This document shows, piece by piece, positions 1-64,000 of a stretch of DNA of 64,000 nucleotides. This DNA comes from Vicinamibacterales bacterium (GTDB lineage: Bacteria > Acidobacteriota > Vicinamibacteria > Vicinamibacterales > 2-12-FULL-66-21): positions 24,115 to 88,114 of the forward strand of contig JBMDXB010000013.1 of NCBI GenBank assembly GCA_048594885.1. Reading direction: 5' to 3'. Under the pieces are notes generated by a model. That model saw nothing but the letters and a program-made list of their open reading frames with translations, searched no databases and was not told the DNA's origin. The position numbers and the translations under genes were made by a program. Position 1 is the stretch's first letter; each line of letters opens with the position of its first letter.

Positions 1-71
1 ACTAGCCCTGTACCTGTACTGGCTGGTGCCCTCGAAGATGTAAGCGCTTACGACCGTCGGGAGGTCAATCG

Positions 72-3000
72 ATGTCGAGCAAGCACGTGCGAAGCGCCGT
101 CCTCGCGGCGGTCCTGCTGGCCCTGGCCGGCGCCGTCCGCGCGCAGGAATTCCGCGCGACGATCAAAGGGCAGATCGTCGACTCCAGCGGCGGCGCGCTG
201 CCGGGCGCCACCGTCACGGTGCAGAACGTCCAGACCAGCGAGGTCGCCACCGCGACGACCAACGCCGAAGGCAACTACACGATCCCATTCCTCCGCCCCG
301 GGTCCTACACCCTGACAGCGGAGCTCGCCGGCTTCACCAAGCACGTGCGCCAGGGGCTCGTGTTGCAGGTCAACGAGAACGCGACCATCAACGTGCAGCT
401 CTCGGTCGGCGGCCTGACCGAGGAAGTGTCGGTTGTCGCGGAGACGCCGCTGCTCGAAACCAACAACGCGATGCGCGGCACCGTCATCGACCAGGCACGC
501 ATCGCCGAGCTGCCGCTGCAGTCGCGCAGCCCGATGGCGCTCGTCGTCCTCGTCGCCGGCGTCAACTACAACGCGCAGGCGATCTATCTCCGTCCGTTCG
601 ACAACGGTGCGCTCGCCGACTGGTCGATGAACGGCGGGACGAACCGCAACAACGAGTTCCTGCTCGACGGCGTGCCGAACAACGCCAATCAGGGCGGCAA
701 CAACATCGCCTACGTGCCTCCGGCCGAAGCGGTGCAGGAAATGAAGATCGCCACCAATACCTATGACGCGCAGTACGGCCGCACCGCCGGCGGCGTCGTC
801 AACATGTCGCTCAAGTCGGGGACGAACGCGTTCCACGGCGTCGGCTACGACTTCATGCGCCGCAGGGCCCTGGCCGCCAACTCGTTCCTGCTCAACTCGC
901 GCAATTCACCGAAGACCGACCAGTACATCGATCAGTACGGGTTCAGCGTCGACGGTCCGATCTGGAAGAACAAGACGTTCTTCCTGTTCACCGGCGAGAA
1001 GTACCGGGAAGGCACGCCGGCCCCGTTGTTCAGCACGGTGCCGACCCCGGCGTTCAAGAACGGCGATTTCAGCGGTCTCGTGGATGCGTCGGGACGACAG
1101 ATCGTCATCTACGATCCGGCCACCGGCCGCGATGTCAACGGGGTGTGGACGCGGGATCCGTTCCCCGGCAACATCATTCCGCCGGATCGCATCAACCCGA
1201 CGGCCCGCGCGATCATGCGTTACATCCCGGACCCGAACAATGTCGACCCCTCTGTGGCGCCGTGGCAGCGGAACCTGGAGTGGGCCAGCCATTTCAACAG
1301 GGACCTGTTCTGGAACTGGGTTGGGAAAGTCGACCACAACTTCGGCGCGAACGACCGGGGCTTCTTCCGCTGGGCCGAGAACGAACGGAACGAGATTGGC
1401 AACCGGGGGAATGCCGTCCGCAGCGGTCCCGCCCAGGACGGTCAGCTGCCGCTCGTCAGGGCGAACCGCGCCATCGTCGGTGACTGGGTGCACATCTTCG
1501 GCCCCGGGACCGTCTTCAACCTGCGCGGCGGCTACACGTATTTCCTCGAGTGGAGCCAGTCGGTCCACGCGTTCGACTTCGATGCGACCGAGTTCTGGCC
1601 CAAGAGCCTCGTCGACCAGTTTCCCGCCAAGGCGCTCGGCGGCCTGTTCCCACGCATCGAGATCAATGACTTCGAGCAGTTCTCGCGCGGCACGAGTCCC
1701 AACCGCAACCGGAACTACTCGCTCCAGCCGAACGTCTCGTTGACCCGCGGCGCGCACAACATCCGCAGCGGCCTCGACATGCGGTGGACCAACGTCTACA
1801 ACGAGAACTACAACAACTCGGGTGGCCTGCTGACGTTCAGCCGCGACTTCACGGAGCGCACGCTGAACAGCACCAACGTGCTCGAAGGGAACGCGTTCGC
1901 GTCCTTCCTGCTCGGCGCGCCCAACGGCGGCAGCGTCGCCGTCAACCCGAAGCCGCACTACAAGTGGTTCTTCATGGCGCCCTGGATCCAGGACGACTGG
2001 CGCGTCAACAACCGGTGGACATTGAACCTCGGCTTCCGCTGGGACATCAACGGCTCGGTGACGGAAGCGAACAACATGCTGAACTACGCGTTCGACCCGA
2101 CGATCGTCAACCCGGTGTCGGCGCTCGTCGGTCAGCAAGTGATGGGAGGCATCCGCTTCGCCGGCGTGGACGGCGCGCCGAAACGCCCATGGAAGCTTGA
2201 CAAGAACAACTATCAGATCCGGGTCGGCACGGCCTATTCCCTCAACGACAAGACCGTGCTCCGCGCTGGCTACGGCAAGTACTTCCTCAACCCGACGAGC
2301 CAGGGGAACAATGCCGGGTTCAGCTTGTCAACGCCCTACATCGCGTCGACCGACGGCGGCCGTAATCCGACCTACGGTTTGTCGAACCCGTGGCCGGACG
2401 GGATCCTGGAGCCGCCGGGAAGCTCGCTGGGCCCGCTCACCTTCCTGGGTCGCGGCCCCGACTTCTCCAACCCCGACTTCGTCGTGCCGAGCGTGCACCA
2501 CTTCTCCGTGGGGGTGCAGCGCGAGCTGCCGTGGCGCATCAACCTCGAAGCAACCTACGCGGGAAGCCGGAGCTACGATCTCGAAGTCGGTTTCAGTGCC
2601 TACAACGACCCATCGGCGGAGTTCCAGGCGCAGTGCGACGTCACCCTGGGCGGCAGCCGCTCGTTCTGCGACCAGCAGCTGACGAACCCGTTCTTTGGCG
2701 TGCCGGGCTTCGAGGGGACGACACGGTTCACGAATCCGCGGCTGTCGCGGTTCGAACTGAATCGCCCGTTCCCCGCGTTCGGTCAAATAGACAGGAACCA
2801 GAACAACATCGGCAAACTGATCTACGACTCGGCGCAGTTCGTGGCGAACAAGCGATTGACGAAGGGCGTCACCGTCAACGCCAGCTACACGTATGTGCCG
2901 CGGTTTACCGAGATTGGCGGCTACGTGGACTCGGTCTCGGGTCTGCTGAACGACGGCCCGTACTTCTCGCACCGGAAGCATCGCATCACGGCGTCCGGCG

Positions 3001-3572
3001 TGTGGGAGATGCCCTGGTTCCGCGACGATCGGGGTCTCAAAGGACTCCTCGGCGGCTGGTCGATGGCGCCGATGCTGGTCTACCAGTCGGGCCGGCCGTG
3101 GGACATGCCCGGCAACGTCGACCTCGCGCCGGGCGTGAGCCTCGACGAGATCGCGCTGCCAGGCAAGAAGGACGGCCAGTTCATCTACGGCGTGAAGCCG
3201 TGCATCGGCCAGCGGCAGTCGAACGGTACGTATGCGCTGATCTCCGTCTCGCAGGCGTACGGCTGCACGGAGCCATACTTCCTGATCCGCGAGGCGTTCC
3301 AGCGCCGCACCGCGATGTTCCGCTACGACGAGTTCCGCCGGCCCTCGCTCTTCATGCTCGACGTGAACTTCGCCAAGACGACGCGGATCACCAATCGCCT
3401 GCGCCTGCAGGTGCGTCTCGAGGCGTTCAATCTCCTCAACAGCCCGCAGTACGACGAGCGTCAATACAATACGTCCACGACGTCGGCGGACTTCGGTCGC
3501 ATCAACCGCAACACCACCGGGCAGTCGGGCTTCCAGCGCTTCGTGCAGCTCGGGTTCCGGCTCATGTTCTGA
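72..3572 (+). CDS. TonB-dependent outer-membrane receptor with N-terminal carboxypeptidase-regulatory-like (CarboxypepD_reg) domain; tandem paralog 1
   Basis: 1166-aa ORF. Signal peptide MSSKHVRSAVLAAVLLALAGAVRAQE. CarboxypepD_reg-type signature 'GQIVDSSGGALPGATVTVQN..NAEGNYTIPFLRPGSYTLTAELAGF'. Plug-like segment 'IAELPLQSRSP'. C-terminal ...GFRLMF with terminal aromatic residue, typical of OM beta-barrels. GGGAGG lies upstream of the ATG. Confidence 0.9.
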   Translation: MSSKHVRSAVLAAVLLALAGAVRAQEFRATIKGQIVDSSGGALPGATVTVQNVQTSEVATATTNAEGNYTIPFLRPGSYTLTAELAGFTKHVRQGLVLQVNENATINVQLSVGGLTEEVSVVAETPLLETNNAMRGTVIDQARIAELPLQSRSPMALVVLVAGVNYNAQAIYLRPFDNGALADWSMNGGTNRNNEFLLDGVPNNANQGGNNIAYVPPAEAVQEMKIATNTYDAQYGRTAGGVVNMSLKSGTNAFHGVGYDFMRRRALAANSFLLNSRNSPKTDQYIDQYGFSVDGPIWKNKTFFLFTGEKYREGTPAPLFSTVPTPAFKNGDFSGLVDASGRQIVIYDPATGRDVNGVWTRDPFPGNIIPPDRINPTARAIMRYIPDPNNVDPSVAPWQRNLEWASHFNRDLFWNWVGKVDHNFGANDRGFFRWAENERNEIGNRGNAVRSGPAQDGQLPLVRANRAIVGDWVHIFGPGTVFNLRGGYTYFLEWSQSVHAFDFDATEFWPKSLVDQFPAKALGGLFPRIEINDFEQFSRGTSPNRNRNYSLQPNVSLTRGAHNIRSGLDMRWTNVYNENYNNSGGLLTFSRDFTERTLNSTNVLEGNAFASFLLGAPNGGSVAVNPKPHYKWFFMAPWIQDDWRVNNRWTLNLGFRWDINGSVTEANNMLNYAFDPTIVNPVSALVGQQVMGGIRFAGVDGAPKRPWKLDKNNYQIRVGTAYSLNDKTVLRAGYGKYFLNPTSQGNNAGFSLSTPYIASTDGGRNPTYGLSNPWPDGILEPPGSSLGPLTFLGRGPDFSNPDFVVPSVHHFSVGVQRELPWRINLEATYAGSRSYDLEVGFSAYNDPSAEFQAQCDVTLGGSRSFCDQQLTNPFFGVPGFEGTTRFTNPRLSRFELNRPFPAFGQIDRNQNNIGKLIYDSAQFVANKRLTKGVTVNASYTYVPRFTEIGGYVDSVSGLLNDGPYFSHRKHRITASGVWEMPWFRDDRGLKGLLGGWSMAPMLVYQSGRPWDMPGNVDLAPGVSLDEIALPGKKDGQFIYGVKPCIGQRQSNGTYALISVSQAYGCTEPYFLIREAFQRRTAMFRYDEFRRPSLFMLDVNFAKTTRITNRLRLQVRLEAFNLLNSPQYDERQYNTSTTSADFGRINRNTTGQSGFQRFVQLGFRLMF

Positions 3573-3576
3573 CGCT

Positions 3577-3690
3577 GGGTCCCTAGTCCCTGGACCCTGG
3601 TCCCTGGTCCCTGGCCCTTCGTCCCTGGTCCCGGGATCCGGGACCCGGGACGCGTGACCAGGGACCAGGGACTTGGGACCTGGGTCCAGG
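3577..3690. repeat. Inverted heptamer array: (TGGTCCC)n arm, central GGTCCCGG-GAT-CCGGGACC, then (GGGACCA)n arm; predicts a long imperfect hairpin
   Basis: Reads in strict period 7: gggtccc tagtccc tggaccc tggtccc tggtccc tggccct tcgtccc tggtccc | gggatcc | gggaccc gggacgc gtgacca gggacca gggactt gggacct gggtcca. Starts 5 nt after the stop codon of the upstream receptor gene. Confidence 0.85.
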
Positions 3691-3739
3691 CACCTCCGTT
3701 TGGAGTTGTCTCACCCCCTCCGCGGGTTGTATAACCTCT

Positions 3740-3777
3740 CGGACACCGCACTACACCGCTAAAGTAGGCGGTGTCCG
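3740..3777 (+). promoter_or_regulatory. Leader hairpin upstream of the second TBDR gene (10-bp perfect stem, 18-nt loop)
   Basis: cggacaccgc (3740-3749) is the exact reverse complement of gcggtgtccg (3768-3777). It lies 33 nt upstream of the ATG at 3810. Function not determinable from sequence. Confidence 0.3.
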
Positions 3778-3809
3778 TCGGTTTGCACGTTTTACGCAGG
3801 GGGATGTAG

Positions 3810-7313
<3,504 letters not shown>

Positions 7314-7316
<3 letters not shown>

Positions 7317-7397
7317 TCGCTGATCGCTGATCGCTGATCGCTGATCGCTGATCGCTGATCGCGGTTCGCTGATCGCTGATCGGGTTCGTGGTTAGCG
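7314..7397. repeat. Direct heptamer array (TGATCGC)n, about 12 units, 6 of them consecutive and perfect
   Basis: taatcgc (contains the TAA stop) followed by tgatcgc x6, ggttcgc, tgatcgc, tgatcgg, gttcgtg, gttagcg. Eight GATC sites, mostly 7 bp apart. Confidence 0.9.
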
Positions 7398-7402
7398 GTT
7401 CG

Positions 7403-7440
7403 GGGCTCGGTCGCTGCTCGTTCGAGCGGCGGCCGAGCCC
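7403..7440 (+). terminator. GC-rich hairpin, candidate intrinsic terminator after TBDR paralog 2
   Basis: gggctcggtcgc (7403-7414) pairs with gcggccgagccc (7429-7440), 11 of 12 complementary. No U-tract, so the strength of the call is limited. Confidence 0.35.
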
Positions 7441-7479
7441 TGTTTGTCTCTGGGCCGCAAACGTGCGGCACAATAAGAC

Positions 7480-10437
7480 GTGGCCGCGCGTGTCTGTTTG
7501 CTCTTCTGCGGATGCTTCGCCCTCTTGCTTCAGGGCCAGAGTGTCTCGCGGCGCATCATGTGGGACGATGCTGCGCCGCTGCATTCGTGGCTCGAGGCAC
7601 GCGGCATCACGCGCGACGCGTTTGCCTCCTACGTCGATCGCATCGCACAAGAGAACGTCCGGCGGGTTCGCGAGGGCGACCTCGATCACCTGATCTTCTA
7701 CATCCTCCAATCCACGCGGTTCACGAAACTGCCGCCGATCGAGCCGGCGCTGAGCGCGAAAGCGTTCGTCGGCTCCGGCGGCGTGCCTGACGACGCCAAG
7801 GCGCGGGCGGCCGCGTTTCTGCGCGCGCTGGACTCCAGGAAAGCAGACGATGAGCGGCTCGCGTACTTTCGCGAGCTAGCGGCGTTTGCGTTCCCCGACC
7901 GCAACACGCGCGAGGCGGCGCTGCTCGCCGAGTACGCGCGCGTGATGAAGTTCGTCTACGAAAAGGAGTTCGTCGCGCAGAAATCGATGGACCCGGCCGA
8001 CGCCGTCGCAGCGCTGTATCGCACGCGCGGGCTCAGCACCGACACCGCCGTCGAGGCGGGATTCCTCGTGCACGAGGGCCTCGCCGTGCTGAAGGCGCTC
8101 GAGCCCGAACGGCGGATCCGGCGCGTGCTGATCGTCGGGCCAGGCCTCGATCTCGCGCCGCGAACCGGCTTCGACGACGCGCGCGCCCCCGAGAGCTACC
8201 AGCCGTGGGCTGTCATCGACGCGCTGATCGGCCTGGGACTTTCGAGTGCCACCGATCTCCAGGTTGTCGCAGCGGATATCAATCCACGCGTGGTGGACCA
8301 TCTCCGCCACTCGCAGAAGACGCCGCCGGTGCTGCGGCTCGCCCCGGAGATTCGCGACAGCGGCTCCGTCTCGCTGTCGCAGGATTTTCGCGGCTACTTC
8401 GAGCAGTTGGGCGCACGGCTCGGTGAGCGCACGAGAGACGGCATTCGCGTCAACCCGCGTGTCGCGCGCGTTCTGAGGGCCGAGCCGCTCGACATCGTCA
8501 CCGAGCGGCTCACCGGCGAGCCGTTCGATCTCGCGATCGCGACGAACATCCTGCCGTACTTCGACGACGTGCAGTTGATGCTCGCGATGAGCAACATCGC
8601 GGCCATGCTGGCGCCGGGCGGCGTGTTCCTGCACAACGAGGCGCGGCCGGCGATGCACGAGATCGGCAAAGCGGTGGGGATGCCGCGGGAGCAGTCGCGC
8701 CTTGCAATCATCGCTACGGTGAAAGGCGCACCGCCGCTCGCCGACAGCGTGTGGATCCATCGGGGAGCCGGGGAGCCGGGGGGCCGGGGAGCCGGCGTGG
8801 GCGCCGAAGCGCGAAGCGCGAAGGCGGCGGGGCTTGGGTTCTCGTTCACGAACATCGCACAGCAGGCGGGGCTGACGGCGAAGACGATTTACGGCAAACA
8901 GGGCACGAACACGTACCTGATCGAGACGACGGGCACGGGCGTGGCCGTGCTCGACTACGACGCGGACGGTTGGACGGACATCTTCCTCGTCAACGGCAGC
9001 ACGCTCGAGGCGGGGGGCCCGGAAGCTGCGAATCACCTTTATCGCAATCGAGGCGATGGTACGTTCGAGGACGTCACGATTCGCGCCGGGTTGAATCACG
9101 GCGGCTGGGGGCAGGCGGCGTGCGTCGCCGACTACGACAACGACGGCCGCGACGACCTGTTCGTGACGTACTGGGGTCAGAACCGTCTCTATCGCAACCA
9201 GGAGAACGGCACGTTCGAGGACGTGACGGCGCGCGTGGGGCTCACGCACGATCGTCGCCGCTGGAGCGCCGGCTGCGCGTTTCTCGACTACGACCGCGAC
9301 GGCCGCCTCGATCTGTTCGTCGCCACCTACGTCGATCTCGATCTCGCCAACACGCCGCTGCCGTCGTCTGGGCTGTGCCGCTACAAGGGGCTGCCGGTCG
9401 CCTGCGGCCCGTCGGGGCTGCCTGGCAGCACCAACGTGCTCTATCGCAGCCGCGGCGACGGTACGTTTGCCGACGTCTCCGCCGCGTCGGGCGTCGCGAG
9501 CGCGAAAGGAGTCTACGGCCTCGGCGTATCGACGCTCGATTTCGACGGGGATGGGTGGGTCGATGTCTACGTCGCGAACGATTCGACTGCCAGCGCGTTA
9601 TATCGCAACAATCGCGACGGCACATTCACCGACATCGGCACCGAGGCAGGCTGTGCGTTCAACCAGGACGGCCGGCCGCAGGCCGGCATGGGTGTCGCGG
9701 TCGGCGACTACGATCGCAACGGGACGATGGATGTCTTCAAGACGAACTTCGCCGGTGACACGTCGACGCTCTACGGCAACACCGGCAAGGGCACCTGCGA
9801 GGATCGAACGTTCGCGAGCGGCCTCGGTGTGAACACGCGCTGGCTCGGCTGGGGCGTCAGCTTCGTCGATCTCGATCTGGATGGGTGGCTCGACCTGTTT
9901 CTCGCCAACGGCCACGTCTACCCGGAAGTGGACCAGTTGAAATCCGAGGCCGGCTACCGGCAGCCGAAGGTGGTCTATCGCAACCTGCGCAGCGGCAGAT
10001 TCGCCGACGTGACGTCGCGTCTCGGCGCGCCCGTCACGACGCCGAAGGCCGCGCGAGGCGCGGCATTCGCCGATTTCGACAACGACGGCGACGTCGACGT
10101 TGTCGTCAACAACGTCCACGACACGCCGGATCTGTTCCGGGTCGATCGGATATCGCCAGGACACTGGATCACGCTGAAGCTGGCCGGCACGCGCTCCAAC
10201 CGTAGCGCGATCGGCGCGCTCGCGCGCGTCATCACGGCGGACGGCGAGCAGCGCCAGGAGGTCCGCGGCGGCGGCAGCTACTACTCGCAGAACGACCTCC
10301 GGCTGCACTTCGGTCTGGGCGACGCCTCAGCCGTACAGCGCGTCATCGTCCGATGGCCCAGCGGCGTCGAGGAATCCTGGACGGCTCTTACGGCCAATCG
10401 GGCTCACACCCTACAAGAAGGCGCCGGAATGCGGTAG
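7480..10437 (+). CDS. Secreted fusion protein: N-terminal class-I methyltransferase-fold-like domain + C-terminal FG-GAP/VCBS repeats with ASPIC/UnbV domain (CRTAC1-like)
   Basis: 985-aa ORF with GTG start. Signal-like N-terminus MAARVCLLFCGCFALLLQGQ. Rossmann-type motifs 'RVLIVGPGLD', 'VVAADIN', 'DLAIATNILPY', 'LAPGGVFLHNE'. From about aa 445: 'FTNIAQQAGL...VAVLDYDADGWTDIFLVNG', repeated 'DYDxDGxxDL' FG-GAP units, and the UnbV signature 'GTRSNRSAIGALARV...GGGSYYSQNDLRLHFGLG...VRWPSG'. Confidence 0.75.
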   Translation: MAARVCLLFCGCFALLLQGQSVSRRIMWDDAAPLHSWLEARGITRDAFASYVDRIAQENVRRVREGDLDHLIFYILQSTRFTKLPPIEPALSAKAFVGSGGVPDDAKARAAAFLRALDSRKADDERLAYFRELAAFAFPDRNTREAALLAEYARVMKFVYEKEFVAQKSMDPADAVAALYRTRGLSTDTAVEAGFLVHEGLAVLKALEPERRIRRVLIVGPGLDLAPRTGFDDARAPESYQPWAVIDALIGLGLSSATDLQVVAADINPRVVDHLRHSQKTPPVLRLAPEIRDSGSVSLSQDFRGYFEQLGARLGERTRDGIRVNPRVARVLRAEPLDIVTERLTGEPFDLAIATNILPYFDDVQLMLAMSNIAAMLAPGGVFLHNEARPAMHEIGKAVGMPREQSRLAIIATVKGAPPLADSVWIHRGAGEPGGRGAGVGAEARSAKAAGLGFSFTNIAQQAGLTAKTIYGKQGTNTYLIETTGTGVAVLDYDADGWTDIFLVNGSTLEAGGPEAANHLYRNRGDGTFEDVTIRAGLNHGGWGQAACVADYDNDGRDDLFVTYWGQNRLYRNQENGTFEDVTARVGLTHDRRRWSAGCAFLDYDRDGRLDLFVATYVDLDLANTPLPSSGLCRYKGLPVACGPSGLPGSTNVLYRSRGDGTFADVSAASGVASAKGVYGLGVSTLDFDGDGWVDVYVANDSTASALYRNNRDGTFTDIGTEAGCAFNQDGRPQAGMGVAVGDYDRNGTMDVFKTNFAGDTSTLYGNTGKGTCEDRTFASGLGVNTRWLGWGVSFVDLDLDGWLDLFLANGHVYPEVDQLKSEAGYRQPKVVYRNLRSGRFADVTSRLGAPVTTPKAARGAAFADFDNDGDVDVVVNNVHDTPDLFRVDRISPGHWITLKLAGTRSNRSAIGALARVITADGEQRQEVRGGGSYYSQNDLRLHFGLGDASAVQRVIVRWPSGVEESWTALTANRAHTLQEGAGMR
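8761..8826 (+). repeat. In-frame micro-repeat arrays encoding the interdomain linker: (CGGGGRGC)x4 octamers, then (GAAGCGC)x2-3 heptamers
   Basis: cggggagc cggggagc cggggggc cggggagc at 8761-8792, then gaagcgc gaagcgc gaaggcg at about 8806-8826. Translated as HRGAGEPGGRGAGVGAEARSAKAAG, exactly between the MTase-like and CRTAC1-like halves. Confidence 0.8.
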
Positions 10438-10489
10438 TCTTTGTCCGGCTCACGGGTGCACTCACCACAAGTTCAGGGGTCCTCTCTCC

Positions 10490-13360
10490 ATGGATCGCTT
10501 GTCGGCGTCTCTCAAGATTGGTGGCGCGCTGCTGCTGGTCAACAGCGTCTATCTCGCGGCGTTCGCCACTCCATCGCTCTTCTACTACACGAACGTCGCG
10601 CTGCACGTGGCGCTCGGGCTCGCGCTCATGGTCGCCGGCGCGCGCTGGGCGTGGCCGCGCCGCGGCACCTTCGACGCCGCGACGCTCGCGGCCATCGGTC
10701 TGCTGGCGCTGGGGGCGCTGCTCGGCGTCGCGCTGGCGATCACCGGCACCACGACGAAATTCCGCTGGCTGTTGCTGGCGCACATCGGCGTGACCGGTGC
10801 CGGCGCCGTTCTCGCGCTCGGTCTGATGGCGGCCGCCGCGATCCGCCGGGCGCGAGGCATCCGTCCGGCGCACGCGATCTTCGCCGGCATCGTGCTGCTC
10901 GTCGTCGGTGGACCGTCGACGGTTGCCGTACGCGAGCGCGCCGCGGAGCGCGACATGCATCGGATCGTCAACCCGGATTGGGCGCCGGCGAAGATGGAAG
11001 AGGAAGGGCCGGGCAAGGACAGCCCGTTCTTCCCGTCCTCGGCGAACACGAACGTCAACGGCCTGATTCCGGCCAACTTCTTCCTGACGAGCAAGTCGTG
11101 CGAGCGGTGCCACAAGGACATCTACGACCAGTGGAACGAGTCGGCGCATCACTTCTCGTCGTTCAACAACCAGTGGTACCGGAAATCGATCGAGTACATG
11201 CAGGACGTCGTCGGCACGCAGCCATCGAAGTGGTGCGCGGGCTGCCACGACCACGCGGTGTTCTTCAACGGCCGGTTCGAGCGGCCGATCAAGGAGCAGA
11301 TCGACACGCCTGAAGCGCAGGCCGGCCTGGCCTGCACGTCGTGCCACTCCATTTCGCACGTCGGCAGCACGATGGGGCAGGGCGACTTCGTCATCGAGTA
11401 CCCGCCGCTGCACGACCTCGCGGCGAGCGAGAACCCGCTCCTCGCGTTCGCGCACGATCGGCTGCTGATGCTCGATCCCGAGCCGCACAAGAAGGTCTTC
11501 CTGAAGCCGTTCCATCGCGAACAGACGGCCGACTTCTGCTCGTCGTGCCACAAGGTGCATCTCGACGTGCCGGTCAACTCGTACCGCTGGTTCCGCGGCT
11601 TCAACGACTACGACAACTGGCAGGCCTCCGGCGTCTCGGGCGAGGGCGCGCGCTCGTTCTATTACCCGCCGAAATCGCAGAAGTGCGCCGACTGCCACAT
11701 GCCGCTCGTGGAGTCGAACGATCCGGCGGCAAAGAACGGCAAGGTCAAGTCGCACCGGTTCCCGGCGGCGAACACCGCGCTGCCCTTCGTCAACGGCCAC
11801 AGCGAGCAGCTCCGGATCACGCAGAAGTTCCTGCAGGACGGCCAGATCTCGGTTGACATCTTCGGCTTCGTGCGAGGCGAGGAGAGCGCGGCGGGCGGCC
11901 GCGTCGTGAAGTCGGCCGAGCAGGACATCGCGAGCACGTTCGCCGTCGGCGAGGAGTCGATCACCTTCGGCGCGCGCCAGGGGTTCATCGCGCCGCCGGC
12001 AGCGGTCGTCGGGCCGCTCGGCAAGGTCGACGCGGTGGTCAGGGCGGGCGAGTCGATCCGCCTCGAAGTCGTCGTCCGCACGCGGAAGGTCGGTCACTTC
12101 TTTCCGGGCGGCACCGTGGATGCGTTCGACGTCTGGGTCGAGCTAGACGCCGTGGACGAGCAGGGACGCACCGTCTTTCACAGCGGCGCGGTCGAAGATG
12201 GCGGGAAAGGACCCGTCGAGCCGGGCGCGCACTTCTACCGCTCGCTGCTCATCGACGAGCACGGCAACGTGATCAATAAGCGCAACGCCTGGGCCGCGCG
12301 CTCTGTCGCGTACGTCCGCCTGATTCCGCCGGGCGCGGCCGACACCGTTCACTATCGGATGCGCATTCCGGACGATGCCAGCGGCACGATCACGCTGCGC
12401 GCGAAGGTGAACTACCGCAAGTTCATGTGGTGGAACACGCAGTGGGCGTTCGCCGGCGTCCGCGACCCCTCGCAGCCGCAGCCAGCGGTCGGCCGCAGCT
12501 ATGACGACGGGCGATGGGTGTTCACGGGCGACACGTCGAAGGTGTCCGGAGGCATCAAGGCGATCCCGGACATCCCCACGACTGTGATGGCGCGCTCCGA
12601 GGCGGCGCTCCGCGTCGTGCCGAAGGGAACGGCGGTGCCGGAGAAGGCCGAGTTCCTCGACGCCTCCGTGCGCGAGCGGTGGAACGACTACGGCATCGGG
12701 CTGCTGCTGCAGGGCGATCTGAAGGGCGCAGAGGCGGCGTTCCTGAAGGTGACGCAGATGGAGCCCGGCTACGCCGACGGCTGGGTCAACGTCGCGCGCG
12801 CGCGCATTCAGGAAGGCAACATGACCGGCGCCGACCAGATGCTTCGCAGGGCGCTGGCGATCGATCCGGAGCTGGCGAAGACGCATTTCTTCCTCGGCTC
12901 GGTGCTCAAGAGCTTCGGGCGCTACGAAGATGCCGTGTGGCACTTCCGCAAGGCCGCCTCGAAATATCCGCGCGATCGCGTCGTCCAGAACCAGCTGGGA
13001 CGAACGCTGTTCCTGCAGCGGGAATACGAGCAGGCGGTGCAGGCCTTCCAGCAGGTGCTCTCGATAGATCCCGAGGATCTCCAGGCACACTACAACCTGA
13101 TGCTCTGCTATCGAGGGCTCGGCCAGACGGAGCTCGCGGAGAGAGCCGAGACGCTGTACCGCCGCTTCAAGGCTGACGAATCCGCGCAGTCGATTACCGG
13201 CCCGTATCGGCAGCTGCATCCCGACGACAACAACGAGCGCCAGGCCATTCACGAACATCTTTCTTGGATGGCGGGGACCCCTGCACCCCGCCAAGCGGCC
13301 TCCACTACGCTTGCGCTCCGTTCCGGCCGCGGGGCGCAGACCTCGAAGTACAAGCCATGA
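10490..13360 (+). CDS. Membrane-anchored pentaheme c-type cytochrome with C-terminal TPR domain
   Basis: 956 aa. About 5 N-terminal hydrophobic helices (aa 10-145). Five CXXCH motifs: CERCH, CAGCH, CTSCH, CSSCH, CADCH (nt 11099-11698). C-terminal TPR-like repeats ('AEAAFLKVTQMEPGYADGWVNVARARIQEGN...', about nt 12670-13190). Confidence 0.8.
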   Translation: MDRLSASLKIGGALLLVNSVYLAAFATPSLFYYTNVALHVALGLALMVAGARWAWPRRGTFDAATLAAIGLLALGALLGVALAITGTTTKFRWLLLAHIGVTGAGAVLALGLMAAAAIRRARGIRPAHAIFAGIVLLVVGGPSTVAVRERAAERDMHRIVNPDWAPAKMEEEGPGKDSPFFPSSANTNVNGLIPANFFLTSKSCERCHKDIYDQWNESAHHFSSFNNQWYRKSIEYMQDVVGTQPSKWCAGCHDHAVFFNGRFERPIKEQIDTPEAQAGLACTSCHSISHVGSTMGQGDFVIEYPPLHDLAASENPLLAFAHDRLLMLDPEPHKKVFLKPFHREQTADFCSSCHKVHLDVPVNSYRWFRGFNDYDNWQASGVSGEGARSFYYPPKSQKCADCHMPLVESNDPAAKNGKVKSHRFPAANTALPFVNGHSEQLRITQKFLQDGQISVDIFGFVRGEESAAGGRVVKSAEQDIASTFAVGEESITFGARQGFIAPPAAVVGPLGKVDAVVRAGESIRLEVVVRTRKVGHFFPGGTVDAFDVWVELDAVDEQGRTVFHSGAVEDGGKGPVEPGAHFYRSLLIDEHGNVINKRNAWAARSVAYVRLIPPGAADTVHYRMRIPDDASGTITLRAKVNYRKFMWWNTQWAFAGVRDPSQPQPAVGRSYDDGRWVFTGDTSKVSGGIKAIPDIPTTVMARSEAALRVVPKGTAVPEKAEFLDASVRERWNDYGIGLLLQGDLKGAEAAFLKVTQMEPGYADGWVNVARARIQEGNMTGADQMLRRALAIDPELAKTHFFLGSVLKSFGRYEDAVWHFRKAASKYPRDRVVQNQLGRTLFLQREYEQAVQAFQQVLSIDPEDLQAHYNLMLCYRGLGQTELAERAETLYRRFKADESAQSITGPYRQLHPDDNNERQAIHEHLSWMAGTPAPRQAASTTLALRSGRGAQTSKYKP

Positions 13361-15060
13361 AACGTTTCTTCGCCCTGATGGTCCTTGCGGCGGCTGCCAT
13401 CGTGTGGCCGCCCTCGGCGTCGACTCAAAGCGCGACGCCTGTGTTCACCGACGTCACGCAGGCGGCGGGCGTCCGCTTCAAGCACGAGAACGGCGGGTTC
13501 GGAAAGAAGTACCTGCCGGAGACGATGGGATCCGGCGGCGCGTTTCTCGATGCCGACGGTGACGGCTGGCAGGACATCCTGCTCGTCAACTCGTCGACAT
13601 TTCCAGGGCGTCCCGCGAAGCGCTCGCTGACGGCGTTGTATCGCAACAACCATGACGGCACCTTCACCGACGTGACGGAGCGCGCGGGGCTGGCGGTACC
13701 GCTCTACGGCCTTGGCGTCACCGCCGCCGACTACGACAACGACGGCGACACCGATATCTACATCACGGCGCTCGGCAAGAATCGCCTGTTCCGCAACGGC
13801 GGCGGCCTGAAGTTCACCGACGTGACGGATGCGGCCGGCGTCGGCAATCCGGGCTTCTCGACGAGCGCCGCGTTCTTCGATTACGACCGGGACGGGCGCC
13901 TGGACCTCTACGTGGCGAACTATGTCGAGTGGACGCCAGAGAAGGACCTGTTCTGCACGCTCGACGGAAAGACGAAGTCCTACTGCACGCCGGAGTCCTA
14001 CAAAGGCCAGAGCGGAGTCCTCTACCATCAACGCGGCAACGGCACGTTCGAGGACGTCACGCAGAAGGCGGGCGTTCACGATCCGTCCGCCAAGGCGCTC
14101 GGCGTGGCGCTCGTCGATCACAACGGCGACGGGTGGATGGACCTGTTCGTCGCGAACGACACGCAGCCGAACCGGCTCTACGAGAACCGGAAGAACGGCA
14201 CGTTCGCCGACATCGGCATGTCGGCCGGCGTGGCGTTCAACGAGGCGGGCGTGGCGCGCGCGGGCATGGGCGTCGACGCCGCCGACTACGATGGCTCGGG
14301 CCGTCAGAGCATCATCATCGGCAACTTCTCGAACGAGATGATGGCGCTCTATCAGAACGAGGGCAAAGGGCTCTTCATCGACGAAGCGCCGCGGTCGACG
14401 ATCGGCAAAACAACGCTGCTGTCGCTGACATTCGCGTGCTTCTTCTTCGACTTCGATCTCGACGGCCGGCTCGACATCTTCGGGGCCAACGGCCACGTCT
14501 CGGACGATATCAACGCCGTGCAGCCGCGCATCACCTACGCTCAGCCGCCGCACCTGTTCCGGAATCTCGGCAAGCGGCAGTTCGAGCACGTCAACGCGAA
14601 AGTGGGGAAGGCGTTCCAGCAGCCGATGGTCGCGCGGGGCGCGGCCTACGGCGATTACGACGGCGACGGCGACCTCGATCTGCTGGTGACGACGAACAAC
14701 GGCCCGGCGCGGCTGTTGCGAAACGACGGCGGCGAGCGCAGCCAGCGCCTGCGCGTGCGGCTGTCGGGCACGGCCGCGAATCGCGACGCCATCGGGGCGG
14801 CCGCGCGCGTGGTCGCGCCGTCAGGTACGTCGCCGTGGATGTACGTGAAGACCGGCTCGAGCTATCTGTCGCAGAACGAGCTGCCGATCACGTTCGGGCT
14901 CGATCGCACGGCGCGCGTGACCAACGTCGAGGTGAAGTGGCCCGACGGCAGGATCGAATCCGCGGGTCCGGCCGACGCCGGCCAGACGATCACGATTCAG
15001 CAGGGCAAAGGCGTCGTGGCTCGCGTCCCCTTCGGCAAGAAAGCGCAGGGGACGCGCTGA
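13357..15060 (+). CDS. Secreted FG-GAP/VCBS + ASPIC/UnbV protein (CRTAC1-like)
   Basis: ATG at 13357 overlaps the cytochrome TGA stop (ATGA). Signal peptide MKRFFALMVLAAAAIVWPPSASTQS. 'FTDVTQAAGV...GAFLDADGDGWQDILLVNS'. UnbV signature 'GTAANRDAIGAAARV...GSSYLSQNELPITFGL...VKWPDG'. The ORF-track start at 13264 is rejected as a 5' extension inside the upstream gene. Confidence 0.85.
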   Translation: MKRFFALMVLAAAAIVWPPSASTQSATPVFTDVTQAAGVRFKHENGGFGKKYLPETMGSGGAFLDADGDGWQDILLVNSSTFPGRPAKRSLTALYRNNHDGTFTDVTERAGLAVPLYGLGVTAADYDNDGDTDIYITALGKNRLFRNGGGLKFTDVTDAAGVGNPGFSTSAAFFDYDRDGRLDLYVANYVEWTPEKDLFCTLDGKTKSYCTPESYKGQSGVLYHQRGNGTFEDVTQKAGVHDPSAKALGVALVDHNGDGWMDLFVANDTQPNRLYENRKNGTFADIGMSAGVAFNEAGVARAGMGVDAADYDGSGRQSIIIGNFSNEMMALYQNEGKGLFIDEAPRSTIGKTTLLSLTFACFFFDFDLDGRLDIFGANGHVSDDINAVQPRITYAQPPHLFRNLGKRQFEHVNAKVGKAFQQPMVARGAAYGDYDGDGDLDLLVTTNNGPARLLRNDGGERSQRLRVRLSGTAANRDAIGAAARVVAPSGTSPWMYVKTGSSYLSQNELPITFGLDRTARVTNVEVKWPDGRIESAGPADAGQTITIQQGKGVVARVPFGKKAQGTR

Positions 15061-15177
15061 CAAAGGCCAAAGGCCAAAGGCCAAAGGCCAAGGGCCGACC
15101 AAGGACCAAGGACCAAGGACCAAGGACCAAAGCACCAAGGACCAAGGACCAGGGACCAGGGACCAGGGACCAGGGAC
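15061..15177. repeat. 117-bp direct heptamer array, 17 units without a phase break: CAAAGGC x4 -> CAAGGAC-type x~7 -> CAGGGAC x4
   Basis: Fills essentially the entire gap between the TGA at 15058-15060 and the ATG at 15179. The terminal units (GGGACCA phase) are identical to the right arm of the 3577-3690 array. Confidence 0.9.
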
Positions 15178-15178
15178 G

Positions 15179-16228
15179 ATGATGCATATCCGTTACGCCG
15201 CCGCCGCATGTCAGACCGATCTGGCCAATCCGGTCGATCGTGCGGGGATGCGCGCGAACACGGATCGCATGCTGGCGATGATCGACGCCGCGGTTGCCGG
15301 CGCCGCGCCGTTCCTTCCTGTCCGTCTCGTCGTCTTTCCGGAGTTCGCGCACGCTGCGCCGGTGTTTCCAACCGTCACTGAACTGCTCGACAAGCTCGCC
15401 GTCGAGATCCCCAACGAGCACACCGAGCGCTTGACCAGGAAAGCGCGCGAGCACGGCGTGTTCATCCAGAGCGGGACGATGATCGAGCGCGATGCACGGT
15501 GGCCTGGCGTCGTCTTCAACACGACGTGCTTCATCGGCCCGGACGGGATCCTGGCGAAGTACCGCAAGGTGAACACGTGGATTCCCTACGAAGTTCACAG
15601 CAGCCCGCACGATCTCGACGGCTACGGCGAGCCGCTCTTTCCCGTCGTCGAGACCGAGATCGGGCGGATCGGCTGCGCCATCTGCTACGACTGGCTGTTT
15701 CCCGAAGCGCTGCGTCAGCTTGCCGCCAACGGCGCGGAAGTCCTCGTCCGCGTGTCCGCCTACATGGATCCCTGGGGCGCGACCGAGCCGATGAACTGGT
15801 GGACGATCGTCAACCGCTGCCGCGCGCTCGAGAACATCGCGTACGTGGTCGCGGCGAACCAGGGGGCCAGCCTGCGGCACTACCCGCCGTACTCGTGGCC
15901 GGGCGGCAGCCAGATCGTGGACTTCGACGGACGGATGATCGCGGAAGCGTCGCCCGGCCCGGGGGAGCGGATCGTGGTGGGGCCGATCGACATCAGCGCC
16001 CTCAGGCATGAACGGGAGACGCGCAACGGGCACAGTATGCTGGCGCACCTGCGTACCGAGGCGTATCCCGTCTATGCGGGACATCGCTATCCACCGGCGG
16101 CCGCTCCGGGCGGACTGTCCTATGAACGCAACGTCGAGCTGATCGAGCTGGCGAAGCAGCCCGCCGTCCCCCTTATGGCGCCATTCACCGAACTTGGTGA
16201 AAAGCACCCCGCCTCGAGTGTAGAGTAG
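15179..16228 (+). CDS. Carbon-nitrogen hydrolase (nitrilase superfamily; aliphatic amidase/formamidase-like)
   Basis: 349 aa. Candidate Glu-Lys-Cys triad contexts 'LVVFPEF', 'KYRKVN', 'GCAICYD'. Overall layout resembles AmiE/AmiF-type amidases. Confidence 0.75.
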   Translation: MMHIRYAAAACQTDLANPVDRAGMRANTDRMLAMIDAAVAGAAPFLPVRLVVFPEFAHAAPVFPTVTELLDKLAVEIPNEHTERLTRKAREHGVFIQSGTMIERDARWPGVVFNTTCFIGPDGILAKYRKVNTWIPYEVHSSPHDLDGYGEPLFPVVETEIGRIGCAICYDWLFPEALRQLAANGAEVLVRVSAYMDPWGATEPMNWWTIVNRCRALENIAYVVAANQGASLRHYPPYSWPGGSQIVDFDGRMIAEASPGPGERIVVGPIDISALRHERETRNGHSMLAHLRTEAYPVYAGHRYPPAAAPGGLSYERNVELIELAKQPAVPLMAPFTELGEKHPASSVE

Positions 16229-16307
16229 CGCCGATCACCGTCGCCTTCCGGCGCCGGGACTCTCCAGCAGCACGAAACTCGCTTTCTTCTCGAGAGGGGG
16301 AACTCGG

Positions 16308-19300
16308 ATGATGCGACGTGTAGCCCGATCCGTCTTGCTCGTCCTCGTGGTGATTGGCCTTGCGCAGCCGGCGTTCGCGCAGGGCAGTCCCACGTCTTCG
16401 TTGTCCGGCGTGGTCGTTGACACGGCCGGCGGTGTGGTTCCAGGGGCGTCGGTCGTCGTGAAGAACAACGCCACCGGCGTGACGCTGGAAGTGGTCAGCA
16501 ACTCCGAGGGTGTCTTCTCGATTCCCGGTCTCGAGCCGGCGACCTACACGGTGACCGTCGCGCTCGCAGGCTTCAAGACGGCCGTTGTCAACGACGTCCG
16601 TCTGCTCGCGTCGCGTCCGGGCGAGGTCAAGGTCACGCTCGAAGTCGGCAACCTCACGGAGACCGTCGAGGTGAAGGCGCGGTCGGAACTGGTCCAGACG
16701 CAGTCGACCACGGTGGCATCGACGATCACCTCCGAGCAGATCAACGACCTGCCGATCGTCACCCGCAACACGCTCTACTTCACCACCTTCCTGCCGGGCG
16801 TCGAGACGCAGGGCGGGCCGCGCGGCTCGACGATCATGGGGCTACCGCAGAACACCATCAGCATCACGATCGACGGCGTCAGCACGAGCAACCTGCTGCA
16901 GTCGGGAGACGGCTTCTTCTCGATGGTCACACCGCGGCCGGATGCAATCGAAGAGGTGACCGTGACGGGCGCGACGCCAGGAGCCGGCAGCGCCGGCGCC
17001 GGTGCCGTCCAGATCGGCTTCGTGACGCGCTCGGGAACCAACCGCTTCGTGAGCAGCGTCTACGACTATTTCCGCCATCCGTCGCTCAACTCGAACTACT
17101 TCTTCAACAAGATCAACGGCCTCGATCGCAACGAGGTCATCGTGCACCAGGCCGGCGCGCGTTTCGGCGGGCCGCTCGTCATCCCCGGACTGTTCGACGG
17201 CCGCAACAAGGCGTTCTTCTTCGTCAACTACGAGCAGTTCTACCAGCCGACCGAGGCCACGCGGACGCGCACGATCCTCAACGAGAATGCCGCGCGCGGC
17301 CTGTTCACCTACACGGCCGGGGGGACGACGCGAACCGTCGACATGCTGGCGCTGGCGACCTCACAGGGCCAGACCTCGACGCTCGACCCGACTGTTGCGC
17401 GGCTCCTGAGCAGCATCCGCGCATCGACCGCGATCACCGGCACGCTCTCGACGCCGGCCAACTTCATCAACACGCAGCGGTTCGTCTACCAGACCGAGTC
17501 GCGACGCGACGAATACGCGCCGACGGTGCGCCTGGACTACAACGTCACGGACAAGCACCGCGTGACGGGCTCCTACTACTGGCAGAAGATCAACTCGGTG
17601 CCGGACATCCTGAACAACGCCGAAACGAGGTTCCCGGGAGCCGATTTCACCAACTTCGGCACGCAGTGGTCGTATCGCACCGTCGGGTCGATCAAGCTCC
17701 GATCCACGCTGGGCCGGGATTTCGTCAATGAGGTGACGAGCGGCTGGCAATGGTCGCCGGTCTACTTCTACACGAACACATCGCCGGAGATGTTCAACAA
17801 CCAGTCCGGCTTCAGCCTCGGCTTCGGCGGCGGGCCGAACAACACCGAGTTCAGCAACCTCACGGGCGTGACGTCGGTCAACAACCCGCAGCCGCGCAAC
17901 ACGACGAACTGGAACATCGACGACAACGTGAGCTGGCTGAAGGGCACGCACTCGCTCACCTTCGGCGGCACGTTCGTCCAGATCACGCACAACCAGAACA
18001 GCCGCAACCTCGTTCCCACGATCGGTTTCGGCGTCGACACGACGAACGATCCTGCACGGGGGATGTTCTCGACGACGTTCTTCCCTGGAGCGTCGACGAA
18101 CCAGTTGTCGATGGCGCGTCATCTCTACGCGCTACTGACGGGCCGGGTGACGTCGATCGGTGGCACCGCGCGTCTCAACAACGACGGCGAGTACGTCTAC
18201 CTCGGGAACCTCAATCAGATCTCGCGGATGCGCAGCCTCGGTTTCTACGCCCAGGATTCCTGGCGCATGAAGCCGAACATCACGCTCAACTATGGCGCCC
18301 GCTACGAGCTGCAGTTCCCGTTCACGCCGATCACCAACACGTGGTCGACCGTGACGCAGACCGACGCCTGTGGTAAGTCCGGCATCGGACAAGGGCTGGG
18401 GGATCGCTGGTGCAACCTGTTCCAGCCCGGCAACCTCGCCGCGCCGAACGTCGTCCCGCAGTACGTGAAGTACGATCCCGGCGCCCCTGGGTTCAACACC
18501 GACTACAACAACATCGCGCCGAACGTCGGCATCGCCTGGCGGCCGAACGTCCAGAACGGCTGGCTGCGCTCGCTGCTCGGCGATCCCGAGCAGGCGACGC
18601 TGCGCGGCGGGTTCTCCGTCGCGTTCAACCGCGAGCGCATGGACCGCTTCACCGGCCTGTACGGCGGCAACGTCGGCGGCACGACGAACGTCAGCAACCG
18701 GACCAACAACAACGCCAACCTGATCGAGCCGGGCCGTGGCTGGCCGCTGCTGTTCCGCGAGAGCGAACGCCTCGGACCGCCCTCGTTCCCGAAGACCCCG
18801 AACTATCCGATTCTCGCGTCGATCACTGCCGGCAACGACATGAACATCTTCGACCCGGATGTCGAGACGCCGTACACGCAGTCGTGGACCGTCGGCTTCC
18901 AGCGCTCGCTCGGCCGCGACACGGCGGTCGAGATCCGCTACGTCGGCAACCGCAACCGCAAGGCGTGGACGACGGAGAACTGGAACGCGGAGAACATCTT
19001 CGAGAACGGGCTACTCGACGAGTTCAAGCGCGCGCAGTCGAACCTGGTCGCCAATGTCGTCGCCGGCCGCGGCGGGACGTTTGCGTACATGGGGCCGGGG
19101 ACCGGGACGACGCCGCTGCCGATCTTCATGGCATTTCTGCTCGGGCAGCCCGCGTCGGCGGCGACCAATCCGGCCGCCTACACGGGGACGCAGTGGCGGA
19201 GCTCCACCTGGGTCGACAACCTCGGACAGTACGAGCCCGATCCGGAAGACCTGGCCTCCGACCTGTGGACCGGCAACAGCGGCGGTTGGCGCCGCAACGC

Positions 19301-20198
19301 GCTCCTCGCCGGGCTCCCGGCGAACTTCCTCGTGCTCAACCCCGACGTGGACAACGTCAACGTGACCCTCGCGCGCGCGTTCAGCAAGTACCACTCGCTG
19401 CAGATGGAGGTCCGCCGCCGCCTCTCGCGCGGCCTGACGTTCACCGGCAACTACACCTACGCGCGGCGCTGGGGCTCGTCGCTCCAGGATCTCCACGTCG
19501 ATCGCATCTTCATCGAGACCGACGCCGTTCCACATGCGTTCAAGGGCACGTGGATCTACGAGATCCCCGTCGGCCGCAACAAGCGCTACGGGTCGAACAT
19601 GAACCGGTGGCTGAATGCGGTCATCGGCAACTGGGACTTCTCGGGTACCGGCCGTGTGCAGGTGCGCGATCTCGGTATCACCGGTCTCCGCGCGGTCGGC
19701 ATGTCGGAACAGGACGTGAAGGACGCGTTCAAGATCCGCATCTTCAGGGATCCGTCGAGCGGCACCGTCACCGTGTTCAACTTCCCGGACGACATCATCA
19801 CGAACACGCGGCGCGCCTTCAACACGGACCCGACGTCGCCCACCGGCTATCCCGCCGGCGAGGAGCCGGTCGGCCGTTATCTCGCGCCGGCGAGCGTGCC
19901 GGGCTGCGTCTTCCTCTTCAACCGCGACTGCGGCACGTCGGAGCAGATCTGGGTACGAGCGCCGTGGTTCTCCCGGTGGGACATGCGGCTGAAGAAGCGC
20001 TTCCCGTTCGGCCGCACGGCGAACTTCGAGCTCGACTTCGAGGTCCTGAACGTGTTCGACAACGTCAACTTCAACCCCGCGTACAACCCTGGCAGCGGCA
20101 ACACGATCTTCCAGGTGACGAGCGGGTATACGGACATCAACACGACGTTCGATCCGGGCGGCCGCCTCGGACAGATCGTCGTGCGCTTCAACTGGTGA
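16308..20198 (+). CDS. TonB-dependent receptor with CarboxypepD_reg-like domain
   Basis: 1296 aa. Signal peptide MMRRVARSVLLVLVVIGLAQPAFAQG. 'GVVVDTAGGVVPGASVVVKNNATG...SNSEGVFSIPGLEPATYTVTVALAGF'. Ends ...VVRFNW. GAGGGGGA lies upstream. Confidence 0.88.
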   Translation: MMRRVARSVLLVLVVIGLAQPAFAQGSPTSSLSGVVVDTAGGVVPGASVVVKNNATGVTLEVVSNSEGVFSIPGLEPATYTVTVALAGFKTAVVNDVRLLASRPGEVKVTLEVGNLTETVEVKARSELVQTQSTTVASTITSEQINDLPIVTRNTLYFTTFLPGVETQGGPRGSTIMGLPQNTISITIDGVSTSNLLQSGDGFFSMVTPRPDAIEEVTVTGATPGAGSAGAGAVQIGFVTRSGTNRFVSSVYDYFRHPSLNSNYFFNKINGLDRNEVIVHQAGARFGGPLVIPGLFDGRNKAFFFVNYEQFYQPTEATRTRTILNENAARGLFTYTAGGTTRTVDMLALATSQGQTSTLDPTVARLLSSIRASTAITGTLSTPANFINTQRFVYQTESRRDEYAPTVRLDYNVTDKHRVTGSYYWQKINSVPDILNNAETRFPGADFTNFGTQWSYRTVGSIKLRSTLGRDFVNEVTSGWQWSPVYFYTNTSPEMFNNQSGFSLGFGGGPNNTEFSNLTGVTSVNNPQPRNTTNWNIDDNVSWLKGTHSLTFGGTFVQITHNQNSRNLVPTIGFGVDTTNDPARGMFSTTFFPGASTNQLSMARHLYALLTGRVTSIGGTARLNNDGEYVYLGNLNQISRMRSLGFYAQDSWRMKPNITLNYGARYELQFPFTPITNTWSTVTQTDACGKSGIGQGLGDRWCNLFQPGNLAAPNVVPQYVKYDPGAPGFNTDYNNIAPNVGIAWRPNVQNGWLRSLLGDPEQATLRGGFSVAFNRERMDRFTGLYGGNVGGTTNVSNRTNNNANLIEPGRGWPLLFRESERLGPPSFPKTPNYPILASITAGNDMNIFDPDVETPYTQSWTVGFQRSLGRDTAVEIRYVGNRNRKAWTTENWNAENIFENGLLDEFKRAQSNLVANVVAGRGGTFAYMGPGTGTTPLPIFMAFLLGQPASAATNPAAYTGTQWRSSTWVDNLGQYEPDPEDLASDLWTGNSGGWRRNALLAGLPANFLVLNPDVDNVNVTLARAFSKYHSLQMEVRRRLSRGLTFTGNYTYARRWGSSLQDLHVDRIFIETDAVPHAFKGTWIYEIPVGRNKRYGSNMNRWLNAVIGNWDFSGTGRVQVRDLGITGLRAVGMSEQDVKDAFKIRIFRDPSSGTVTVFNFPDDIITNTRRAFNTDPTSPTGYPAGEEPVGRYLAPASVPGCVFLFNRDCGTSEQIWVRAPWFSRWDMRLKKRFPFGRTANFELDFEVLNVFDNVNFNPAYNPGSGNTIFQVTSGYTDINTTFDPGGRLGQIVVRFNW

Positions 20199-20202
20199 GA
20201 GA

Positions 20203-20295
20203 GGCGGAACTGAAAGTTCCGCCCTACGGCCGCCACCGACGCGCGAAAATGCCGTAGAAACCTGCTGTCGTAGGGCGGAACTTCAGTTCCGCCCT
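20203..20295. repeat. Pair of REP-like palindromic elements in inverted orientation
   Basis: ggcggaactgaaagttccgccctacgg (20203-20229) and cgtagggcggaacttcagttccgccct (20269-20295) are reverse complements of each other apart from a 1-nt indel. Each is itself a hairpin (ggcggaac/gttccgcc). A third half-site gttccgcc is at about 20303. A further 10-bp perfect hairpin, atgtgccggc/gccggcacat, is at 20319-20347. Confidence 0.8.
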
Positions 20296-20489
20296 GCAAC
20301 TGTTCCGCCTCCGATAGAATGTGCCGGCGACGGTCCTGCCGGCACATGCATCGTCCCCCGTCGAGAGCTTGCGGTGTCGATCGGCGTGCCGTCCGATCAG
20401 ACCCTGAGCCTCGGCGCCTGCCCTTGAATTTCAATGATGCGAGGCAGGATCCGGCAGAATGATGTATAGGATCGTGCAGACGAATTGCC

Positions 20490-20723
20490 ATGAAGAATGT
20501 GCAGGTCACGATCGACGAGGAAACGCTTTCGCGCGTGGACCGCGTGGGAAAACCCCTCGGGCTGAACAGATCGGAGATCGTCCGCCAGGCGCTGCGCCAG
20601 TGGCTCCGGCGGCACGCCGTCGAGAGCTTCGAGCGCAAGTGGATCGGCGCGCTGCAGGAGAGAGCGGACGACGCCTCTCGGGCTGACGATTGGCTCGAGG
20701 CCGAGGCGTGGGGCACTAAGTGA
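20490..20723 (+). CDS. Ribbon-helix-helix (CopG-like) antitoxin of a MazF/PemK-type toxin-antitoxin pair
   Basis: 77 aa. 'MKNVQVTIDEETLSRVDRVGKPLGLNRSEIVRQALRQWL' is a typical RHH N-terminus. Its stop overlaps the toxin start (GTGA). Confidence 0.8.
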   Translation: MKNVQVTIDEETLSRVDRVGKPLGLNRSEIVRQALRQWLRRHAVESFERKWIGALQERADDASRADDWLEAEAWGTK

Positions 20724-21040
20724 ACCGCGGCGACATCTGGCAGCTCGATTTGGGCGGGCGCGCGGGCCGGCGCCCGGCGCTCATCCTGACTCGCCAGGGT
20801 GTCATTGCACACGTCAGCAAGCTGACGGTCGCGGAGATTACTTCGGTTGGAAAGGGTTATCCCACCGAGGTCTGCATCGGACAGGCGAATCTGCGGAAAG
20901 CCTCGTACGTGCAGCTCGACAACCTGCAAACGGTGTCGAAAGACCGTTTCCTCAAGTACGTGGGCTCTCTGGATGCGGCCACGATGCAGACCGTCGGTCG
21001 CACAGTGATCCTCGCCCTGGGGCTCGAAGAAGCTCTCTGA
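20720..21040 (+). CDS. mazF: MazF/PemK-family endoribonuclease toxin
   Basis: 106 aa. 'RGDIWQLDLGG..GRRPALILT' and 'VAEITSVGKGYPTEV...SYVQLDNLQTVSKDRF' match the PemK/MazF pattern. Confidence 0.8.
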   Translation: MNRGDIWQLDLGGRAGRRPALILTRQGVIAHVSKLTVAEITSVGKGYPTEVCIGQANLRKASYVQLDNLQTVSKDRFLKYVGSLDAATMQTVGRTVILALGLEEAL

Positions 21041-21041
21041 T

Positions 21042-22604
21042 TTGCGGGGCACAGGCGTGAAGCCGATAGGTCTTCTGTTCATCGCCGCCGCCGTTTTCGG
21101 CTCCAGCGTCGGCTACGCGACTTCGAACCTGCAAACGTCCGACATCGCAACCGAGGCGGAGGCGCGGCAGGCGTGCGGCACGGCCTGCCACAGATTCCCT
21201 CCGCCGGACATCCTTCCACGCGCCGCCTGGCGCGGCGTCCTCGTCCGCATGCTGATGATCCGCGACGGCATCCCCGAGCCGGCCGGCGGCCTTGGCGGAC
21301 TGTCGTTCGTGATGCCGCTGCCCGCCGACTGGATGCGGGTGCGGCGCTACTACGAATCGCTCGCGCCTGCGGCGCTCCCGCAACCGGAGCAATGGCCCGA
21401 TGCCGGCACGGCGCCGTTTCAGCGCCAGCCGCTCACGCCGGCAGGCGCGCCGATGACGCCCGCGATCGCGAACGTCCGCTTCCTCGACATCGACGGCGAC
21501 AAACGCCTGGACATCGTCGCCAGCGACATGCGCGCGGGCAAGGTGATCGCCGGCCTTGCCAAAGACGCGTTCGCGCTGAAGGCGATAGCCGAGGTGCCCC
21601 ATCCGGCGCGCATCGAGCAGATCGATCTCGACAAGGACGGTCTGCAGGATCTGCTGGTCGCGGACCTCGGCTCGTTCTTCCCGGGTGATCATCACAACGG
21701 TGCGGTCGTCTGGCTGCGCCAGCAGAAAGGTGGCGCGTTCACGCCTCGGCGTCTTGCCGAGGGACTGGGCCGCACCGCCGACGCGCGCGCGGCCGACTTC
21801 GACGGCGACGGCGATCTCGACGTCATCGTCGCGGTGTTCGGCTGGCGGCAGACCGGCGCGGTCCTCCTGCTCGAGAACCGGACGACGGATTGGGCGGCGC
21901 CGAAGTTCTCACCGCGGACGATCGACGCGAGAACGGGCGCCATTCACGTACCGATCGTCGACCTCAACGGCGACGGGCGTCCGGACTTCGTCGTCCTGCT
22001 CGCGCAGGAGCACGAATCCGTGGTCGCGTTCCTGAACGCCGGAAAGGGCGAGTTCAAGGCGGAAAGCATCTACGCCGCCCCGCATCCCAACTGGGGCTCG
22101 TCCGGCATCGAGGTGGTCGATCTCGACGGAGACCGCGACCTCGACGTGCTGCTGACGCACGGTGATACGTTCGACGACTTCCTGCTCAAGCCGTACCATG
22201 GCATCACCTGGCTCGAGAGCCGCGGAACGTATCCGTACACGGCTCACCTGCTCGCGGCATTACCGGGCGCGCACCGCGCCCAGGCGGCGGACTTCGACGG
22301 CGACGGCGATCTCGACATCGCGGCGGCGGCCATGGCCCATGCCGACGACGCGGCAACCGGATCGCGCCTGGGCTCGGTCGTGTGGCTCGAACAGGTCAAG
22401 CCCGGCCTTTTCGAGCGCCACACGATCGAGCGGGGCACCCCAAATCATGCGACGCTCGACACCGCGGACGTCGATAATGATGGTGATCCCGATCTGGTCG
22501 TCGGCTGGTTCGCGATCCAGGACTCGACACCGGCGTGGATCGACCGGTGGATGAATTCCGCAAGAGCCGAGAACAGAAATAGACGTGAAGGGAGGCAGAC
22601 ATGA
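21042..22604 (+). CDS. Secreted FG-GAP repeat protein (no UnbV domain) with an N-terminal CX3CH motif
   Basis: 520 aa. Start uncertain (TTG 21042 or GTG 21057). 'LDIDGDKRLDIV', 'ADFDGDGDLDVIV', 'VDLNGDGRPDFVV', 'VDLDGDRDLDVLL', 'ADFDGDGDLDIA', 'ADVDNDGDPDLVV' are FG-GAP/VCBS units. 'CGTACH' at nt 21174-21191. Confidence 0.75.
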   Translation: MRGTGVKPIGLLFIAAAVFGSSVGYATSNLQTSDIATEAEARQACGTACHRFPPPDILPRAAWRGVLVRMLMIRDGIPEPAGGLGGLSFVMPLPADWMRVRRYYESLAPAALPQPEQWPDAGTAPFQRQPLTPAGAPMTPAIANVRFLDIDGDKRLDIVASDMRAGKVIAGLAKDAFALKAIAEVPHPARIEQIDLDKDGLQDLLVADLGSFFPGDHHNGAVVWLRQQKGGAFTPRRLAEGLGRTADARAADFDGDGDLDVIVAVFGWRQTGAVLLLENRTTDWAAPKFSPRTIDARTGAIHVPIVDLNGDGRPDFVVLLAQEHESVVAFLNAGKGEFKAESIYAAPHPNWGSSGIEVVDLDGDRDLDVLLTHGDTFDDFLLKPYHGITWLESRGTYPYTAHLLAALPGAHRAQAADFDGDGDLDIAAAAMAHADDAATGSRLGSVVWLEQVKPGLFERHTIERGTPNHATLDTADVDNDGDPDLVVGWFAIQDSTPAWIDRWMNSARAENRNRREGRQT

Positions 22605-23938
22605 AGCGCCTCTTCGTCCCGCTCGTTCTCGCGTTCACATTCCCGCTTGCCGCCCAACAGCCGCCGATCACCAGGACGACGACCACCGGCGTTCTGATTG
22701 ACGTGACCGTCGTCGATCGTCAAGGACAGCCTGTCCTCGACCTGCGCCCAGACGAGTTCGAGCTCGAAGAGGACGGCAAGCGGCAGAAGATTGCCGCAGT
22801 GTCGCTGGTCCACGCCGGCGTCAGCAAGGCGATCGGAGCACCGGTGGTGTCGACACCGCCCGCCTCGCCGGCAGCGACGGCGCCGCCAGCGGCCGACGTG
22901 GTGCCGGACCTGACGCCGAGCGTCACCGCCATCCTGTTCGATCGCCTCACGAGCGAAATCCGTCCGCTGGCGCATCGCGCGGCGCAGGCGCACGTGGCGT
23001 CGATGTCGTCGCCGCGCGACTACACGGGCGTCTTCCTCGCCGACACCACCCTGCGCACGTTCGCGAGCTTCACGAACAACACGGAGACGCTGCGCACCGC
23101 AGTCGATCGGCTCGGTGTGACGCCGGCTGCGAACGTCTCACCGGAAGCCGAGCGTGGTACATACGGCCTCGTGCAGAATCTGCCGGTCGATCCTAATCAG
23201 CCGGTCACTCCGAGTGCGGAGTCTGGAGCGGGCTGGATTAATCCGATCGAGCGGCAGAAGCACGTCCCGAACCCCGACCGATTGGGGGGACCCGAGGCTG
23301 CGCAGATAGGACTACTGCGAATGCAGTTGCGGATGCTCGAGACGTTCCGGCCGCTGCTCGAAGAGTTCCACGGGCACGCGTCGCTTGCGGCGCTGCGCGC
23401 CGTCGTCGGCGGCATGGCGATGCTTCCCGGCCGGAAGAGCATTCTCTACTTTTCGGAGGCGCTGCCGCTGACCGACGCCGTCAAGCCGAAGTTCGAAGCG
23501 TTGATCCAGGAGGCGAACCGCCACAACATCAGCTTCTACGCGGTGGACGCCGCCGGGCTTCGCGTCCACAGCGAGGGAGCGAGGGTGGCGAGGAACGTGG
23601 ATCTCGCGGGCGCGCAAGGCATCGGCGACGTGGAGCGCAACCGCGGCGCGTGGACGAAGGACATCGAGCGGCAGAGCGACCTCCTCTCGTCGAGCGTCTC
23701 GCTCGGCCGGCTCGCGAATGAGACGGGCGGGTTCCTCATCGACAACACCAACGACCTCACGAAGGGCTTCGCGCGCATGCAGCAGGACCGGACGACGTAC
23801 TACCTGCTGGCGTATCAGCCGACGAACGTGAAGGCGGACGGCACGTTCCGCAAGGTGAAGGTGAAGGTGAATCGCCCGCGCGTGACGGTCAGGGCGCGCC
23901 CGGGTTATGTGGCGGAAGCAGTAGGCAGTAGGCAGTAG
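22601..23938 (+). CDS. VWFA-related Acidobacterial domain protein (TIGR03436-like), secreted
   Basis: 445 aa. ATG overlaps the upstream TGA (ATGA). GGGAGG RBS. Signal peptide MKRLFVPLVLAFTFPLAAQ. Family N-terminus 'VLIDVTVVDRQGQPVLDLRPDEFELEEDGKRQKI'. C-terminal 'GTFRKVKVKVNRPRVTVRARPGY'. Confidence 0.85.
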   Translation: MKRLFVPLVLAFTFPLAAQQPPITRTTTTGVLIDVTVVDRQGQPVLDLRPDEFELEEDGKRQKIAAVSLVHAGVSKAIGAPVVSTPPASPAATAPPAADVVPDLTPSVTAILFDRLTSEIRPLAHRAAQAHVASMSSPRDYTGVFLADTTLRTFASFTNNTETLRTAVDRLGVTPAANVSPEAERGTYGLVQNLPVDPNQPVTPSAESGAGWINPIERQKHVPNPDRLGGPEAAQIGLLRMQLRMLETFRPLLEEFHGHASLAALRAVVGGMAMLPGRKSILYFSEALPLTDAVKPKFEALIQEANRHNISFYAVDAAGLRVHSEGARVARNVDLAGAQGIGDVERNRGAWTKDIERQSDLLSSSVSLGRLANETGGFLIDNTNDLTKGFARMQQDRTTYYLLAYQPTNVKADGTFRKVKVKVNRPRVTVRARPGYVAEAVGSRQ

Positions 23939-23945
23939 GCAGAGC
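23918..23945. repeat. Short heptamer array (GCAGTAG)x3 + GCAGAGC overlapping the last 7 codons and the stop of the VWFA gene
   Basis: gcagtag gcagtag gcagtag gcagagc. Translated ...AVGSRQ*. The unit contains TAG. Confidence 0.75.
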
Positions 23946-23946
23946 G

Positions 23947-25662
23947 TTACGATACGCCCTTGCCTTCGACGATTGTCACGTAGCGATCGACGGGCAGGTT
24001 GGTGAGCCGCTCGACGCGGCCGCTCGGCTGCGGCCACTTGATCTCCACCCAGTCCACCTTCGCGGCAGTGCCGAGACCGAGTACCTCGCGCACGTCGTGC
24101 GACGAAAGATAGCTGCCGCCGCTGGTCTTGTAGCGGCTGCGTGTCGTCCCGTTCACCGACCACGTCATCGTCGTGCCGATCGCGTCGCGGTTGCACGTGG
24201 TGCCCTGCAGTCTCAGCCCGAGCCAGTGGTGGCCGTCGCCGGCGTTGTTCTCCAGCAGCAGCGGCGCGCCGCCGTTGTTGCCGACGAGCACGTCGATGCG
24301 GCCGTCGTTGTTGTAGTCGCCGATCGCCAGGCCGCGCGCGGGAAACGACTTATGGAACACCGGCCCCGCCTGCGCGCTGACGTTCGTCAGCTTCGTGCCC
24401 TCGTGCCGGAACAGCAGCAGCGGCTCCTCGTACTTCACCTGCTGCGAGTACTGCTCGATCATGTCGTCCGGGTGGCCGTTGGCCAGGAACAGATCGACCA
24501 GGCCGTCGTTGTCGTAATCGAAGAACTTCAGCCCCCAGCCGCTCAGCAGACGCGTCGCCTGGGCGACGCCGTGGCCTGCGGCCACGTCGCGGAAGTACTC
24601 CTTGGTCTCGTTCTGATACAGCGAGAACATTTCCTGATCGACGTTCGCCACGAACAGGTCCTGCCAGCCGTCGCCGTTGAAGTCCGAAGCGTCGACGCCC
24701 ATGCCGGATCGCGGGGCGCCGTTCGCGCTGAACCCGACTTCGGCGGCCAGGCCGATCTCTTCCCACTTGCCCTTGCCGCGGTTCACGAACAGGAAGTTCT
24801 GCACGGTGTCGTTGGCGACGAACAGATCCATCAGCCCGTCGTTGTTGATGTCGGTCGCGACGACGCCGAGGGCCTTGCCGAGCGCACGATGGATGTCGGT
24901 GCCTTCGCTGACCTTCGTGAAGGTGCCGTCGCCGTTGTTGTGATAGAGCACGCTCGGCGTCGGCTTGAAGACGCGGGGGATGCAGTAGAAGCGCCGCCCC
25001 AGCTTGTTGTCGCCGCAGAACACGTTGTTCTTGAGCGAGAACTCGACGAAGCTGCAGAGAAACAGATCGAGACGGCCGTCGTTGTCGTAATCGAACCAGA
25101 CCGCACTCGTCGTCCAGCCGGGCGTCGCCACGCCCGCCTTGTCCGTCACGTCGGTGAAGGTGCCGTTGCCGTTGTTGCGATACAGCGTGCAGCGGCCGTA
25201 GGCAGTGACGAGGATGTCCTGGTGGCCGTCATTGTCGTAGTCGGCGATGGCGCAGCCCATGCCGAACTCGTGGCCGCCGGCGACGCCGGCCTTGTCGGTC
25301 ACGTCGGTGAACGTGCCGTCGCGGTTGTTCTTGTAGAGCGCGTTCTTCAACGGCGTCTTCGGCTGGTAGAAATCGGCGCGGCCGCTGTTCACCATGAAGA
25401 TGTCCATCCAGCCGTCGTTGTCGTAGTCGAAAAACGCCACGCCGGGCCCCATCGTCTCCGGCAGGTAGCGCTCCGGAGACATCGCGTTCTCGTGCACCCA
25501 CGTGATACCGCTGGCCGCCGGCGGAATCTCCTCGAACACGGGCGGTGCGGCGGCGAGGCGCGGCAGCAAGGTGCGGCCGTGTGCCATGGACATGCCCGCC
25601 ATCGCCAGCAGGCGCATGACGTCGCGGCGGGACGGCATCGGTGACATTCGCGAACGGTTCAT
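23947..25662 (-). CDS. FG-GAP/VCBS + ASPIC/UnbV protein (CRTAC1-like) with twin-arginine-type signal
   Basis: 571 aa. '[19 protein letters not shown]' is Tat-like. '[20 protein letters not shown]'. UnbV signature '[15 protein letters not shown]...[17 protein letters not shown]...IKWPQPSG'. Confidence 0.85.
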
Positions 25663-25704
25663 GGGTGAGGTGATTGTACCGGACGGCGTTGCTGCCGTGC
25701 CGCG

Positions 25705-27330
25705 TCACGCGCGCCGGGGTCGTGCAGCCCCGGGATCCGGCCGGCGCGTCGAGCACATGTCGGACGCCGAATCGCGTGCCCCGTAGCTCCAGAACAGCAC
25801 GCCGCTGTAGCCGCCGTCCGCGGCGGCGGCGACGAATTCCTGCTGTGTGATTCTGGTGCCGGCAGTCGGGACTTCACCGACGAAGCATGGCTTGTCCAGG
25901 CCCAGTTCGTCGTACGGGGTCCACGGGAACGGTTCTTCTCGCGCGAAATGGTCGTACCAATGGAACTGGTACAGGTCGAGGTCGCACCCCGTCCACCGCG
26001 GCAGCCACATCCGCCTCGCGGTGCCGAGCGTGACGAGCTGGGTAGGCGTCAGGCGGTGCACGTACGCGGCGCAGCTCCTCACGAATGTCTGCATCTCCGC
26101 CAGCGACACGACATCGTGCCGGTCGCGAAGCGTGTTGCCGGCCTCATCGACCGCCCAGTCCGGTTCGTTGCAGACGTCCCACGCCAGAATCGCGGGGTGC
26201 CTGCCGTAGCGTTCGAGCAGCGGTTGCAGCGCACGATCGAGGTAGCTGCGGCGCTTGGCAGCGTCGCGAATGACGTCGGCATGTCCACCGAGCTGCACGC
26301 CGCTGACCGTCCGTGGATACGCGCTCCAGCCGAAGTCGAGCAACACCGGTATGACCAGTACCCCGTGGTGCTCGGCCGCCTGAAGCAGCACGTCGAAGTC
26401 GCGGTAGAACAGATCGTCGAGGCCCGTGACACTGCCGTCCGGAGCAAACGCCGGAGCCGCGCGACCGTCGCAGAAGATGAAGAACCGCACGACGGACGAG
26501 GCGATGGGGTTGCGGCGGCGAAGGTCGGCAAACTGGGCGTCGCATTCCGTGCGTTCGAAGTCGAACAGGAACGGAGGTTCCGTTTCGACGACGAATTCGT
26601 CCAGCCACATCGGGCCGTCGATCGCCGCCAACGGGGAGCCGGCGACCATCGCCATGCCCATCAAGCTCACGTTCCGGAGCTCGAAGCCGGAATCGACATA
26701 GGCGGCATCGCGGACGTCGAACCGCACCATGAGATCGACGGAGCGCTCCTCCCACGATGCGCTGATCGGTAGCGGCCTGGTGAACAGCGATGGCCAGCGT
26801 TCCGGCGTGAGCCGCGTTTTGGCAAACAGTTGCAGGTAGTTCGGGGAGTCTGCGGATCCCGCACTGCCTCTCGGCACGCGAATACGCCACCGCGCGAGAA
26901 CGCCGTCCAAATCCACGGACGAGGCGCTCTCGAGCGGCGGGCAGCCCCGCGGCCAGTGGTCGAAGAGACTGACGTAGACCGCGCCGGCGGAACGGATGGT
27001 GTCGGCGCCCGATAGATGGCAATCGATGCGGAGCGCGCCGCGGCCCGACAGCGGATCGACCGCAACCTGCGAGCCCGTGAAGCCGCGCACGCCTGCGAAC
27101 GTCTCACACGTCCAGCCGCTGGTCGAGAGACCGTCGTGGCCCCAGGCACGGCCGAAGTCGTGTCCGTAGCCGATCCATGGGTGATTCCATCCCGTGTGGA
27201 ACGCGTCGGTGGATTGCGCACGTGCCGACCCGCCCAGCGCGTGCGCCCAGACCGGCAGCAGGCTCAGCGTCCGCAGGAATCGCCGCCGGCCGTGCGGGCC
27301 TCCGGAGACGGCAATGTCGTGATGCGGCAT
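25705..27330 (-). CDS. Secreted glycoside hydrolase, clan GH-A (GH5-like) candidate, Tat-type signal
   Basis: Start set at the ATG at 27330 ('MPHHDIAVSGGPHGRRRFLRTLSLLPVWAHALGG'). 'LAWDVCNEPDW' is a GH-A acid/base N-E-P context. 'CFVGEVP' is a candidate nucleophile Glu. The 94 upstream codons of the ORF track are Arg/Pro-rich and rejected. Confidence 0.55.
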   Translation of the reverse strand: MPHHDIAVSGGPHGRRRFLRTLSLLPVWAHALGGSARAQSTDAFHTGWNHPWIGYGHDFGRAWGHDGLSTSGWTCETFAGVRGFTGSQVAVDPLSGRGALRIDCHLSGADTIRSAGAVYVSLFDHWPRGCPPLESASSVDLDGVLARWRIRVPRGSAGSADSPNYLQLFAKTRLTPERWPSLFTRPLPISASWEERSVDLMVRFDVRDAAYVDSGFELRNVSLMGMAMVAGSPLAAIDGPMWLDEFVVETEPPFLFDFERTECDAQFADLRRRNPIASSVVRFFIFCDGRAAPAFAPDGSVTGLDDLFYRDFDVLLQAAEHHGVLVIPVLLDFGWSAYPRTVSGVQLGGHADVIRDAAKRRSYLDRALQPLLERYGRHPAILAWDVCNEPDWAVDEAGNTLRDRHDVVSLAEMQTFVRSCAAYVHRLTPTQLVTLGTARRMWLPRWTGCDLDLYQFHWYDHFAREEPFPWTPYDELGLDKPCFVGEVPTAGTRITQQEFVAAAADGGYSGVLFWSYGARDSASDMCSTRRPDPGAARPRRA

Positions 27331-27368
27331 TCTTCCGGGGCGCTCCTGTTGAATAGTACTATGCTCGC

Positions 27369-29588
<2,220 letters not shown>

Positions 29589-29620
29589 GCGCGGGAGCAT
29601 TCAGCCAGAGGAGAACAATC

Positions 29621-30319
29621 GTGTTTCGATCGACCGCAGCAGCGTCGCTCATACTTGCCAGCATTGTCATCGCCGTCGGCGCCCAGGACCCTGGCCGAAG
29701 CGACGGGAAGACCCTCGTGTACGCCGACTTCGAACGGGTGGAGGACGGCCGGCCGGTCACTACGCGGGGCGGTCTCATCCAATTGGTCGCCTACGAGGAG
29801 AGCCGGACTCACAAGAGCACCTTCAAAGGGCTGGAGGGCGCCACGCCGCCGGCGCCGGAGCTGGTGCGCATCAAGAAGGACGACCCGAATCGCGCGATGA
29901 AGTTCGACTACGCGCTGCTGGCGCCGAACCAGTGGGCCGGCGTGACCGTCGAGCTTCACGGGCTTCCCGACGTAGACGGTCAGGCCGTGCCCGAGGACGT
30001 CAGCATGTACAAGACGCTGTCGCTGCAGGTCTACGCCACCGGCGTTCCCATCTTGCGCCTCGAAACGGTCTCGGGCGAGCGTGGCCGGGACATGCGGATG
30101 GTGTACCCGCAGATGACGTTCCAGATCCGGCCCGGCATGAACACCTACAAGGTGCCGATGACCTCGTTCACGCAACCGGCATGGTTCACCGATCGGCGCG
30201 TGGACCCGAAGGACATCTTCAGGAAGCTGACCTCCGTCCACCTGACGGCGTTCTGCGACCAGTGCCCGGAGAACCGCCAGGGCATGGTGATCGTCGACAA
30301 CGTCATCTTCGAAAAGTAA
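29621..30319 (+). CDS. Secreted hypothetical protein
   Basis: GTG at 29621 preceded by GGAGAA. 'VFRSTAAASLILASIVIAVGAQD' is signal-like. No family recognised by eye. The ORF-track start at 29486 overlaps the upstream gene and is rejected. Confidence 0.5.
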   Translation: MFRSTAAASLILASIVIAVGAQDPGRSDGKTLVYADFERVEDGRPVTTRGGLIQLVAYEESRTHKSTFKGLEGATPPAPELVRIKKDDPNRAMKFDYALLAPNQWAGVTVELHGLPDVDGQAVPEDVSMYKTLSLQVYATGVPILRLETVSGERGRDMRMVYPQMTFQIRPGMNTYKVPMTSFTQPAWFTDRRVDPKDIFRKLTSVHLTAFCDQCPENRQGMVIVDNVIFEK

Positions 30320-30340
30320 GCTCGAGCGGTTCGGCGATCG

Positions 30341-30616
30341 TCAACGAGGACGTTGACGCATCCTCTTGCGCGGTAACTCATGTCCGCGAATCGGTGGATT
30401 GCCCTTCCCCGTCCGCTTGAGTACCCGAAGCGCCTTCTTGATGTCGCCTCTCGCGGCGCGTTCGGCGAAGTACTCCTCTGTGCGAAGCGCTGATACCTTC
30501 TCGGCGACGGCGACGTTGATCAATTGATTCACCGCTACGCCTTCGGCTTTGGCGACTTTCTTCGCTTCTTCCATCAGTGAGGGCTGAAGCCGCAGCGCGA
30601 AATTACTCTTCTTCAT
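30341..30616 (-). CDS. HicB-like / RHH-type antitoxin
   Basis: 91 aa from the ATG at 30616. 'MKKSNFALRLQPSLMEEAKKVAKAEGVAVNQLINVAVAEKV' fits the pattern of HicB-like/Arc-type antitoxins. The ATG overlaps the stop of the upstream PIN fragment (ATGA). Confidence 0.65.
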   Translation of the reverse strand: MKKSNFALRLQPSLMEEAKKVAKAEGVAVNQLINVAVAEKVSALRTEEYFAERAARGDIKKALRVLKRTGKGNPPIRGHELPRKRMRQRPR

Positions 30617-30817
30617 GAGCGACTCTCCATCCGTCGCACGGCGTCTGCGGGTGCCATGATTTCGAGTCCGAAGCGCGCGGCTGCCGACTCGAAGTGTCGC
30701 CGATTGAACGTGACGACCACTTCGGTGCGCCCGTTCACGGCCGTTTCGAGTACGAGGTCGTCTCCGGGGTCTGGCAGCAGCGGCCGCCACAAGAACGAGA
30801 CCCGAACGGGCTCTATC
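30613..30817 (-). pseudogene. C-terminal half of a PIN-domain toxin (TIGR00305-like); N-terminal half absent
   Basis: 'IEPVRVSFLWRPLLPDPGDDLVLETAVNGRTEVVVTFNRRHF..FGLEIMAPADAVRRM' matches only the distal half of PIN toxins. The sole in-frame start is a GTG overlapping the TGA of the VWFA gene. Upstream in this frame is non-PIN sequence antisense-free inside an intact VWFA C-terminus. Confidence 0.45.
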
Positions 30818-32993
30818 ACTCTACGATCGTAAAGAACGCGGTGCGGAGCTGTTCCTCGCCGGCCGTCTTCAGGCGGAGCCTCAGCTCGTACGTGCCGGCC
30901 GGAAACTTGTCGATGGGCAGCTTCGCCATGTGCTGCATGCGTCCGCCGGACGAGGCGGCGGGTAGATCGAGCGGCACCGAACCGAGCGTGCGGCCGCCGT
31001 GCAGGATGTCGAGCGTCGCTGCCGGCGGCTCCCCTGGTTGTGCGTAGAACGCAAAGTAGAACGTCAGCTCGCTGTCCCACCCTCGTTGCAGCGGCTGGCC
31101 GGCGTTCGGATAGAGCAGCAGCTCGCCGTACTGGAAGGGGAGGCCGGGAGTCCGGTCCGCCTGCGCCACCTTCTCGATCTGCCGGACCACCACGAGCGTG
31201 CTCGCCAGGTTGTGCCCGCCGGAGCTTGAGGGCACGGTCAGCGTCGAGAGCCGGGCGCTGGCGCTGTTGCCGATCGCGTCGTGAACGATCACTTCGAGGG
31301 CGTAGACGCCCGGCGGAAGGTCCGGCTGCCGGTAGAACAGGATTTCGCCAGCGCGCGCGGCATCGACCTCGGTCGCGGCGCCGGTGAGGATGTACTGCTG
31401 GCTCAGCGTGCGCACTGGCTGGCCGGCCGCGTTCTTGATTCGTGCGACGATGGCCGCCTGCGCGGCATATGTGCCGCGCTGCTCGTCCACCTGAAAGCGC
31501 AGATCGCGCGTCTTCACCTGGGCGACGATCGGCACCGCCGCCTGGCCCTTCGGCTGTGGGAACACGAAGCCGGTCGCGCTCAGCGGGAAGGCATTCGGCA
31601 ACGTGCGGCTCTCGAGCGCGGCGATCGCCGCGGCCTCGTAGCTCGCGCCCGCCAGCGCCGCCCGCCGCACGGCCAGGTAGCCTTTGCGGGCGAACACCTG
31701 CGTCCCCTCTCGCTTGACCTTCACCTGAATCGTCCGGAACTTGCCGTCGAAGTTCGTATTCGAAGGTGAGTACGTGAGCATGTAGTGGAAGCGGTTGTCT
31801 TCGTCGATGCGGCGGAACGCCGAGCCGAGGTCGTTGGTGTCGCGGATCAGGAACCCGCCCGTGTCTTCGGCGAGGCGTGCCAGGCCGCCGTGCGGATCCA
31901 GGCGGATGAGATCTTCCGTCCGCTCGACCAGGCGCGTCAGCGGACCGTTCGACGGATCGCGGCTGACGCCGGTCTGACGAAGGCGTTCCTGGCCGGCCGC
32001 GTCCACTTCCCTGCGCGTCTCCGTCAACGCGCTCTCGGCGCGCAATCCGGCGGCATCGATGGTGTAAACGCTCACGTTCGCGCGGTTGGCGACGCTCACG
32101 AGCGCATCGAGCCGCGCCTGCATGGCCGGAGACGCGGGCATTCCCTCGGAGAGGTACACGAGCGTCTTCCGCCCGGGCATGACGCCGAGCGACTGAACGA
32201 TCGTCAAGAGCGCGTCGGCGCTGCCAAACCCGCGCTGATCGCGGTCGAGCGACTCGAACGTGCGCAGCATGCGCATCTCGAGCTCCGTCAACTGCTGCTC
32301 GACCAGCGCCTGCGCCGCCGTCAGATTGCCCCCTTCCCCCCTGAACGCGAGCGAGTCCCTGCCGATACCGAGCGCGTCGAGCGAGACGAGCCGCTCGTTC
32401 AGCGCCTGCCGGCGATCGGCCTCCGCCTCCTGCTTCGACGAGCCGGCCGGCGTTACGGTGTGCACGGCCCGTCGCGCGAGCGACAGATCGTCCGTGTACG
32501 CCTGCAGCACGCGCAGTCCGGGATCGGTGGCGAACACGCCAATCCGTCCGGCGCTCTCGCCGCTCATCGGCAGGTACGCCAGCGCGGCCTTCTGCGCGAG
32601 CGCGAGTGGCTCCGGGCGCAGCGCGTCGAAGACGATCGCCACGGTTGGAGCATCCTGCGAGGCTGAGGGCGCGGCCGCGTCCGCGCTGCCCTTCGCTGAA
32701 GCCGGCGGCGACGTGCCCACCCGTCGGCCGACTTTGACGCCGATGCCGCTGCCCCGCTCGACCACGCTGAACGAGCCGAGCCGCTGCGGCACGTGGTCTT
32801 CGAGAATCTCGAAGTCGTTCGCCGTGAGGTCCAGTACAGGATGTCCGCGCTTGTCGCGCACGACGACATCCACGAGGATGGCCGTCACGCCGGCAGAGTA
32901 GGACTCCGTCTGCGGCGAGCGGGGCGCGCGTTGTGCCGCCAGTACGCCGTCGAACGCTATCGCGAGGACGAGAAACGCGGCGTGGAATTTCAT
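30816..32993 (-). CDS. VWFA-related Acidobacterial domain protein (TIGR03436-like) with long C-terminal extension
   Basis: Start at the ATG at 32993: 'MKFHAAFLVLAIAFDGVLAAQ' signal. 'AILVDVVVRDKRGHPVLDLTANDFEILEDHVPQ'. 'GKFRTIQVKVKREGTQVFARKGY'. C-terminal half collinear with the 33163-35346 product. Confidence 0.85.
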   Translation of the reverse strand: MKFHAAFLVLAIAFDGVLAAQRAPRSPQTESYSAGVTAILVDVVVRDKRGHPVLDLTANDFEILEDHVPQRLGSFSVVERGSGIGVKVGRRVGTSPPASAKGSADAAAPSASQDAPTVAIVFDALRPEPLALAQKAALAYLPMSGESAGRIGVFATDPGLRVLQAYTDDLSLARRAVHTVTPAGSSKQEAEADRRQALNERLVSLDALGIGRDSLAFRGEGGNLTAAQALVEQQLTELEMRMLRTFESLDRDQRGFGSADALLTIVQSLGVMPGRKTLVYLSEGMPASPAMQARLDALVSVANRANVSVYTIDAAGLRAESALTETRREVDAAGQERLRQTGVSRDPSNGPLTRLVERTEDLIRLDPHGGLARLAEDTGGFLIRDTNDLGSAFRRIDEDNRFHYMLTYSPSNTNFDGKFRTIQVKVKREGTQVFARKGYLAVRRAALAGASYEAAAIAALESRTLPNAFPLSATGFVFPQPKGQAAVPIVAQVKTRDLRFQVDEQRGTYAAQAAIVARIKNAAGQPVRTLSQQYILTGAATEVDAARAGEILFYRQPDLPPGVYALEVIVHDAIGNSASARLSTLTVPSSSGGHNLASTLVVVRQIEKVAQADRTPGLPFQYGELLLYPNAGQPLQRGWDSELTFYFAFYAQPGEPPAATLDILHGGRTLGSVPLDLPAASSGGRMQHMAKLPIDKFPAGTYELRLRLKTAGEEQLRTAFFTIVE

Positions 32994-33162
32994 TGCTGAT
33001 CCCTCAGCCGAAGAACGCGTGACTCGACGAGGCCACGTGCCGACGGCCTCAACGCGACGCCGCGACGACACGACGGCGCGCCGAAACAGACGTTACATTA
33101 TGACGTCGCCTCGTCGTGACGTCGTGTCGTCGTGCAGGGACCGTCGGTCCGTCTCAGGACCG

Positions 33163-35346
33163 TCAATCGACGAGCCTGAGCATCGTCGAGCGCACGATCT
33201 GCTGCGACCCCTGCGTGATGACGACGCGCAGTTCATAAGTGCCCGCGGGCAGCGCCGCGACGGGCAGGCGGCTCACGTGCTGGATCCGGCCGGCGTTGTC
33301 CGCGTCGGCAAGCGGCAGCGCAAGCTTCGCCAGCGCCGCCCCGTTTTGCAGGACGTTCAGCGTCGCCTGTGGTTTCGATCCCTTGCCGGGATACACCGTC
33401 AGGAAGAACCCGATCTCCTGCGTCGCGTCCTTGCGCACCGGCTCGCCGAGATTCGGGTAGAGCAGCATGTCGCCGACGAGGAACGGATTGCCGGCGGGCC
33501 GATCCGCCGCCGCCACGCGCTCCCCGCTGCCGACGAGCACCAGCGTGCTCGCGCGAAGTGCATTCGCGGCGCCCGGGCGCTGATCGAGCGTGCCGAACCT
33601 CACGCTCGCCCGTTCGCCGAGCGCGTCGTGGACGATCGCTTCCATCCTGTACACGCCGGGCGCGAAGTCGCGCTCGCGGTAGAAGAGCACGTTGCCCTGC
33701 TTGACGGAATCGAGCCGTTCCGCCGGTCCGGTGAGCACGTAGTTCTGGCTCATCTTGTCGATGACGTCGTCGTTTTCGGTGCGGAACCGGACCAGGACGG
33801 TGAATTCCGCGCGGTACGACGTGCCGTCCTCGGTGGTGCGGAACGTCAGCGCGGAGGCCGGCACCGAGACGAGGACCGGGGTCAGGCCGAGGTGGCCGGT
33901 CTCCGGGAACGTCATCGTCGCCGCCCGGATCGGAAGGGCGTTCGGCACCGGCTTCGATTCGAGCAGCGCGAGAGCCGGCGCCTCGAACGACATCAACGGC
34001 ATCGGTCCGGCGGTGCGCACCGCGTAGTAGCCCTTGCGGGCCGCCACCTCGACGCCGGGCCGTGTCACTTTCACCGCGATCGTGCGGAACTTACCGTCGA
34101 AGGTGTCGTTCTTCGGCACGTACGACAGCATGTAGTAGTTCCGCATGTCCTGATCGACCCGCCTGAAGCCGCCGGTGAGATCGTTCGTGTTGCGGATCAG
34201 GATGCCACCCGTCTGATCGGTGAGCTGGCCGAGGACAACGTGCGGATCGTTCCGTGCCATTTCGTTGGCGCGTTCGAGATCCTGAGTCATGGCGCTCCCC
34301 ATCACGTCGGCCGTCGGGTTGCGCCGCAGCATCCGGTTCGCGGCCTCGTTGATCGCATCGCGCGTTTCCGTGCTCGTGCTCTCCGTCCGCAGGCCGGCGG
34401 CGTCCATCGCGTAAATGCTCACGTTGGCGCGATTCGCCGTGTCGATGAGCGAGCGGAACCGTTCACCGGCATTCGCCGCCGTGCCAAAGCCCTCCGAAAA
34501 GACGACCATGGACTTGCGGCCGGGAATCGCGCGCATGCCGTTGACGACGGCGAGCAGGGCGTTTGCCGTCGAGAGACCCTGGTGTTCGCGTTCGAGCGCC
34601 TCGAACGTCGCGAGCGTGCGCTGCTGCATCTCGGCGGCGATCGCGTCCGCTGCGCTGGCTCCGGCGCCCTGCTGTGCCGCCTGCGCGGCGGCCTGTCCGC
34701 CTGCCTGCAGCACGCCGAGCGCGCTTGCCGCGCCAGCCGCCTGTTGTCCGGCCTCGCGCGCACGCGCCCCCTGTGACTCCGCCTGCGGCCCGGTCCGCGT
34801 CCCTACGGTCTCGATCGCCTTCCGAAGCCGCGACACGTCGCGTGTGTAGTTCTGATGCGTCACCAGCGACAGGTCGATCCCGAACACGCCGACGAGCGCC
34901 TGGTTTTCGTTGTCGCGACTCACGTACGCCAGCGCCGCTTTGTGCGCGATCGCGCGCGCCTCGGGCGAGAGCCTGTCGAACACCAGGGCGACGACGGGCT
35001 GAGGCGGAGTCGCGGTTGCCGACGCTGCTGCCGGTTCGGCGGGTCGCGGTATGACGCCGGCCGCCGGGGCCGGCTGCGAAGAAGCCGTGCCGGCTGGGGT
35101 GAAGAGCGTCAGCGAGCCGAGCTCCTGGCGTACGCCGTCTTCGTAGATCTCGAATTCAGCGGCGGTCAGATCGGTGACCGGCTGGCCGCGCTTGTCGCGG
35201 ACAACGACGTCCACGAGCACGGCGGTCGCGTGAGACTGGACGGCGCGATCGGCGCGGACAGGCGGCGTCTGCGGTGCCTGCGCGGCAGGCGTCGCGGCGA
35301 TGGCCGCGACGCAGAGCACCAAGGAAAGCGGTCTGACGAGCATCAT
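33163..35346 (-). CDS. VWFA-related Acidobacterial domain protein (TIGR03436-like), paralog
   Basis: 'MMLVRPLSLVLCVAAIAATPAAQA' signal. 'AVLVDVVVRDKRGQPVTDLTAAEFEIYEDGVRQ'. 'GKFRTIAVKVTRPGVEVAARKGY'. Start is ATG 35346/35343; the ORF-track TTG at 35361 is possible. Confidence 0.85.
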   Translation of the reverse strand: MMLVRPLSLVLCVAAIAATPAAQAPQTPPVRADRAVQSHATAVLVDVVVRDKRGQPVTDLTAAEFEIYEDGVRQELGSLTLFTPAGTASSQPAPAAGVIPRPAEPAAASATATPPQPVVALVFDRLSPEARAIAHKAALAYVSRDNENQALVGVFGIDLSLVTHQNYTRDVSRLRKAIETVGTRTGPQAESQGARAREAGQQAAGAASALGVLQAGGQAAAQAAQQGAGASAADAIAAEMQQRTLATFEALEREHQGLSTANALLAVVNGMRAIPGRKSMVVFSEGFGTAANAGERFRSLIDTANRANVSIYAMDAAGLRTESTSTETRDAINEAANRMLRRNPTADVMGSAMTQDLERANEMARNDPHVVLGQLTDQTGGILIRNTNDLTGGFRRVDQDMRNYYMLSYVPKNDTFDGKFRTIAVKVTRPGVEVAARKGYYAVRTAGPMPLMSFEAPALALLESKPVPNALPIRAATMTFPETGHLGLTPVLVSVPASALTFRTTEDGTSYRAEFTVLVRFRTENDDVIDKMSQNYVLTGPAERLDSVKQGNVLFYRERDFAPGVYRMEAIVHDALGERASVRFGTLDQRPGAANALRASTLVLVGSGERVAAADRPAGNPFLVGDMLLYPNLGEPVRKDATQEIGFFLTVYPGKGSKPQATLNVLQNGAALAKLALPLADADNAGRIQHVSRLPVAALPAGTYELRVVITQGSQQIVRSTMLRLVD

Positions 35347-35361
35347 CGCTCCGTTTCGCAA

Positions 35362-36573
35362 TCAGCGGATTCGCTCGGCAATGCCGCCGAGCGCCTGCGA
35401 GCCGTGCTTGCCGGCGCGTACGAGGCGTTCGAGGCGCAGGAACTCGGTCCGCTCCCGCTCCGCGTCCGCCTTCCGCCCGGCGCGCTGGTACGCGCGCGAC
35501 AACACGAACCGCATCGACGGGCTGTCGGGTGCGAGCTTCACGCCGGTCTCCAGGTGTTCGATCGATCCGGGAACATCGCCCGACTCCAGCAGCGCCTGGC
35601 CGATGGCGCGCCGCGCGGCGAAGTCACCGGGATCGATCTCGACGACCCGCTGCGCCCAGGTCTTTGCGGCCTCCCAGTCCGACTGATGGAGGTATTCGAA
35701 CGCGATCTGCAGCAGCGACGGCACGTGGCCGGGCGACGTCTCGAGCTCCCGCTTGAACGCCTCGATCGCGCGGGCGGGATCCTCATCGAGCAGGTACACG
35801 CCGTAGCCGTAGTGCACGTTCGGCGAGTCCGGATACCGCTGCACCAGCAGCTCGAATGCAGGCTTGGCGGCCGCCGGCCGCCGCGCGGCGCGGTAGTAGG
35901 CGCCGCGGCCCGCCAGCATCACGATTTCGCGGCGCTGGGGCGGCAGCTCCGACGGCGTCATCGGGATGCGCAGCAGCGCCATACCGAACGCCTCGATGAC
36001 GCGGGGGCTGTCCGTGCCTTCCTTTGCGAAGTTCTGGAGCGTGGAGAGCGCGAACTCGTATTGCCCCAGACGCGTCATCGTGATGGCTGTGTGGTAGGTG
36101 ATCGACGCCACGAGGTCCGGTGGACCGGCGACGCCGAGGTCGCCGGCCTGGAGCAGATCCGACAGCGCCGTCTCGTAGTTCTTCAACTGAAACTCACACA
36201 GGCCCTTGAAGCCGTGCGCCGCCGCGTGCTTCGGCTGGAGCCGGACTACGCGCCCGAACGCGTCGCGGGCTTCTGCGTAGCGATCGAGCTCGTAGAACCC
36301 CGTCCCGATGTGCCAGTACCCTTCGACCCACGACGGCCGCAGGCGCACCGCTTCCTGGTACAGCGCGATCGCCTCTTCGATCTTGCGCGCGTCCCTGGCG
36401 GCTGCCGCCTCGCGGACGATCCGATCGAATTTCGGGTTGGCGGCGGCAGGCTTCTGCGCCGAAGCAGCCGGCTTCTTCGGAGTCGCGGCCGCCTGGCCGA
36501 ACACAGCCGGCGTCCCCGCCGCGAAGATCCACACGGCCAAGGGAACGCAACCGTACTGCCTCACCCGTTTCAT
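35362..36573 (-). CDS. Secreted TPR-repeat protein
   Basis: Start at the ATG at 36573: 'MKRVRQYGCVPLAVWIFAAGTPAVFGQ' signal. Successive 34-residue TPR-like units ('AIALYQEAVRLRPSWVEGYWHIGTGFYELDRY...'). Upstream ORF-track codons translate the heptamer array and are rejected. Confidence 0.8.
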   Translation of the reverse strand: MKRVRQYGCVPLAVWIFAAGTPAVFGQAAATPKKPAASAQKPAAANPKFDRIVREAAAARDARKIEEAIALYQEAVRLRPSWVEGYWHIGTGFYELDRYAEARDAFGRVVRLQPKHAAAHGFKGLCEFQLKNYETALSDLLQAGDLGVAGPPDLVASITYHTAITMTRLGQYEFALSTLQNFAKEGTDSPRVIEAFGMALLRIPMTPSELPPQRREIVMLAGRGAYYRAARRPAAAKPAFELLVQRYPDSPNVHYGYGVYLLDEDPARAIEAFKRELETSPGHVPSLLQIAFEYLHQSDWEAAKTWAQRVVEIDPGDFAARRAIGQALLESGDVPGSIEHLETGVKLAPDSPSMRFVLSRAYQRAGRKADAERERTEFLRLERLVRAGKHGSQALGGIAERIR

Positions 36574-36579
36574 AACTTC

Positions 36580-36634
36580 TGCACCCTGCACCCTGCACCC
36601 TGCACCCTGCACCCTGCACCTGCACCCGGCACCG
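36580..36634. repeat. Direct heptamer array (TGCACCC)x5 + 3 degenerate units filling the gap between two TPR genes
   Basis: tgcaccc x5, tgcacc, tgcaccc, ggcaccg. On the coding (minus) strand the unit is GGGTGCA. The gap between the stop at 36636 and the start at 36573 is 62 nt. Confidence 0.9.
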
Positions 36635-36635
36635 C

Positions 36636-37727
36636 CTACGGCCGCCGCTTCTCCCGCAGCCGCTCGGCAATAGCTCGGTGCCGGTCTCCGTCGGCGGTTC
36701 GCTTCAGCCGGTAGTAGCACGTGGCGAGCAGCACGTGCGCTTCCGAATAGTCCGGCACCTCGCCGACGACGCTCTCCAGCAACTGCCGGGATTCCTCGAG
36801 CTCCCCGAGTGACAGCAACGCTCCGGCCAGGCCGAAGCGAGCCACCACGTCCTGCGGACGCAGTTGCACGGCGCGCCGGAAATACGTCACCGACTCCTGG
36901 TGGCGATCGTCGCGGCGGAGCAGGGCTGCGAGCTGCAGGTTGGCCTCGAAGTCGTTGGGGTTCGCGCTGAGCGCCCGGTGGAGCTCGCGGACGGCGCCGT
37001 CGTGCTCGCCGGCGCCGAGCAGCGCCCGGGCAAACACGGTGCGCAGCGTCGGCAGGTCCGGGTTGATCTCGAGCGCCTTCCGCACCTCGGCGACCGCGCC
37101 GGGATAGTCCCGCGTTTCGATCATCGCGGTGGCCATCAGCAGGTGTCCTTCGGCGGATGGGCCGGCCTTGAAGATGCGATCGAGGTAGATCTGCGCGCGA
37201 TCCCGCTGCCCGGCGCGCAGCAGGGCCGTCCCCAGCACGTATCCGAACCCGAGGTCCTCCGCGAACTGTTCCTCACGCGGGGCCAGCACGTCGATCGCCT
37301 GCTGAAACCTGCCGCTCTGCAGCAGCGCGTCACCGAGCAGCAGCACGGCTGCCTTGGTCTCGGGACTGCTCTTGACGACCGCCTCGAACGCAGCGATGGC
37401 GTCGTCGAGGCGCGCCGCCTTGTAATAGGCCAGCCCGAGATTGAATCGGAAGGTCGGATTGGCACCGTCCATCCGCAAGGCCTCGCGGTACTGCTCGATC
37501 GCCTCGTCGTACTTGCCGAGCCGCACGTACGCGGCGCCGAGGTTCGAGCGCACGCCCGGATGGTTCGGTTCCAGCTTCAACGCCGCCGAATAGGCGTCGA
37601 TGGCGCCGAGGATGTCGCCTGCCTTGTGGAGTTCGACGCCGCTGGCGACCAGCCGGTCGAACTCAGGTGCCGCCTCCTGCCACCCCGGGGCGGAGAACAG
37701 AAGGAGCGTTAGCAGGAGCGGAACCAT
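36636..37727 (-). CDS. TPR-repeat protein (secreted or membrane-anchored)
   Basis: Start taken at the ATG at 37727 ('MVPLLLTLLLFSAPGWQ'). Canonical TPR units ('AIDAYSAALKLEPNHPGVRSNLGAAYVRLGKYDEAIEQYREALRMD...'). A TTG at 37796 is an alternative start. Confidence 0.8.
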   Translation of the reverse strand: MVPLLLTLLLFSAPGWQEAAPEFDRLVASGVELHKAGDILGAIDAYSAALKLEPNHPGVRSNLGAAYVRLGKYDEAIEQYREALRMDGANPTFRFNLGLAYYKAARLDDAIAAFEAVVKSSPETKAAVLLLGDALLQSGRFQQAIDVLAPREEQFAEDLGFGYVLGTALLRAGQRDRAQIYLDRIFKAGPSAEGHLLMATAMIETRDYPGAVAEVRKALEINPDLPTLRTVFARALLGAGEHDGAVRELHRALSANPNDFEANLQLAALLRRDDRHQESVTYFRRAVQLRPQDVVARFGLAGALLSLGELEESRQLLESVVGEVPDYSEAHVLLATCYYRLKRTADGDRHRAIAERLREKRRP

Positions 37728-37848
37728 TTCACGGATTCTAACAAAGCGGCGGGCGGTGCCGCCCGCCGTCGCCCAGAAGATGAAAGGGCCGGGCAAGCCC
37801 GGCCCCTACGCGCGGCGATCGACGACCGACGAAGGCTTGTAGCGTGTA

Positions 37849-37870
37849 GGGCCCGGGCGTGCCCGGGCCC
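37849..37870 (-). terminator. GC-rich perfect hairpin immediately after the TBDR stop
   Basis: gggcccgggc-gt-gcccgggccc, 10-bp perfect stem, 6 nt downstream of the stop at 37877. A sibling hairpin gggccgggc-aa-gcccggccc is at 37786-37805. No U-tract. Confidence 0.35.
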
Positions 37871-37876
37871 CGCAGA

Positions 37877-40800
37877 CTAGAAGTAGTACTTGAGAACGAA
37901 CTCGATGACGCGGCGACCCCTCTTCAGGTTGATCTTGCCGAAGTTGGCGAGCGTGTTTGCCGTGTACTGGAACCCGCCCGCGGGATCGCAGACGTTGTCC
38001 GCCACGCCACCGGCGCCGTTCGGGAGGCCGCTGACGGTGACGTTGCACGTCGCTTCGAGCACCAGGTCCACGTCCGCGGCCGACTGCGTCGTCGCCCAGG
38101 CCTGGTTGAACAGGTTGAAGAACCCGACGCGGAACTGCAGCTTCTGCTCGCTCGGAAGCTGGAAGTTCTTGAAGAGCGTCAGGTCGTGATTGATGCGCGT
38201 CGGCATCCGCAGGTTGTACTCGGGGACCAGCGAGCCGTTCTCGCCGAACGCCGGGATCTTGATGCAACCGATGTCGAGCACCTTCTCGCCGATGCCGGTG
38301 TTGCCGGTGCGCGGGTCGCACGAGTAGATCGGCACGAGCCCACCGCGGTCGCCGCCGCCCGGGCCCGGGTTGCCGATGATGTCGGGCGTACCGAAGAGGG
38401 CCTGCGTGATGCCGTCGCCGCCCGCCTGGCCGCTGAAGCCGAGGAAGATCGGGACGCCGCTGGCCAGCGTCGAGATCCCGGAGAGCTGCCAACCGTTGAG
38501 CAGTCCGCGTCCGAATGGATTGTTCATCGCGCCCTTGGCGCCGTCCGGCAGGAACGCGTTCCACGAGACGTTGAGGATGTGCGTCCTGTCCGACGGCAGC
38601 ACGCCGTAGGTGCGCGACGGGTCGAAGGGATCGATGTTGCCGTACTCGCCGTTCCCGGAGTTCGTGCCGCGGTTGCGGCCGAGCGTGTACGCGGCGAAGT
38701 ACTGCAGCCGGCGTCCCGTCTGGCGGCTGAGGGTCACCTGCAGCGAATCGTAGTCGGACTCCCCCTCGAAGCTCCAATCGGTCACCGACGGGTACGCCTG
38801 GAACGGCCTGAGCTGATTGAGCACCGAGGAATCGAGGGCCACGCGGTTGATCGGAACCGAGAGGTCGATGCCGTTGAGCGTGCCGCTGAGCAGCGCGCCG
38901 AGCGGGACGACGTTCAATTGCCGGCGGCTCACCAGGTCGCGGCCTCTCGTGCCGACGTAGGCGCCCTCAATCACCTGGTTGAAGAAGATGCGCCGCGCGT
39001 ACGACGCGCTGAAGCTGTACGTCTTCGGCCACTTGCTGGAGTCGGGATTCAGCGTGTTGAGTCCGAGCGTGCTGACCCGTGTCGTCCAATCGAGCTCCCT
39101 GATGGTGTCGTAGGTCAGGCCGACTCCGCCGCCGAGATTCGAGCCCGCACTGGAGTTGATGTTGACCTGATACGACGTCGGCGGGATGCGCAGGTAGGCA
39201 TATTCGAGGTTGCCCATGTTCCGGTTGTAGAAGATGCCGAACCCGCCGCGGACGACGTTGTTGCTGTTCTTCGTGATGTCCCAGGCCACGTTGACGCGCG
39301 GCATCGCGAACGGCGACCTGTTGTCCACGCCGCCGAGCGGCGCCTGGCCTCGCGTGGCGTATCGCCAGCCGTTCAGTTGTTCGAACGTGCCCGGATCGAG
39401 GAACGTCGGCTGACGCGGGTCGTAGAAGGTCGGGTCGAAGTAGCCACCGAACTTGTTGAGCTCCGCGTTGTTCGTCCAGTATCCGGCGCGGACGCCGTAC
39501 TCCAGCGTGAAGTTCGGCCGCAGCTTCCAGCTGTCCTGCGCGAAGGCGTCGAAATTCCAGTATCGCCACTCGCCGCGCGGGATCGCCGTGCCCTGGCGGT
39601 AGAGGGACAGGCGCCCGGTCAGGAGATCCGACAGGGCATTGCCGGTGCCGCCGGTGGCCCACGGATCGAACTCCATGTAGCCCATTTCGTCGTTCTCGAA
39701 GTTCTGCTGCTTCTGCCCGCGCTCCGCGGTGAACCCGAACTTGAGGCCGTGCGAGCCGGCGAGCTTGGTCAGCTTGTCGGAGAACTGCAGCGCATCGTTA
39801 TACGCGTAGACGTCCATCGCCGGCGCCCACAGATTGCCCGGGCCGCCCTGACCCCATCCCGACGTGATGATGTTCAGCGGCAGGTACGGGCTCTGATTCG
39901 GGAAGAAGCCCTGGTTGTACGCGCCGAGCTCCGGATACGAGTCGATGCGGACCTTCGATGGATCGCGCCAGAAGTTGTCCAGCGTCAGCCGGCTCCAGCT
40001 CACCAGCACCTCGTTGGTCATCGTCGGGCTCAGCACGCTGACGATGTTGCCGGAGACCGAGCGGCCCTTGTTGTCGCCGTAGGTCGGGGTGGGCAGCGCC
40101 ACGTCCGAGGACGCCCACCAGATGCCGCGAGCGCTCTCCGCGTTCTCGCCTTCGATTGCCGTGCGGACGTATGCGCGCGTGTTGTTGGTGAGGTTGTAGT
40201 CGATGCGGAACTTCAGGTCGTGGCGGTTCGTCGGCTGCAGCTGGTTGAAGACGTAGTTGTACCGGTTGTTCTCCGTCACGAGGTTCGGTGACGGGTACAT
40301 GCTCGCCAGCACGCGGCCGAGCGGGTGCATGTAGGGTGCGAAGTTGTTGTTCGGCGCCGGCTGGCCGGCGTTCGGGAATCCCCGCGGAATGACGAGCTGC
40401 GCGCAGCCCATGTTCAGGCTCTGCCCGACGCAGTTGCCCGGCAGCAGCTCGCTCAGGTCGCCGGCCCTCATTTTGTCGGTGAGCGTTGTGCTGAGGAACG
40501 AGCCCGGATCGACCTTCTGCCGCTGGATCTCGAGACCCAGGAAGAAGAATGCCTTGTCGCGGTTCTTGTTCCACTCCAGACCCGGAATCAGAATCGGACC
40601 GCCGATGTTGCCGCCCGGATAGTTGAACGTGCTCTTCGGCTTCGGCGTGCCGGTGATGCTGTTCGATCGGTCGTTGGCGCCGAACCGGTGGTCGCGCCAG
40701 TAGTCGTAGATCGTGCCGCTGAACCGCGAGCTTCCGCCCTTCGTCACGGCGCTCACGTTCATGCCGCTGGATCCGTACTCGGCCGCGAAGTTCGAGCTCT

Positions 40801-41494
40801 GGACTCTCACTTCCTGGACCATGTCGTTGTTCAGCGTGACGATGACGCCGTTGTTGGAACCGATGTCGATCAGGCTCGAGCCGTCGAGCGACACGGTGTT
40901 GGCGGACGACCGGATGCCGTTGACGGTATAGCCCTGCGTGTTGTTCGCGCCGCCGCCGAAGCTGACGCTCTCCATCTGGGCCTGATCCGGAGCGACGACG
41001 CCCGGCAGGATGCGCAGGAGCTCGAGCGAGCTGCGGCCGATGATCGACAGATTGTCGATCTGCTGTGCGTTCAGCACGCCTTCGCGAGCGCCTGTCTCGG
41101 TCTGGATGATTTCCGTCTGACCGGTCACGGTCACGGTTTCCGTCTGCGCGCCGACGTCTAACCGGACGTCGAGGCCGCGCGCGTCGTTCGGGCCGAGCGT
41201 GATGCCCTTCTGATCGTAGGTCTTGAAGCCGGCGAGCTCGACCTTCAACTCGTAGGTGCCGGGGAACAATCCGGCGAAGAGATACCCGCCGCGATCGTCC
41301 GTCTGCGCCTCGCGCACGTTGCGAGTGCCGGTGTTGGTGAGGACCACCATCGCGCCGGGCAGCACTCCGCCGGATGCATCCGACACGGTGCCTCGGATTG
41401 TTGCGGTGGCGCTTCCTTGAGCGAACGCGGTGCTGGCGGCTGGCAATGCAGCAAGCCACGCAGCGAAGAACCATCGAACGAGCCGTCGGTGCAT
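37877..41494 (-). CDS. TonB-dependent receptor with CarboxypepD_reg-like domain
   Basis: 1205 aa. Signal peptide MHRRLVRWFFAAWLAALPAASTAFAQG. 'GTVSDASGGVLPGAMVVLTNTGT...DDRGGYLFAGLFPGTYELKVELAGF'. Ends ...FVLKYYF. Confidence 0.88.
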   Translation of the reverse strand: MHRRLVRWFFAAWLAALPAASTAFAQGSATATIRGTVSDASGGVLPGAMVVLTNTGTRNVREAQTDDRGGYLFAGLFPGTYELKVELAGFKTYDQKGITLGPNDARGLDVRLDVGAQTETVTVTGQTEIIQTETGAREGVLNAQQIDNLSIIGRSSLELLRILPGVVAPDQAQMESVSFGGGANNTQGYTVNGIRSSANTVSLDGSSLIDIGSNNGVIVTLNNDMVQEVRVQSSNFAAEYGSSGMNVSAVTKGGSSRFSGTIYDYWRDHRFGANDRSNSITGTPKPKSTFNYPGGNIGGPILIPGLEWNKNRDKAFFFLGLEIQRQKVDPGSFLSTTLTDKMRAGDLSELLPGNCVGQSLNMGCAQLVIPRGFPNAGQPAPNNNFAPYMHPLGRVLASMYPSPNLVTENNRYNYVFNQLQPTNRHDLKFRIDYNLTNNTRAYVRTAIEGENAESARGIWWASSDVALPTPTYGDNKGRSVSGNIVSVLSPTMTNEVLVSWSRLTLDNFWRDPSKVRIDSYPELGAYNQGFFPNQSPYLPLNIITSGWGQGGPGNLWAPAMDVYAYNDALQFSDKLTKLAGSHGLKFGFTAERGQKQQNFENDEMGYMEFDPWATGGTGNALSDLLTGRLSLYRQGTAIPRGEWRYWNFDAFAQDSWKLRPNFTLEYGVRAGYWTNNAELNKFGGYFDPTFYDPRQPTFLDPGTFEQLNGWRYATRGQAPLGGVDNRSPFAMPRVNVAWDITKNSNNVVRGGFGIFYNRNMGNLEYAYLRIPPTSYQVNINSSAGSNLGGGVGLTYDTIRELDWTTRVSTLGLNTLNPDSSKWPKTYSFSASYARRIFFNQVIEGAYVGTRGRDLVSRRQLNVVPLGALLSGTLNGIDLSVPINRVALDSSVLNQLRPFQAYPSVTDWSFEGESDYDSLQVTLSRQTGRRLQYFAAYTLGRNRGTNSGNGEYGNIDPFDPSRTYGVLPSDRTHILNVSWNAFLPDGAKGAMNNPFGRGLLNGWQLSGISTLASGVPIFLGFSGQAGGDGITQALFGTPDIIGNPGPGGGDRGGLVPIYSCDPRTGNTGIGEKVLDIGCIKIPAFGENGSLVPEYNLRMPTRINHDLTLFKNFQLPSEQKLQFRVGFFNLFNQAWATTQSAADVDLVLEATCNVTVSGLPNGAGGVADNVCDPAGGFQYTANTLANFGKINLKRGRRVIEFVLKYYF

Positions 41495-41676
41495 AGTTAC
41501 CTCAGTTGACGCCGCTACACGGCCTCCGAGGTGGAGCCGGTGCGGTGGACGAGCCTCGCCTGAGTGGTGCCGGAGGCGCCCCCAGAGGTTATGGATCTAT
41601 TCGCCGCGCGTCAATGCGCTGAAGTAAGGGCAGGGGATATATCGAAAGACATATCCCGGTTCCCAGGTGCGCGGAA

Positions 41677-42303
41677 TCAGGTCAGTTGCACGATGCCGCG
41701 CTGCAGCGCGACGGTCACGGCTTCGGTCCGGTCGGCGACGCCGAGCTTGCCCAGGATGCTACTGACGTGCAGCTTCACGGTGCCCTCCGTGACGTCGAGC
41801 TCGTCGGCGATCGTCCGGTTCCGCTTGCCGCTGACGAGCAGCCGCAGAACATCCAGCTCCCGCGCGGACAGCTGCGAACGCCCCATGCGATTGGCGAGCC
41901 GCTCGGCGACCTCCGGCGGGATGTGCCGCTGGCCGGCCGCCGCCTTGCGGATCGCCTGAACCAGCTCCTCGCGCTGCACCGATTTGGTCAGATAGGCCAT
42001 CGCGCCGGCCTGCAGCGCGTTGTAGATCTCCTCGTCGCCGACGTAGGTGGAAATCACGATGATTCGCGCGTCCGGAAACTCCCCATGGATCGCCTGCGTC
42101 GCTTCCGCGCCGTTGAGTCCGGACAGCCGCAGATCCATCAGCGTCACGTCGGGGCGGTGCGCGCGAAAGAGCTGAATGGCCTGCTCGCCCGTGGCCGCCT
42201 CGGCGCAGACGGTCATGTCCGGTTCGAGCGCGATGATGCTCGCCAGGCCGACGCGCACCAGGTAGTGGTCGTCCACGAGCATGATTCTCAGCTTCGCGGC
42301 CAT
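41677..42303 (-). CDS. NarL/LuxR-family response regulator
   Basis: 208 aa from the ATG at 42303. Receiver domain 'IMLVDDHYLVRVGL...DVTLMDLRLSGLNG'. LuxR HTH 'LSARELDVLRLLVSGKRNRTIADELDVTEGTVKLHVSSILGKLGV'. The longer ORF-track N-terminus overlaps the kinase gene and is rejected. Confidence 0.9.
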   Translation of the reverse strand: MAAKLRIMLVDDHYLVRVGLASIIALEPDMTVCAEAATGEQAIQLFRAHRPDVTLMDLRLSGLNGAEATQAIHGEFPDARIIVISTYVGDEEIYNALQAGAMAYLTKSVQREELVQAIRKAAAGQRHIPPEVAERLANRMGRSQLSARELDVLRLLVSGKRNRTIADELDVTEGTVKLHVSSILGKLGVADRTEAVTVALQRGIVQLT

Positions 42304-44432
42304 ACGCCTCCGAGGATCGGACGCAGCGCCGCGGCCGCCGGCCGCCGCACGGGGACGATCACTGTGATGCTGGTGCCTTCGCCGGGACGGCTGTCGATCT
42401 GGACAATCCCTCCGAGCTTGTCGACGCGTTCCTGAATCCCCTGCAGCCCGAAGTGCGCCCCCGGCAGATCCATGCGTCCCTGTCCGATGCCGCAGCCGTC
42501 GTCGTGCACGGCGAGCCGCACGTCGTCGGAGCCGAAGCAAAGCAGGATGTCGATGCGCGTCGCGTCGGCATGCCTGAGCGCATTGGTGAGCGCCTCCATG
42601 CCGATGCGCAGCAGGTGGTGCTCCTGCGCGGCATCGAGCCGCTGCAACGTGCCTTCGACGCGCACGTCCACACGCGCGGACGTGCCGAGGGTCATCTGCC
42701 GCGCGAGGCTGGTGAGCGCGCCGGCGAGATCCCGGCTTTCGAGCGCCTCGGAGCGCAGGTCCATGACCGACCGCCGCGCCTCTTCGAGGCTGTAGCGCAG
42801 CATCTGGCGCGCGACGTCGAGGGAACGGCGCGCGGCTGCCGGCGACGAATCGAGGCTGCCGGTGACGGCTTCGAGCTGCAGCGTGATGCCGGCGAGCCCC
42901 TGCTCGAGCGTGTCGTGCAGCTCGCGCGCCACGCGGTTGCGCTCGCTGAGAATCGCCTGGAACTGCTGCCGCTTCTGTCGCGCCGTCGTCCGCGCCCAGA
43001 ACGCCGCGATCAGTCCCACGAGCGCGACGATGGCCACGAGCACGACCGTGTGCCGCATCGTCCACCACGATGCCGACGCGATCACGGTGACGTCCTCGGG
43101 CGAGCGCAGGAACAGGCGGAACGACGGCGGCGGTCCCCACTGGTAGGCGTAGACGCCGGTGACCGAGACCGAGCTGCCGGGCGGGATGTCGGCGACGGCG
43201 TGCTGATACGACGGATCGAGTCCGGCGTCGAACACCGTCTCGCCCATCTTGACCACGAGCACGAGCGCGGTGGGACTCCTGAGCACCCCGAGCAGCTCTC
43301 CCTGCATGCGAACGAGCTCCGCGTCATGCTCGGCGTTCAGCGCGTTGGTCGCGTGCACGACGACGGCGTCCGCAGGCAGCTCGGTGCCGACGATGCGGAA
43401 GACGGCGTTCCTCAGAATGGGCCTGCCCGGCGTGACGGCGGGGAAGCCGACCGCCTCGACGACCACGCCTGGCTGGACGCGCGTGTCCTGCTCGGTTTCG
43501 ATGCGCGCGCCGCTCTCCGCGTCGCGCAGGTACAGGACGTGGCGCACGTCGCGGAACGTCGTCGAGGTCGGAAAATCGCTGACCTGCACCGGACTGCCGA
43601 GCACCTGGCTGGTGACGACGCCTCGCACCCGGATGCGGCGATTCACCTCGCCAGCCGACGAGTAGTTGTAGATGCTGCCGATCGATCGCACCGGCAGCGA
43701 GAACGGCTCCGGCGGCGCCGATTCGACGACGATGTCGGTGGTGTGCCCGCCGAAGATGGAAACGCCGCGCAGCTGGCCCGTCCGGCCGAACAGCGTGCCC
43801 GCGTTCCCGCGCAGCCGTACGCGCGCGTCGACGAACCGATGGAGGTCCTCCATCGTGTAGCTCCAGAACGACGCCCGCACGAAGCCGTCGTCGGTGGCCA
43901 CCTCCGCGAACAGCGTGTGCTGGCGCGGATCGGACGCCAGCCACGCGCGCTGGACGACGCCTTCGATCTCGACGTAGTCGCAGTCATGACGGCCGGTGAG
44001 GAGTTGCCCGAGCGGCAGGCGCTTTGGTACCGGCAGCGACGCGCGGCCGGTGCGGCGGATCCGCTCCGGCACCACGTTGGGCGCGAAGCCGCCGCGGATC
44101 GTGCGGCCGTCGATCTCGATGACGTCGCCACGCCGCACGGCCTGGAACGCCTTCAGCACGTCTCCACGCTCAGGAGGCTCGACGAACTGGCCGGACTCGC
44201 CGTCGTGCAGGAACAGCAGGCCGCGGCCGATTTCGTCGAAGTGCGTGACCGTGCCGCGAATGCGAACCGGGTAGCGCCGGGCGCCCTCGTCAGGTGTGAG
44301 CGCGCGGATCGCCTTGATGCGCGTGAGCGGAACCGCTGGAGCTGTCCGCACAGCCTGCGCGTCCGCAGTGGTCGCCAATGCGGTGGCGAGCAGTAACGCG
44401 GTTGCAGAGATGAGGGGAACGCTGCGGCGCAT
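42288..44432 (-). CDS. Sensor histidine kinase (HisKA_3/HATPase_c) with large periplasmic sensor domain
   Basis: Start at the ATG at 44432 ('MRRSVPLISATALLLATALATTADA'). About 470-aa extracytoplasmic region with three similar 'V/IR[IV]RGxVT'-initiated modules. TM helix 'HTVVLVAIVALVGLIAAFWA'. 'RVARELHDTLEQGLAGI' H-box. C-terminal ATPase 'HDDGCGI...GLQGIQERV'. 16-nt overlap with the regulator gene. Confidence 0.88.
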   Translation of the reverse strand: MRRSVPLISATALLLATALATTADAQAVRTAPAVPLTRIKAIRALTPDEGARRYPVRIRGTVTHFDEIGRGLLFLHDGESGQFVEPPERGDVLKAFQAVRRGDVIEIDGRTIRGGFAPNVVPERIRRTGRASLPVPKRLPLGQLLTGRHDCDYVEIEGVVQRAWLASDPRQHTLFAEVATDDGFVRASFWSYTMEDLHRFVDARVRLRGNAGTLFGRTGQLRGVSIFGGHTTDIVVESAPPEPFSLPVRSIGSIYNYSSAGEVNRRIRVRGVVTSQVLGSPVQVSDFPTSTTFRDVRHVLYLRDAESGARIETEQDTRVQPGVVVEAVGFPAVTPGRPILRNAVFRIVGTELPADAVVVHATNALNAEHDAELVRMQGELLGVLRSPTALVLVVKMGETVFDAGLDPSYQHAVADIPPGSSVSVTGVYAYQWGPPPSFRLFLRSPEDVTVIASASWWTMRHTVVLVAIVALVGLIAAFWARTTARQKRQQFQAILSERNRVARELHDTLEQGLAGITLQLEAVTGSLDSSPAAARRSLDVARQMLRYSLEEARRSVMDLRSEALESRDLAGALTSLARQMTLGTSARVDVRVEGTLQRLDAAQEHHLLRIGMEALTNALRHADATRIDILLCFGSDDVRLAVHDDGCGIGQGRMDLPGAHFGLQGIQERVDKLGGIVQIDSRPGEGTSITVIVPVRRPAAAALRPILGGVWPRS

Positions 44433-44638
44433 GGCGTTTCGGCCCGTAGGAGCGGCGAGTATAGCACCGCGCTCCAGAGCCGCCGAAGGGGCGACGGCCT
44501 GCCGCGTCCCCGTGATGCCGCCGGATTTCCGGCAGCCATGGGTCTCCGTGGCGGCAATCCGTCGGACCATCCACCACCCCTGAAGAATGGTGTCGGCGGA
44601 ACGCGGCACGGCGCCGGCCGCGGAATGCGTTTTGCTCG

Positions 44639-47600
44639 GTGCGGCGCACGACCGTACCGGTCTGTCTGTTCCAACGCCGACGGGATTCCATCTCTACAAG
44701 GGTTCTGAATTTGACACGCCTCGTCCTGACGAGTGCCGCCGCCATCCTTGCCGCGGCCAGCGTACCGCTGCAGCCGCAGCCGCGCATCGTGCCAGGCGGG
44801 GCGCTCGAGCTGGCGTACCAGTCGAACAACAAGGGCGCGGCGTGGCTCGAGCGGTTCGAGTACGCGAAGGCGGCCGGGGCGTTTCGCGAAACCTTGCGCC
44901 TGGCGCCGGCGCTCGCCATCGCACGGTTCAATCTCGCGCTGGCGCTGCATTACGACGGGCAGCCGGAAGCGGCCGAGCGCGAGGCGCGAACGGCCGCGGC
45001 GGCCATGGACACGCCGCACGCGGATTACCTGCTCGGGCTGCTCGCGAAGGCGCAGGGACAGGCCGGTCCGGCTGCGGCGGCGTTCGCGCGCGTGCTGCAG
45101 CGCGATCCGCAGGATGCGGGCGCCGGAATCATGCTCGGCCAGATCAAACTGCAGCAGGGCGACGCGCCGGCGGCTGCGGCGCTGCTGCAAGCCGCGCTGG
45201 ACGCCGAGCCGTACAACGCAACCGCCGCCTACAACCTCTCGATCGCGCTGTCGCGCGCGGGCCGCGCGGACGACAGCCGGCGGATGCTGGCGCGCTTCGA
45301 ATCGCTGCGAGAGAGCGGCACGGCCACCACGCTTGGCAACGGCTACCTCGAACAGGGCAGGTACGCGGAGGCCATCGTGTCCACCGGCGCCGAGCGTGAT
45401 CTCGTCGATCGTCAGATGCCGCGCGTGCGGTTCGCGGCGGAAGATCTCCCGCGCCCGGCACGCCGTTCCGCGGCCGGCGATCCCATCGGCCAGCGGTTCG
45501 AACCGGCAACGCTCGACGCGGCGGGCCGCGGGCGGATTGCGTCGGCGCTCAGCGGCGCGGTGACGCTCCTCGACTACGACAACGACGGCCATCTGGATCT
45601 GATGGAGGCTGCGCCCGACGGCGACCGTCTGTGGCGCAATGCGAGCGGACGCTTCACGCCGGTGGCCGCCGCACGGTTCCCGCGGCGCTTTCCGGCGGGC
45701 GTCACGACCGGCGTCGTCGCCGCCGACTACAACAACGACGGCAGGGCGGACCTGCTCCTCCTGCGGTATGGCGGTGCCGCGCTCTACCGCAACGACGGCG
45801 GCGGCCGCTTCACCGACGTCACGGCAGCCGCCGGACTCACATTCACGGCAACCGAGCTGCCGCTGGCGGGCGCCGCCGTCGATCTCGATCACGACGGCGA
45901 CCTCGACATCGTGCTGCCGGGGTTCGTCAATCTCGATGGCAGCCGCTCGTCGAAGCCGCTCGTGTTTCCCGATGATTTTCCCGCGGCTCCCACACGCGTG
46001 TGGCGGAACAACGGCAACGGGACGTTCACCGATGCGACGGCGCCTTCGAAGGTGGCCGCGTGGCGCGGGGTCGCGATCGTCCCGACCGATTTCGATCTGC
46101 AGCGCGACGTCGACCTGCTGATCGCGGGCGGCGACGGCCGGCTGGCGCTCTTCCAGAACCAGCGCGACGGCTCTTTTCGGGATGCAGCCGCTGAGGCGGG
46201 CCTTCCGTCGGGAGCGCCCGTCTCCGCGGTGGCTGCGGCAGACGTGAACCGCGACGGCCGCACGGATTTCCTCGTCGGCCGCGCCGGCGGTCCCGCCGCT
46301 CTGGCACTGAGCACCGGCCGTCATCGCTTCCGCATCGACCCGCTCGCCGGTATGACGGCCGTCATGGCGGCGCAGCTCCTCGACTACGACAATGACGGCC
46401 TCGTGGACGTGATGGCGTGGACGCGCGATGGGGCACGGCTCCTGAGGTCTCTGGGCGACGCATGGCAGGAGATGCCGGGCGAGACGCTCGCGGCCGCGAC
46501 CCGCGGGGTGGAGCTGCCGGCGCCGGCGTCGGGCCGCGCCGTTGCCGTGGGCGATCTCGACGGCGACGGCGATCACGACCTCGTGGTGCAGACGCGTGAC
46601 GGCACACGGATTCTGCGGAACGAGGGCGGCCACGGCCGCGGCGCGCTCGCCGTGCGGCTTGCGGCACGCGTCAGCAACCGCAGCGCCGCCGGCAGCAAGG
46701 TCGAGATGCGCGCCGGCAGCCTGCTGCAGCGGCGCGAAACCTCGCTGGCCACGCCGCCCGCCGCGCCGCTCGACGTCCTGTTCGGTCTCGGTGGCCGGCG
46801 CACGGCCGATGCCGTGCGCGTGTTGTGGCCCGCCGGCATAGTGCAGGCGGAGCTCGATCCGGCGGCCGGCCGGCCTCTGGTCGTCACCGAGTTGAATCGG
46901 AAGCCGTCGTCGTGTCCGTACCTGTTCACCTGGAACGGCAGCCGATTCGAGTTCGTGACGGATTTTCTCGGCGGCGGGGAGTTCGGCTACTGGGCCGCGC
47001 CCGGCGCACGCAACCAGCCCGATCCGGACGAGTACGTCCGCATTCCCCCGGGCGCGCTGCAGGCGCGGAATGGCCGATACGAGCTTCGCGTCACCAACGA
47101 ACTGGAAGAGGTCGTGTACCTGGATCACCTCCATCTCGTGGCCGTCGCGCATCCTAACGGAACCGAGGTCTACCCGAACGAAGGTCTCGTCTCGCCGCCG
47201 TTCCCCCGGGCGACACTGCACGTGGTCACGAACCGCAGATCGCCGGCCGCCGTGGTGGACGATCACGGGCACGATCTGCGCGAGCGAACGCTCGCGATCG
47301 ATCGCCGGTATGCGGACGACTTCGCGGTGACGACGATTCGCGGCTACGCCGAGCCGCACGGCGTGACGATCCGGGTAGACGAGGCGGCGGACGTGCTGCT
47401 GCTGACTGGCTGGACCGACTACGCGTTTTCGAGCGACAACGTCGCCGCGTCGCAGCGCGGGCTGCAGCTCTCGCCGCCGGCGCTGCACGTACGCGACGCG
47501 CGGCATGGGTGGCGGACGGTCGTCCCGGAGATCGGCATCCCGGCCGGCCGTCCGCAGACCGTCGTCGTGGATCTCCGCCGGCCCGAGTTGCGTGGGCATC

Positions 47601-48196
47601 GCGAGTTCCGCATCGCCACCAACATGCGCGTGTATTGGGATCGCATCGCGATGGCCGACGTGGCCGGCGCGAGTGCGCCGCAGACCGTGCGGCTGGATCC
47701 TGCCGCGGCGAACCTGACCTGGCGAGGGTTCTCGGGCGAGGCGAGCACCGACGGACGCGAGCCGTTCGCCTATGACTACACGCGCGTCTCGCTGGTCTCG
47801 CCGTGGAAGACCATGGTGGGCCGATACACGCCGGAAGGCGACGTGCGGCCGCTCGTCGCATCAGTCGACGATCGTTTCGTCGTCGCACGCCCGGGCGATG
47901 AGATCGCGATCGATTTCGACGCCGCGACGCTGCCGGCGCTGTCCGCCGGCTCGACCCGCACGTTTCTGTTGTACGCGGACGGCTTCAGCAAGGAGATGGA
48001 TCTGAACTCGGCCAGCCCGGATCGCGTCGAGCCGCTGCCGTTCCATGGCATGCAGGCGTATCCGCCCGCCGGAGGCATCAACCTGGCCACGCGCATGTCG
48101 AGCGCCGCCGGCCGCGGGCGGGTCGTGGCGGCTCCCGTGCCGTCACTCGATGTTCTTCTGCTGCTGTCGCGTCAACGGCCGCGCCTGCCCATGTGA
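44639..48196 (+). CDS. TPR + FG-GAP/VCBS + ASPIC/UnbV (CRTAC1-like) + about 420-aa C-terminal domain of unknown function
   Basis: 1185-aa ORF. Start uncertain (ATG 44639 or TTG about 44711 giving 'TRLVLTSAAAILAAASV'). N-terminal TPR ('FARVLQRDPQDAGAGIMLGQIKLQQGD...'). 'LLDYDNDGHLDLM', 'AADYNNDGRADLLL', 'VDLDHDGDLDIVL'. UnbV-like 'RVSNRSAAGSKVEMR...VLFGLG...VLWPAG'. Tail begins 'SCPYLFTWNGSRFEFVTDFLGGGEFGYW'. Confidence 0.8.
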   Translation: MRRTTVPVCLFQRRRDSISTRVLNLTRLVLTSAAAILAAASVPLQPQPRIVPGGALELAYQSNNKGAAWLERFEYAKAAGAFRETLRLAPALAIARFNLALALHYDGQPEAAEREARTAAAAMDTPHADYLLGLLAKAQGQAGPAAAAFARVLQRDPQDAGAGIMLGQIKLQQGDAPAAAALLQAALDAEPYNATAAYNLSIALSRAGRADDSRRMLARFESLRESGTATTLGNGYLEQGRYAEAIVSTGAERDLVDRQMPRVRFAAEDLPRPARRSAAGDPIGQRFEPATLDAAGRGRIASALSGAVTLLDYDNDGHLDLMEAAPDGDRLWRNASGRFTPVAAARFPRRFPAGVTTGVVAADYNNDGRADLLLLRYGGAALYRNDGGGRFTDVTAAAGLTFTATELPLAGAAVDLDHDGDLDIVLPGFVNLDGSRSSKPLVFPDDFPAAPTRVWRNNGNGTFTDATAPSKVAAWRGVAIVPTDFDLQRDVDLLIAGGDGRLALFQNQRDGSFRDAAAEAGLPSGAPVSAVAAADVNRDGRTDFLVGRAGGPAALALSTGRHRFRIDPLAGMTAVMAAQLLDYDNDGLVDVMAWTRDGARLLRSLGDAWQEMPGETLAAATRGVELPAPASGRAVAVGDLDGDGDHDLVVQTRDGTRILRNEGGHGRGALAVRLAARVSNRSAAGSKVEMRAGSLLQRRETSLATPPAAPLDVLFGLGGRRTADAVRVLWPAGIVQAELDPAAGRPLVVTELNRKPSSCPYLFTWNGSRFEFVTDFLGGGEFGYWAAPGARNQPDPDEYVRIPPGALQARNGRYELRVTNELEEVVYLDHLHLVAVAHPNGTEVYPNEGLVSPPFPRATLHVVTNRRSPAAVVDDHGHDLRERTLAIDRRYADDFAVTTIRGYAEPHGVTIRVDEAADVLLLTGWTDYAFSSDNVAASQRGLQLSPPALHVRDARHGWRTVVPEIGIPAGRPQTVVVDLRRPELRGHREFRIATNMRVYWDRIAMADVAGASAPQTVRLDPAAANLTWRGFSGEASTDGREPFAYDYTRVSLVSPWKTMVGRYTPEGDVRPLVASVDDRFVVARPGDEIAIDFDAATLPALSAGSTRTFLLYADGFSKEMDLNSASPDRVEPLPFHGMQAYPPAGGINLATRMSSAAGRGRVVAAPVPSLDVLLLLSRQRPRLPM

Positions 48197-48237
48197 GTCC
48201 TGTGCGGACTATCGGTCCGAAGTAAAGGAGTTGGTTG

Positions 48238-50363
48238 TGCGCAGTAACAACAACGGCGTCCGCGTTCGCACCGGGTGGACGACCTGGATTTCAAGGCTCT
48301 CCGGCGCGGCGCTGCTCTTCCTCACCGTCACCGGGCTCGCCGTGACGTTCGGTCCCTTCCACACGCTCGTGCAGTGGGGGCTGTTGACGCACACCGTGGC
48401 CGGCGTGCTGCTCCTCGTGCCGCTCGCTTGGTACGTCGCGCGGCACTGGCTCGATTACCGCGCGTACCAGATGTCGTCGGTCGTGCTGCTCGGGTACGTC
48501 TCAGCCGCCGGCCTGATCGTGTGCCTCGTCTCTGGAATCGTCGTCACGTGGCAGGGGCTGCTCGGCCTCCGCATGTCGTGGGCGTGGCGCCAGGTGCACC
48601 TGATCTCGACGTTCGTGGCGGTCGGCGCGGCCGCCCCGCACATCATCCAGCTCCTGCTGCGCGTATTCCGCGTCATGCCCGCCGCCTCGCGCTACGTGAT
48701 CGCGTCGTCGGCGCTCGGCGCCGCCGGGTTGGTGGTCGTCGCGCTCCTCCCGCTCGCCTACCCGGATCCGCAGTATGTCAACGAGTTCCCGGCGGACTAC
48801 AGCTATGCGTTCGGCAAGGATCGACCGTTCGCGCCGAGCCTCGCGCGGACGACCACCAACGGCGCGTTCGACGCGCGCACACTCGCGGGCTCGCGGACCT
48901 GCGGAACCAGCAACTGCCACAGCGAAATCGTCAACGAGTGGCTGCCGAGCGCGCACCGCTACGCCGCGATGGATCCGCTGTTCCAGTTCATCCAGACGAC
49001 GATGGCCAAGCAGAACGGGCCGGAGTCGACGCGGTACTGCGGCGGCTGCCACGATCCGATTTCGCTCTTCTCCGGGACGAAGAACATCTTCGCGAAGGAC
49101 CTCACCGGTCTCCACGGCTACCAGGAAGGCGTGTCGTGTCTCGCGTGCCACTCGATCAAGGAAACGGACATCAAAGGGAACGCAGCGTACACGATCGGGC
49201 AGCCGTCCGAGTACCTGTGGCAATGGGAATCGCAGGGCGCCGGGCGGCTCGCGCGCGACTTCCTGATTCGGACCTATCCCGACGAGCACAACAAACTGAG
49301 CAAGCGCGCGTTCAAAGCGCCAGAGTACTGCGCCGCGTGCCACAAGCAGTTCATCGACTCCGAGGTCAACAAGGTTGGCTGGGTGCAGCTGCAGAACCAG
49401 TACGACAACTGGGCGAACAGCCACTGGAACTCCAAGGGTGATCCGAAGAAGACCGTGGAGTGCCGCGAGTGTCACATGCCGCTGGTGGACTCGAGAGACC
49501 CAGCCGCGGGCGACATCGCGGACTACAACCGCAGGGCGACCGATCGCAAGCATCGCAGCCATAGGTTCCTGGCGGCGAATCAGCTCATCCCGGCGCTCCT
49601 CAAGCTGGAGGGATGGGAACAACACACGCGCCTGACCGAACAGTGGCTCCAGGGGAAAGTGCGAATTCCGGAGATCGAGGAGAAGTGGGCGCAGGGCGCC
49701 GTCGTCAAGGTCGCGCTCGACGTCGGCGTGACGAAGCGGGCCGGAGTGCTGCCGATCCGCGTCGTGCTGACCTCGAACAAGGTCGGACACGACTACCCGA
49801 CGGGTCCGCTCGACATGATCCAGAGCTGGGTCGAGCTGCACGTCGTCGACGAAGAGGGGCGCAAGGTGTTTTCCTCGGGCACGCGCGACGAACGCAATTT
49901 CATCGCGCCGGGGTCGTTTCTCTTCAAGGCGGAGCCGGTCGATCAGCACGGTAATCTGATCGATCGTCACAATCTGTGGGAGATGGTCGGCGTCCGCTTC
50001 CGCCGGTCGTTGTTCCCCGGCTACTCCGACACCGTCGAGTACAACGTCGACTGCGGCAGCGTGTTCTCGCCGATGCCGGCTCACGGCGACGGGACGCGCG
50101 CACCAGCCGCGCCGGCCAGAGGCGACGGCAGCCAGCAGTTCGACGTGCCGCGCCCCGCGCGCGCGGGCCGGTACATGGTGACGGCGATCCTGCAGTATCG
50201 GAAAGTGGATCAGTTCCTGACCAATTACCTGCTCGGCGAGAACTCCGGCATCACCGCGCCGGTCATCGAGATCAGCCGGGCGACGGCGGTCTTCGAAGTG
50301 CCTCCGGCGCCCGCCGGAAAGCCCGGCGCGGCGGCGCCGATCCGGATCGTGGCCGCAGAATGA
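48238..50363 (+). CDS. Membrane-anchored multiheme c-type cytochrome (4 CXXCH + 1 CX4CH), paralog of 10490-13360 without the TPR tail
   Basis: GTG at 48238 preceded by AAGGAG. About 5 TM helices. Motifs CGTSNCH (48900-48920), CGGCH, CLACH, CAACH, CRECH. Motif order and spacing are collinear with the 10490 product ('...W..SAH...', 'KHRSHRF' vs 'KVKSHRF'). Confidence 0.8.
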
Positions 50364-52912
50364 GCGATGACAATCGTCCACGCCGTCTGAGCCGCCGCCA
50401 GCGACGCGTCGCCCTCACCGCCGTGCTGCTGCTGGGCGCGTTCGCCATCGGCGCGGTGGTGCTGGTGCGCGCCTACCGGCAGAATCAACCCGCGCAGTAC
50501 CGTCCGGGCGAAGCCAATGCCGACATCACGGCGTCACTTGCGCGGGACCTGCCGCCTGACGCCGCGCGGCCGGTATTCGCAGACGTGACCTCCGAGGCGG
50601 GTCTCGGCGGCTTCACCACCTTTGCGGGCGCGCGCACGTCGCAGCTTCCTGAAGACATGGGTCCGGGCGTCGCGTGGGGCGACTACGACAACGACGGTGA
50701 CGACGACGTGTTTCTGGTCAGCGCCGGCGGGCCGCTCGGCGCGAAGGCGGAACAGTTGGCGCCGAGCGCGCTATTCGAGAACCTGGGCGGCGGACGCTTC
50801 CAGCGAGCCGCCGGCTTTCCGGAGCCACGTATCATCGGCATGGCCGCGGCGTGGGGCGACTACGACGGGGATGGCTGGATCGACCTCGCCGTCAGTGGAT
50901 ACAACGCGCTGCTGCTGTTCCGGAACGACCGCGGCCGGTTCTCGCTCGATCGGCAGTTCGTCAGCCGGCCCGGATTCTGGTCGGGTCTCGCGTGGGGCGA
51001 CTACGACAACGATCGCCGGCTGGATTTGTACGTCTGCGGATACGTGCAGTACCTCGAGACGGGCTCGGCGCACGCTGCCGTCACGCAACAGTACGGCAGA
51101 TCGGTTCCCTTCACGCTCAACCCCGCGTCGTACGAGCCGCAGGCGAACCTGTTGTTCCGCAACACCGGACGCGGCACGTTCGTCGAGACGGCGGCGCGGC
51201 TCGGCGTCGCCAACCCGGAAGGCCGCAGCCTGAGCGCGCTCTGGCACGACTTCGACGACGACGGGTGGCTGGACCTCTACGTTGCCAACGACATCTCCGA
51301 CAACGTGCTGTATCGAAACGCCAACGGCCGATTCAAAGACATCAGCCATCCGGCGTGGGTTGCGGACTACCGCGGCGCGATGGGACTGGCGGCCGGCGAC
51401 TGGAACCGCGACGGCGACGACGACCTGTTCATCACCCACTGGATCGCGCAGGAGAACGCGCTCTACGACTCGCATGCGAAACAGTCGGGAGCGTTGCGCT
51501 TCGCGGATGCCGCCGACGCCGTCGGCCTCGGTCAGGTGGCGCTGCCGATGGTCGGATGGGGCACGGAGTTCCTCGATTTCGACAGCGACGGGTGGCTCGA
51601 TCTCGTCGTCGCCAACGGCAGCACGTTCGAGACGGAGACTGCGCCAAAGACGCTGGTGCCGCAGCGGCCGTTCCTCTTCTGGAACCGCCGCGGCGAGCAC
51701 TTTTACGACGTCGCGCCGCTCGCGGCGCCGCTCTCGAAGGCTCACGTCGCGCGAGGCCTCGGCGTATCGGACTTCGACGGGGACGGAGACCTCGACGTAC
51801 TGATCGCGCGCAACGGAGGCGGTGTGCAACTGCTGCGCAACGACACCGCCGCGGGGCAGTGGCTGCAGATCGTGCTGCGCTCTCGCGCGTCCGCCGATGC
51901 GCCGACTGTCGTCGCGCGTGGCGCCGCCGCCGTGGCGCAGGCAGGTTCGGTCCAGATCCGGCGCAGCGTCACGAGCGCATCGTACCTATCGCAGAGCACG
52001 AGCACGCTGCACTTCGGGCTCGGAGCCGCAGCCCAGGTGGACAAGGTCACGGTGCGCTGGCGCGCGGGAGTCGTGACGGAGCACGGCCCGCTCGCCGCGG
52101 GCCGACGGTGGGAGATCACCGAGGGAGATCCGATTCCGCGGGAAATCCCACGTGCAGCCGGTACGCCGACGAGCGCGGGCGCCGCGCCCGCGTCCGACCG
52201 CGACCGCATCGTGGCGTTCTGGGACCGGCATCGAGCGGCGATGCACGCGCTGAAGTCGGAGAACGACCCGGCGAAGGCAGCGGGCCTGTTCGAGCAGGCA
52301 CTGGCGATCGATCCGGCGCACGAAGACGCGCGGTTCTACCTGGCGACGGCGCTCGCGGCACAGGGAAACACGGACGGGGCGCTGCGCCATTACGAGCAGA
52401 TGAACCGCACGAATGCGCGGAGCCACCGCAGCCTGACCGGCTGGGCCCGGCTGCGCGCGCTGACCAGCCGCGGGCCGGCCGACCTCGCGGCTGCGGAGGA
52501 CGCGCTGAACCGGGCGCACGATCTGAATCCGGAGGAAACCGGCGCGCTCGTGATGCTGGGCGAGATCGCGCTGATGCGCGGGCAGCACGCGGTGGCGGAG
52601 CGGCGGCTCAAAGCCGTGGCGCAGGCGAACGCGCGCGCCGCTGGGGCCTTCTTCCTCCTCGGCTACATCCGCTGGAAGGCCGGCGATGCGGAGCACGCTC
52701 GCGAGTATCTCGAACAGGCGCGAACGGCGCTTGGGCCGGAGTGGAAGCCAGCCGGATCGACGGCTGAAGGCGACGTCGCCCGCAGCGTCGCGCACGCCGC
52801 GACCCTGCTCTCGCGTTTCTGGGACCAGTGGGACGGCGTCGCCAGGGCGCCATCGTCCTATTCGCGTCTCGACGCCTACCTGCGCCGACCGGCGCGTTCG
52901 GGGTCACAATAG
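50360..52912 (+). CDS. Membrane-anchored FG-GAP/VCBS + ASPIC/UnbV (CRTAC1-like) protein with C-terminal TPR domain
   Basis: ATG at 50360 overlaps the cytochrome TGA (ATGA). 'RRVALTAVLLLGAFAIGAVVLV' signal-anchor. 'FADVTSEAGL...VAWGDYDNDGDDDVFLV'. UnbV-like '...SYLSQSTSTLHFGLG...VRWRAG'. C-terminal TPR ('LFEQALAIDPAHEDARFYLATALAAQGN...'). Confidence 0.85.
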   Translation: MSDDNRPRRLSRRQRRVALTAVLLLGAFAIGAVVLVRAYRQNQPAQYRPGEANADITASLARDLPPDAARPVFADVTSEAGLGGFTTFAGARTSQLPEDMGPGVAWGDYDNDGDDDVFLVSAGGPLGAKAEQLAPSALFENLGGGRFQRAAGFPEPRIIGMAAAWGDYDGDGWIDLAVSGYNALLLFRNDRGRFSLDRQFVSRPGFWSGLAWGDYDNDRRLDLYVCGYVQYLETGSAHAAVTQQYGRSVPFTLNPASYEPQANLLFRNTGRGTFVETAARLGVANPEGRSLSALWHDFDDDGWLDLYVANDISDNVLYRNANGRFKDISHPAWVADYRGAMGLAAGDWNRDGDDDLFITHWIAQENALYDSHAKQSGALRFADAADAVGLGQVALPMVGWGTEFLDFDSDGWLDLVVANGSTFETETAPKTLVPQRPFLFWNRRGEHFYDVAPLAAPLSKAHVARGLGVSDFDGDGDLDVLIARNGGGVQLLRNDTAAGQWLQIVLRSRASADAPTVVARGAAAVAQAGSVQIRRSVTSASYLSQSTSTLHFGLGAAAQVDKVTVRWRAGVVTEHGPLAAGRRWEITEGDPIPREIPRAAGTPTSAGAAPASDRDRIVAFWDRHRAAMHALKSENDPAKAAGLFEQALAIDPAHEDARFYLATALAAQGNTDGALRHYEQMNRTNARSHRSLTGWARLRALTSRGPADLAAAEDALNRAHDLNPEETGALVMLGEIALMRGQHAVAERRLKAVAQANARAAGAFFLLGYIRWKAGDAEHAREYLEQARTALGPEWKPAGSTAEGDVARSVAHAATLLSRFWDQWDGVARAPSSYSRLDAYLRRPARSGSQ

Positions 52913-52919
52913 CGTTCCG

Positions 52920-54173
52920 ATGAACGCGCTCCTCGCGGCCGGCTGTCTCGCGGTAGCCGGCCTGACTGTCATTCCTTCGAAAGAAGTCGTGCTCCTGTTT
53001 CACGACGGCGGCCATTTGCTGGCCGTGCGCCGATCAATCGACCGCGGCGAGGAGCGCTTCAAGCCGGCGGTCGCTGCGCTCGAGGAGGATGCGAAGCGTG
53101 CTCTGGCGATGTCGCCGGTGTCGGTGATGGACAAGACCGTCACGCCGCCGAGCGGCGACAAGCACGACTACATGAGCCAGGCGCCGTACTGGTGGCCCGA
53201 TCCGTCGAAGCCTCACGGCACGCCGTACATCCGCCGCGACGGCGAGCGCAATCCGGAGATCCAGCGCATCAGCGATCACGACAATCTCGGGCGGCTGACG
53301 TCCGCCGTGTCGACGCTGGGCCTGGCGCACTTCCTCACCGGCCGCGACGAATACGCGGCGCGCGCCGCGCGGCTGCTGCGCGCGTGGTTCATCGATCCGG
53401 CGACGCGCATGACTCCGCATTTGAAATTCGGACAAGGTATTCCGGGAATCACGGAGGGCCGCGGCATCGGGATCATCGAGACGCGCAACCTTCCGGCGAT
53501 GCTCGATGGCGTGCAGCTGCTCAGGCTTGCGAGCTCGCGCGCCTGGACGGACGGCGACGAGGCGGCGCTCCAGTCCTGGATGCGCGCGTATCTCTCCTGG
53601 CTGCTCGAGAGTCCGCACGGCAAGGATGAATCGCGCAACGGCAACAATCACGAGACGTGGTACGACGTCCAGGTCGCCGCGCTCGCGCTCTACACGCACC
53701 AGCCGGATATCGTGCGGCGCACGCTCGAGGGCGCGAAGCAGCGCATCGCGCGGCAGATCGAGCCGGACGGCGGGCAGCCGCGCGAACTGGAGCGCACGCG
53801 CTCGTTCGACTACAGCGTCATGAACCTGACCGGCTTCTTCGACCTGGCGACGCTCGGCGAGCGTACCTCGGCGCATCTGTGGGAGTACCGATCGCCGGAC
53901 GGCCGCAGCATCAGGCAGGCGCTCGACTTCCTGATCCCGTACGCCGCAGGCGAGCGCGCGTGGCCGCACAAGCAGATTACGTCGTTCCGGCCTGCGAGCC
54001 TGACGCCGCTGCTGCGCCGCGCCGTGGTGGCGTGGAAAGAGCCAAAGTACGCCGCGCTCGCAGAACGGCTCGGTGGCGCAGGCTATCGAGTCGATCTGGC
54101 CGTTCCCGGGCTCCCTTCGGAGATCTCGCCTTCAACGGGAGCACGGGAGAAGGGGGAGCCACTTTTCTTTTGA
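52920..54173 (+). CDS. Alginate-lyase-family (PF05426/AlgL-like) polysaccharide lyase candidate
   Basis: 417 aa from the ATG at 52920. 'SGDKHDYMSQAPYWWPDP' and 'GNNHETWYDVQVAAL' resemble the conserved NNHSYW block of AlgL-type lyases. Hydrophobic N-terminus. Confidence 0.6.
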   Translation: MNALLAAGCLAVAGLTVIPSKEVVLLFHDGGHLLAVRRSIDRGEERFKPAVAALEEDAKRALAMSPVSVMDKTVTPPSGDKHDYMSQAPYWWPDPSKPHGTPYIRRDGERNPEIQRISDHDNLGRLTSAVSTLGLAHFLTGRDEYAARAARLLRAWFIDPATRMTPHLKFGQGIPGITEGRGIGIIETRNLPAMLDGVQLLRLASSRAWTDGDEAALQSWMRAYLSWLLESPHGKDESRNGNNHETWYDVQVAALALYTHQPDIVRRTLEGAKQRIARQIEPDGGQPRELERTRSFDYSVMNLTGFFDLATLGERTSAHLWEYRSPDGRSIRQALDFLIPYAAGERAWPHKQITSFRPASLTPLLRRAVVAWKEPKYAALAERLGGAGYRVDLAVPGLPSEISPSTGAREKGEPLFF

Positions 54174-54253
54174 GAAGAGAAGATAGCTCCCGTCCTCCCC
54201 TCTTCCTGTTGTCCGGTCGGGCGGAGTCGAACGCGATCGGCTACCATCGCCCC

Positions 54254-55690
54254 ATGCGAATCAGTCTGCTCGCCCTCGTGGTGGTCCTCGCGGCCGCCGG
54301 CGCGGGGGAATCCCGTCTTGCCGGCCAGGCGGCGACACGCCCGAACATCCTGATGGTCATCGCCGACGACTGGTCGGCGCCGGACGCCGGCGTGCTCGGC
54401 AACGCGGGCGTGCGGACGCCGGCGTTCGATCGCGTCGCCAATGAGGGCGTGCGGTTCGACAATGCGTTCGTCGCGGCGCCGTCGTGCACGCCGTCGCGGG
54501 CGGCAATCCTCACCGGCCGCTGGCCGCATCAGCTCGAGGAGGGCGCCAATCTGCATGGCACGCTGCCCGCGAAGTTCGCGGTGTATCCCGATCTGCTCGA
54601 ACGCGCCGGCTACGCCGTCGGCCTGACCGGCAAGGGTTGGGGACCCGGCGACTTCAAGGCCGGCGGCCGCACGCGCAATCCGGCGGGGCCGAACTTTCCA
54701 AGCTTCGCGGCGTTCCTCAAACAGCTCCCGGCCGACAAGCCGTTCGCCTACTGGATCGGTCCGAGCGATCCGCATCGTCCCTACGAGGCGGGCGCCGCGC
54801 GCGAGACGGGACTGAAGCCGGCGGCGGTGCGCGTGCCGGCGACGCTGCCCGACCTGCCGCCAGTCCGCGCCGACCTGCTCGACTACTACTTCGAGGTCGA
54901 GCGGTTCGACAAGGCGCTTGCCGAGGCGATCGCGTTGCTCGAGCAGAGCGGACGTCTCGACAACACGATCGTCATCGCCACGGGTGACAACGGCAGGCCG
55001 TTCCCGCGCGACAAGGCGGCGATCTACGACGGCGGCTCGCGCGTGCCGCTGGCGATCCGGTGGCCGCGAGGGATCACCACGCGGCGCGCCGTTGACGCGT
55101 TCGTTTCGTTGACCGACATCGCGCCGACCGTCCTCGAAGCCGCGGGCGTGAGGCCCGCGGCGGAGATGACGGGGCGCAGCCTGATGCCGCTGCTCCAGGG
55201 GAAGGAGGCGCCGGGACGCGAGCACGTCTTCATCGAGCGCGAGCGGCACGCCTTCGTTCGCGCCGGCAACGCGAGCTATCCGGTACGCGCGGTGCGGACG
55301 CGGCAGCATCTCTACATCCGCAATCTGGCGCCGGACCGCTGGCCGGCGGGCGATCCGATCTGGGTGAACTCCGTCGGCCCGTTCGGCGACGTCGATCACG
55401 GCCCGTCGAAGGACTTCATCCTTGCCTATCGCGACGACCCCGCCATCGCGCCGTTCTACGCGCTCGCGTTCACGAAGAAGCCGGCGGAGGAGCTCTACCT
55501 GCTCGCGAGCGATCCATACCAGTTGGTGAACGTTGCCGATCGGCCGGAGCACGCCGCTGCGAAAGCCCGTCTGCGCACGCAGCTCGATGAATGGATGCGC
55601 AGCAGCGGCGACCCGCGAGCGGCCAGCGATGCCGACCCGTTCAGCGCGTATCCGTACTACGGCGCCGGCTCCAAGTGGCCTCGCAAGTGA
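54254..55690 (+). CDS. Formylglycine-dependent sulfatase (arylsulfatase family)
   Basis: 478 aa from the ATG at 54254. Signal 'MRISLLALVVVLAAAGAG'. 'NILMVIADDW'. C-x-P-S-R motif 'APSCTPSRAAILTGR'. Confidence 0.88.
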   Translation: MRISLLALVVVLAAAGAGESRLAGQAATRPNILMVIADDWSAPDAGVLGNAGVRTPAFDRVANEGVRFDNAFVAAPSCTPSRAAILTGRWPHQLEEGANLHGTLPAKFAVYPDLLERAGYAVGLTGKGWGPGDFKAGGRTRNPAGPNFPSFAAFLKQLPADKPFAYWIGPSDPHRPYEAGAARETGLKPAAVRVPATLPDLPPVRADLLDYYFEVERFDKALAEAIALLEQSGRLDNTIVIATGDNGRPFPRDKAAIYDGGSRVPLAIRWPRGITTRRAVDAFVSLTDIAPTVLEAAGVRPAAEMTGRSLMPLLQGKEAPGREHVFIERERHAFVRAGNASYPVRAVRTRQHLYIRNLAPDRWPAGDPIWVNSVGPFGDVDHGPSKDFILAYRDDPAIAPFYALAFTKKPAEELYLLASDPYQLVNVADRPEHAAAKARLRTQLDEWMRSSGDPRAASDADPFSAYPYYGAGSKWPRK

Positions 55691-55703
55691 GAACACTGCA
55701 AAG

Positions 55704-55754
55704 GGGGTCAGGTCTTGAATTACTGCAAAATGCTGGAATTCAAGACCTGACCCC
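55704..55754. terminator. 18-bp perfect inverted repeat between convergent genes (candidate bidirectional terminator)
   Basis: ggggtcaggtcttgaatt (55704-55721) and aattcaagacctgacccc (55737-55754), 15-nt loop. The right arm lies inside the last 12 codons of the minus-strand Ldh_2 gene. Confidence 0.5.
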
Positions 55755-56727
55755 AGAGTTCGGCGTCGACGGGGATGCCTTCCGCGAGGTTGCGCATCCG
55801 CGTCCGATACGCGCGCTCGCCGGGATAGACAACTTCGCCGGCATCGTCGGGGGCTTTCAGGTGATCGACGATGCCGTCGACGACCGCGGCGACGGCGGCA
55901 GGACCGCCGAGCGCTCCGGCGTCGAACGCGATGAACACCTGCGAGATGCCTTCGTCGGCGTCCGCGTCCATGGGCACCTGCCATGTGGCGCGCCCGCCCG
56001 ACAGCGCGGCGGCGAGAACGTCGAGCATCACCGCGAGTGAGGATCCCTTCCAGCAGCCGATCGGCAGCAGACGGCGCGACGCGACGATCTCTTCGGCGTC
56101 GCGCGTGAGTTCTCCGCGCACGTTGTACCCGCCGGCGACCGGGAGAGGTTCGCCGCGGCGCCGGTAGCCGTCGAGCGCGCCGTACGAGAACTGCGACATC
56201 GCCGTGTCGACGACAACGTGCGCGGGCGGACGCGGCGCCGCGATGACCAGCGGGTTGTTGCCGATGCGCGGCTCGGACGCGCCCCACGGCGGCAGGTTGG
56301 GCAGCGTGTTCGACCAGCAGATAGCCAGCGCGCCCGCATCCGCCGCCTGCCAGCCGTAGCTGCCGCTCCGCATCCAGTGGTTCGTGTTCGACAGCGCCAC
56401 GCAGCCGACGCCATGCTGGCGCGAGAGAGCGATCGCGCGCGCCATCGAGTCCCACGCGTTCAGGTTGCCAGGGCCGCGGTGCCCATTCCACCGCTCGACC
56501 GCGCCGTGCGCCTCGATGCGCTCGGCGCGCGCCTGGACGTCGACGATACCTCGCGCGATCGTGCGCAGAAACCCCGGCACGCGGTTCAGCCCGTGCGACG
56601 GGACGCCGTCGAGCGTCGCGTCGGCGAACAGCGCCGCGCACCGCGTCGCGCGTTCGGGGGCCATTCCCGTCCGCTCGAGCACGCGGCACAGGACGGCGTG
56701 CAGCTCCTCGTACTTCACCCGCAGCAT
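55720..56727 (-). CDS. Ldh_2-family (malate/L-lactate dehydrogenase 2) oxidoreductase, 2,3-diketo-L-gulonate reductase-like
   Basis: 335 aa. 'DGVPSHGLNRVPGFL', 'GVGCVALSNTNHW', 'GNNPLVIAAP', 'VVDTAMSQFSYG' are typical of the Ldh_2/YiaK family. Confidence 0.8.
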   Translation of the reverse strand: MLRVKYEELHAVLCRVLERTGMAPERATRCAALFADATLDGVPSHGLNRVPGFLRTIARGIVDVQARAERIEAHGAVERWNGHRGPGNLNAWDSMARAIALSRQHGVGCVALSNTNHWMRSGSYGWQAADAGALAICWSNTLPNLPPWGASEPRIGNNPLVIAAPRPPAHVVVDTAMSQFSYGALDGYRRRGEPLPVAGGYNVRGELTRDAEEIVASRRLLPIGCWKGSSLAVMLDVLAAALSGGRATWQVPMDADADEGISQVFIAFDAGALGGPAAVAAVVDGIVDHLKAPDDAGEVVYPGERAYRTRMRNLAEGIPVDAELWGQVLNSSILQ

Positions 56728-56778
56728 TTGTCCTCTACTTTACCGGTAAAGGCCGCCGGTGATATCGTCACCCCATCG

Positions 56779-57567
56779 GTGCGCTACCAGGACAAGGTCG
56801 CGATCGTCACCGGCGGGACGAAGGGGATCGGCCTCGGCTGCGTCCGCGTCTTCGTGCAGGAAGGCGGCTCGCGCGTGGTCTTCTGCGGCCGGAACGAGGC
56901 GGCCGGACGTGAGATCGAGCGGGAGCTGAACGCCGCCGGCCCCGGCTCGGCGCACTTCGTTCGCGCGGACGTGTCGAACGTGGACGACGTGAAGCGGCTG
57001 ATCGATTACACGGCCGCGGCGCTCGGCCGCATCGACTGCCTGATCAACAACGCCGGCTGGCACCCGCCGCACCAGCCAATCGACGACTTTTCCGTCGACG
57101 ACTTCCGCGCCCTGTTCGAACTGAACGTGGTGAGCGGCTTCGCGGCGTGCAAGTTCGCGCTGCCGCACCTGCGGAAGGTGAAAGGCAACATCATCAACAT
57201 GTCGAGTCTGGTCGGCTCGATGGGGCAGATCGGCGCGACGACCTACGTGGCGACCAAAGGCGCGATCACTGCGTTCACGAAGGCGCTCGCGGTGGACGAG
57301 GCGGCGCACGACGTCCGCGTGAACTCGGTATCGCCGGGGAACATCTACACGCCGCTGTGGCAGGAAGCGATCGACGCGGCGCCCGATCCGCAGGCCTGCC
57401 GCGCCGATGGTGACGCCGCCCAACTGCTCGGACGCATGGGAACGATCGAGGAAGCCGGGCGGCTGTGCCTCTTCATCGCCGCCGAGGCGACGTTCACCAC
57501 CGGCGTCGATCACATCCTGAGTGGCGGCGCCGAGCTCGGATACGGACGCAAGACGAGGAAGCCGTAG
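56779..57567 (+). CDS. Short-chain dehydrogenase/reductase (SDR)
   Basis: GTG at 56779 gives 'MRYQDKVAIVTGGTKGIGLG' (TGxxxGxG). 'NNAG'. Catalytic 'MSS...YVATK'. The long ORF-track 5' extension (from 56218) is antisense to the Ldh_2 gene and is rejected. Confidence 0.85.
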   Translation: MRYQDKVAIVTGGTKGIGLGCVRVFVQEGGSRVVFCGRNEAAGREIERELNAAGPGSAHFVRADVSNVDDVKRLIDYTAAALGRIDCLINNAGWHPPHQPIDDFSVDDFRALFELNVVSGFAACKFALPHLRKVKGNIINMSSLVGSMGQIGATTYVATKGAITAFTKALAVDEAAHDVRVNSVSPGNIYTPLWQEAIDAAPDPQACRADGDAAQLLGRMGTIEEAGRLCLFIAAEATFTTGVDHILSGGAELGYGRKTRKP

Positions 57568-57595
57568 CCTCCTTCGAGCGGACCCACAGCGTTTC

Positions 57596-57662
57596 AACAC
57601 GGAGATCACGGAGAACACGGAGCAAACTAAATTGCCTCCGTGTGCTCCGTGCGCTCCGTGTG
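57596..57662. repeat. Inverted 9-mer array: (NNCACGGAG)x3 - 13-nt loop - (CTCCGTGNG)x3
   Basis: aacacggag atcacggag aacacggag | caaactaaattgc | ctccgtgtg ctccgtgcg ctccgtgtg. Flanking strings 'cgtttcaacacggag' and 'gctgcggccctgttcga' recur at 58375-58425. Confidence 0.85.
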
Positions 57663-57686
57663 AAGATGCTGCGGCCCTGTTCGAGA

Positions 57687-58334
57687 CTATTTCACCGCAA
57701 AGCAGTAGAACAGCCCGTCGCCGCCGGTCTTGCGCAGCGCCTCCTGGCTGCAGCCGCCCACCGTGTGCGCGGAATTCCACGACGTCGGGTTCTGCCCGCC
57801 ACCCTGACGATCGTGATGGCCGACCCGCGCGCCGCCCTCAGTGCTGCTCGTCCAGTTCTTGCACGTCGCATCCGCGTCGGCCGGCATCGCGGTTCCGTCG
57901 AGATTCGCGCCGGTGAGGATGTCGTGGCGGTTGGGTGTGTCGCCGCGGCCGTTGACGACTTCACCCTTCTCGTTCAGTTGCGTCTCTTTCGTCAGGTTGT
58001 TCTTGTCGCTGTGTAGATCCGCGACGTCCTTCGCGATCATGACGCCCTTCACGTTGTACCAAGGGCCCTTGCCGATGCGATCGCGCGCGTTGATGGCTTT
58101 GTCGCCCTGCGTGCTCAGATACGCCCGCCACTGACGACCACCGACGCCGGCCGCGGCCGCCAGCTTGGTGCAGTGCGCATCGGCTCCGGCCAGCCCTCCG
58201 AGATTGCCGCCGCTACCCGACCCCACGCTGGTGATGAAAAAACTCATCGGCTGCGCCTTGTCTTGCGCCGCGACGACGGCCACGAGCGCGGCCGCGATCG
58301 CGAAACTCAGCGCCACTAACACCTTCCGGATCAT
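57687..58334 (-). CDS. Small secreted protein, endostatin-like / C-type-lectin-fold candidate
   Basis: 215 aa. Strong GGAGGAGGA RBS. Signal 'MIRKVLVALSFAIAAALVAVVAAQ'. 'GGNLGGLAGADAHCTKLAAAAGVGGRQWRAYLST' parallels endostatin '[32 protein letters not shown]' (comparison from memory). Four Cys in a comparable order. Confidence 0.6.
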   Translation of the reverse strand: MIRKVLVALSFAIAAALVAVVAAQDKAQPMSFFITSVGSGSGGNLGGLAGADAHCTKLAAAAGVGGRQWRAYLSTQGDKAINARDRIGKGPWYNVKGVMIAKDVADLHSDKNNLTKETQLNEKGEVVNGRGDTPNRHDILTGANLDGTAMPADADATCKNWTSSTEGGARVGHHDRQGGGQNPTSWNSAHTVGGCSQEALRKTGGDGLFYCFAVK

Positions 58335-58374
58335 GGCTAGTCCTCCTCCTCTACTCCATCAATCGTATCCACAT

Positions 58375-58411
58375 CGTTTCAACACGGAGCCGTGCCCTCC
58401 GTGTTGGAACG
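58375..58411. repeat. Single-unit copy of the CACGGAG palindromic element
   Basis: cgtttcaacacggag - ccgtgcc - ctccgtgttggaacg (14 of 15 complementary). Same orientation and flanks as the 57596-57662 element. Confidence 0.8.
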
Positions 58412-58456
58412 CTGCGGCCTTGCTGAAATGGAGCGCGTTGGCCGTGCTGAACAGGA

Positions 58457-60907
58457 TCAGAAACGGTTCCCCTTCGTCTTCGTCCTCACGCGCATCAGAT
58501 ACATGTCGGCCGTGATGTACAGCGTGCTGCCGTCGTCGCCCCACGCGCAGTTGGCGGTGGCCTGCCCGGTGTCGATCGTGCCGAGGTGCTTGCCTTCTGG
58601 CGAGATGATCAACACGCCGCCCGGTCCCGCCGCCCACAGATTGCCGTTGACGTCGATCTTCAGGCCGTCGGGCAGGCCGCGGCGCGTCTTCGTCATCGGC
58701 GTCGCGTCGAAGAGCACGCGGCTGTTCGTCAGCGTGCCGTCCTTCGCGAGGTCGAACACGCGCCAGATCGCGGCGCTCTCATCTGACTGCGCGACGTAGA
58801 GCCGCCGCTCGTCCGGCGAGAACGCCAGGCCGTTCGGCCGTGTCATGTCACGCGTCAGCAGCGTGACCTCCCCTTTCGCGCTGCGCCTGAACACGCCGGC
58901 GTAGGGCAGCTCGCGTTTCGGGTCGTCCCACTGCTTCTCCATGCCGTAGGCCGGATCGGTGAAGTACAAATCGCCGTTGCTGTGGAAGACGAGATCGTTC
59001 GGACTGTTGAACCGCTTGCCCTCGTAGCGATCCGCAAGCGTCGAGAAAGCCGGCTTGGGCGCGGTGAGCGGCGCCTCCATGATCGCGACGCGGCGGTCGC
59101 CGTGCTGGCAGAGCGCCAGCCGCCCGCGCGGGTCGAGCGTGAGGCCGTTCGAGCCGGTCTCGCCGCCGCGCGGCGCCGAGCCGGTGTAGCCTGACGGCGT
59201 CAGATATGGCTTCGCCCCCTCGCCCTGCTTCCAGCGGTGGACGATGTTCTTGGGGACGTCGGAGAAGAGCAGGTAGCCGCCGTCCTTCACCCACACGGGG
59301 CCCTCGCTCCAGTCGTATCCCTCCGCGAGGATTTCGATCTTGGCGTTCGGATCGATCAGCCGATCGAGCGCTGGATCCAGTCGTTCGATGCGCATGGCAG
59401 TCTTTGGCTGTGAAGCCGCGTGGACGGCCGTCTCCGGCACCCCCGCGGCGCGCAGGAGCACGCGCCCCTGCTGGTAAATGGTCATCCCGGCGAGCGCGCC
59501 GTAGAGCACGATCGACCACACCATCGCCGCGAGCCGGTAGGAGCGCAGCCGGATCGCACCCGGCAGCGCGCGGCGGTTCAGCACGATCAGCAGGAATGAG
59601 TAGACGAACATGATCGCTCCCGCGGAACAGGCGGAGATGACCAGCAGGACGAGCGGCTGGTCGAGGCCGGCGAGGATGATGCCACAGCCGACGAGCACCA
59701 TCACCCAGACGAGCGCGAAGTACAGCCGGCTCTCCGAGACCGACGATGTCCTGAGGTAAGTGGACTTGAGGATGTCCGCCGTCAGCCGGCTCGTGTAATC
59801 GGTGATCCCCATCGAGGCGGTGAAGAGCGAGAAGGCGCCGACCGCCCAGAAGAGCAGCCCGAACCACGGTGCCACCTTCGCCTGGAGCTGTTGCCCCTCG
59901 ATCTTCAGGAAGCTGACGTTGTTCGGCAGCCCCGCCTGGCCGAAGAGCGTCGAGTGCGCGAGCATGGACGTCAGGCAGATCGTCACGACCGTGACCAGCA
60001 CGAACGTGACCGCCTGTTCCACGTTGACGAAGCGCCACCACCGCCGCCAGTGCGACATGTTGCCGGCGTCCGGCTCGAACATGAACGCGGTAGCGGCGTG
60101 CGCGTCCGCCTCTTCGACGCCGGTCACCGGACTCACCAGGCGCGGCACGTAGCGGCCCATGCCGAACCCCTTGTCGCGGATCCAGTTGCTCTGACAGAGG
60201 TTCTGCCCGCCGCCTGCCCCCGCATACGCGACAGCGCCCATGAGCAGCGCGAACCCAAGCTCGCTGGGCACCGAGCCGAACGCGACGAGCCCGCCCGGCA
60301 GCGCCGCCCACGTCGTCCCGTCGATCGCGAACGCCACCGCCAGCGCAACGAGCAGGAGCACCGCCGCCAGCTTGACGAACACCAACCGCTCGAGCGCGAC
60401 GTAGATGACGGGCGCCAGCGTCAGCGAGGCGCCGATCACCAGCAGGATCCCGATCGCGACCATCCGCGGATTGCCGCCGAGCAGATAGGTCGTCAGCGTC
60501 GCCGAGCTCATCGCCCAGCCGGGCCAGAAGTTGCCGAACGACACGAGCACCGCGAACGTGAGGCCCCAGTGTTTCCACAGCCGGTTGAACCCGGTCAGCG
60601 CCGTCTCGCCGGTGGCGAGCGTGTAGCGCTCGATTTCCATGTTGAGGAAGAACTGCGTGACGACGCCGAGGATCGCGCCCCACAGGAAGACGAGCCCGAC
60701 CTGCGAGGCGATGTACGGCCAGAGGATGAACTCGCCGGACGACACGCCGACGCCGGCCGCGACGACGCCCGGGCCGACGATCCGCCAGAGCTGCCGGGGC
60801 GGCTCCGGAAGATCGCGGACCTGATAGGCGGGAAGGTGGTCGATGACCTGTGGCGGCACGGGGTCAATGCTAAATGCTAAATGCCGAATGCCAAAACAAT
60901 TTGGCAT
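58457..60907 (-). CDS. Fusion protein: Nramp-family divalent-metal transporter (about 11 TM) + C-terminal SMP-30/gluconolactonase/LRE-like beta-propeller
   Basis: Single ORF with no stop between the halves. Nramp N-terminus 'LWRIVGPGVVAAGVGVSSGEFILWPYIASQVGLVFLWGAILG...FFLNMEIERYTLATGE'. From nt 59395 downward: 'MRIERLDPALDRLIDP...EGPVWVKDGGYLLFSDVP...NSPNDLVFHSNGDLYFTDP...RPNGLAFSPDERRLYVA...PDGLKIDVNGNLWAAG'. Start ambiguous: ATG 60907 (inside the hairpin repeat) or GTG 60859. Confidence 0.8.
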   Translation of the reverse strand: MPNCFGIRHLAFSIDPVPPQVIDHLPAYQVRDLPEPPRQLWRIVGPGVVAAGVGVSSGEFILWPYIASQVGLVFLWGAILGVVTQFFLNMEIERYTLATGETALTGFNRLWKHWGLTFAVLVSFGNFWPGWAMSSATLTTYLLGGNPRMVAIGILLVIGASLTLAPVIYVALERLVFVKLAAVLLLVALAVAFAIDGTTWAALPGGLVAFGSVPSELGFALLMGAVAYAGAGGGQNLCQSNWIRDKGFGMGRYVPRLVSPVTGVEEADAHAATAFMFEPDAGNMSHWRRWWRFVNVEQAVTFVLVTVVTICLTSMLAHSTLFGQAGLPNNVSFLKIEGQQLQAKVAPWFGLLFWAVGAFSLFTASMGITDYTSRLTADILKSTYLRTSSVSESRLYFALVWVMVLVGCGIILAGLDQPLVLLVISACSAGAIMFVYSFLLIVLNRRALPGAIRLRSYRLAAMVWSIVLYGALAGMTIYQQGRVLLRAAGVPETAVHAASQPKTAMRIERLDPALDRLIDPNAKIEILAEGYDWSEGPVWVKDGGYLLFSDVPKNIVHRWKQGEGAKPYLTPSGYTGSAPRGGETGSNGLTLDPRGRLALCQHGDRRVAIMEAPLTAPKPAFSTLADRYEGKRFNSPNDLVFHSNGDLYFTDPAYGMEKQWDDPKRELPYAGVFRRSAKGEVTLLTRDMTRPNGLAFSPDERRLYVAQSDESAAIWRVFDLAKDGTLTNSRVLFDATPMTKTRRGLPDGLKIDVNGNLWAAGPGGVLIISPEGKHLGTIDTGQATANCAWGDDGSTLYITADMYLMRVRTKTKGNRF

Positions 60908-60934
60908 TCAGCATTCGGCATTCAGCATTGACCC
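60861..60934. repeat. 74-bp near-perfect hairpin built from inverted heptamer arrays (AATGCTA/AATGCCG)x4 - acaa - (GGCATTC/AGCATTC)x4
   Basis: gggtcaatgctaaatgctaaatgccgaatgccaaa | acaa | tttggcattcagcattcggcattcagcattgaccc. 35-nt arms with 4 mismatches. Lies between the TBDR stop (60941) and the Nramp-fusion start. Confidence 0.9.
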
Positions 60935-60940
60935 GCGTCG

Positions 60941-63900
60941 TCAGAAGACGAACTTCGCGGCGATCTGGATGTCCCGCGGCAGGTTGGTCTGGCTCGTCAC
61001 CTTCCCGAAGTTCGCATCGCCCGGACTGGTATTCGGTCCGCTGTACACCGTCTGGTTCAGCGCGTTCAGGAACTCGACGTGGAACTGCGCCCGCAGGCGA
61101 TCGTTGAAGCGGACGCGCTTGACGAGCGAGATGTCCCACAGGTTGAGCATCTGGCTGCGCACGTCCGGCAGCCGCGACGGGAAGTAGCGGATGTTGCTGG
61201 TCAGGTTCTTCCGCTGATCGTTCCGCTGCTTCACCGGGTCGTCCACGCCATTGGTCTGCACCAGCGCATCGTGGAAGTAGAAGCCGCTGATGTCCCAGAC
61301 CGTCTTGTCGGGATCCTTCGAGTATTTCGACTTCAGCTTCGTCGGATCGCCGTCGTAATAGAGGTTGCCGAACCCGATCGGACGTCCGGATTGCAGCGTG
61401 CCCATCGCCGTCACGCTCCAGCCGCCCGCAATGGCGTCGAGGACCGCGGGCATGTTGTTGCCCCAGCGGCGGTCACGGCCGAACGGCAGCTCGAGGATGC
61501 CGGTCAGCGACAGCCGGTGCGGCGTGTCGTCGCCCGAAAGCCGCTCTTCGAGCACGGTGTCGGTGGCGTTCAGCCTCGCCACCTTCTCGGTGAACTTCGA
61601 TCCCGTATACGCGGTGAGGAGCGTGAAGCCCGAGTGGAACCGGCGCTCGACCTTGACCTGCACCGAGTTGTATTCGGTCGTCCCCTCGTTGTCCCACGTC
61701 GACACGCCGGTGAAGTGCGGGTACGGCCGCAGCAGGTTCTGACGCGCGAATCGTGCGTTGTTGTGGCCCGTGCCCGGAATCAGGCCGCGGAACGGGTTGT
61801 CGACCTGCGCCGTCAGGAACGTGTTCGTATCGATCTGCGACTGGTCGCGGAAGCGGCTCGTCGAGAGGTACTGCGCCGGCACCGCGTTGAGATCGACTTC
61901 CGTGGTGATGTCGTAGCCGCGGCTGCCGACGTAGGCGACGTCCAGGAGCCACTGGCCGGGCAGCTCACGCTGGAAGCCGACCGAGTAGCGCATGTTCTGC
62001 GGGTTCTTGAAGTTCTCCGGCGCAGAACGCGGCAGGCCCTGGCCGAGGAACGTGTTCGGCCCCGCGGAGCTGCCCGCCGGCTCCAGCACCCCCTGATGGA
62101 ACGGGTTGGCCATCGTCGCCTGGAACGTCAACCCGACGTTGGCGGTGGGCTGGATGCTCGTGTTCTGCGAGTAGCCCGGCTGGTTCACGCCGTTCGAGAA
62201 CACGAACGGCACCGTGTAGATGCCGAAGCCGCCGCGGATGGCCGTCTTCTTGTCGAGGGCGTAGGCGAAGCCGGCACGCGGCTGGATGTTGTTGCTGTCG
62301 GCGTTCCAGATCTGGCGCCGCGAGTCGCTGGCGAAATTGAGCCCGCCGCGCACCTGGAACGCGGAGACAGGAACTTCGGGGATCGGACTCGCCGCATACT
62401 GCGCCTGCGAGGCGGACGCGATAGCGATCGCCGCCGCCGGATCGAAGGTCGTCGAGATGCGGTTCTGCGACTCCCACGGCGCCGTCTCGTACTCGTAACG
62501 CACGCCGAAGTTGACCGTCAGCTTGTCGGTGAGGCGCCAGTCGTCCTGCACGTAGACGCCGTGGTAGGCGGTGAACATGTTGCGCGGAGTGTTGCGATCG
62601 ATGCTGCCTCCGGTGACCGAGCCGAGCATGAACGCCGCCAGGTCCATGCCGAAGAGATCGCTCGCGTTATCGCGCTCACGGACGTAATTGCCGCGGAACG
62701 TATACTCGCCGGCCTGCCGGTTGGCGTTGAACACCGACTCCCGGTAGAGCCGCAGGTCGTAGCCCGCGCGGAGCGAATGGCGGCCCTTCAGCTTCGTGAA
62801 CGTCGGCTGGAACGAGTAGATGCTGTGCGTGGTCGAGCTGCCGAGGTTGTTGCCGATGTCCGTGTACTGGTTCAGATCGAACAGCGGGAAGTAGCGCGCG
62901 CCCTGGAACAGCGCGACGGTCTGCGGCGAGAACGCGAGCGACGCCGGATCGAACTTGCCGAAGTGCGGCCGCACGTTCGGCTCCTGGAAGCGCTGCCACC
63001 CGGCGCGCATGTTGAGCAGCGACGTGTTGCTCCGCGTCCAGACGTGGTCCACCGTGACGCCGTCGTTGATCCGGTAGAGGAAGTTGCCGTCCGGAATGAC
63101 GCCGTTCACGGTCCCGAAGAAGTGACCGCGCGCCTCGACGCGATCGTTCCGCGTGAAGCGGACGAACATCTGCTGCTTGTCGCTGATCCGGTGATCGACG
63201 CGCGTCGAGATCGAATAGAAGTCGTCGGTGCGCGGGTTGGAGGCGATGTAGTTGTTCTGCAGCCCGTTGTTCGCCGTGCCCGCCCGGTTCGGCGTCGGGA
63301 TGTACTTCAAGACCTCGCGCGCGACCGGGCTGATGCGGTTCGTCGGAATGATGTTGCCCACGAACGGATCGCGGACGACGCGGGCGCCCACCTGGCGCGC
63401 CGTGAGCGGATCGTAGAGCTGCACGCCGAGCGCGAGCAGCTCGGAGAAGTCGCCGGTGCGCATCTTTTCGGTCGCTACCGTGCGCGTGCCCGGCTCCGGG
63501 AACTCGTCGTACAACCACTCGATGGCGCCGAAGAAGAACGTGCGGTTGGCGCCGTTGTAGCCGGGGAGGCGAACCGGGCCGCCGACGTGGCCGCCGAACC
63601 GCTCGTAGGACAGCTCCGGCTTCGGCGAGTTGTTGCGCTTCAGAAAGAAGTCCGTCTCCGACAGCTTGTCGTCGCGCAGGTAGTAATAGCCCTCGCCCTT
63701 GTAGCTGTTGGTGCCGCTCTTGAGCGTGACGTCGACCAGCGCGCCGGCCGTGTGGCCGTCGCTCGCGTCGAAGCTCGCGGTCTTGACCTTGAACTCCTGC
63801 ACGGCGCCCGCCGGCGGCACGAACGCGACGCGGCGGCCGCTCGTCATGTTGGGCGATCCGTCGAGCGAGAACTCGTTGCCGCCCACAGCGCCGTCGGCAA

Positions 63901-64000
63901 CGACGCCGGACGTGCCGGCGTTGTCGAACGGGCGGGCGAACTTCAGATCGCCGGTGAAGGCGACGCCCGGCACCATGCGCGCGAGCTGGAAGGGATTGCC
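60941..64000 (-). CDS. TonB-dependent receptor (CarboxypepD_reg-type family), 5' end outside the window
   Basis: The ORF runs to the window edge. 'EFSLDGSPNM..VAFVPPAGAVQEFKVKTASFDASDGHTAGALVDVTLKSGTNSYKG' is collinear with aa about 195-255 of the other receptors. Ends ...IAAKFVF. Confidence 0.85.
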   Translation of the reverse strand, partial: GNPFQLARMVPGVAFTGDLKFARPFDNAGTSGVVADGAVGGNEFSLDGSPNMTSGRRVAFVPPAGAVQEFKVKTASFDASDGHTAGALVDVTLKSGTNSYKGEGYYYLRDDKLSETDFFLKRNNSPKPELSYERFGGHVGGPVRLPGYNGANRTFFFGAIEWLYDEFPEPGTRTVATEKMRTGDFSELLALGVQLYDPLTARQVGARVVRDPFVGNIIPTNRISPVAREVLKYIPTPNRAGTANNGLQNNYIASNPRTDDFYSISTRVDHRISDKQQMFVRFTRNDRVEARGHFFGTVNGVIPDGNFLYRINDGVTVDHVWTRSNTSLLNMRAGWQRFQEPNVRPHFGKFDPASLAFSPQTVALFQGARYFPLFDLNQYTDIGNNLGSSTTHSIYSFQPTFTKLKGRHSLRAGYDLRLYRESVFNANRQAGEYTFRGNYVRERDNASDLFGMDLAAFMLGSVTGGSIDRNTPRNMFTAYHGVYVQDDWRLTDKLTVNFGVRYEYETAPWESQNRISTTFDPAAAIAIASASQAQYAASPIPEVPVSAFQVRGGLNFASDSRRQIWNADSNNIQPRAGFAYALDKKTAIRGGFGIYTVPFVFSNGVNQPGYSQNTSIQPTANVGLTFQATMANPFHQGVLEPAGSSAGPNTFLGQGLPRSAPENFKNPQNMRYSVGFQRELPGQWLLDVAYVGSRGYDITTEVDLNAVPAQYLSTSRFRDQSQIDTNTFLTAQVDNPFRGLIPGTGHNNARFARQNLLRPYPHFTGVSTWDNEGTTEYNSVQVKVERRFHSGFTLLTAYTGSKFTEKVARLNATDTVLEERLSGDDTPHRLSLTGILELPFGRDRRWGNNMPAVLDAIAGGWSVTAMGTLQSGRPIGFGNLYYDGDPTKLKSKYSKDPDKTVWDISGFYFHDALVQTNGVDDPVKQRNDQRKNLTSNIRYFPSRLPDVRSQMLNLWDISLVKRVRFNDRLRAQFHVEFLNALNQTVYSGPNTSPGDANFGKVTSQTNLPRDIQIAAKFVF

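Follow-up and report, generated by a model that had tools for sequence, protein, structure and literature searches.

The window, as we call the whole 64,000-nucleotide stretch of DNA analysed here, has a gene content typical of Acidobacteria as judged by Pfam, and the genomes closest to it are Vicinamibacterales/Acidobacteriota MAGs. Seven sites had been singled out in the initial annotation as consisting of short tandem units, and all seven carry arrays according to TRF and direct reading. Six of these arrays have a period of 7 and one is built of 9-mers, and an eighth tract is present at 8761-8823. The features are the following:

3578-3690, locus 1: (GGTCCCT)~8 followed by (GGGACCA)~8, inverted (TRF, reading, fold)
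7316-7402, locus 2: direct array (TGATCGC)~12 (TRF, reading, fold)
8761-8823, eighth tract: 8-mer (CGGGGAGC)x4.4 plus (CGAAGCG)x2.7 (TRF, reading)
15061-15177, locus 3: direct gradient from CAAAGGC x5 through GACCAAG x~7 to GACCAGG x4, the last equal to GGGACCA (TRF, reading, Pfam)
23918-23942, locus 4: (GCAGTAG)x3.6 (TRF, reading)
36579-36633, locus 5: direct array (CTGCACC)x8, between minus-strand genes (TRF, reading, Pfam)
57596-57662, locus 6: inverted 9-mer arrays (NNCACGGAG)x3 and (CTCCGTGYG)x3 (TRF, reading, fold)
58369-58417, sister of locus 6: unexpanded hairpin CGTTTCAACACGGAG...CTCCGTGTTGGAACG (inverted-repeat search, fold)
60861-60934, locus 7: inverted AATGCTA/AATGCCG (AATGCYR) x4 and GCATTCR x4 (TRF, reading, fold)

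Locus 1 begins 5 nt past the stop codon of a TonB-dependent receptor gene (72-3572) and is predicted to form an imperfect hairpin of ~50 bp, with a GGACCC variant mirrored in both arms, as read from the sequence and the fold. At locus 2 the first unit coincides with the TAA stop codon of the receptor gene 3810-7316, and a classical terminator-like hairpin with a T-run (7401-7442) lies 3' of the array. Locus 3 occupies the whole gap between the stop of an FG-GAP/ASPIC gene (15060) and the ATG of a CN-hydrolase gene (15179), running from the TGA to 1 nt short of the ATG. The GCAGTAG array of locus 4 is partly coding: ORF 22601-23938 takes its C-terminal codons and its TAG stop from it, and 4 nt separate it from the stop codon of a convergent gene (23947-25638). 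Locus 5 fills the interval that separates two minus-strand TPR genes. Locus 6, between convergent genes, has a predicted hairpin of ~33 bp, and its unexpanded copy at 58369-58417 shows that the array arose by expansion within an already existing hairpin. For locus 7, located 6 nt past the stop of an outer-membrane barrel gene (60941-63976, minus strand), a near-perfect ~38-bp hairpin is predicted.

The eighth tract had been overlooked because it lies inside ORF 7480-10437. It lies where two genes adjoin that relatives encode separately, and the orthologous gap contains heptamer arrays in two of the related loci (L007 and L016). Direct reading of the DNA found no stop codon in the tract in the frame of the ORF, nor in the other two plus-strand frames, and the ORF therefore reads through.

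Period 7 in the window and the lineage

Exact self-match runs number seven for period 7 in the window and zero or one for each other period between 2 and 15, and in 100 dinucleotide-preserving shuffles of the window the period-7 runs had a mean of 0.01 and a maximum of 1. The lineage sample, composed of the window and 77 loci of related genomes (1.3 Mb in total, 13-64 kb per genome), contains 102 period-7 arrays (~9 per 100 kb), against 26 for the next commonest non-coding period. The excess found in the window is also present in the 77 related loci, where arrays of at least four copies number 87 for period 7, 11 for period 8 and six for period 9. The 0.2 Mb of intergenic sequence contains perfect arrays of at least three copies to the number of 43 for period 7, three for period 6 and seven for period 8, whereas coding DNA, 5.5 times larger, holds a single such array of period 7. 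Overall, 94 of the 102 arrays are intergenic, in sequence of which 15% is non-coding (p~1e-66). The proposal that these arrays are real and linked to non-coding DNA is therefore borne out well beyond the window.

Each of the seven window arrays has a stop codon within 28 nt (gene calls, Pfam), and a position just 3' of the stop had been proposed as a shared property. This is true of the window but not of the lineage, where arrays are found in 17/103 convergent gaps (16.5%), 39/384 tandem gaps (10.2%) and 12/136 divergent gaps (8.8%), the convergent and divergent frequencies differing with p=0.11. Within tandem gaps the array is nearer the stop in 21 cases and nearer the following start codon in 18 (p=0.75, start-codon calls being approximate), with median distances of 20 nt on the stop side and 32 nt on the start side, and the presence of arrays in divergent promoter gaps was confirmed by Pfam. 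The expected bias to intergenic 3' regions is thus found as an intergenic bias, with no preference for stops over starts. In many cases an array takes up all of the sequence that separates a stop codon from the neighbouring gene.

Units and change at orthologous gaps

Among the first 95 arrays catalogued there are ~60 distinct canonical units, in agreement with the view that each locus has a unit of its own. This view does not hold throughout, since loci 1 and 3 have GGGACCA in common, their consensus units pairing at one mismatch, and one locus (L023) carries three copies of the same palindrome. Similar units (distance <=1) make up 17% of comparisons within a genome vs 6.6% between genomes (~2.6x), and identical units, which account for 7% of within-genome locus pairs, are ~5x commoner within than between genomes. 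Unit composition is not random: GGGA, present at loci 1, 3 and 5 of the window, occurs in 25/94 units vs 7.5 expected (3.3-fold), and AGCT and CCGG are also over-represented.

The arrays change length by whole units. L079 and L080 are 98.7% identical over 12.4 kb, and a 14-nt indel in a TCTRCCA array is the sole one to exceed 2 nt; L091 and L092, at 99.8% identity, are distinguished by a single indel, of one 7-nt unit. This comparison of array lengths among strains bears out the earlier suggestion that the arrays are prone to slippage. Orthologous gaps show the unit itself changing in steps. In the DegP/PD40 gap the ancestral CAGCTNT is found in L009, L062 and L074, with a series CAGCTAT>CAGCTTC>CCGCTTC>CGGCTTC in L062, an inverted pair in L074 and no array in L008. 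Upstream of a ~375-aa gene, L075 has no units, L022 eight, L016 ~12 and L014 more than 13; the final unit merges into the start codon. The 3' flank of a ~465-aa gene has clear arrays in L002, L009, L021, L028 and L076 and shorter ones in L007 and L016. The units vary from species to species, and in the array-less orthologues of this gene the convergent genes range from overlapping to ~40 nt apart.

We consider, with a probability of about 0.6, that the arrays are heptanucleotide long SSRs of the same class as the STRR, Xanthomonas and LSSR repeats, that is, non-coding satellites most likely driven by slippage. A local heptamer would first be duplicated; of the seeds that could be traced, one resembles sequence at the neighbouring start codon and one lies inside a pre-existing hairpin. 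Replication slippage would then lengthen and shorten the array by whole units, and point variants of the unit would appear and become amplified, so that each locus acquires a drifting unit of its own but retains the period of 7. Purifying selection on coding sequence would restrict the arrays to intergenic DNA. Mirror-image arrays could result from inverted duplication or from template switching between hairpin arms, the arms being later driven apart by within-arm homogenisation; in E. coli, mutation by template switching at quasipalindromes is well established (PMC7202029). What we infer is that the molecular steps are slippage and template switching, and that the arrays are nearly neutral.

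Some observations count against slippage as the explanation. None of the tests run accounts for a period of 7 in place of 6 or 8; the only published proposal found, as relayed in PMC4679880 and PMC4692102, links the period to a 7-nt footprint of the replicative polymerase (Mrazek 2007). The non-random unit composition would fit structure or protein recognition as well as mutational bias, and the proximity of all seven window arrays to stop codons also counts against this explanation.

Hairpins and alternative readings

An inverted partner is found within 350 nt for 45/102 arrays, and of 26 arrays sharing a gap, 23 are complementary in inverted orientation; simple slippage predicts neither figure. 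Direct arrays with no inverted partner make up over half of the total. The initial annotation had proposed that three inverted arrays of the window form long hairpins, and folding agrees: 3578-3690 gives -92.9 kcal/mol (z -7.6), 57596-57662 gives -56.4 kcal/mol (z -9.8) and 60861-60934 gives -61.3 kcal/mol (z -13.3). Three direct arrays are weakly structured or unstructured (z -2.0 at 15061, -0.6 at 23918 and -0.3 at 36579). The two arms of a pair diverge, their consensus units differing by 1-2 nt in 12/23 inverted pairs, and in L091 a variant has been homogenised in one arm only.

The stability of these hairpins raises the possibility that they are selected as functional RNA, acting as terminators that lack a U-tract, as 3' exonuclease barriers or as RNase III sites, with the direct arrays serving as spacers or as landing sites for ribosomes or proteins. 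The stop-codon proximity in the window would fit this reading, as would the rank of convergent gaps as the richest class and the fact that Xanthomonas repeats of the same kind are mostly transcribed. A hairpin of the form (GGCTCAR)4-loop-(YTGAGCC)4 keeps about 4+4 units across four genomes and shows one compensatory pair, while the adjacent terminator hairpin has diverged, a conservation that also counts against satellites spread by slippage. In the 60861-60934 stem, three of the four non-Watson-Crick positions read from the fold are G.U on the sense strand, but overall there is no significant sense-strand excess of G.U-type (18) over A.C-type (12) mismatches. Moreover, divergent promoter gaps are equally hospitable to arrays, proximity to stops and starts is balanced, no G/C strand bias relative to transcription was found, and stop codons in the units are not enriched (13 vs 13.0 expected from shuffles). 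Homogenisation within arms breaks the pairing, and copy number differs between near-identical strains. Terminator scans of the window that require a T-run flagged none of the arrays, only the separate hairpin at 7401-7442, and a T-run is absent at 57596-57662 and 60861-60934. The window gave no match to Rfam 15 covariance models at the gathering score, and contains no tRNA or tmRNA. The strand-asymmetry tests and terminator scans thus give no support to the transcript 3'-end role suggested earlier, and we regard selection for an RNA function as unlikely. It is very likely that the hairpin-forming arrays act as RNA or DNA structures in place, as a by-product and not as the reason for the system.

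Dispersal of some palindromes would fit non-autonomous mobile elements, similar to MITEs or REPINs, with heptamer arms and copied by a transposase encoded elsewhere. Copies of one palindromic element were seen three times in L023 and twice in the window (the CACGGAG hairpins), with 13-64 kb examined per genome and most units unique. In L023, the three copies of (CAACTCC)4-loop-(TTGGGAG)4 lie within 13 kb next to unrelated genes, with a loop ~65% conserved and unrelated flanks; the presence of this 150-nt element at three scattered sites calls for a copying mechanism, which counts against slippage. The greater similarity of units within than between genomes points in the same direction, and the near emptiness of array-less orthologous gaps indicates that arrays are net insertions. 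A mobile family would, however, be expected to be uniform within a genome, which the number of distinct units contradicts, and orthologous arrays can be traced to a local seed with stepwise change of the unit in place. Direct-only arrays are in the majority, no target-site duplications were seen on reading the L023 copies, and a Pfam scan of 20 large ORFs of the window turned up no transposase. Mobility as the general origin is in our view quite improbable.

The period could also be set by a ligand, the arrays being platforms for non-B DNA (G-quadruplex or i-motif) or for one OB-fold protein of the cold-shock type per 7 nt, with G-rich units such as GGGACCA, GGGTGCA and GGGATTC. The enrichment of GGGA recalls two repeats that form G4 in vitro, GGGAATC in Xanthomonas and GGGGAYT in Nostoc, and three window arrays have at least four G3 tracts on the sense strand; array 36579-36633, which reads GGGTGCA on the sense (minus) strand, has G-quadruplex potential. 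B. subtilis CspB binds heptamer direct repeats with one protein per heptamer, according to the citation in PMC4679880. A run of G3 or C3 is nonetheless found in only 34/94 units, TGATCGC, GCAGTAG and AATGCTA are incapable of forming G4, the G-rich strand has no preferred orientation to transcription, and in Xanthomonas no regulatory role was detected by Rehm et al. (PMC4692102). We consider a ligand-set period very improbable. Finally, short tandem repeats are liable to mis-assembly and an indel error is conceivable at 8761-8823, where a stop codon would be expected but is lost through the 8-mer tract, but the chance of an artefact is practically negligible, since the same class of arrays is present in both independent Illumina contigs and Nanopore Microflora Danica MAGs (0.15-4 Mb), recurs at orthologous positions in many genomes and differs between strains by clean multiples of 7.

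Relation to known repeats

Arrays of this kind have several relatives among described repeats. The STRR sequences of cyanobacteria, proposed in the initial annotation as the closest precedent, are a fair analogy, but the Xanthomonas (GGGANTN)n repeats are closer in their inverted pairs and intergenic bias. In Xanthomonas, the GGGAATC/(GGGANTN)n arrays are 89-93% intergenic, mostly of ~4 units and up to 26 (Rehm et al. 2015, PMC4692102), and ~70 inverted pairs per genome are potential stem-loops (PMC4692102). Common to both systems are the period of 7, the intergenic bias, the frequent inverted pairing, GGGA-type units, variation between close species, and rarity in divergent gaps and coding DNA. 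Xanthomonas belongs to another phylum, however, and has one unit family genome-wide with a G3 tract per heptamer, whereas about a quarter of the many units found here contain GGGA and about two thirds lack G3 or C3. Xanthomonas arrays also lie nearer the upstream ORF (28 vs 160 nt, PMC4692102), an asymmetry that is absent here.

The STRR and Nostoc GGGGA(C/T)T repeats are likewise dispersed intergenic heptanucleotide tandems, with hundreds per genome. Their host is different (heterocystous cyanobacteria, as opposed to Vicinamibacterales/Acidobacteriota), and STRR have a few defined units common to the genome and to heterocystous cyanobacteria, a small set not matched by the arrays described here, whose units drift locus by locus. 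STRR units are used as strain-typing markers because they are variable, and to our knowledge inverted pairing has not been reported as a rule for them.

The TAACTGA repeats of Beggiatoaceae, Cyanobacteria and Bacteroidetes (MacGregor 2015, PMC4679880) are also intergenic heptamers, often immediately upstream of start codons, with mixed heptamer arrays in some intergenic regions that are absent from close relatives, but they have a single conserved, AT-rich unit, usually in 2-6 copies, and are inverted in 1/170 sets. A broader category is that of the LSSRs (Mrazek, Guo & Shah 2007), which, as presented in PMC4679880 and PMC4692102, have units of 5-11 nt, are mostly non-coding and have heptanucleotides as the most abundant class in most genomes. 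The arrays studied here have the properties of LSSRs, being longer than chance, predominantly of period 7, kept out of coding DNA and unstable in number by whole units, and polymerase slippage is the explanation given for that class too; LSSRs are nevertheless a statistical class and not a mechanism. Acidobacteria are absent from the ten LSSR-richest genomes given in PMC4679880.

Other intergenic hairpins are less similar. The duplicates in L023 and the CACGGAG duplicates in the window resemble the dispersed inverted pairs of REPINs, within the REP/BIME/REPIN group of Proteobacteria. REP sequences keep the same sequence throughout a genome, do not consist of tandem heptamers and depend on a RAYT transposase. 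Neither that genome-wide conservation (13-64 kb examined per genome) nor the RAYT link (20 large ORFs scanned in the window) is seen here. Intrinsic terminators, with their short GC-rich stem, loop of 3-8 nt and U/T-tract, share with our arrays a stable hairpin just past the stop, and ordinary terminator-like hairpins occur at equivalent positions both here (7401-7442) and in orthologues, but the array hairpins have stems of 30-55 bp or longer, are not flagged by T-run scans and are also found in promoter gaps.

In the literature searched, we found no description of heptamer arrays for Acidobacteriota. The class to which these fast-changing arrays belong had been described in cyanobacteria and Xanthomonas, and it is shown here to be pervasive in soil Acidobacteria (order Vicinamibacterales).

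Heptamer arrays in the window and across the lineage

Tandem Repeats Finder (TRF) and the raw sequence place tandem arrays at the following window positions:

3578-3690, period-7 array (locus 1)
7316-7402, period-7 array (locus 2)
15061-15177, period-7 array (locus 3)
23918-23942, period-7 array (locus 4)
36579-36633, period-7 array (locus 5)
57596-57662, inverted 9-mer arrays (locus 6)
60866-60929 (TRF boundaries), period-7 array (locus 7)

Array coordinates and units reported in the initial annotation proved right by TRF, raw sequence and folding, with four refinements. The excess of period 7 over other periods that such a claim calls for is borne out by a window scan for exact self-match runs, which gave seven runs at period 7 and none or one at each other period from 2 to 15, with a mean of 0.01 period-7 runs in 100 dinucleotide-preserving shuffles. 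Folding gives long hairpins at 3570-3700 (-92.9 kcal/mol, z -7.6), 57585-57675 (z -9.8) and, on the minus strand, 60855-60940 (z -13.3), and no structure for the arrays at 15061, 23918 and 36579; beyond the array at 7316 lies a distinct hairpin of the classical terminator-like form, T-run included (7401-7442). The window has a G+C content of 64-71%, and among its encoded proteins are five outer-membrane receptors of the CarboxypepD_reg/TonB type, many FG-GAP/ASPIC and many TPR proteins; no Rfam family and no tRNA was found in it.

About one third of the intergenic gaps of the window contain arrays, and several more contain plain hairpins. Ordinary hairpins without repeats (arms of 23-24 nt) lie directly at gene ends at 55704-55754 and 37836-37883, and a loose inverted period-8 pair (ACGCGACG-like, then TGACGTCG-like; TRF scores 38-54) sits between two minus-strand genes at 33040-33135. 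The 3' flank of the receptor gene 16308-20198 carries a hairpin cluster (20199-20300) with four copies of GTTCCGCC and two of the inverted GGCGGAAC at irregular spacing, which is a non-heptamer relative of the array theme. A CACGGAG element of the window has no copy in any of the 77 related loci. In addition, a CACAATAG/TACAAT box at 7464-7482, 5-7 nt upstream of the GTG start of the next gene (e.g. GGCACAATAGCAGCGTG), is kept just 3' of the TonB receptor gene in the window and in L005, L014-L016, L022, L030, L037, L040, L050 and L073-L076 (L-numbers denote loci from related genomes or metagenome contigs), and looks like a -10 element positioned for a leaderless transcript.

The 77 related loci were retrieved from species-representative genomes searched with an alignment of two paralogous receptors (13-64 kb examined per genome). 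Their labels are, with few exceptions, Vicinamibacterales, Luteitalea or Acidobacteriota, and the closest shows 87% amino-acid identity. Strain pairs came from a metagenome search with the SGL-domain protein as query; its matches are relatives by the C-terminal domain only (at most 81% identity), and no orthologues of window loci 6 and 7 were recovered in it. An exact-protein look-up found no identical copies of three window proteins.

Arrays of at least four copies in the related loci (1.25 Mb) number 87 at period 7, 11 at period 8 and 6 at period 9. Window and related loci together hold 102 period-7 arrays (at least 3.5 copies), 94 of them intergenic where non-coding sequence makes up 15% of the DNA (p~1e-66), and both the excess and the non-coding bias proposed from the window hold across the lineage. 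Perfect intergenic repeats of at least three copies are also mostly heptameric (43 at period 7, 3 at period 6, 7 at period 8), and coding DNA, 5.5 times larger, holds one perfect period-7 repeat of this length. Vicinamibacterales-like loci carry 8.85 period-7 arrays per 100 kb; the figure is 2.0 for Blastocatellia (Poisson p 0.008) and 0 for Bryobacterales/Solibacteraceae (Poisson p 0.002). An independent metagenome sample agrees with this picture (6.4 per 100 kb at 64% G+C or above, 2.4 at lower G+C). Since the arrays occur both in Illumina contigs and in Microflora Danica metagenome-assembled genomes (MAGs), which are Nanopore assemblies (PMC12313526), the assembly artefact that the initial annotation had named as a possible refutation is excluded.

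The largest arrays reach 45 units (L009) and inverted arms of 13-24 units (L070). A preference for exactly four units was rejected, since perfect runs become steadily fewer with length (201, 92, 43, 19 and 4 at a minimum of 2, 2.5, 3, 4 and 6 copies) and the TRF mode at four lies at the detection threshold. At L028 7790-8139, four successive arrays alternate in orientation (AGCTACC x4, CTGGAAG x16, AGCTTCC x4, AGCTGGA x4.6) and could form nested or competing hairpins.

Turnover, inversion and dispersal

The history of the arrays is one of satellite-type evolution. In the metagenome contigs L079 and L080 (98.7% identity over 12.4 kb), the sole indel longer than 2 nt is one of 14 nt, or two units, in a TCTRCCA array, and in L091 and L092 (99.8% identity) the sole indel is a single 7-nt array unit. 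These indels support the suggestion that the arrays are slippage-prone and would vary in length among strains. Between the two Nanopore MAGs L037 and L050 (about 95% identity, 22 kb), array copy numbers are equal and 78 of 89 indels are of 1 nt, which are probably homopolymer sequencing errors. Gain and loss of whole units, together with amplification of unit variants, lets the unit drift at a constant period.

Orthologous sites illustrate this history. The divergent gap between a DegP-like protease and a PD40 gene carries derivatives of CAGCTNT in L009, L062 and L074 and no array in L008; in L062 it holds 33 units in higher-order blocks, with the series CAGCTAT>CAGCTTC>CCGCTTC>CGGCTTC, and in L074 the array is an inverted pair. 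A promoter-like TTGACA-N17-TGCAAT motif, adjoining the heptamer arrays, is kept immediately 5' of the PD40 start in L008, L009, L062 and L074. The gap 5' of a ~375-aa gene is array-free in L075 (TAA, 13 nt, ATG), and GATTGCT/GAATGCT units number 8 in L022, about 12 in L016 and more than 13 in L014. The final unit there fuses with the start-codon context GAATG|ATCGCT, which, judged from sequence, looks like the seed of the array. In the 3' flank of a ~465-aa gene, arrays are clear in five loci (L002, L009, L021, L028, L076) and shorter in two (L007, L016), with units that vary from species to species; in array-less orthologues the convergent genes range from overlapping to about 40 nt apart. 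Because these gaps are near-empty, the arrays are net DNA insertions, not substitutes for another element. Within the window, locus 3 shows a gradient of unit variants along the array. The tandem TonB-dependent receptor paralogues at 72-3572 and 3810-7316 share 83% protein identity, but their 3' arrays are wholly unlike (a GGTCCCT hairpin versus a direct TGATCGC array), thus array turnover is faster than 17% protein divergence.

Inverted pairing is frequent: for 45 of the 102 arrays an inverted partner lies no more than 350 nt away, and where one gap holds two arrays these are reverse complements in 23 of 26 cases. Consensus units of the 23 inverted pairs are identical in 11 and differ by 1 nt in 8 and by 2 nt in 4. 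Short pairs are symmetric (about 4+4 units) and long ones asymmetric (6 versus 45, 10 versus 24, 16 versus 9 units). At window locus 1 a GGACCC variant is mirrored in both arms; the arms of L091 have diverged (CAGTTTC on the left, three ACTGGCG and one ACTGGAA on the right), and such divergence arises where a variant spreads inside a single arm. A sister copy of the 9-mer hairpin (57596-57662) at 58369-58417 is unexpanded and shares its flanks, and therefore repeat expansion is possible within a pre-existing hairpin. Simple slippage does not make inverted arrays, so a further step is needed. This may be template switching from one arm of an imperfect palindrome to the other, which is on record as a source of mutations in E. 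coli (PMC7202029), or fold-back inverted duplication, either being the most economical addition to slippage.

The initial annotation regarded the units as specific to each locus. Many distinct units do occur, but the specificity is not strict, since window loci 1 and 3 share GGGACCA. Locus pairs with similar units (distance at most 1) make up 17% within genomes and 6.6% between genomes, and L023 contains three copies of a ~150-nt element, (CAACTCC)4-loop-(TTGGGAG)4, with partly conserved loops, unrelated flanks and unrelated neighbouring genes. Taken together, the shared units and the L023 copies indicate a copying mechanism or a genome-specific bias.

Relation to genes and transcripts

A placement just 3' of stop codons had also been claimed. 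It holds for the window, where each array lies within 28 nt of a stop codon, but not more widely: arrays occur in all gap classes (17 of 103 convergent, 39 of 384 tandem and 12 of 136 divergent gaps, as defined by our codon-usage gene calls; convergent versus divergent, p=0.11). In tandem gaps, 21 arrays are closer to the stop and 18 to the next start (p=0.75). Arrays often adjoin both flanking genes and fill nearly the entire gap. Five divergent gaps tested with Pfam have genuine, divergently oriented neighbours:

DegP-like protease/PD40, verified in two genomes
LacI/fucosidase
creatininase/GFO-IDH-MocA oxidoreductase
cytidine deaminase/3-keto-disaccharide hydrolase

Some arrays touch coding sequence. 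The GCAGTAG array writes, at 23918-23938, the last seven codons of ORF 22601-23938 (AVGSRQ and stop); as a stop trinucleotide in a heptamer ends any frame within three units, arrays can overwrite C-termini. ORF 7480-10437 (985 aa) conceals a (CGGGGAGC)x4.4 plus (CGAAGCG)x2.7 tract at 8761-8823, and at this 8-mer/7-mer tract the ORF joins what relatives encode as two genes, one of ~442-463 aa (matched by residues 1-426) and an FG-GAP/ASPIC gene of ~553 aa in L007, L014 and L016 (matched by residues ~433-980). No stop codon was seen by eye in any plus-strand frame of the tract, and the junction reflects either array-mediated gene fusion or read-through, or an indel error within the repeat. Arrays can abolish stop codons or lengthen ORFs (8761-8823, 23918-23942) and confound gene calling.

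Unit composition is clearly non-random. Units have 58% G+C (intergenic DNA, 62%), and 25 of the 94 contain GGGA/TCCC where 7.5 would be expected (z 7.5); two palindromes are in excess (AGCT about 4-fold, CCGG about 3.3-fold), and motifs that alternate, CAC and ACG among them, are underrepresented, all these counts being somewhat inflated by inverted arms and orthologues. Heptamers as a device for placing stops in all three frames were rejected, with 13 stop-bearing sense-oriented units against 13.0 in shuffles. The arrays may function at the RNA level, for instance as the transcript 3'-end elements suggested in the initial annotation, although none of the tests gives positive evidence. Under RNA selection, G.U should predominate among the mismatches of sense-strand stems, but in co-directional gaps 18 are G.U-type and 12 A.C-type (not significant). 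With respect to the gene upstream, neither G/C nor A/T composition of the units is biased to one strand. A hairpin common to L030, L037, L050 and L073 keeps about 4+4 units, with one compensatory pair only and an unfavourable covariation term. Two terminator scans requiring a T-run flagged none of the array hairpins, and whole-gap folding of both strands was too noisy.

Known heptanucleotide repeats and the origin of the period

Tandem repeats of heptanucleotides have been known from cyanobacteria since about 1990. The arrays described here are probably not REP elements and are not intrinsic terminators, and CRISPR, MIRU-type and tRNA-linked readings were rejected because the unit size does not fit and spacers are lacking. 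They show all the defining features of the heptanucleotide class of long simple sequence repeats. In passages of PMC4692102 and PMC4679880, Mrazek et al. (2007) are credited with finding heptanucleotides to be the most abundant long class in most genomes, and with proposing that 7 nt is the DNA stretch held by the polymerase. Rehm et al. described 186 GGGAATC-type arrays in Xanthomonas campestris, 89-93% intergenic, mostly of about four units and about 70 forming inverted pairs; divergent genes rarely have one between them, the arrays vary among close species and are mostly transcribed, and no function was found (PMC4692102). The GGGA preference of Xanthomonas (GGGANTN)n and Nostoc GGGGAYT matches that of our units. 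The initial annotation likened the arrays to cyanobacterial short tandemly repeated repetitive (STRR) sequences, and this stands for the period of 7, the non-coding location and the proneness to slippage, but not for the few genome-wide units that mark STRR. Its observation is therefore confirmed and extended, and its interpretation partly supported. Our literature searches found no report of heptamer arrays in Acidobacteriota, in line with its statement that none was known, and Huang and Mrazek (2014) contains nothing specific on Acidobacteria heptamers.

It is improbable, in our view, that the heptad period is set by a dedicated molecular partner common to Vicinamibacterales, Xanthomonas and heterocystous cyanobacteria, which would make the arrays a conserved genome-wide system of structure or regulation and not neutral satellites. 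On that account all three groups favour GGGA-type units and inverted pairs, and candidates for the partner would be an enzyme of replication or repair whose additions or deletions measure exactly 7 nt, or an OB-fold protein that binds single strands, one per heptamer; a passage in MacGregor (PMC4679880) has B. subtilis CspB binding single-stranded nucleic acid with one protein per heptamer. Unit diversity separates period from sequence, so whatever sets the period cannot rely on one motif.

The Vicinamibacterales arrays are set apart by density, unit diversity and pervasive inverted pairing. This major soil lineage carries about 9 arrays per 100 kb, implying several hundred per genome, with an unusually large unit diversity and mirror-image pairing as the rule. 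Public MAGs let arrays be traced at orthologous sites, from origin in local sequence through unit change and inversion to collapse, which gives a comparative handle on mechanism, and the arrays are usable as strain-typing markers. Vicinamibacterales offer a useful comparative system for why bacteria make heptamer repeats and, if a dedicated partner does exist, their hundreds of sequence-diverse arrays per genome would make them the best lineage in which to look for it.

Follow-up and report, generated by a model that had tools for sequence, protein, structure and literature searches.

Membrane-bound tetra- and pentahaem cytochromes of the NapC/NirT type (NrfH-NrfA, TorC-TorA, CymA) are encoded beside the periplasmic protein that they serve. 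The module described here resembles them by functional analogy, in that a membrane cytochrome gene lies beside the gene of a periplasmic partner. However, NapC/NirT-type cytochromes have a single transmembrane (TM) helix, no b-haem and another fold, and their partners are known enzymes with cofactors. In the cytochromes studied here, C1 and C2, five TM helices are predicted rather than one, and Cytochrom_NNT (PF03264) gave no match at E ≤ 0.01.

The periplasmic part can be compared with the PHC family, which includes cytochrome c552 of T. tepidum (PDB 5ZE8), Geobacter ExtKL/MccSep and GSU2801 (PMC11976967). As in C1 and C2, five c-haem sites lie in an alpha-helical cap that is followed by an Ig-like beta-sandwich. 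The active site of MccSep is located on the cytochrome itself, at haem 2 and a loop of the Ig domain (10.1101/2025.11.18.688581). Known PHC members are soluble or devoid of a polytopic membrane domain and have no CRTAC1 or TPR partner, whereas C1 and C2 have both. The His/Cys-ligated haem 2 and the selenocysteine of MccSep are missing from the C1/C2 family. Moreover, C2-type proteins differ from PHC members by a CX4CH motif for haem 1, and the Ig-like domain of the C1/C2 family has an invariant KVGH motif of its own.

The menaquinol oxidase CbcL, an inner-membrane bc-cytochrome of Geobacter sulfurreducens (PMC9129911), carries a polytopic b-haem membrane domain and a periplasmic multihaem c domain in one polypeptide. 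C1 and C2 share this arrangement, their b-haems being putative, and the likely role is the same, namely electron transfer between the quinone pool and the periplasm. However, CbcL differs in its six HydC/FdnI-type TM helices and its nine c-haems; it lacks an Ig-like domain and donates to soluble periplasmic cytochromes. C1 and C2 have five TM helices (DUF4405-like at best), five c-haems, a different haem-domain fold and a dedicated propeller/TPR partner. Ni_hydr_CYTB, which would mark a CbcL-type protein, was detected in neither.

The partner proteins A1, A2, B1 and B2 combine FG-GAP_3 with UnbV_ASPIC (weak in A2), as does animal CRTAC1 (cartilage acidic protein 1; 9ETN). They differ from other CRTAC1-like proteins in being tied to a cytochrome by gene order and by TPR fusion. 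To our knowledge, bacterial CRTAC1/ASPIC-UnbV proteins have no established function. No description of the module was found in the literature on UnbV, ASPIC or CRTAC1 with cytochrome or multihaem.

Two cytochrome-propeller cassettes

The window, i.e. the whole 64-kb stretch of DNA that was analysed, contains two cassettes of the same layout: a propeller gene, a gene for a pentahaem cytochrome with five TM helices, and a propeller gene that overlaps the cytochrome gene. All six genes were found as first described, in the same order in both copies and on the + strand. Export signals are predicted on all the partners.

In cassette 2, A2 (44639-48196, +; alternative start TTG 44711) encodes an exported long CRTAC1-like protein. 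It comprises an N-terminal TPR detected by Pfam (nt ~44825-45379, aa ~63-247), an FG-GAP_3 propeller (1.5e-46), a weak UnbV domain (nt ~46692-46873; 21.3 bits, below the cut-off of 23.4) and a C-terminal 418-aa all-beta, lectin-like jelly-roll region (46940-48193). C2 (48237-50363, +) encodes a 708-aa bc-type cytochrome, its b-haems being putative; the start is probably the GTG at 48237, which is preceded by AAGGAG. Five predicted TM helices (nt 48237-48761, with His42/52/70/121/135) are followed by the haem sites (CX4CH at 48900-48920, CXXCH at 49038, 49137, 49329 and 49461) and by an Ig-like beta-sandwich (nt ~49704-50360). The 850-aa CRTAC1-like partner B2 (50360-52912, +) begins with a membrane anchor or signal, followed by an FG-GAP propeller (FG-GAP_3, 5e-38), a UnbV_ASPIC domain (1.4e-13) and a C-terminal TPR (nt ~52229-52738). 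It matches the CRTAC1 structure 9ETN with E = 5e-15 over 476 residues.

In cassette 1, the upstream propeller protein A1 (7480-10437, +) is exported and consists of a 450-aa N-terminal non-TPR domain with weak methyltransferase-like matches, an FG-GAP propeller and UnbV_ASPIC. C1 (10490-13360, +) is a 956-aa bc-type cytochrome with a putative b-haem. Its five TM helices carry His39 and His98, its five CXXCH sites are at nt 11099, 11234, 11333, 11537 and 11684, and an Ig-like domain and a fused C-terminal TPR (nt ~12662-13264) complete the protein. B1 (13357-15060, +), a 567-aa CRTAC1-like partner without TPR, has a signal peptide that looks cleavable, followed by an FG-GAP propeller and UnbV_ASPIC. 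A1, B1 and B2 all score above the Pfam cut-offs for both FG-GAP_3 and UnbV_ASPIC.

The translational coupling proposed for both copies corresponds to true ATGA start/stop overlaps, at 50360-50363 between C2 and B2 and at 13357-13360 between C1 and B1. Pfam also agrees with the TPR placement initially reported, on the C-terminus of the cytochrome in copy 1 and on both propeller proteins in copy 2 (N-terminal in A2, C-terminal in B2). In scans for promoters and terminators, the counts did not exceed those of shuffled controls, with the single exception of a 19-bp hairpin 5' of A1.

The preliminary description called the cassettes a duplication. This is right as regards paralogy and, judging from their sequences, the two are ancient paralogues: C1 and C2 share only 30% identity over the haem and downstream domains, which rules out a recent tandem duplication. 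A1 cannot be taken as the counterpart of A2 either, since it is closest to B1 (43%) and not to A2 (30%). C1-type and C2-type cytochromes have thousands of relatives each; exact-sequence look-ups of C1 and C2 returned no matching record.

A CN_hydrolase gene of the amidase/nitrilase superfamily (15179-16228, +; Pfam 1.4e-37, NCBIfam matches under every cut-off) lies 3' of B1. It accompanies C1-type modules only in a restricted lineage, being present in 10 of 83 C1-type loci, which all belong to the group nearest to the window. A HisKA_3 sensor kinase gene (42291-44609, -), divergent from A2, and a NarL-type response regulator gene (41680-42336, -) were both identified by Pfam and NCBIfam. Such pairs adjoin the cytochrome module in 18 of 83 C1-type loci, and this one is possibly a dedicated regulator of the module.

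Haem, Ig-like and membrane domains of the cytochrome

Five heme-c motifs had been reported for each cytochrome. The number stands, and all five sites are invariant in 121 homologues; all are CXXCH in C1, but the first site of C2 is not. It is a CX4CH motif ('CGTSNCH'), kept in 61/61 C2-type sequences examined and followed by four CXXCH. H240, H351, H442 and H518 are also invariant in this alignment, H518 within a KVGH..P.G..D motif of the Ig-like domain that is itself invariant. Four invariant histidines outside the motifs for five c-haems fits one haem being unusual; M256, M414 and K370 are other possible c-haem ligands.

An AF2 model of C2 (pTM 0.76) is helical over residues 200-480 and forms a beta-sandwich over 490-708. 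Foldseek matched it to T. tepidum cytochrome c552 (5ZE8) with E = 3.7e-8, prob 1.0 and TM(target) 0.58, and hmmsearch of the cytochrome profile against 5ze8 gave E = 1.4e-6. The c552/ExtKL/MccSep family was both the best and the sole significant match by structure and by sequence. According to the model, the periplasmic part thus has the fold of T. tepidum c552 and MccSep/ExtKL, with a five-haem cap and an Ig-like stem. The NCBIfam ExtKL model scored 19.8-24.1 bits against a cut-off of 250, and MccSep from the PDB appeared in the profile search at E = 0.7. In addition, no conserved Cys was found outside the haem motifs in the periplasmic part. Sulfur chemistry of the MccSep type is ruled out, since the family lacks the Cys/Sec; therefore catalysis at the cytochrome is drawn by analogy only.

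The histidines quoted earlier from the TM helices are present in both cytochromes. H52 in TM2 is invariant in 121/121 sequences, across two subfamilies of ~30% mutual identity, and a TM4 histidine is kept in both types (H121 in C2, H98 in C1). In C2-type proteins a second pair, H70/H135, is 100% conserved, and the 18- and 14-residue spacings between histidines are kept. The depths of these residues in the helices match one periplasmic-side and one cytoplasmic-side pair. We therefore place the TM histidines as putative b-haem ligands, two pairs in the C2-type and one in the C1-type. The earlier suggestion of b-haem ligation gains from this conservation, and also from DUF4405 (PF14358), which matched 5/5 C2-type TM domains, with scores (15.4-21.6 bits, E = 3e-4 to 0.03) below the cut-off of 26.7. 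The C1 TM domain gave zero DUF4405 matches. Ni_hydr_CYTB reached E = 0.007 in one member, and Foldseek comparison of the TM part with b561/Dcytb gave weak similarity (prob 0.3-0.6).

No Pfam family scored above its cut-off on the TM domain. When the C2 TM domain was searched with phmmer against 1.84 billion representatives, the 293 matches were all C2-type proteins or fragments, and no other architecture contained it. The domain therefore offers neither an extra clue to its chemistry nor an independent precedent. These results, like the solubility of the structural homologues c552 and MccSep, would suit a membrane domain serving as an anchor only, its histidines binding no haem and the pentahaem domain trading electrons with soluble periplasmic carriers instead of quinones. 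We regard this as distinctly unlikely: five helices exceed the need of an anchor, His52 is invariant between subfamilies so far diverged, the TM4 histidine and the C2-type spacings are maintained, and sub-threshold DUF4405-type matches occur in every C2-type member tested.

Coupling of cytochrome, propeller and TPR across genomes

The comparative set contained 163 loci from at least 10 phyla (80 C2-type genome loci and 83 C1-type loci, metagenome included). A B2-like propeller gene lies directly downstream on the same strand in ~76/77 C2-type loci. In C1-type metagenome loci, a B1-like propeller gene is directly downstream in 54/59 and within 3.5 kb in 57/59. Cytochrome-propeller gaps are of 30 nt or less in 66 of 79 junctions; 31 junctions overlap, 16 of them by exactly 4 nt. 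Moreover, identity to C2 and identity to B2 vary together (r = 0.90, 70 loci). The module was traced in at least 590 species-level genomes, and metagenomes add thousands of proteins; one genome often has several paralogous copies. Judging from the taxon names, most hosts belong to taxa known for aerobic heterotrophs of soil and water.

The upstream propeller behaves differently. Only 17/60 C1-type loci have it immediately upstream of the cytochrome gene on the same strand, and A2-like genes, which occur in 25/83 C1-type and ~10/80 C2-type loci, are directly upstream in only three C2-type loci. A search for the 450-aa N-terminal domain of A1 gave no match in 88 loci or in the C1-type loci added later. 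All-against-all ORF clustering of the flanks of the 80 C2-type loci revealed one further recurrent gene only, a stand-alone TPR; no porin, catalytic subunit or regulator recurs there. The conserved unit is thus the cytochrome with its downstream propeller and TPR, and not the three-gene cassette proposed at first.

The TPR itself is carried by the cytochrome, by the propeller or by the product of the next gene, with at least four mutually exclusive placements. In C1-type loci it is fused to the cytochrome in 83/83 cases, and no downstream B partner carries one. In C2-type loci it resides on the propeller and, in 24 of 28 cases where the propeller lacks it, it is encoded by the gene that follows immediately, alone or as part of a second propeller protein. 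This alternation is a clean natural experiment on which surfaces must meet; the fusions imply the C-terminus of the Ig-like domain of the cytochrome and the C-terminus of the UnbV domain of the propeller. The Rosetta-stone argument for a complex made in the preliminary description is strengthened by these fusions, together with the near-universal adjacency in at least 10 phyla, the co-divergence and the tight junctions.

Adjacency could also be an inherited gene order without functional link. Three more FG-GAP propeller genes occur in the window, two with UnbV_ASPIC, which brings the total to seven in 64 kb; propeller genes are therefore locally common. Nevertheless, the pair persists in at least 10 phyla amid otherwise unrelated flanks, start and stop codons overlap, and domains are fused in both directions, which makes this explanation barely credible.

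It is quite improbable that the TPR and propeller serve the cytochrome as assembly, stabilisation or envelope-scaffold factors, or that the module serves TonB-dependent glycan uptake. TPR_CcmH_CycH does match B2 (E = 3e-7) and C1 (1.5e-6), weakly and below cut-off in all cases, but TPR families cross-match each other. The window is rich in TonB-dependent-type outer-membrane proteins, of which it encodes five, and also contains an alginate lyase and a sulfatase; TBDR genes occur in 10/83 C1-type loci, and the C-terminus of A2 is lectin-like. However, the surroundings of C2-type modules show no recurrent glycan or TonB gene. Finally, a partner of 570-850 aa with 43-71% identity across phyla and 1:1 coupling would be unusual for a maturation factor.

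The C-terminal domain of A2 has 1047 homologues, always joined to CRTAC1-type proteins. Its AF2 model (pLDDT 84.7) gave Foldseek matches of the discoidin, APC10 and neuropilin-b1 type, indicating a generic jelly-roll/lectin fold only, and a sequence search against the PDB gave no match.

Proposed function and significance

From the domain content, conservation and genomic coupling observed, we infer with about an even chance that each cassette encodes a self-contained redox module of the periplasm, built on the obligate association of a bc-type cytochrome with a propeller and a TPR. The core of the cytochrome would be a five-helix inner-membrane domain, N-terminus in and C-terminus out, with one (C1-type) or two (C2-type) b-haems held between histidines of TM2 and TM4. 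The five-haem c domain and the Ig-like beta-sandwich would extend it into the periplasm, where the cytochrome would associate with the Ca2+-binding CRTAC1-like propeller, encoded by the overlapping downstream gene, and with the fused or separate TPR. Electrons would move between membrane and periplasm: the outer b-haem would exchange them with the quinone pool, in C2-type proteins they would probably also cross the membrane through the second b-haem, and the c-haem chain would be their periplasmic path. The reactive or exit site would most likely lie on the cytochrome, at the interface of haem cap and Ig stem, or at the contact with the partner. Propeller and TPR would have no redox role but would bind or dock a substrate or partner in the periplasm, joined in many loci by long A2-type proteins with lectin-like domains.

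The preliminary description had speculated that the electron conduit ends at the propellers. This is not borne out: B-type propellers have no conserved Cys, their sole conserved His is missing in B1, which rules out a metal or cofactor site shared by the B-type, and in MccSep the site is on the cytochrome. The invariants of the B family are mainly Ca-binding DxDxDG motifs. Nevertheless, the propeller is as strongly conserved as the cytochrome, and could have a role beyond binding. The cytochrome might then be a wire from quinol, and the propeller the terminal catalytic subunit, holding a metal, an organic cofactor or a substrate centrally. B2-type proteins keep R92, E98-D99-M100, R338, M341 and H360-W361. 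Many periplasmic redox enzymes fed by c-type cytochromes are beta-propellers, such as cd1 nitrite reductase, NosZ and PQQ dehydrogenases. A CRTAC1-family gene also occurs inside hydrazine-synthase-like haem-protein clusters (PMC12758564), the sole related mention found in the literature. We still consider propeller catalysis unlikely. Besides the missing Cys, there is no His cluster; no cofactor site is common to both partner types because H360-W361 is replaced in B1; and the Pfam matches are all Ca-binding FG-GAP repeats and UnbV.

A further and rather unlikely reading is that cytochrome, propeller and TPR constitute a new class of quinone-linked periplasmic oxidoreductase, in which the Ca2+ propeller, aided by lectin-like A2-type proteins, would hold a polymeric or otherwise unusual substrate at an open haem of the cytochrome.

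Bacterial CRTAC1/ASPIC-UnbV proteins abound in dominant phyla of soils and waters, and the annotation of the cytochromes described here does not go beyond 'hypothetical', 'multiheme c-type cytochrome' or 'tetratricopeptide repeat protein'. The strict coupling, wide spread and paralogous copies turn these orphan families into one testable system, and link bacterial CRTAC1-like proteins for the first time to a function that can be tested, electron transfer. Should the module be quinone-linked, it would be an unrecognised branch of the electron-transport chain in organisms of poorly known respiratory flexibility. If it is indeed such an oxidoreductase, it would represent an unrecognised respiratory or nutrient-processing activity of Acidobacteriota, Gemmatimonadota, Planctomycetota, Verrucomicrobiota and Bacteroidota/Rhodothermota, often in several copies, and the CRTAC1 fold would gain its first biochemical role.

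Gene content and age of the two cassettes

The order propeller, cytochrome, ATGA-overlapped propeller, proposed in the preliminary description, was found at both 44639-52912 and 7480-15060. The first gene of the 44639-52912 region (forward strand) encodes the upstream CRTAC1-like protein A2. Its 1185 aa comprise, according to Pfam, an N-terminal TPR, an FG-GAP_3 propeller, a weak UnbV_ASPIC match and a 418-aa C-terminal extension. For the cytochrome C2, the most likely start codon is GTG 48237, downstream of AAGGAG and 40 nt after the A2 stop. The downstream protein B2 (ATG 50360, forward strand, 850 aa) carries FG-GAP_3, UnbV_ASPIC and a C-terminal TPR (Pfam). At 7480-15060, A1 (985 aa) has a 450-aa N-terminal domain before its propeller and UnbV (Pfam), C1 is a cytochrome of 956 aa, and B1 (ATG 13357, 567 aa) consists of propeller and UnbV, without TPR. 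The ATGA overlap is present at both cytochrome/propeller junctions. Each cytochrome does contain five haem c sites, all CXXCH in C1, but the first site of C2 is CX4CH, followed by four CXXCH.

From the haem domain onwards, C1 and C2 are 30% identical, whereas BLAST gave no alignment of their TM parts. Identity between B1 and B2 is 35%. The nearest paralogue of A1 is B1 (43%), and A1 and A2 are only 30% identical. Judged by their sequences, the two cassettes are old paralogues. The presumed duplication is thus supported as to paralogy, but it is ancient and A1 is closest to B1, not A2. The window has a G+C content of 66.8%, and its proteins have their closest relatives in Vicinamibacterales/Luteitalea (Acidobacteriota).

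Relatives of C2 (C2-type; about 700 aa, without TPR) numbered more than 3199 in sequence searches, at 63-81% identity, from Acidobacteriota, Planctomycetota and Verrucomicrobiota. At least 8000 C1-type proteins were found (about 950 aa, TPR always present), usually annotated as 'tetratricopeptide repeat protein'.

Coupling of cytochrome, propeller and TPR

Scanning one genome per GTDB species yielded at least 590 relatives. The best 80 of these loci were without exception C2-type, and came from Acidobacteriota (several classes), Planctomycetota, Verrucomicrobiota, Gemmatimonadota, Chloroflexota, Poribacteria, Latescibacterota, Marinimicrobia, Bacteroidota/Rhodothermota and a Deferrimicrobium. 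Wherever downstream DNA sufficed, the next same-strand gene encoded a B2-like propeller (41-71% identity); the sole exception was L043, with a 1.4-kb gap. With crude start guesses, 31 of 79 junctions overlapped, the 4-nt overlap of the window occurred at 16, and the gap was at most 30 nt at 66. Identity to C2 correlated with identity to B2 (r = 0.90, 70 loci), indicating that the two genes were inherited or transferred together. Clustering the other flanking ORFs of C2-type loci revealed no further recurrent gene.

The C1-type set comprised 83 loci, 80 found by scanning metagenomes with a C1-type profile and three others. A B1-like propeller immediately followed the cytochrome in 54 of the 59 loci whose downstream sequence extended for at least 1.5 kb, and lay within 3.5 kb in 57. 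The expected adjacency of cytochrome and UnbV propeller in other genomes is therefore near-universal, after C2-type and C1-type cytochromes alike. In L050 (1-14695), a Gemmatimonadota MAG, a C1-type pair is followed directly by an A2-like gene, and this in turn by a C2-type pair; thus the two modules are also neighbours in another phylum.

TPR was present on all 83 C1-type cytochromes and on none of the B1-like propellers of these loci. Propellers of C2-type loci came in two sizes: those bearing a C-terminal TPR had about 820-990 aa, and those without it about 600 aa. For the latter, the immediately following gene encoded a B2-homologous TPR in 24 of 28 cases (Pfam-confirmed on five proteins), either stand-alone (about 250-300 aa) or at the N-terminus of a second FG-GAP propeller (about 620-700 aa). 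Including the C1-type fusion, four architectures carry the same three parts, which extends the Rosetta-stone argument first drawn from the window. Since TPR can be attached to the C-terminal end either of the Ig-like domain in the cytochrome or of the UnbV domain in the propeller, we infer that these two ends are close to each other in the complex.

By contrast with this pairing, the three-gene cassette did not hold as the conserved unit. In only 17 of 60 C1-type loci was the cytochrome gene immediately preceded, as in the case of A1, by a propeller gene of the same orientation; this gene was often itself preceded by a HisKA_3 kinase and a NarL-type regulator. As the upstream propeller is optional, the conserved unit is cytochrome, B propeller and TPR, and A-type proteins are frequent accessories. 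A2-like proteins (TPR, propeller, UnbV and 418-aa domain) were found in 25 of 83 C1-type and about 10 of 80 C2-type loci, upstream or downstream and at times on the opposite strand. The best full-length A2 homologues (50% identity) occupy the third position in C1-B1-A2like-CN_hydrolase operons of close relatives. The A2 C-terminal domain is conserved in 1047 proteins, invariably behind CRTAC1-type domains, and had no Pfam or PDB sequence match. Its all-beta model (pLDDT 84.7) contains jelly-roll pieces resembling discoidin, APC10/Doc1, neuropilin b1 and a lectin domain, which suggests ligand binding, possibly of a glycan.

The CN_hydrolase following B1 (10 loci) and the two-component system beside A2 (18 loci) are lineage-restricted or occasional companions. 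The former, of the amidase/nitrilase superfamily, lies at 15179-16228 and scores under every NCBIfam cut-off. It accompanies C1-type modules in the window's nearest clade (L085-L090, L092, L095, L099, L110, L111), where its start frequently overlaps the previous stop; in some loci it is on the opposite strand. No signal peptide was evident by eye, although it accompanies a periplasmic module. Residues 1-455 of A1 (7480-8844), a domain behind a signal-peptide-like start, weakly matched Methyltransf_12 (E = 4e-4) and CheR (E = 2e-3), with no NCBIfam match and no homologue in any of the loci analysed. An exported SAM-methyltransferase-like domain would be odd.

Architecture of the cytochrome and its partners

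The positive-inside rule and the required periplasmic location of the haem c domain indicate an N-in, C-out topology. The AlphaFold2 model of C2, built from 121 sequences (pLDDT 76.7, pTM 0.76), has TM helices at 17-38, 43-74, 81-108, 115-143 and 148-173, a helical haem domain and a beta-sandwich (490-708). H52 (TM2) is invariant in 121/121 sequences, and the TM4 histidine near the periplasmic end (H121 in C2, H98 in C1; one alignment set it three columns off) is conserved in both types. H70 (TM2) and H135 (TM4) lie close to the cytoplasmic ends and reach 100% conservation in C2-type proteins only, where the spacings are 18 and 14 residues and the depths match. This pattern is consistent with a pair of b-haems across the membrane in C2-type proteins and with a single outer b-haem in C1-type ones. 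The proposed b-haem ligation by TM histidines is supported by conservation, but not proven. Sub-threshold Pfam matches of the C2-type TM domains were to DUF4405 (five of five, E = 3e-4 to 0.03) and once to Ni_hydr_CYTB, and the Foldseek likeness to b561/Dcytb/NOX was weak. A TM-only search of 1.84 billion representatives did not find the domain outside this cytochrome family.

The C2 model had only one significant structural match, Thermochromatium tepidum pentahaem cytochrome c552 (5ZE8; E = 3.7e-8, TM 0.58 on target), also recovered by profile search (E = 1.4e-6). Published work places this protein, Geobacter ExtKL and GSU2801 together in a pentahaem cytochrome family with an Ig-like domain (PMC11976967). 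The ExtKL product, MccSep, was shown to be a sulfur/polysulfide reductase in which haems 1, 3, 4 and 5 have bis-His ligation and the active site is formed by haem 2 (His/Cys) and a selenocysteine from the Ig-like domain (10.1101/2025.11.18.688581). The C1/C2 family has this fold but not this chemistry, as it has no conserved Cys beyond the haem motifs. As anticipated, these motifs are conserved in orthologues, all five sites being invariant. So are H240, H351, H442, M256, K370, M414 and H518, the last within a likewise invariant KVGH-x2-P-x-G-x2-D motif of the Ig-like domain. With four such histidines for five haems, one haem may have a different or open distal position.

B2 aligns to the CRTAC1 structure 9ETN (E = 5e-15). 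Invariant positions over 72 B-type sequences are mainly DxDxDG-type Ca2+ sites and structural residues, together with R92, E98-D99-M100, R338, M341, H360-W361 and R465. None is a Cys, and H360-W361 is not retained in B1; therefore no redox-cofactor site common to B propellers is apparent from the sequences. The N-terminal hydrophobic anchor of B2 and the signal-peptide-like N-termini of B1, A1 and A2 place all partners outside the cytoplasm.

Genomic surroundings and proposed function

The window resembles a polymer-utilisation island. Its genes include five large TonB-dependent-type OMPs of OMP_b-brl_4 type (6-3572, 3810-7316, 16308-20198 and, on the reverse strand, 37877-41596 and 60941-64000), an alginate lyase starting right after B2 (52905-54173), a sulfatase (54257-55690), a gluconolactonase-like protein and three more propellers. 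This hint of polymer processing deserves little weight, because elsewhere the module is not accompanied by any recurrent gene of this kind. CarboxypepD_reg was detected on four of the OMPs and Plug on three; the fifth OMP runs past the window end. The window encodes Ldh_2, an SDR and an SGL-domain protein, and FG-GAP propeller genes total seven. The gene for a 449-aa protein matching the Acidobacteria-specific VWA-domain model TIGR03436 (22589-23938; E = 4.7e-64) overlaps by about 16 nt the end of an FG-GAP protein gene (21009-22604). For two adjacent reverse-strand genes with good coding statistics (30816-33092 and 33163-35361; 758 and 732 aa), searches gave neither a Pfam match (E <= 1e-5) nor a homologue among the 88 loci L001-L088.

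Intergenic heptamer tandem repeats occur at 3578-3690, 7316-7382, 15061-15177, 23918-23942, 36579-36633 and 60904-60929; in several cases the repeat sits right at a large gene's stop codon. All have a period of 7, with a different unit each time (ATCGCTG x9.6; CAAAGGC x5 then GACCAAG x11.4; CTGCACC x8). At 3578-3690, GGTCCCT x8 is followed by its own reverse complement, giving a long hairpin. Another strong hairpin (7401-7442; 19-bp stem, 14 G-C pairs, then a T-rich tail) lies between an OMP gene (stop 7316) and A1 and probably separates transcription units.

Altogether, the evidence favours an obligate complex formed by an inner-membrane bc-type cytochrome, a Ca2+ propeller and TPR. Analogy with CbcL, a menaquinol oxidase in which a di-haem b domain is fused to nine c-haems (PMC9129911), and with NrfH/TorC-type systems suggests that the cytochrome would transfer electrons between quinone pool and periplasm. 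In C2-type proteins, the second b-haem could move charge across the membrane. If MccSep is a guide, the reactive site might be in the cytochrome itself, where cap and stem meet, while propeller and TPR, plus A2-type proteins where present, would bind a substrate or partner.

Each part has a fold that is already known. In the literature searched, we found no description of their combination: a c552-type cytochrome with a polytopic, His-bearing membrane domain, its strict pairing with a CRTAC1-like propeller, and a migrating TPR. The only related remark concerned CRTAC1-family genes within hydrazine-synthase-like clusters (PMC12758564). It is rather unlikely that the module represents a new enzyme class; it is kin to known membrane-anchored multihaem cytochrome modules.

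Follow-up and report, generated by a model that had tools for sequence, protein, structure and literature searches.

An Nramp-related permease fused in frame to a gluconolactonase-type propeller in a Vicinamibacterales bacterium

Results

Genes and features at the locus

We studied a stretch of 64,000 nucleotides (the window) from a Vicinamibacterales bacterium (assembly GCA_048594885.1, contig JBMDXB010000013.1, positions 24,115 to 88,114). The gene of interest and its surroundings comprise the following features, given with window coordinates and strand.

60941..64000 (-): gene for a TonB-dependent-receptor-like outer-membrane barrel, directly upstream of the fusion gene and extending past the window (Pfam OMP_b-brl_4, E 9.7e-187)
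60861..60934 (no strand): long AT-rich hairpin, member of a dispersed repeat family, holding the ATG at 60907 (folding, genome matches)
58457..60907 (-): fusion ORF of 816 codons, with the stop (58457-58459) counted
59564..60775 (-): permease core (Nramp-related), residues 45-448 (NF037982, AlphaFold, Foldseek)
60731..60742 (-): helix-1 break with S56-S57-G58-E59, replacing the Nramp metal motif D-P-G-N (paralogue alignment)
59474..59533 (-): helix 11, residues 459-478, taking the chain across to the periplasm (hydropathy, models)
59393..59446 (-): flexible linker, residues 488-505 (pLDDT <50 at residues 491-501)
58460..59392 (-): SMP-30/gluconolactonase/LRE beta-propeller, residues 506-816 (Pfam SGL, PDB homologues)
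59303-59305, 58997-58999, 58832-58834 and 58667-58669 (-): codons of the putative metal ligands E535, N637, N692 and D747, respectively (alignment to 3dr2)
57687..58334 (-): downstream gene for a 215-aa protein with a hydrophobic N-terminus (weak Pfam DUF1554 match, E 1e-4, below cut-off)
56797..57567 (+): convergent short-chain dehydrogenase (SDR) gene (Pfam adh_short, E 1.7e-50)

The 215-aa protein has no NCBIfam match. For the convergent SDR, the best NCBIfam models are generic SDR, glucose 1-dehydrogenase and L-fucose dehydrogenase, all under their cut-offs. An Rfam search around the fusion gene returned no riboswitch, only miRNA-precursor-like chance hairpins and one sRNA match far below the gathering score.

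The fusion is genuine and maintained

The reading frame contains zero internal stops. This agrees with the initial annotation, which had described a single 816-codon ORF without a stop between permease and propeller and had correctly placed the beginning of the SMP-30-type part at 'MRIERLDPALDRL' (nt 59395). While frame and architecture stand, the start codon given there does not hold up as well, since the ATG at 60907 sits within the repeat hairpin. The latter has 35-nt arms that are 89% complementary (-62.7 kcal/mol, z -12.9), and its family has 88 matches in the own genome. At the hairpin, the contig depth is 40-78 versus about 4 alongside, with many loose ends. The true start is likelier the GTG at 60859, which yields a protein of about 800 aa; relatives begin near there.

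The junction is bridged by short contigs from four sequencing runs (59334-59569, 59245-59545, 59217-59595 and 59291-59483), all of which show 0 differences and 0 gaps with respect to the window. The four runs belong to one study and possibly represent the source samples. Hence, the missed stop or frameshift for which the junction was to be checked does not appear in any of them. The open frame is kept in 9/9 full-length proteins that share the Nramp-type permease-lactonase architecture; the eight of them besides the window protein are 67-84% identical to it. Another genome of the same genus (G153) likewise encodes an uninterrupted fusion ORF, which is located behind the same receptor gene.

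We thus consider it very improbable that a missed stop, a frameshift or a chimeric assembly has merged two separate genes. Such an artefact could be suspected because the genome assembly consists of 176 contigs and because two relatives' loci (L015, L033) show an open frame over both genes that resembles an assembly frameshift. Against it stand the error-free contigs across the junction, the presence of the architecture in nine proteins on separate contigs and in a second genome of the genus, and the fit of both domains to their own families up to the ends, with no signal peptide left over. The suggestion that the lactonase might be translated separately from an internal ATG is not supported either: Met505 is replaced by V, L or P in other Nramp-type fusions, and the conserved Met505 equivalents fall in the mature part of free lactonases that bear a signal peptide. 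The fusion is genuine and selectively maintained.

Family, fold and motifs of the permease

Residues 45-448 match the NCBIfam model NF037982 'Nramp family divalent metal transporter' with 503 bits (cut-off 50), i.e., a model that also matches canonical MntH in control genomes. No match to Pfam Nramp (PF01566) is found at E<=0.1, and the solved Nramps are not matched by phmmer or by an 18-member family profile. As the sequence search of the PDB provides no Nramp match, we placed the permease via its fold and a paralogue bridge. Its AlphaFold model (pLDDT 84, pTM 0.86) shows a LeuT-type fold of 11 helices with unwound helices 1 and 6, as known from the classical transporters D. radiodurans MntH, ScaDMT and EcoDMT. 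The nine best Foldseek matches in the PDB are all D. radiodurans MntH (best 6c3i, E 2e-10, TM-score 0.83), although the identity to classical Nramps in structural alignments is only 13-17%. The Nramp nature of the permease is thus a predicted one, based on the NCBIfam model and the modelled fold. In these two respects its designation as Nramp-type stands, while Pfam Nramp and the DxxN signature do not back it.

In an own-genome paralogue, the residues G-S-G-E align with the D-P-G-N of D. radiodurans MntH (8e5s). The helix-1 motif positions were placed via this alignment, which is a weak bridge (E 3.9e-4). All four paralogues of the own genome read [GS]-[GS]-G-E at this break. E59 is conserved without exception among 18 permease family members down to 33% identity. 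S or G thus takes the place of the Asp of DxxN, and an invariant Glu that of the Asn. The Asp is kept in classical Nramps, NRATs and NRMTs according to the part of PMC8806188 used here, which also assigns the SLC11 proton path to acidic and basic residues of helices 3 and 9. Such a path is not found here, as helix 3 (residues 110-145) holds no Asp or Glu. Nramp metal transporters carry an A/CxxM motif where helix 6 is broken. The unwound segment of helix 6 as delimited in the model here (residues 225-236, AVAYAGAGGGQN) is devoid of Met, Thr and His, which would set it apart from classical Nramps with regard to Met/His. When the own genome was searched with Pfam Nramp, the best match was a partial one of 45.8 bits, and a strong classical match was absent.

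We conclude that the domain is a secondary permease of a deep Nramp-related clade, whose members are 60-76% identical across several phyla, and that it is probably not a classical Mn/Fe transporter.

Propeller and topology

Pfam SGL (PF08450) matches residues 533-800 (E 1.9e-44, 152.5 bits, cut-off 26.3) and covers profile positions 1-244 of 246. The solved relatives are 3e5z from D. radiodurans (E 8e-41) and, second-best, the Xanthomonas 'exported gluconolactonase' 3dr2 (E 8e-34), both of which align over the whole domain. E535, N637, N692 and D747 correspond to E48, N134, N191 and D242 of 3dr2, which we take to be its Ca ligands. The four residues are identical in the 3e5z alignment, too, and invariant in 30 homologues. 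The domain is therefore complete, as had been proposed. The model of residues 506-808 comprises 23 strands with pLDDT mostly >90, i.e., an all-beta propeller fold. Judged from these sequence features, the propeller is likely active as a metal-dependent lactonase. 3dr2 and 3e5z are free soluble proteins, whereas the window propeller is anchored via a permease and lacks its own signal peptide.

Hydropathy and AlphaFold models both yield 11 hydrophobic helices in the N-terminal part, which bears out the earlier count by eye. Since the loops on the side of the N-terminus hold 23 K+R while those on the opposite side hold 2, the topology is N-in/C-out. The same topology is known for bacterial MntH. 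Among the stand-alone lactonase orthologues (<=380 aa, motif found), 99/112 carry a signal-peptide-like hydrophobic N-terminal extension (median 33 aa), so that the propeller is placed in the periplasm from this side as well; the initial annotation had argued for this location from topology. Distant propeller relatives (46-55% identical) are fused to secreted proteins, i.e., GH3, sulfatase, PhoD, alginate lyase and CBM6/35 with a Por tail.

Unfused permeases stop a few residues past helix 11. In the fusion, helix 11 takes over the role of the signal peptide found on free-standing orthologues, and a flexible linker of roughly 20 residues holds the periplasmic propeller to the permease. A two-chain complex prediction of permease and propeller neither supported nor decided an association of the two.

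Gene order in relatives' loci

We compared the loci of 80 permease relatives, where neighbours were counted by family-wise tblastn. Receptor orthologues (38-62% identity) end <=500 nt upstream on the same strand in 14/80 loci, and one is also found upstream of the permease in the genomes G153 and G223. In G223, the order is receptor, permease (490 aa), a gap of 6 nt, lactonase with signal peptide (340 aa) and SDR. G086 shows the permease followed by the lactonase, and the locus L005 shows receptor, GntP, permease and lactonase. The lactonase N-termini of L002 and L003 are identical to those of G086 and G223, such that these are probably the same genomes and get one count each. The fusion gene thus takes second place in a conserved uptake unit composed of TonB-dependent receptor, permease and exported lactonase, which often continues with genes for a Zn-dehydrogenase and a short-chain reductase. 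With its outer receptor, inner permease and periplasmic enzyme, this unit is laid out like a TonB-dependent locus of the carbohydrate-uptake type, and from the gene context its substrate may be a carbohydrate derivative. A close lactonase orthologue directly downstream of the permease is found in only 5/80 loci.

A nearby gene for Zn-ADH, SDR, IlvD/Edd dehydratase, GFO/MocA oxidoreductase or SGL is present in 39/80 loci from several phyla, while 41/80 have none among these five sugar-acid-related families. In 13 loci, the permease is followed within 300 nt by a Zn-ADH gene of the same orientation. The neighbouring dehydratases exceed their NCBIfam cut-offs, with 951 bits for L-arabinonate dehydratase (cut-off 882) and 1030 bits for YjhG/YagF D-xylonate dehydratase (cut-off 808). 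For the neighbouring SDRs, gluconate 5-dehydrogenase is the best model (254 and 249 bits, cut-off 279). As both Zn-ADH and SDR neighbours stay under the equivalog cut-offs, no named pathway is established. In Streptomyces (L066), the gene order is GntR/FCD regulator, permease, aldonate dehydratase, FAH-family protein and FAD oxidase. Some loci provide other or uninformative contexts, e.g., tRNA synthetase/Dus or, beside one Verrucomicrobial copy, a TerC gene.

The E. coli idn (GntII) operon combines a GntP-type transporter with a Zn-dependent L-idonate dehydrogenase and an SDR 5-ketogluconate reductase. A similar pattern of transporter, Zn-ADH and gluconate-5-dehydrogenase-like SDR recurs behind the permease in at least 13 loci. 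We rejected an assignment of the neighbours as E. coli IdnD/IdnO, given 169 bits for L-idonate 5-dehydrogenase (cut-off 469) and 254 for gluconate 5-dehydrogenase (cut-off 279).

Occurrence and origin of the fusions

The Nramp-type fusion is rare (2/301 genomes of the order) and most relatives are unfused. Among the best 150 representatives of 50%-identity clusters we found no Nramp-type fusion. The top match there, a protein of 850 aa, was discarded as a fusion candidate since its two stretches form a double propeller. L015 and L033 were not counted as extra fusions either; their permease match stops prematurely (at residue 450 and 382, respectively) and a signal-peptide-like segment is still present on the lactonase.

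The lactonase orthogroup is fused to GntP permeases just as often as to Nramp-type ones. The best 120 long matches contain at least 17 GntP-lactonase fusion clusters from Vicinamibacterales, with propellers 64-93% identical to that of the window. Here, too, the propeller is found behind the last permease helix and the linker is homologous, whereas the carrier belongs to the GntP/IT superfamily with a recognisable gluconate-transporter signature instead of the Nramp fold. A metagenome scan with the GntP-lactonase alignment (GntP-specific patterns) identified one true fusion in 80 loci (L095), i.e., the one locus where this fusion type was verified on DNA.

In the propeller tree, the window propeller pairs with a GntP-borne one (98*) within a starred clade of 13 that contains fused forms only (7 Nramp-type, 6 GntP-type). 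Judged by starred branches, the fused state takes a minimum of 2 changes in the permease tree and of 3 in the propeller tree. The fusion thus arose at least twice.

Of the last 15 residues of the window linker, 11 (counted by eye) are identical to the linker of the GntP-lactonase fusion P0394, while it is unlike the linkers of other Nramp-type fusions. Based on this shared sequence, the window copy may derive from a neighbouring 'permease + GntP-lactonase' arrangement through loss of the GntP body. A second basis for the proposed ancestor is that P0013 and P0394 both stem from Logan contigs of equal size (4221 nt). At L095, no Nramp-type permease is located within 6 kb; that is, the proposed arrangement was not found on DNA there.

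Discussion

The evidence favours sugar-acid uptake over metal handling. We give about an even chance to a periplasmic lactone hydrolysis that is tethered to the uptake of the resulting sugar acid, where the substrate is suggested by the gene neighbourhood. The propeller would hydrolyse a sugar (aldono-)lactone after its arrival in the periplasm, and the permease beneath would import the product, probably along with a proton. The lactonases on GntP gluconate permeases may work in the same mode.

The initial annotation had instead proposed that the metal transporter supplies the metal-dependent lactonase or takes part in sensing. This coupling is disfavoured by several results. An importer cannot feed an enzyme on the side it imports from. 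Furthermore, the presence of the same lactonase, equally often, on gluconate-type GntP permeases and the aldonate-enzyme neighbours argue against metal supply, as does the location of the permease family in sugar-acid catabolic gene clusters, a context unlike that of classical Nramps. The TonB-dependent receptor gene in front, the 6-nt spacing of permease and lactonase in unfused relatives and the GntP-like linker point in the same direction. Finally, the Asp of all three characterised clades is missing (covered part of PMC8806188).

A different metal-related explanation is a divalent-cation importer with an altered site, E59 standing in for the Asp, with the lactonase serving metal acquisition. 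The enzyme might split a lactone-type chelator delivered by the TonB-dependent receptor, after which the freed ion is imported, or its acid product might provide protons and chelating gluconate at the transporter mouth. TonB-dependent receptors often import metal chelates, and one is encoded upstream. The curated NCBI model names the family a divalent metal transporter at 503 bits, the fold is nearest to solved Mn transporters, and the invariant Glu at the helix-1 break could bind a cation. The own genome lacks a strong classical Pfam Nramp match, and TerC adjoins one relative. NRMT (Mg2+) and NRAT (Al3+), which match the permease structurally with E 2e-7 and 2e-6, share the Nramp fold, and their altered site residues accompany an altered substrate (PMC8806188, in the part consulted). 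Both are still metal carriers and keep the helix-1 Asp (DxxG, DxxN), in contrast to the window clade. Besides this loss, the unwound helix 6 without Met/His, the helix 3 without acidic residues and the lack of a riboswitch or other Rfam element around the gene weigh against metal import. The neighbours are aldonate dehydratases, dehydrogenases and GntR/FCD regulators rather than metal-homeostasis genes, the same propeller is carried by GntP organic-acid permeases, and the periplasmic enzyme cannot be loaded by an importer. Overall, we regard metal acquisition as unlikely. A related case is YcsG/PxpT (MntG), i.e., Nramp-family permeases of catabolic (5-oxoprolinase) operons, whose substrate is disputed. 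In the consulted portions of the respective papers, PxpT is needed for growth on 5-oxoproline, with an organic substrate argued from genetics (PMC13274462), a precedent for the sugar-acid reading, while YcsG is claimed as Mn importer despite its catabolic operon (PMC10448178), the latter in favour of a metal substrate; these portions mention no fused enzyme. The two are not close in sequence to our permease (no phmmer or profile match), and the YcsG model 9a52 reaches a fold TM-score of 0.76.

The fusion might also do nothing but keep the lactonase exported and anchored, without kinetic coupling and with a permease substrate that may be unrelated to the lactonase product. After loss of its signal peptide, the lactonase would stay periplasmic only if joined in frame to a C-out membrane protein encoded upstream. 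Such mere tethering fits the promiscuity of the propeller, which is joined to many unrelated proteins, the GntP-like window linker, which resembles the by-product of a deletion that just re-anchored the domain, the variable linkers with low model confidence, and the majority of unfused relatives. The first two points at the same time speak against the sugar-acid reading, and so does L005, where GntP adjoins the permease and two sugar-acid carriers would be needed. The 41/80 loci that lack all five gene families and the low number of loci (5/80) with a close lactonase orthologue directly downstream count against it as well. On the other hand, joins to two permease types arose repeatedly, a 13-member clade holds fused forms exclusively, both domains are still intact in fusions of no more than 67% identity, and the unfused forms are operon partners 6 nt apart. 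We therefore see only a small chance for a purely neutral tether.

Literature searches found no paper describing an Nramp-gluconolactonase fusion, a solved or characterised Nramp with any fused enzyme, or GntP permease-lactonase fusions, in line with the initial view that the architecture is uncharacterised.

Returning to sugar-acid uptake, a further-reaching idea can be put forward tentatively, which we deem possible but rather doubtful. The NF037982 clade may be the first Nramp-fold family of aldonate:proton symporters, which lost the metal-binding Asp and, in Acidobacteriota and Actinomycetota, belongs to oxidative sugar pathways. Like GntP, it would have acquired the periplasmic lactonase repeatedly within Vicinamibacterales, and a TonB-dependent receptor would feed the resulting unit of hydrolysis and uptake.

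Metal transporter is the routine annotation for proteins with the Nramp fold, while the widespread clade studied here lacks the metal-binding Asp. Its link to lactonases and aldonate enzymes, by neighbourhood and natural fusions, would indicate that the substrate class has changed within the fold, so that many annotations would have to be corrected. The fusions provide an experimental handle, since a single chain is expected to hydrolyse an external lactone and import the acid. Together, the Nramp- and GntP-type fusions are a clear natural case in which a periplasmic enzyme is joined covalently to the transporter that presumably imports its product. They also illustrate how the last membrane helix of a neighbour can replace the signal peptide of an enzyme. 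If the proposed function is true, the locus provides Acidobacteriota of the soil with a defined pathway for oxidised sugars, which could include aldonolactones from oxidative polysaccharide breakdown in soil.

Integrity of the fused reading frame

The initial annotation had described an uninterrupted 816-codon ORF in which an Nramp transporter continues in frame into an SMP-30/gluconolactonase propeller. This ORF is present at 58457..60907 on the minus strand, and 'MRIERLDPALDRL' had been placed correctly, i.e., it starts at nt 59395. Residues 45-448 match the full length of the NCBIfam model NF037982 ('Nramp family divalent metal transporter'; 503 bits, cut-off 50), a broad model that also matches MntH-bearing control genomes, and residues 533-800 match Pfam SGL (SMP-30/gluconolactonase/LRE; E 1.9e-44). 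Another 8 full-length proteins (781-812 aa, 67-84% identical), encoded on separate contigs, share this architecture with the frame open. Among the Nramp-type fusions, the linker varies in length and sequence.

We surveyed 301 genomes of the order, counting the window's own genome and the unpublished genome G284. At E≤1e-60, 132/301 genomes match either domain, and two have the fusion, namely the window's own genome and G153 of the same genus. Three further loci were inspected: G086 and G223 carry separate adjacent genes, while G153 shows the same unbroken fusion ORF, preceded by the same receptor gene. The fusion is rare but recurrent.

Short contigs from 4 sequencing runs of one study span the junction with 0 differences and 0 gaps, which speaks against the missed stop or frameshift considered initially. 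Since these runs are possibly the source samples of the genome itself, this is a test of the assembly, not of the biology. The fusion is genuine. The internal ATG (Met505) had also been considered as a separate start for the propeller; the residue is V, L or P in other Nramp-type fusions and, where kept, also lies within the mature part of free lactonases bearing a signal peptide. Judged by this comparison, Met505 is not a conserved start.

In two long-read MAGs (L015:5899-8457 and L033:5962-8424), the frame is likewise open from permease into lactonase. Here, the lactonase retains a signal-peptide-like segment and the 3' part of the permease diverges from the family. Both were rejected as further fusions, being probably assembly frameshifts that mimic one.

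Fold and binding site of the permease

No match of the permease to the Pfam Nramp model was found at E≤0.1. Searched against all PDB chains, phmmer with the fusion protein returned lactonases only and no Nramp, and a profile of 18 family members found no Nramp at E≤10. The AlphaFold model of the permease (pLDDT 84, pTM 0.86) was compared with the PDB using Foldseek, where the 9 best matches are all D. radiodurans MntH (E 2e-10, TM up to 0.83). Next in rank come other Nramps, a YcsG model, EleNRMT and NRAT, ahead of any other APC-superfamily carrier. Because NF037982 and the predicted fold agree, yet the Pfam and PDB sequence searches give no match, we assign the permease to a deeply branching, divergent clade with the Nramp fold.

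In the same genome, a paralogue has a weak alignment to D. radiodurans MntH (E 3.9e-4) that puts its G-S-G-E on the metal-site D-P-G-N. At this position the window permease reads S56-S-G-E59; E59 is invariant across the family. According to PMC8806188, classical Nramps carry DxxN plus A/CxxM, NRATs DxxN-AxxT and NRMTs DxxG-TxxA/T. The helix-1 Asp that all three share is absent from the window permease. In helix 6, the unwound stretch is rich in glycine (AVAYAGAGGGQN) and contains neither Met nor His; helix 3 carries no acidic residues. On these observations, the permease appears to lack the metal-binding and proton-path hallmarks of Nramps.

Three other NF037982-type permeases are encoded in the same genome (C69:65718-66947, C15:81980-83209 and C121:11390-12580; 137-174 bits), and all 4 genes read [GS]-[GS]-G-E in helix 1. 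Searching the entire genome with the Pfam Nramp model yields a single match; as this is partial (45.8 bits), the query revealed no classical MntH.

Membrane topology and linker

The 11 hydrophobic helices counted initially are recovered as 11 segments by hydropathy, with corresponding helices in both AlphaFold models, where helices 1 and 6 are broken. The loops facing the N-terminal side contain 23 Lys+Arg vs. 2 in those facing the other side, so the orientation is N-in, C-out. We also compared free-standing propeller orthologues, counting the 112 with the conserved start motif 'IERLD' (3 further proteins without it were left out). A hydrophobic, signal-peptide-like extension precedes the motif in 99/112 (median 33 residues); 6 have fewer than 15 residues ahead of it and are probably truncated, and 7 fall under the threshold used, 2 of them barely. 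These N-termini provide independent support for the C-out topology. Charge bias and orthologues thus both agree with the proposed N-in permease and a propeller that reaches the periplasm without a signal peptide. In the fused proteins, no signal-peptide-like segment was found ahead of the propeller; in the predicted topology, helix 11 takes its place. The full-length AlphaFold model has a pLDDT of 90.1, with low confidence for linker residues 491-501, and gives no fixed orientation between permease and propeller domains.

The propeller

The propeller aligns end to end with the solved gluconolactonases 3e5z (E 8e-41) and 3dr2 (E 8e-34), the latter named 'exported gluconolactonase'. Its residues E535, N637, N692 and D747 are identical to E48, N134, N191 and D242 of 3dr2, which we take to be the calcium ligands of that enzyme, and are invariant in 30 homologues with identity down to 44%. 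Based on this alignment and the four conserved residues, the propeller looks like an active, metal-dependent lactonase.

Gene neighbourhood

The fusion gene is part of a receptor-permease-lactonase operon. Gene orders in the window and at three unfused loci are as follows.

Genes around the fusion gene and at unfused loci
Preceding the fusion gene, same strand: TonB-dependent-receptor-like barrel gene
58457..60907, minus strand: fusion gene
57687-58334, following the fusion gene: small secreted DUF1554-like protein gene
Beyond the DUF1554-like gene, convergent: SDR gene
53657-55690, few kb from the fusion gene: sulfatase gene
50360-52912, few kb from the fusion gene: FG-GAP/ASPIC/TPR gene
G223, unfused: receptor, permease (490 aa), 6-nt gap, lactonase with signal peptide (340 aa), SDR
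G086, unfused: permease, 237 nt, lactonase
L005, unfused: receptor, GntP, permease, lactonase

The product of 57687-58334 has 215 aa and a hydrophobic N-terminus; its DUF1554 match is weak and sub-threshold. In other organisms, members of the sulfatase and FG-GAP/ASPIC families occur as fusion partners of this lactonase type (proteins P0285, P0320, P0313, P0390).

Neighbourhoods were counted for 80 loci of permease relatives (60-76% identical) from Acidobacteriota, Actinomycetota, Verrucomicrobiota, Bacteroidota and Proteobacteria. A receptor lies directly upstream in 14/80 and a close lactonase orthologue directly downstream in 5/80 (4.8 kb away in 1 more), while a distant SGL gene is nearby in 5. 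Downstream on the same strand, 16/80 carry a Zn-dependent dehydrogenase (13 of these within 300 nt), to which scoring assigned no named family. SDR genes are present at 23/80 loci, IlvD/Edd dehydratases at 9/80 and GFO/MocA oxidoreductases at 5/80; at least one of these five gene types (SGL included) occurs at 39/80 loci and none at 41/80. Above the cut-off, neighbouring dehydratases are assigned to L-arabinonate dehydratase and YjhG/YagF D-xylonate dehydratase; the SDRs score best as gluconate 5-dehydrogenase, just below the cut-off. A Streptomyces locus has the order GntR/FCD regulator, permease, aldonate dehydratase, FAH-family protein, FAD oxidase; the context at the remaining actinobacterial loci is uninformative.

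The permease is unusually conserved between phyla (60-76% identity), with Actinomycetota including Streptomyces, Kribbella and Phytohabitans, and Bacteroidota represented by one MAG. This suggests horizontal spread or strong constraint.

Start codon and hairpins

The ATG at 60907 is located inside a hairpin between receptor and fusion gene (60861-60934; 35-bp stem, -62.7 kcal/mol, z -12.9), composed of units resembling AATGC. The hairpin belongs to a dispersed repeat family that gives 88 matches, spread over many of the genome's contigs. At the hairpin, contig depth is 40-78 vs. ~4 alongside (tenfold excess), and the sequencing runs show it joined to many different flanks. GTG 60859, just behind the hairpin, is the likelier start of the fusion gene, and relatives' proteins begin near it.

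Two more imperfect hairpins (21-nt arms, 86% complementary) are placed just past the fusion-gene stop (58369-58417) and between the DUF1554-like and convergent SDR genes (57607-57660). Both resemble terminators that lack a T run.

Recurrent fusion and origin of the window copy

Using the propeller as query, we searched longer proteins and examined the best 120 long matches. Among these are 17 clusters (90% identity) in which a full GntP permease is fused to the lactonase (767-824 aa; 64-93% propeller identity with that of the window) and fewer Nramp-type fusions (9), as well as many double propellers and single cases with PhoD, CN-hydrolase and M20 peptidase. Cluster representatives also show fusions of this lactonase type to GH3 glucosidase, sulfatase, alginate lyase and CBM6/35 with a Por secretion tail. 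Further partners are an HbpS-like domain and FG-GAP/ASPIC; the double propellers have about 850-917 aa and form many clusters, e.g., in Pyrinomonadaceae. One GntP-lactonase fusion was confirmed on DNA (L095:5938-8316). The GntP-lactonase fusions lie within P0392-P0494, some of them named merely 'gluconate:H+ symporter' by JGI.

Among the 59 propeller domains placed in a tree, that of the window pairs with a GntP-borne one (98*). The pair is nested in a starred clade of 13, all of them fused forms (7 Nramp-type, 6 GntP-type). Two further Nramp-type fusions pair up elsewhere in the tree, and the Nramp-fused label requires at least 3 changes on starred branches. The permease tree requires at least 2 changes, and there the unfused permease P0013 (87% identical) adjoins the window's. 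The same lactonase has been fused repeatedly to two kinds of permease.

The window linker (…PETAVHAASQPKTAM) is unlike those of other Nramp-type fusions and shares 11 of its last 15 residues (hand count) with that of the GntP-lactonase P0394 (…PAATVHAASQKPTAM). The simplest history would be an ancestor in which a GntP-lactonase gene came after a permease gene, with the GntP body later lost by an in-frame deletion. The contigs from which P0013 and P0394 are reported have equal length and the same source, which fits this history, the adjacency of the two itself being putative.

Function

The fusion tethers a periplasmic lactonase, which is probably active, to an Nramp-fold permease without the classical metal site. 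Periplasmic hydrolysis of gluconolactone followed by gluconate uptake is near-textbook logic for GntP fusions. Based on the gene neighbourhood and the lost metal site, we give an even chance to a corresponding route here, in which the propeller would open a sugar lactone on the periplasmic side and the resulting acid would enter through the permease. An organic substrate has a precedent in the Nramp family, since PxpT is needed for growth on 5-oxoproline according to PMC13274462.

A metal-related role of the fusion is, in our view, unlikely. In its favour, a carboxylate (E59) is still in the permease site, and YcsG, which is related to PxpT, is claimed as an Mn importer in PMC10448178; against it, the region around the fusion gene showed neither a metal riboswitch nor any other known RNA element. 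We consider a neutral tether equally improbable, as the fusion has arisen repeatedly. An artefact retains very little probability, the open frame recurring on separate contigs.

In the open-access literature we found no paper on an Nramp-lactonase fusion, in line with the initial view of an uncharacterised architecture, nothing on GntP-lactonase fusions and no link between Nramp-like permeases and sugar acids. Enzyme-transporter fusions and divergent SLC11 clades are already known, and the fusion is a variant of both. It carries a testable claim, i.e., a change of substrate class within the SLC11/Nramp fold.
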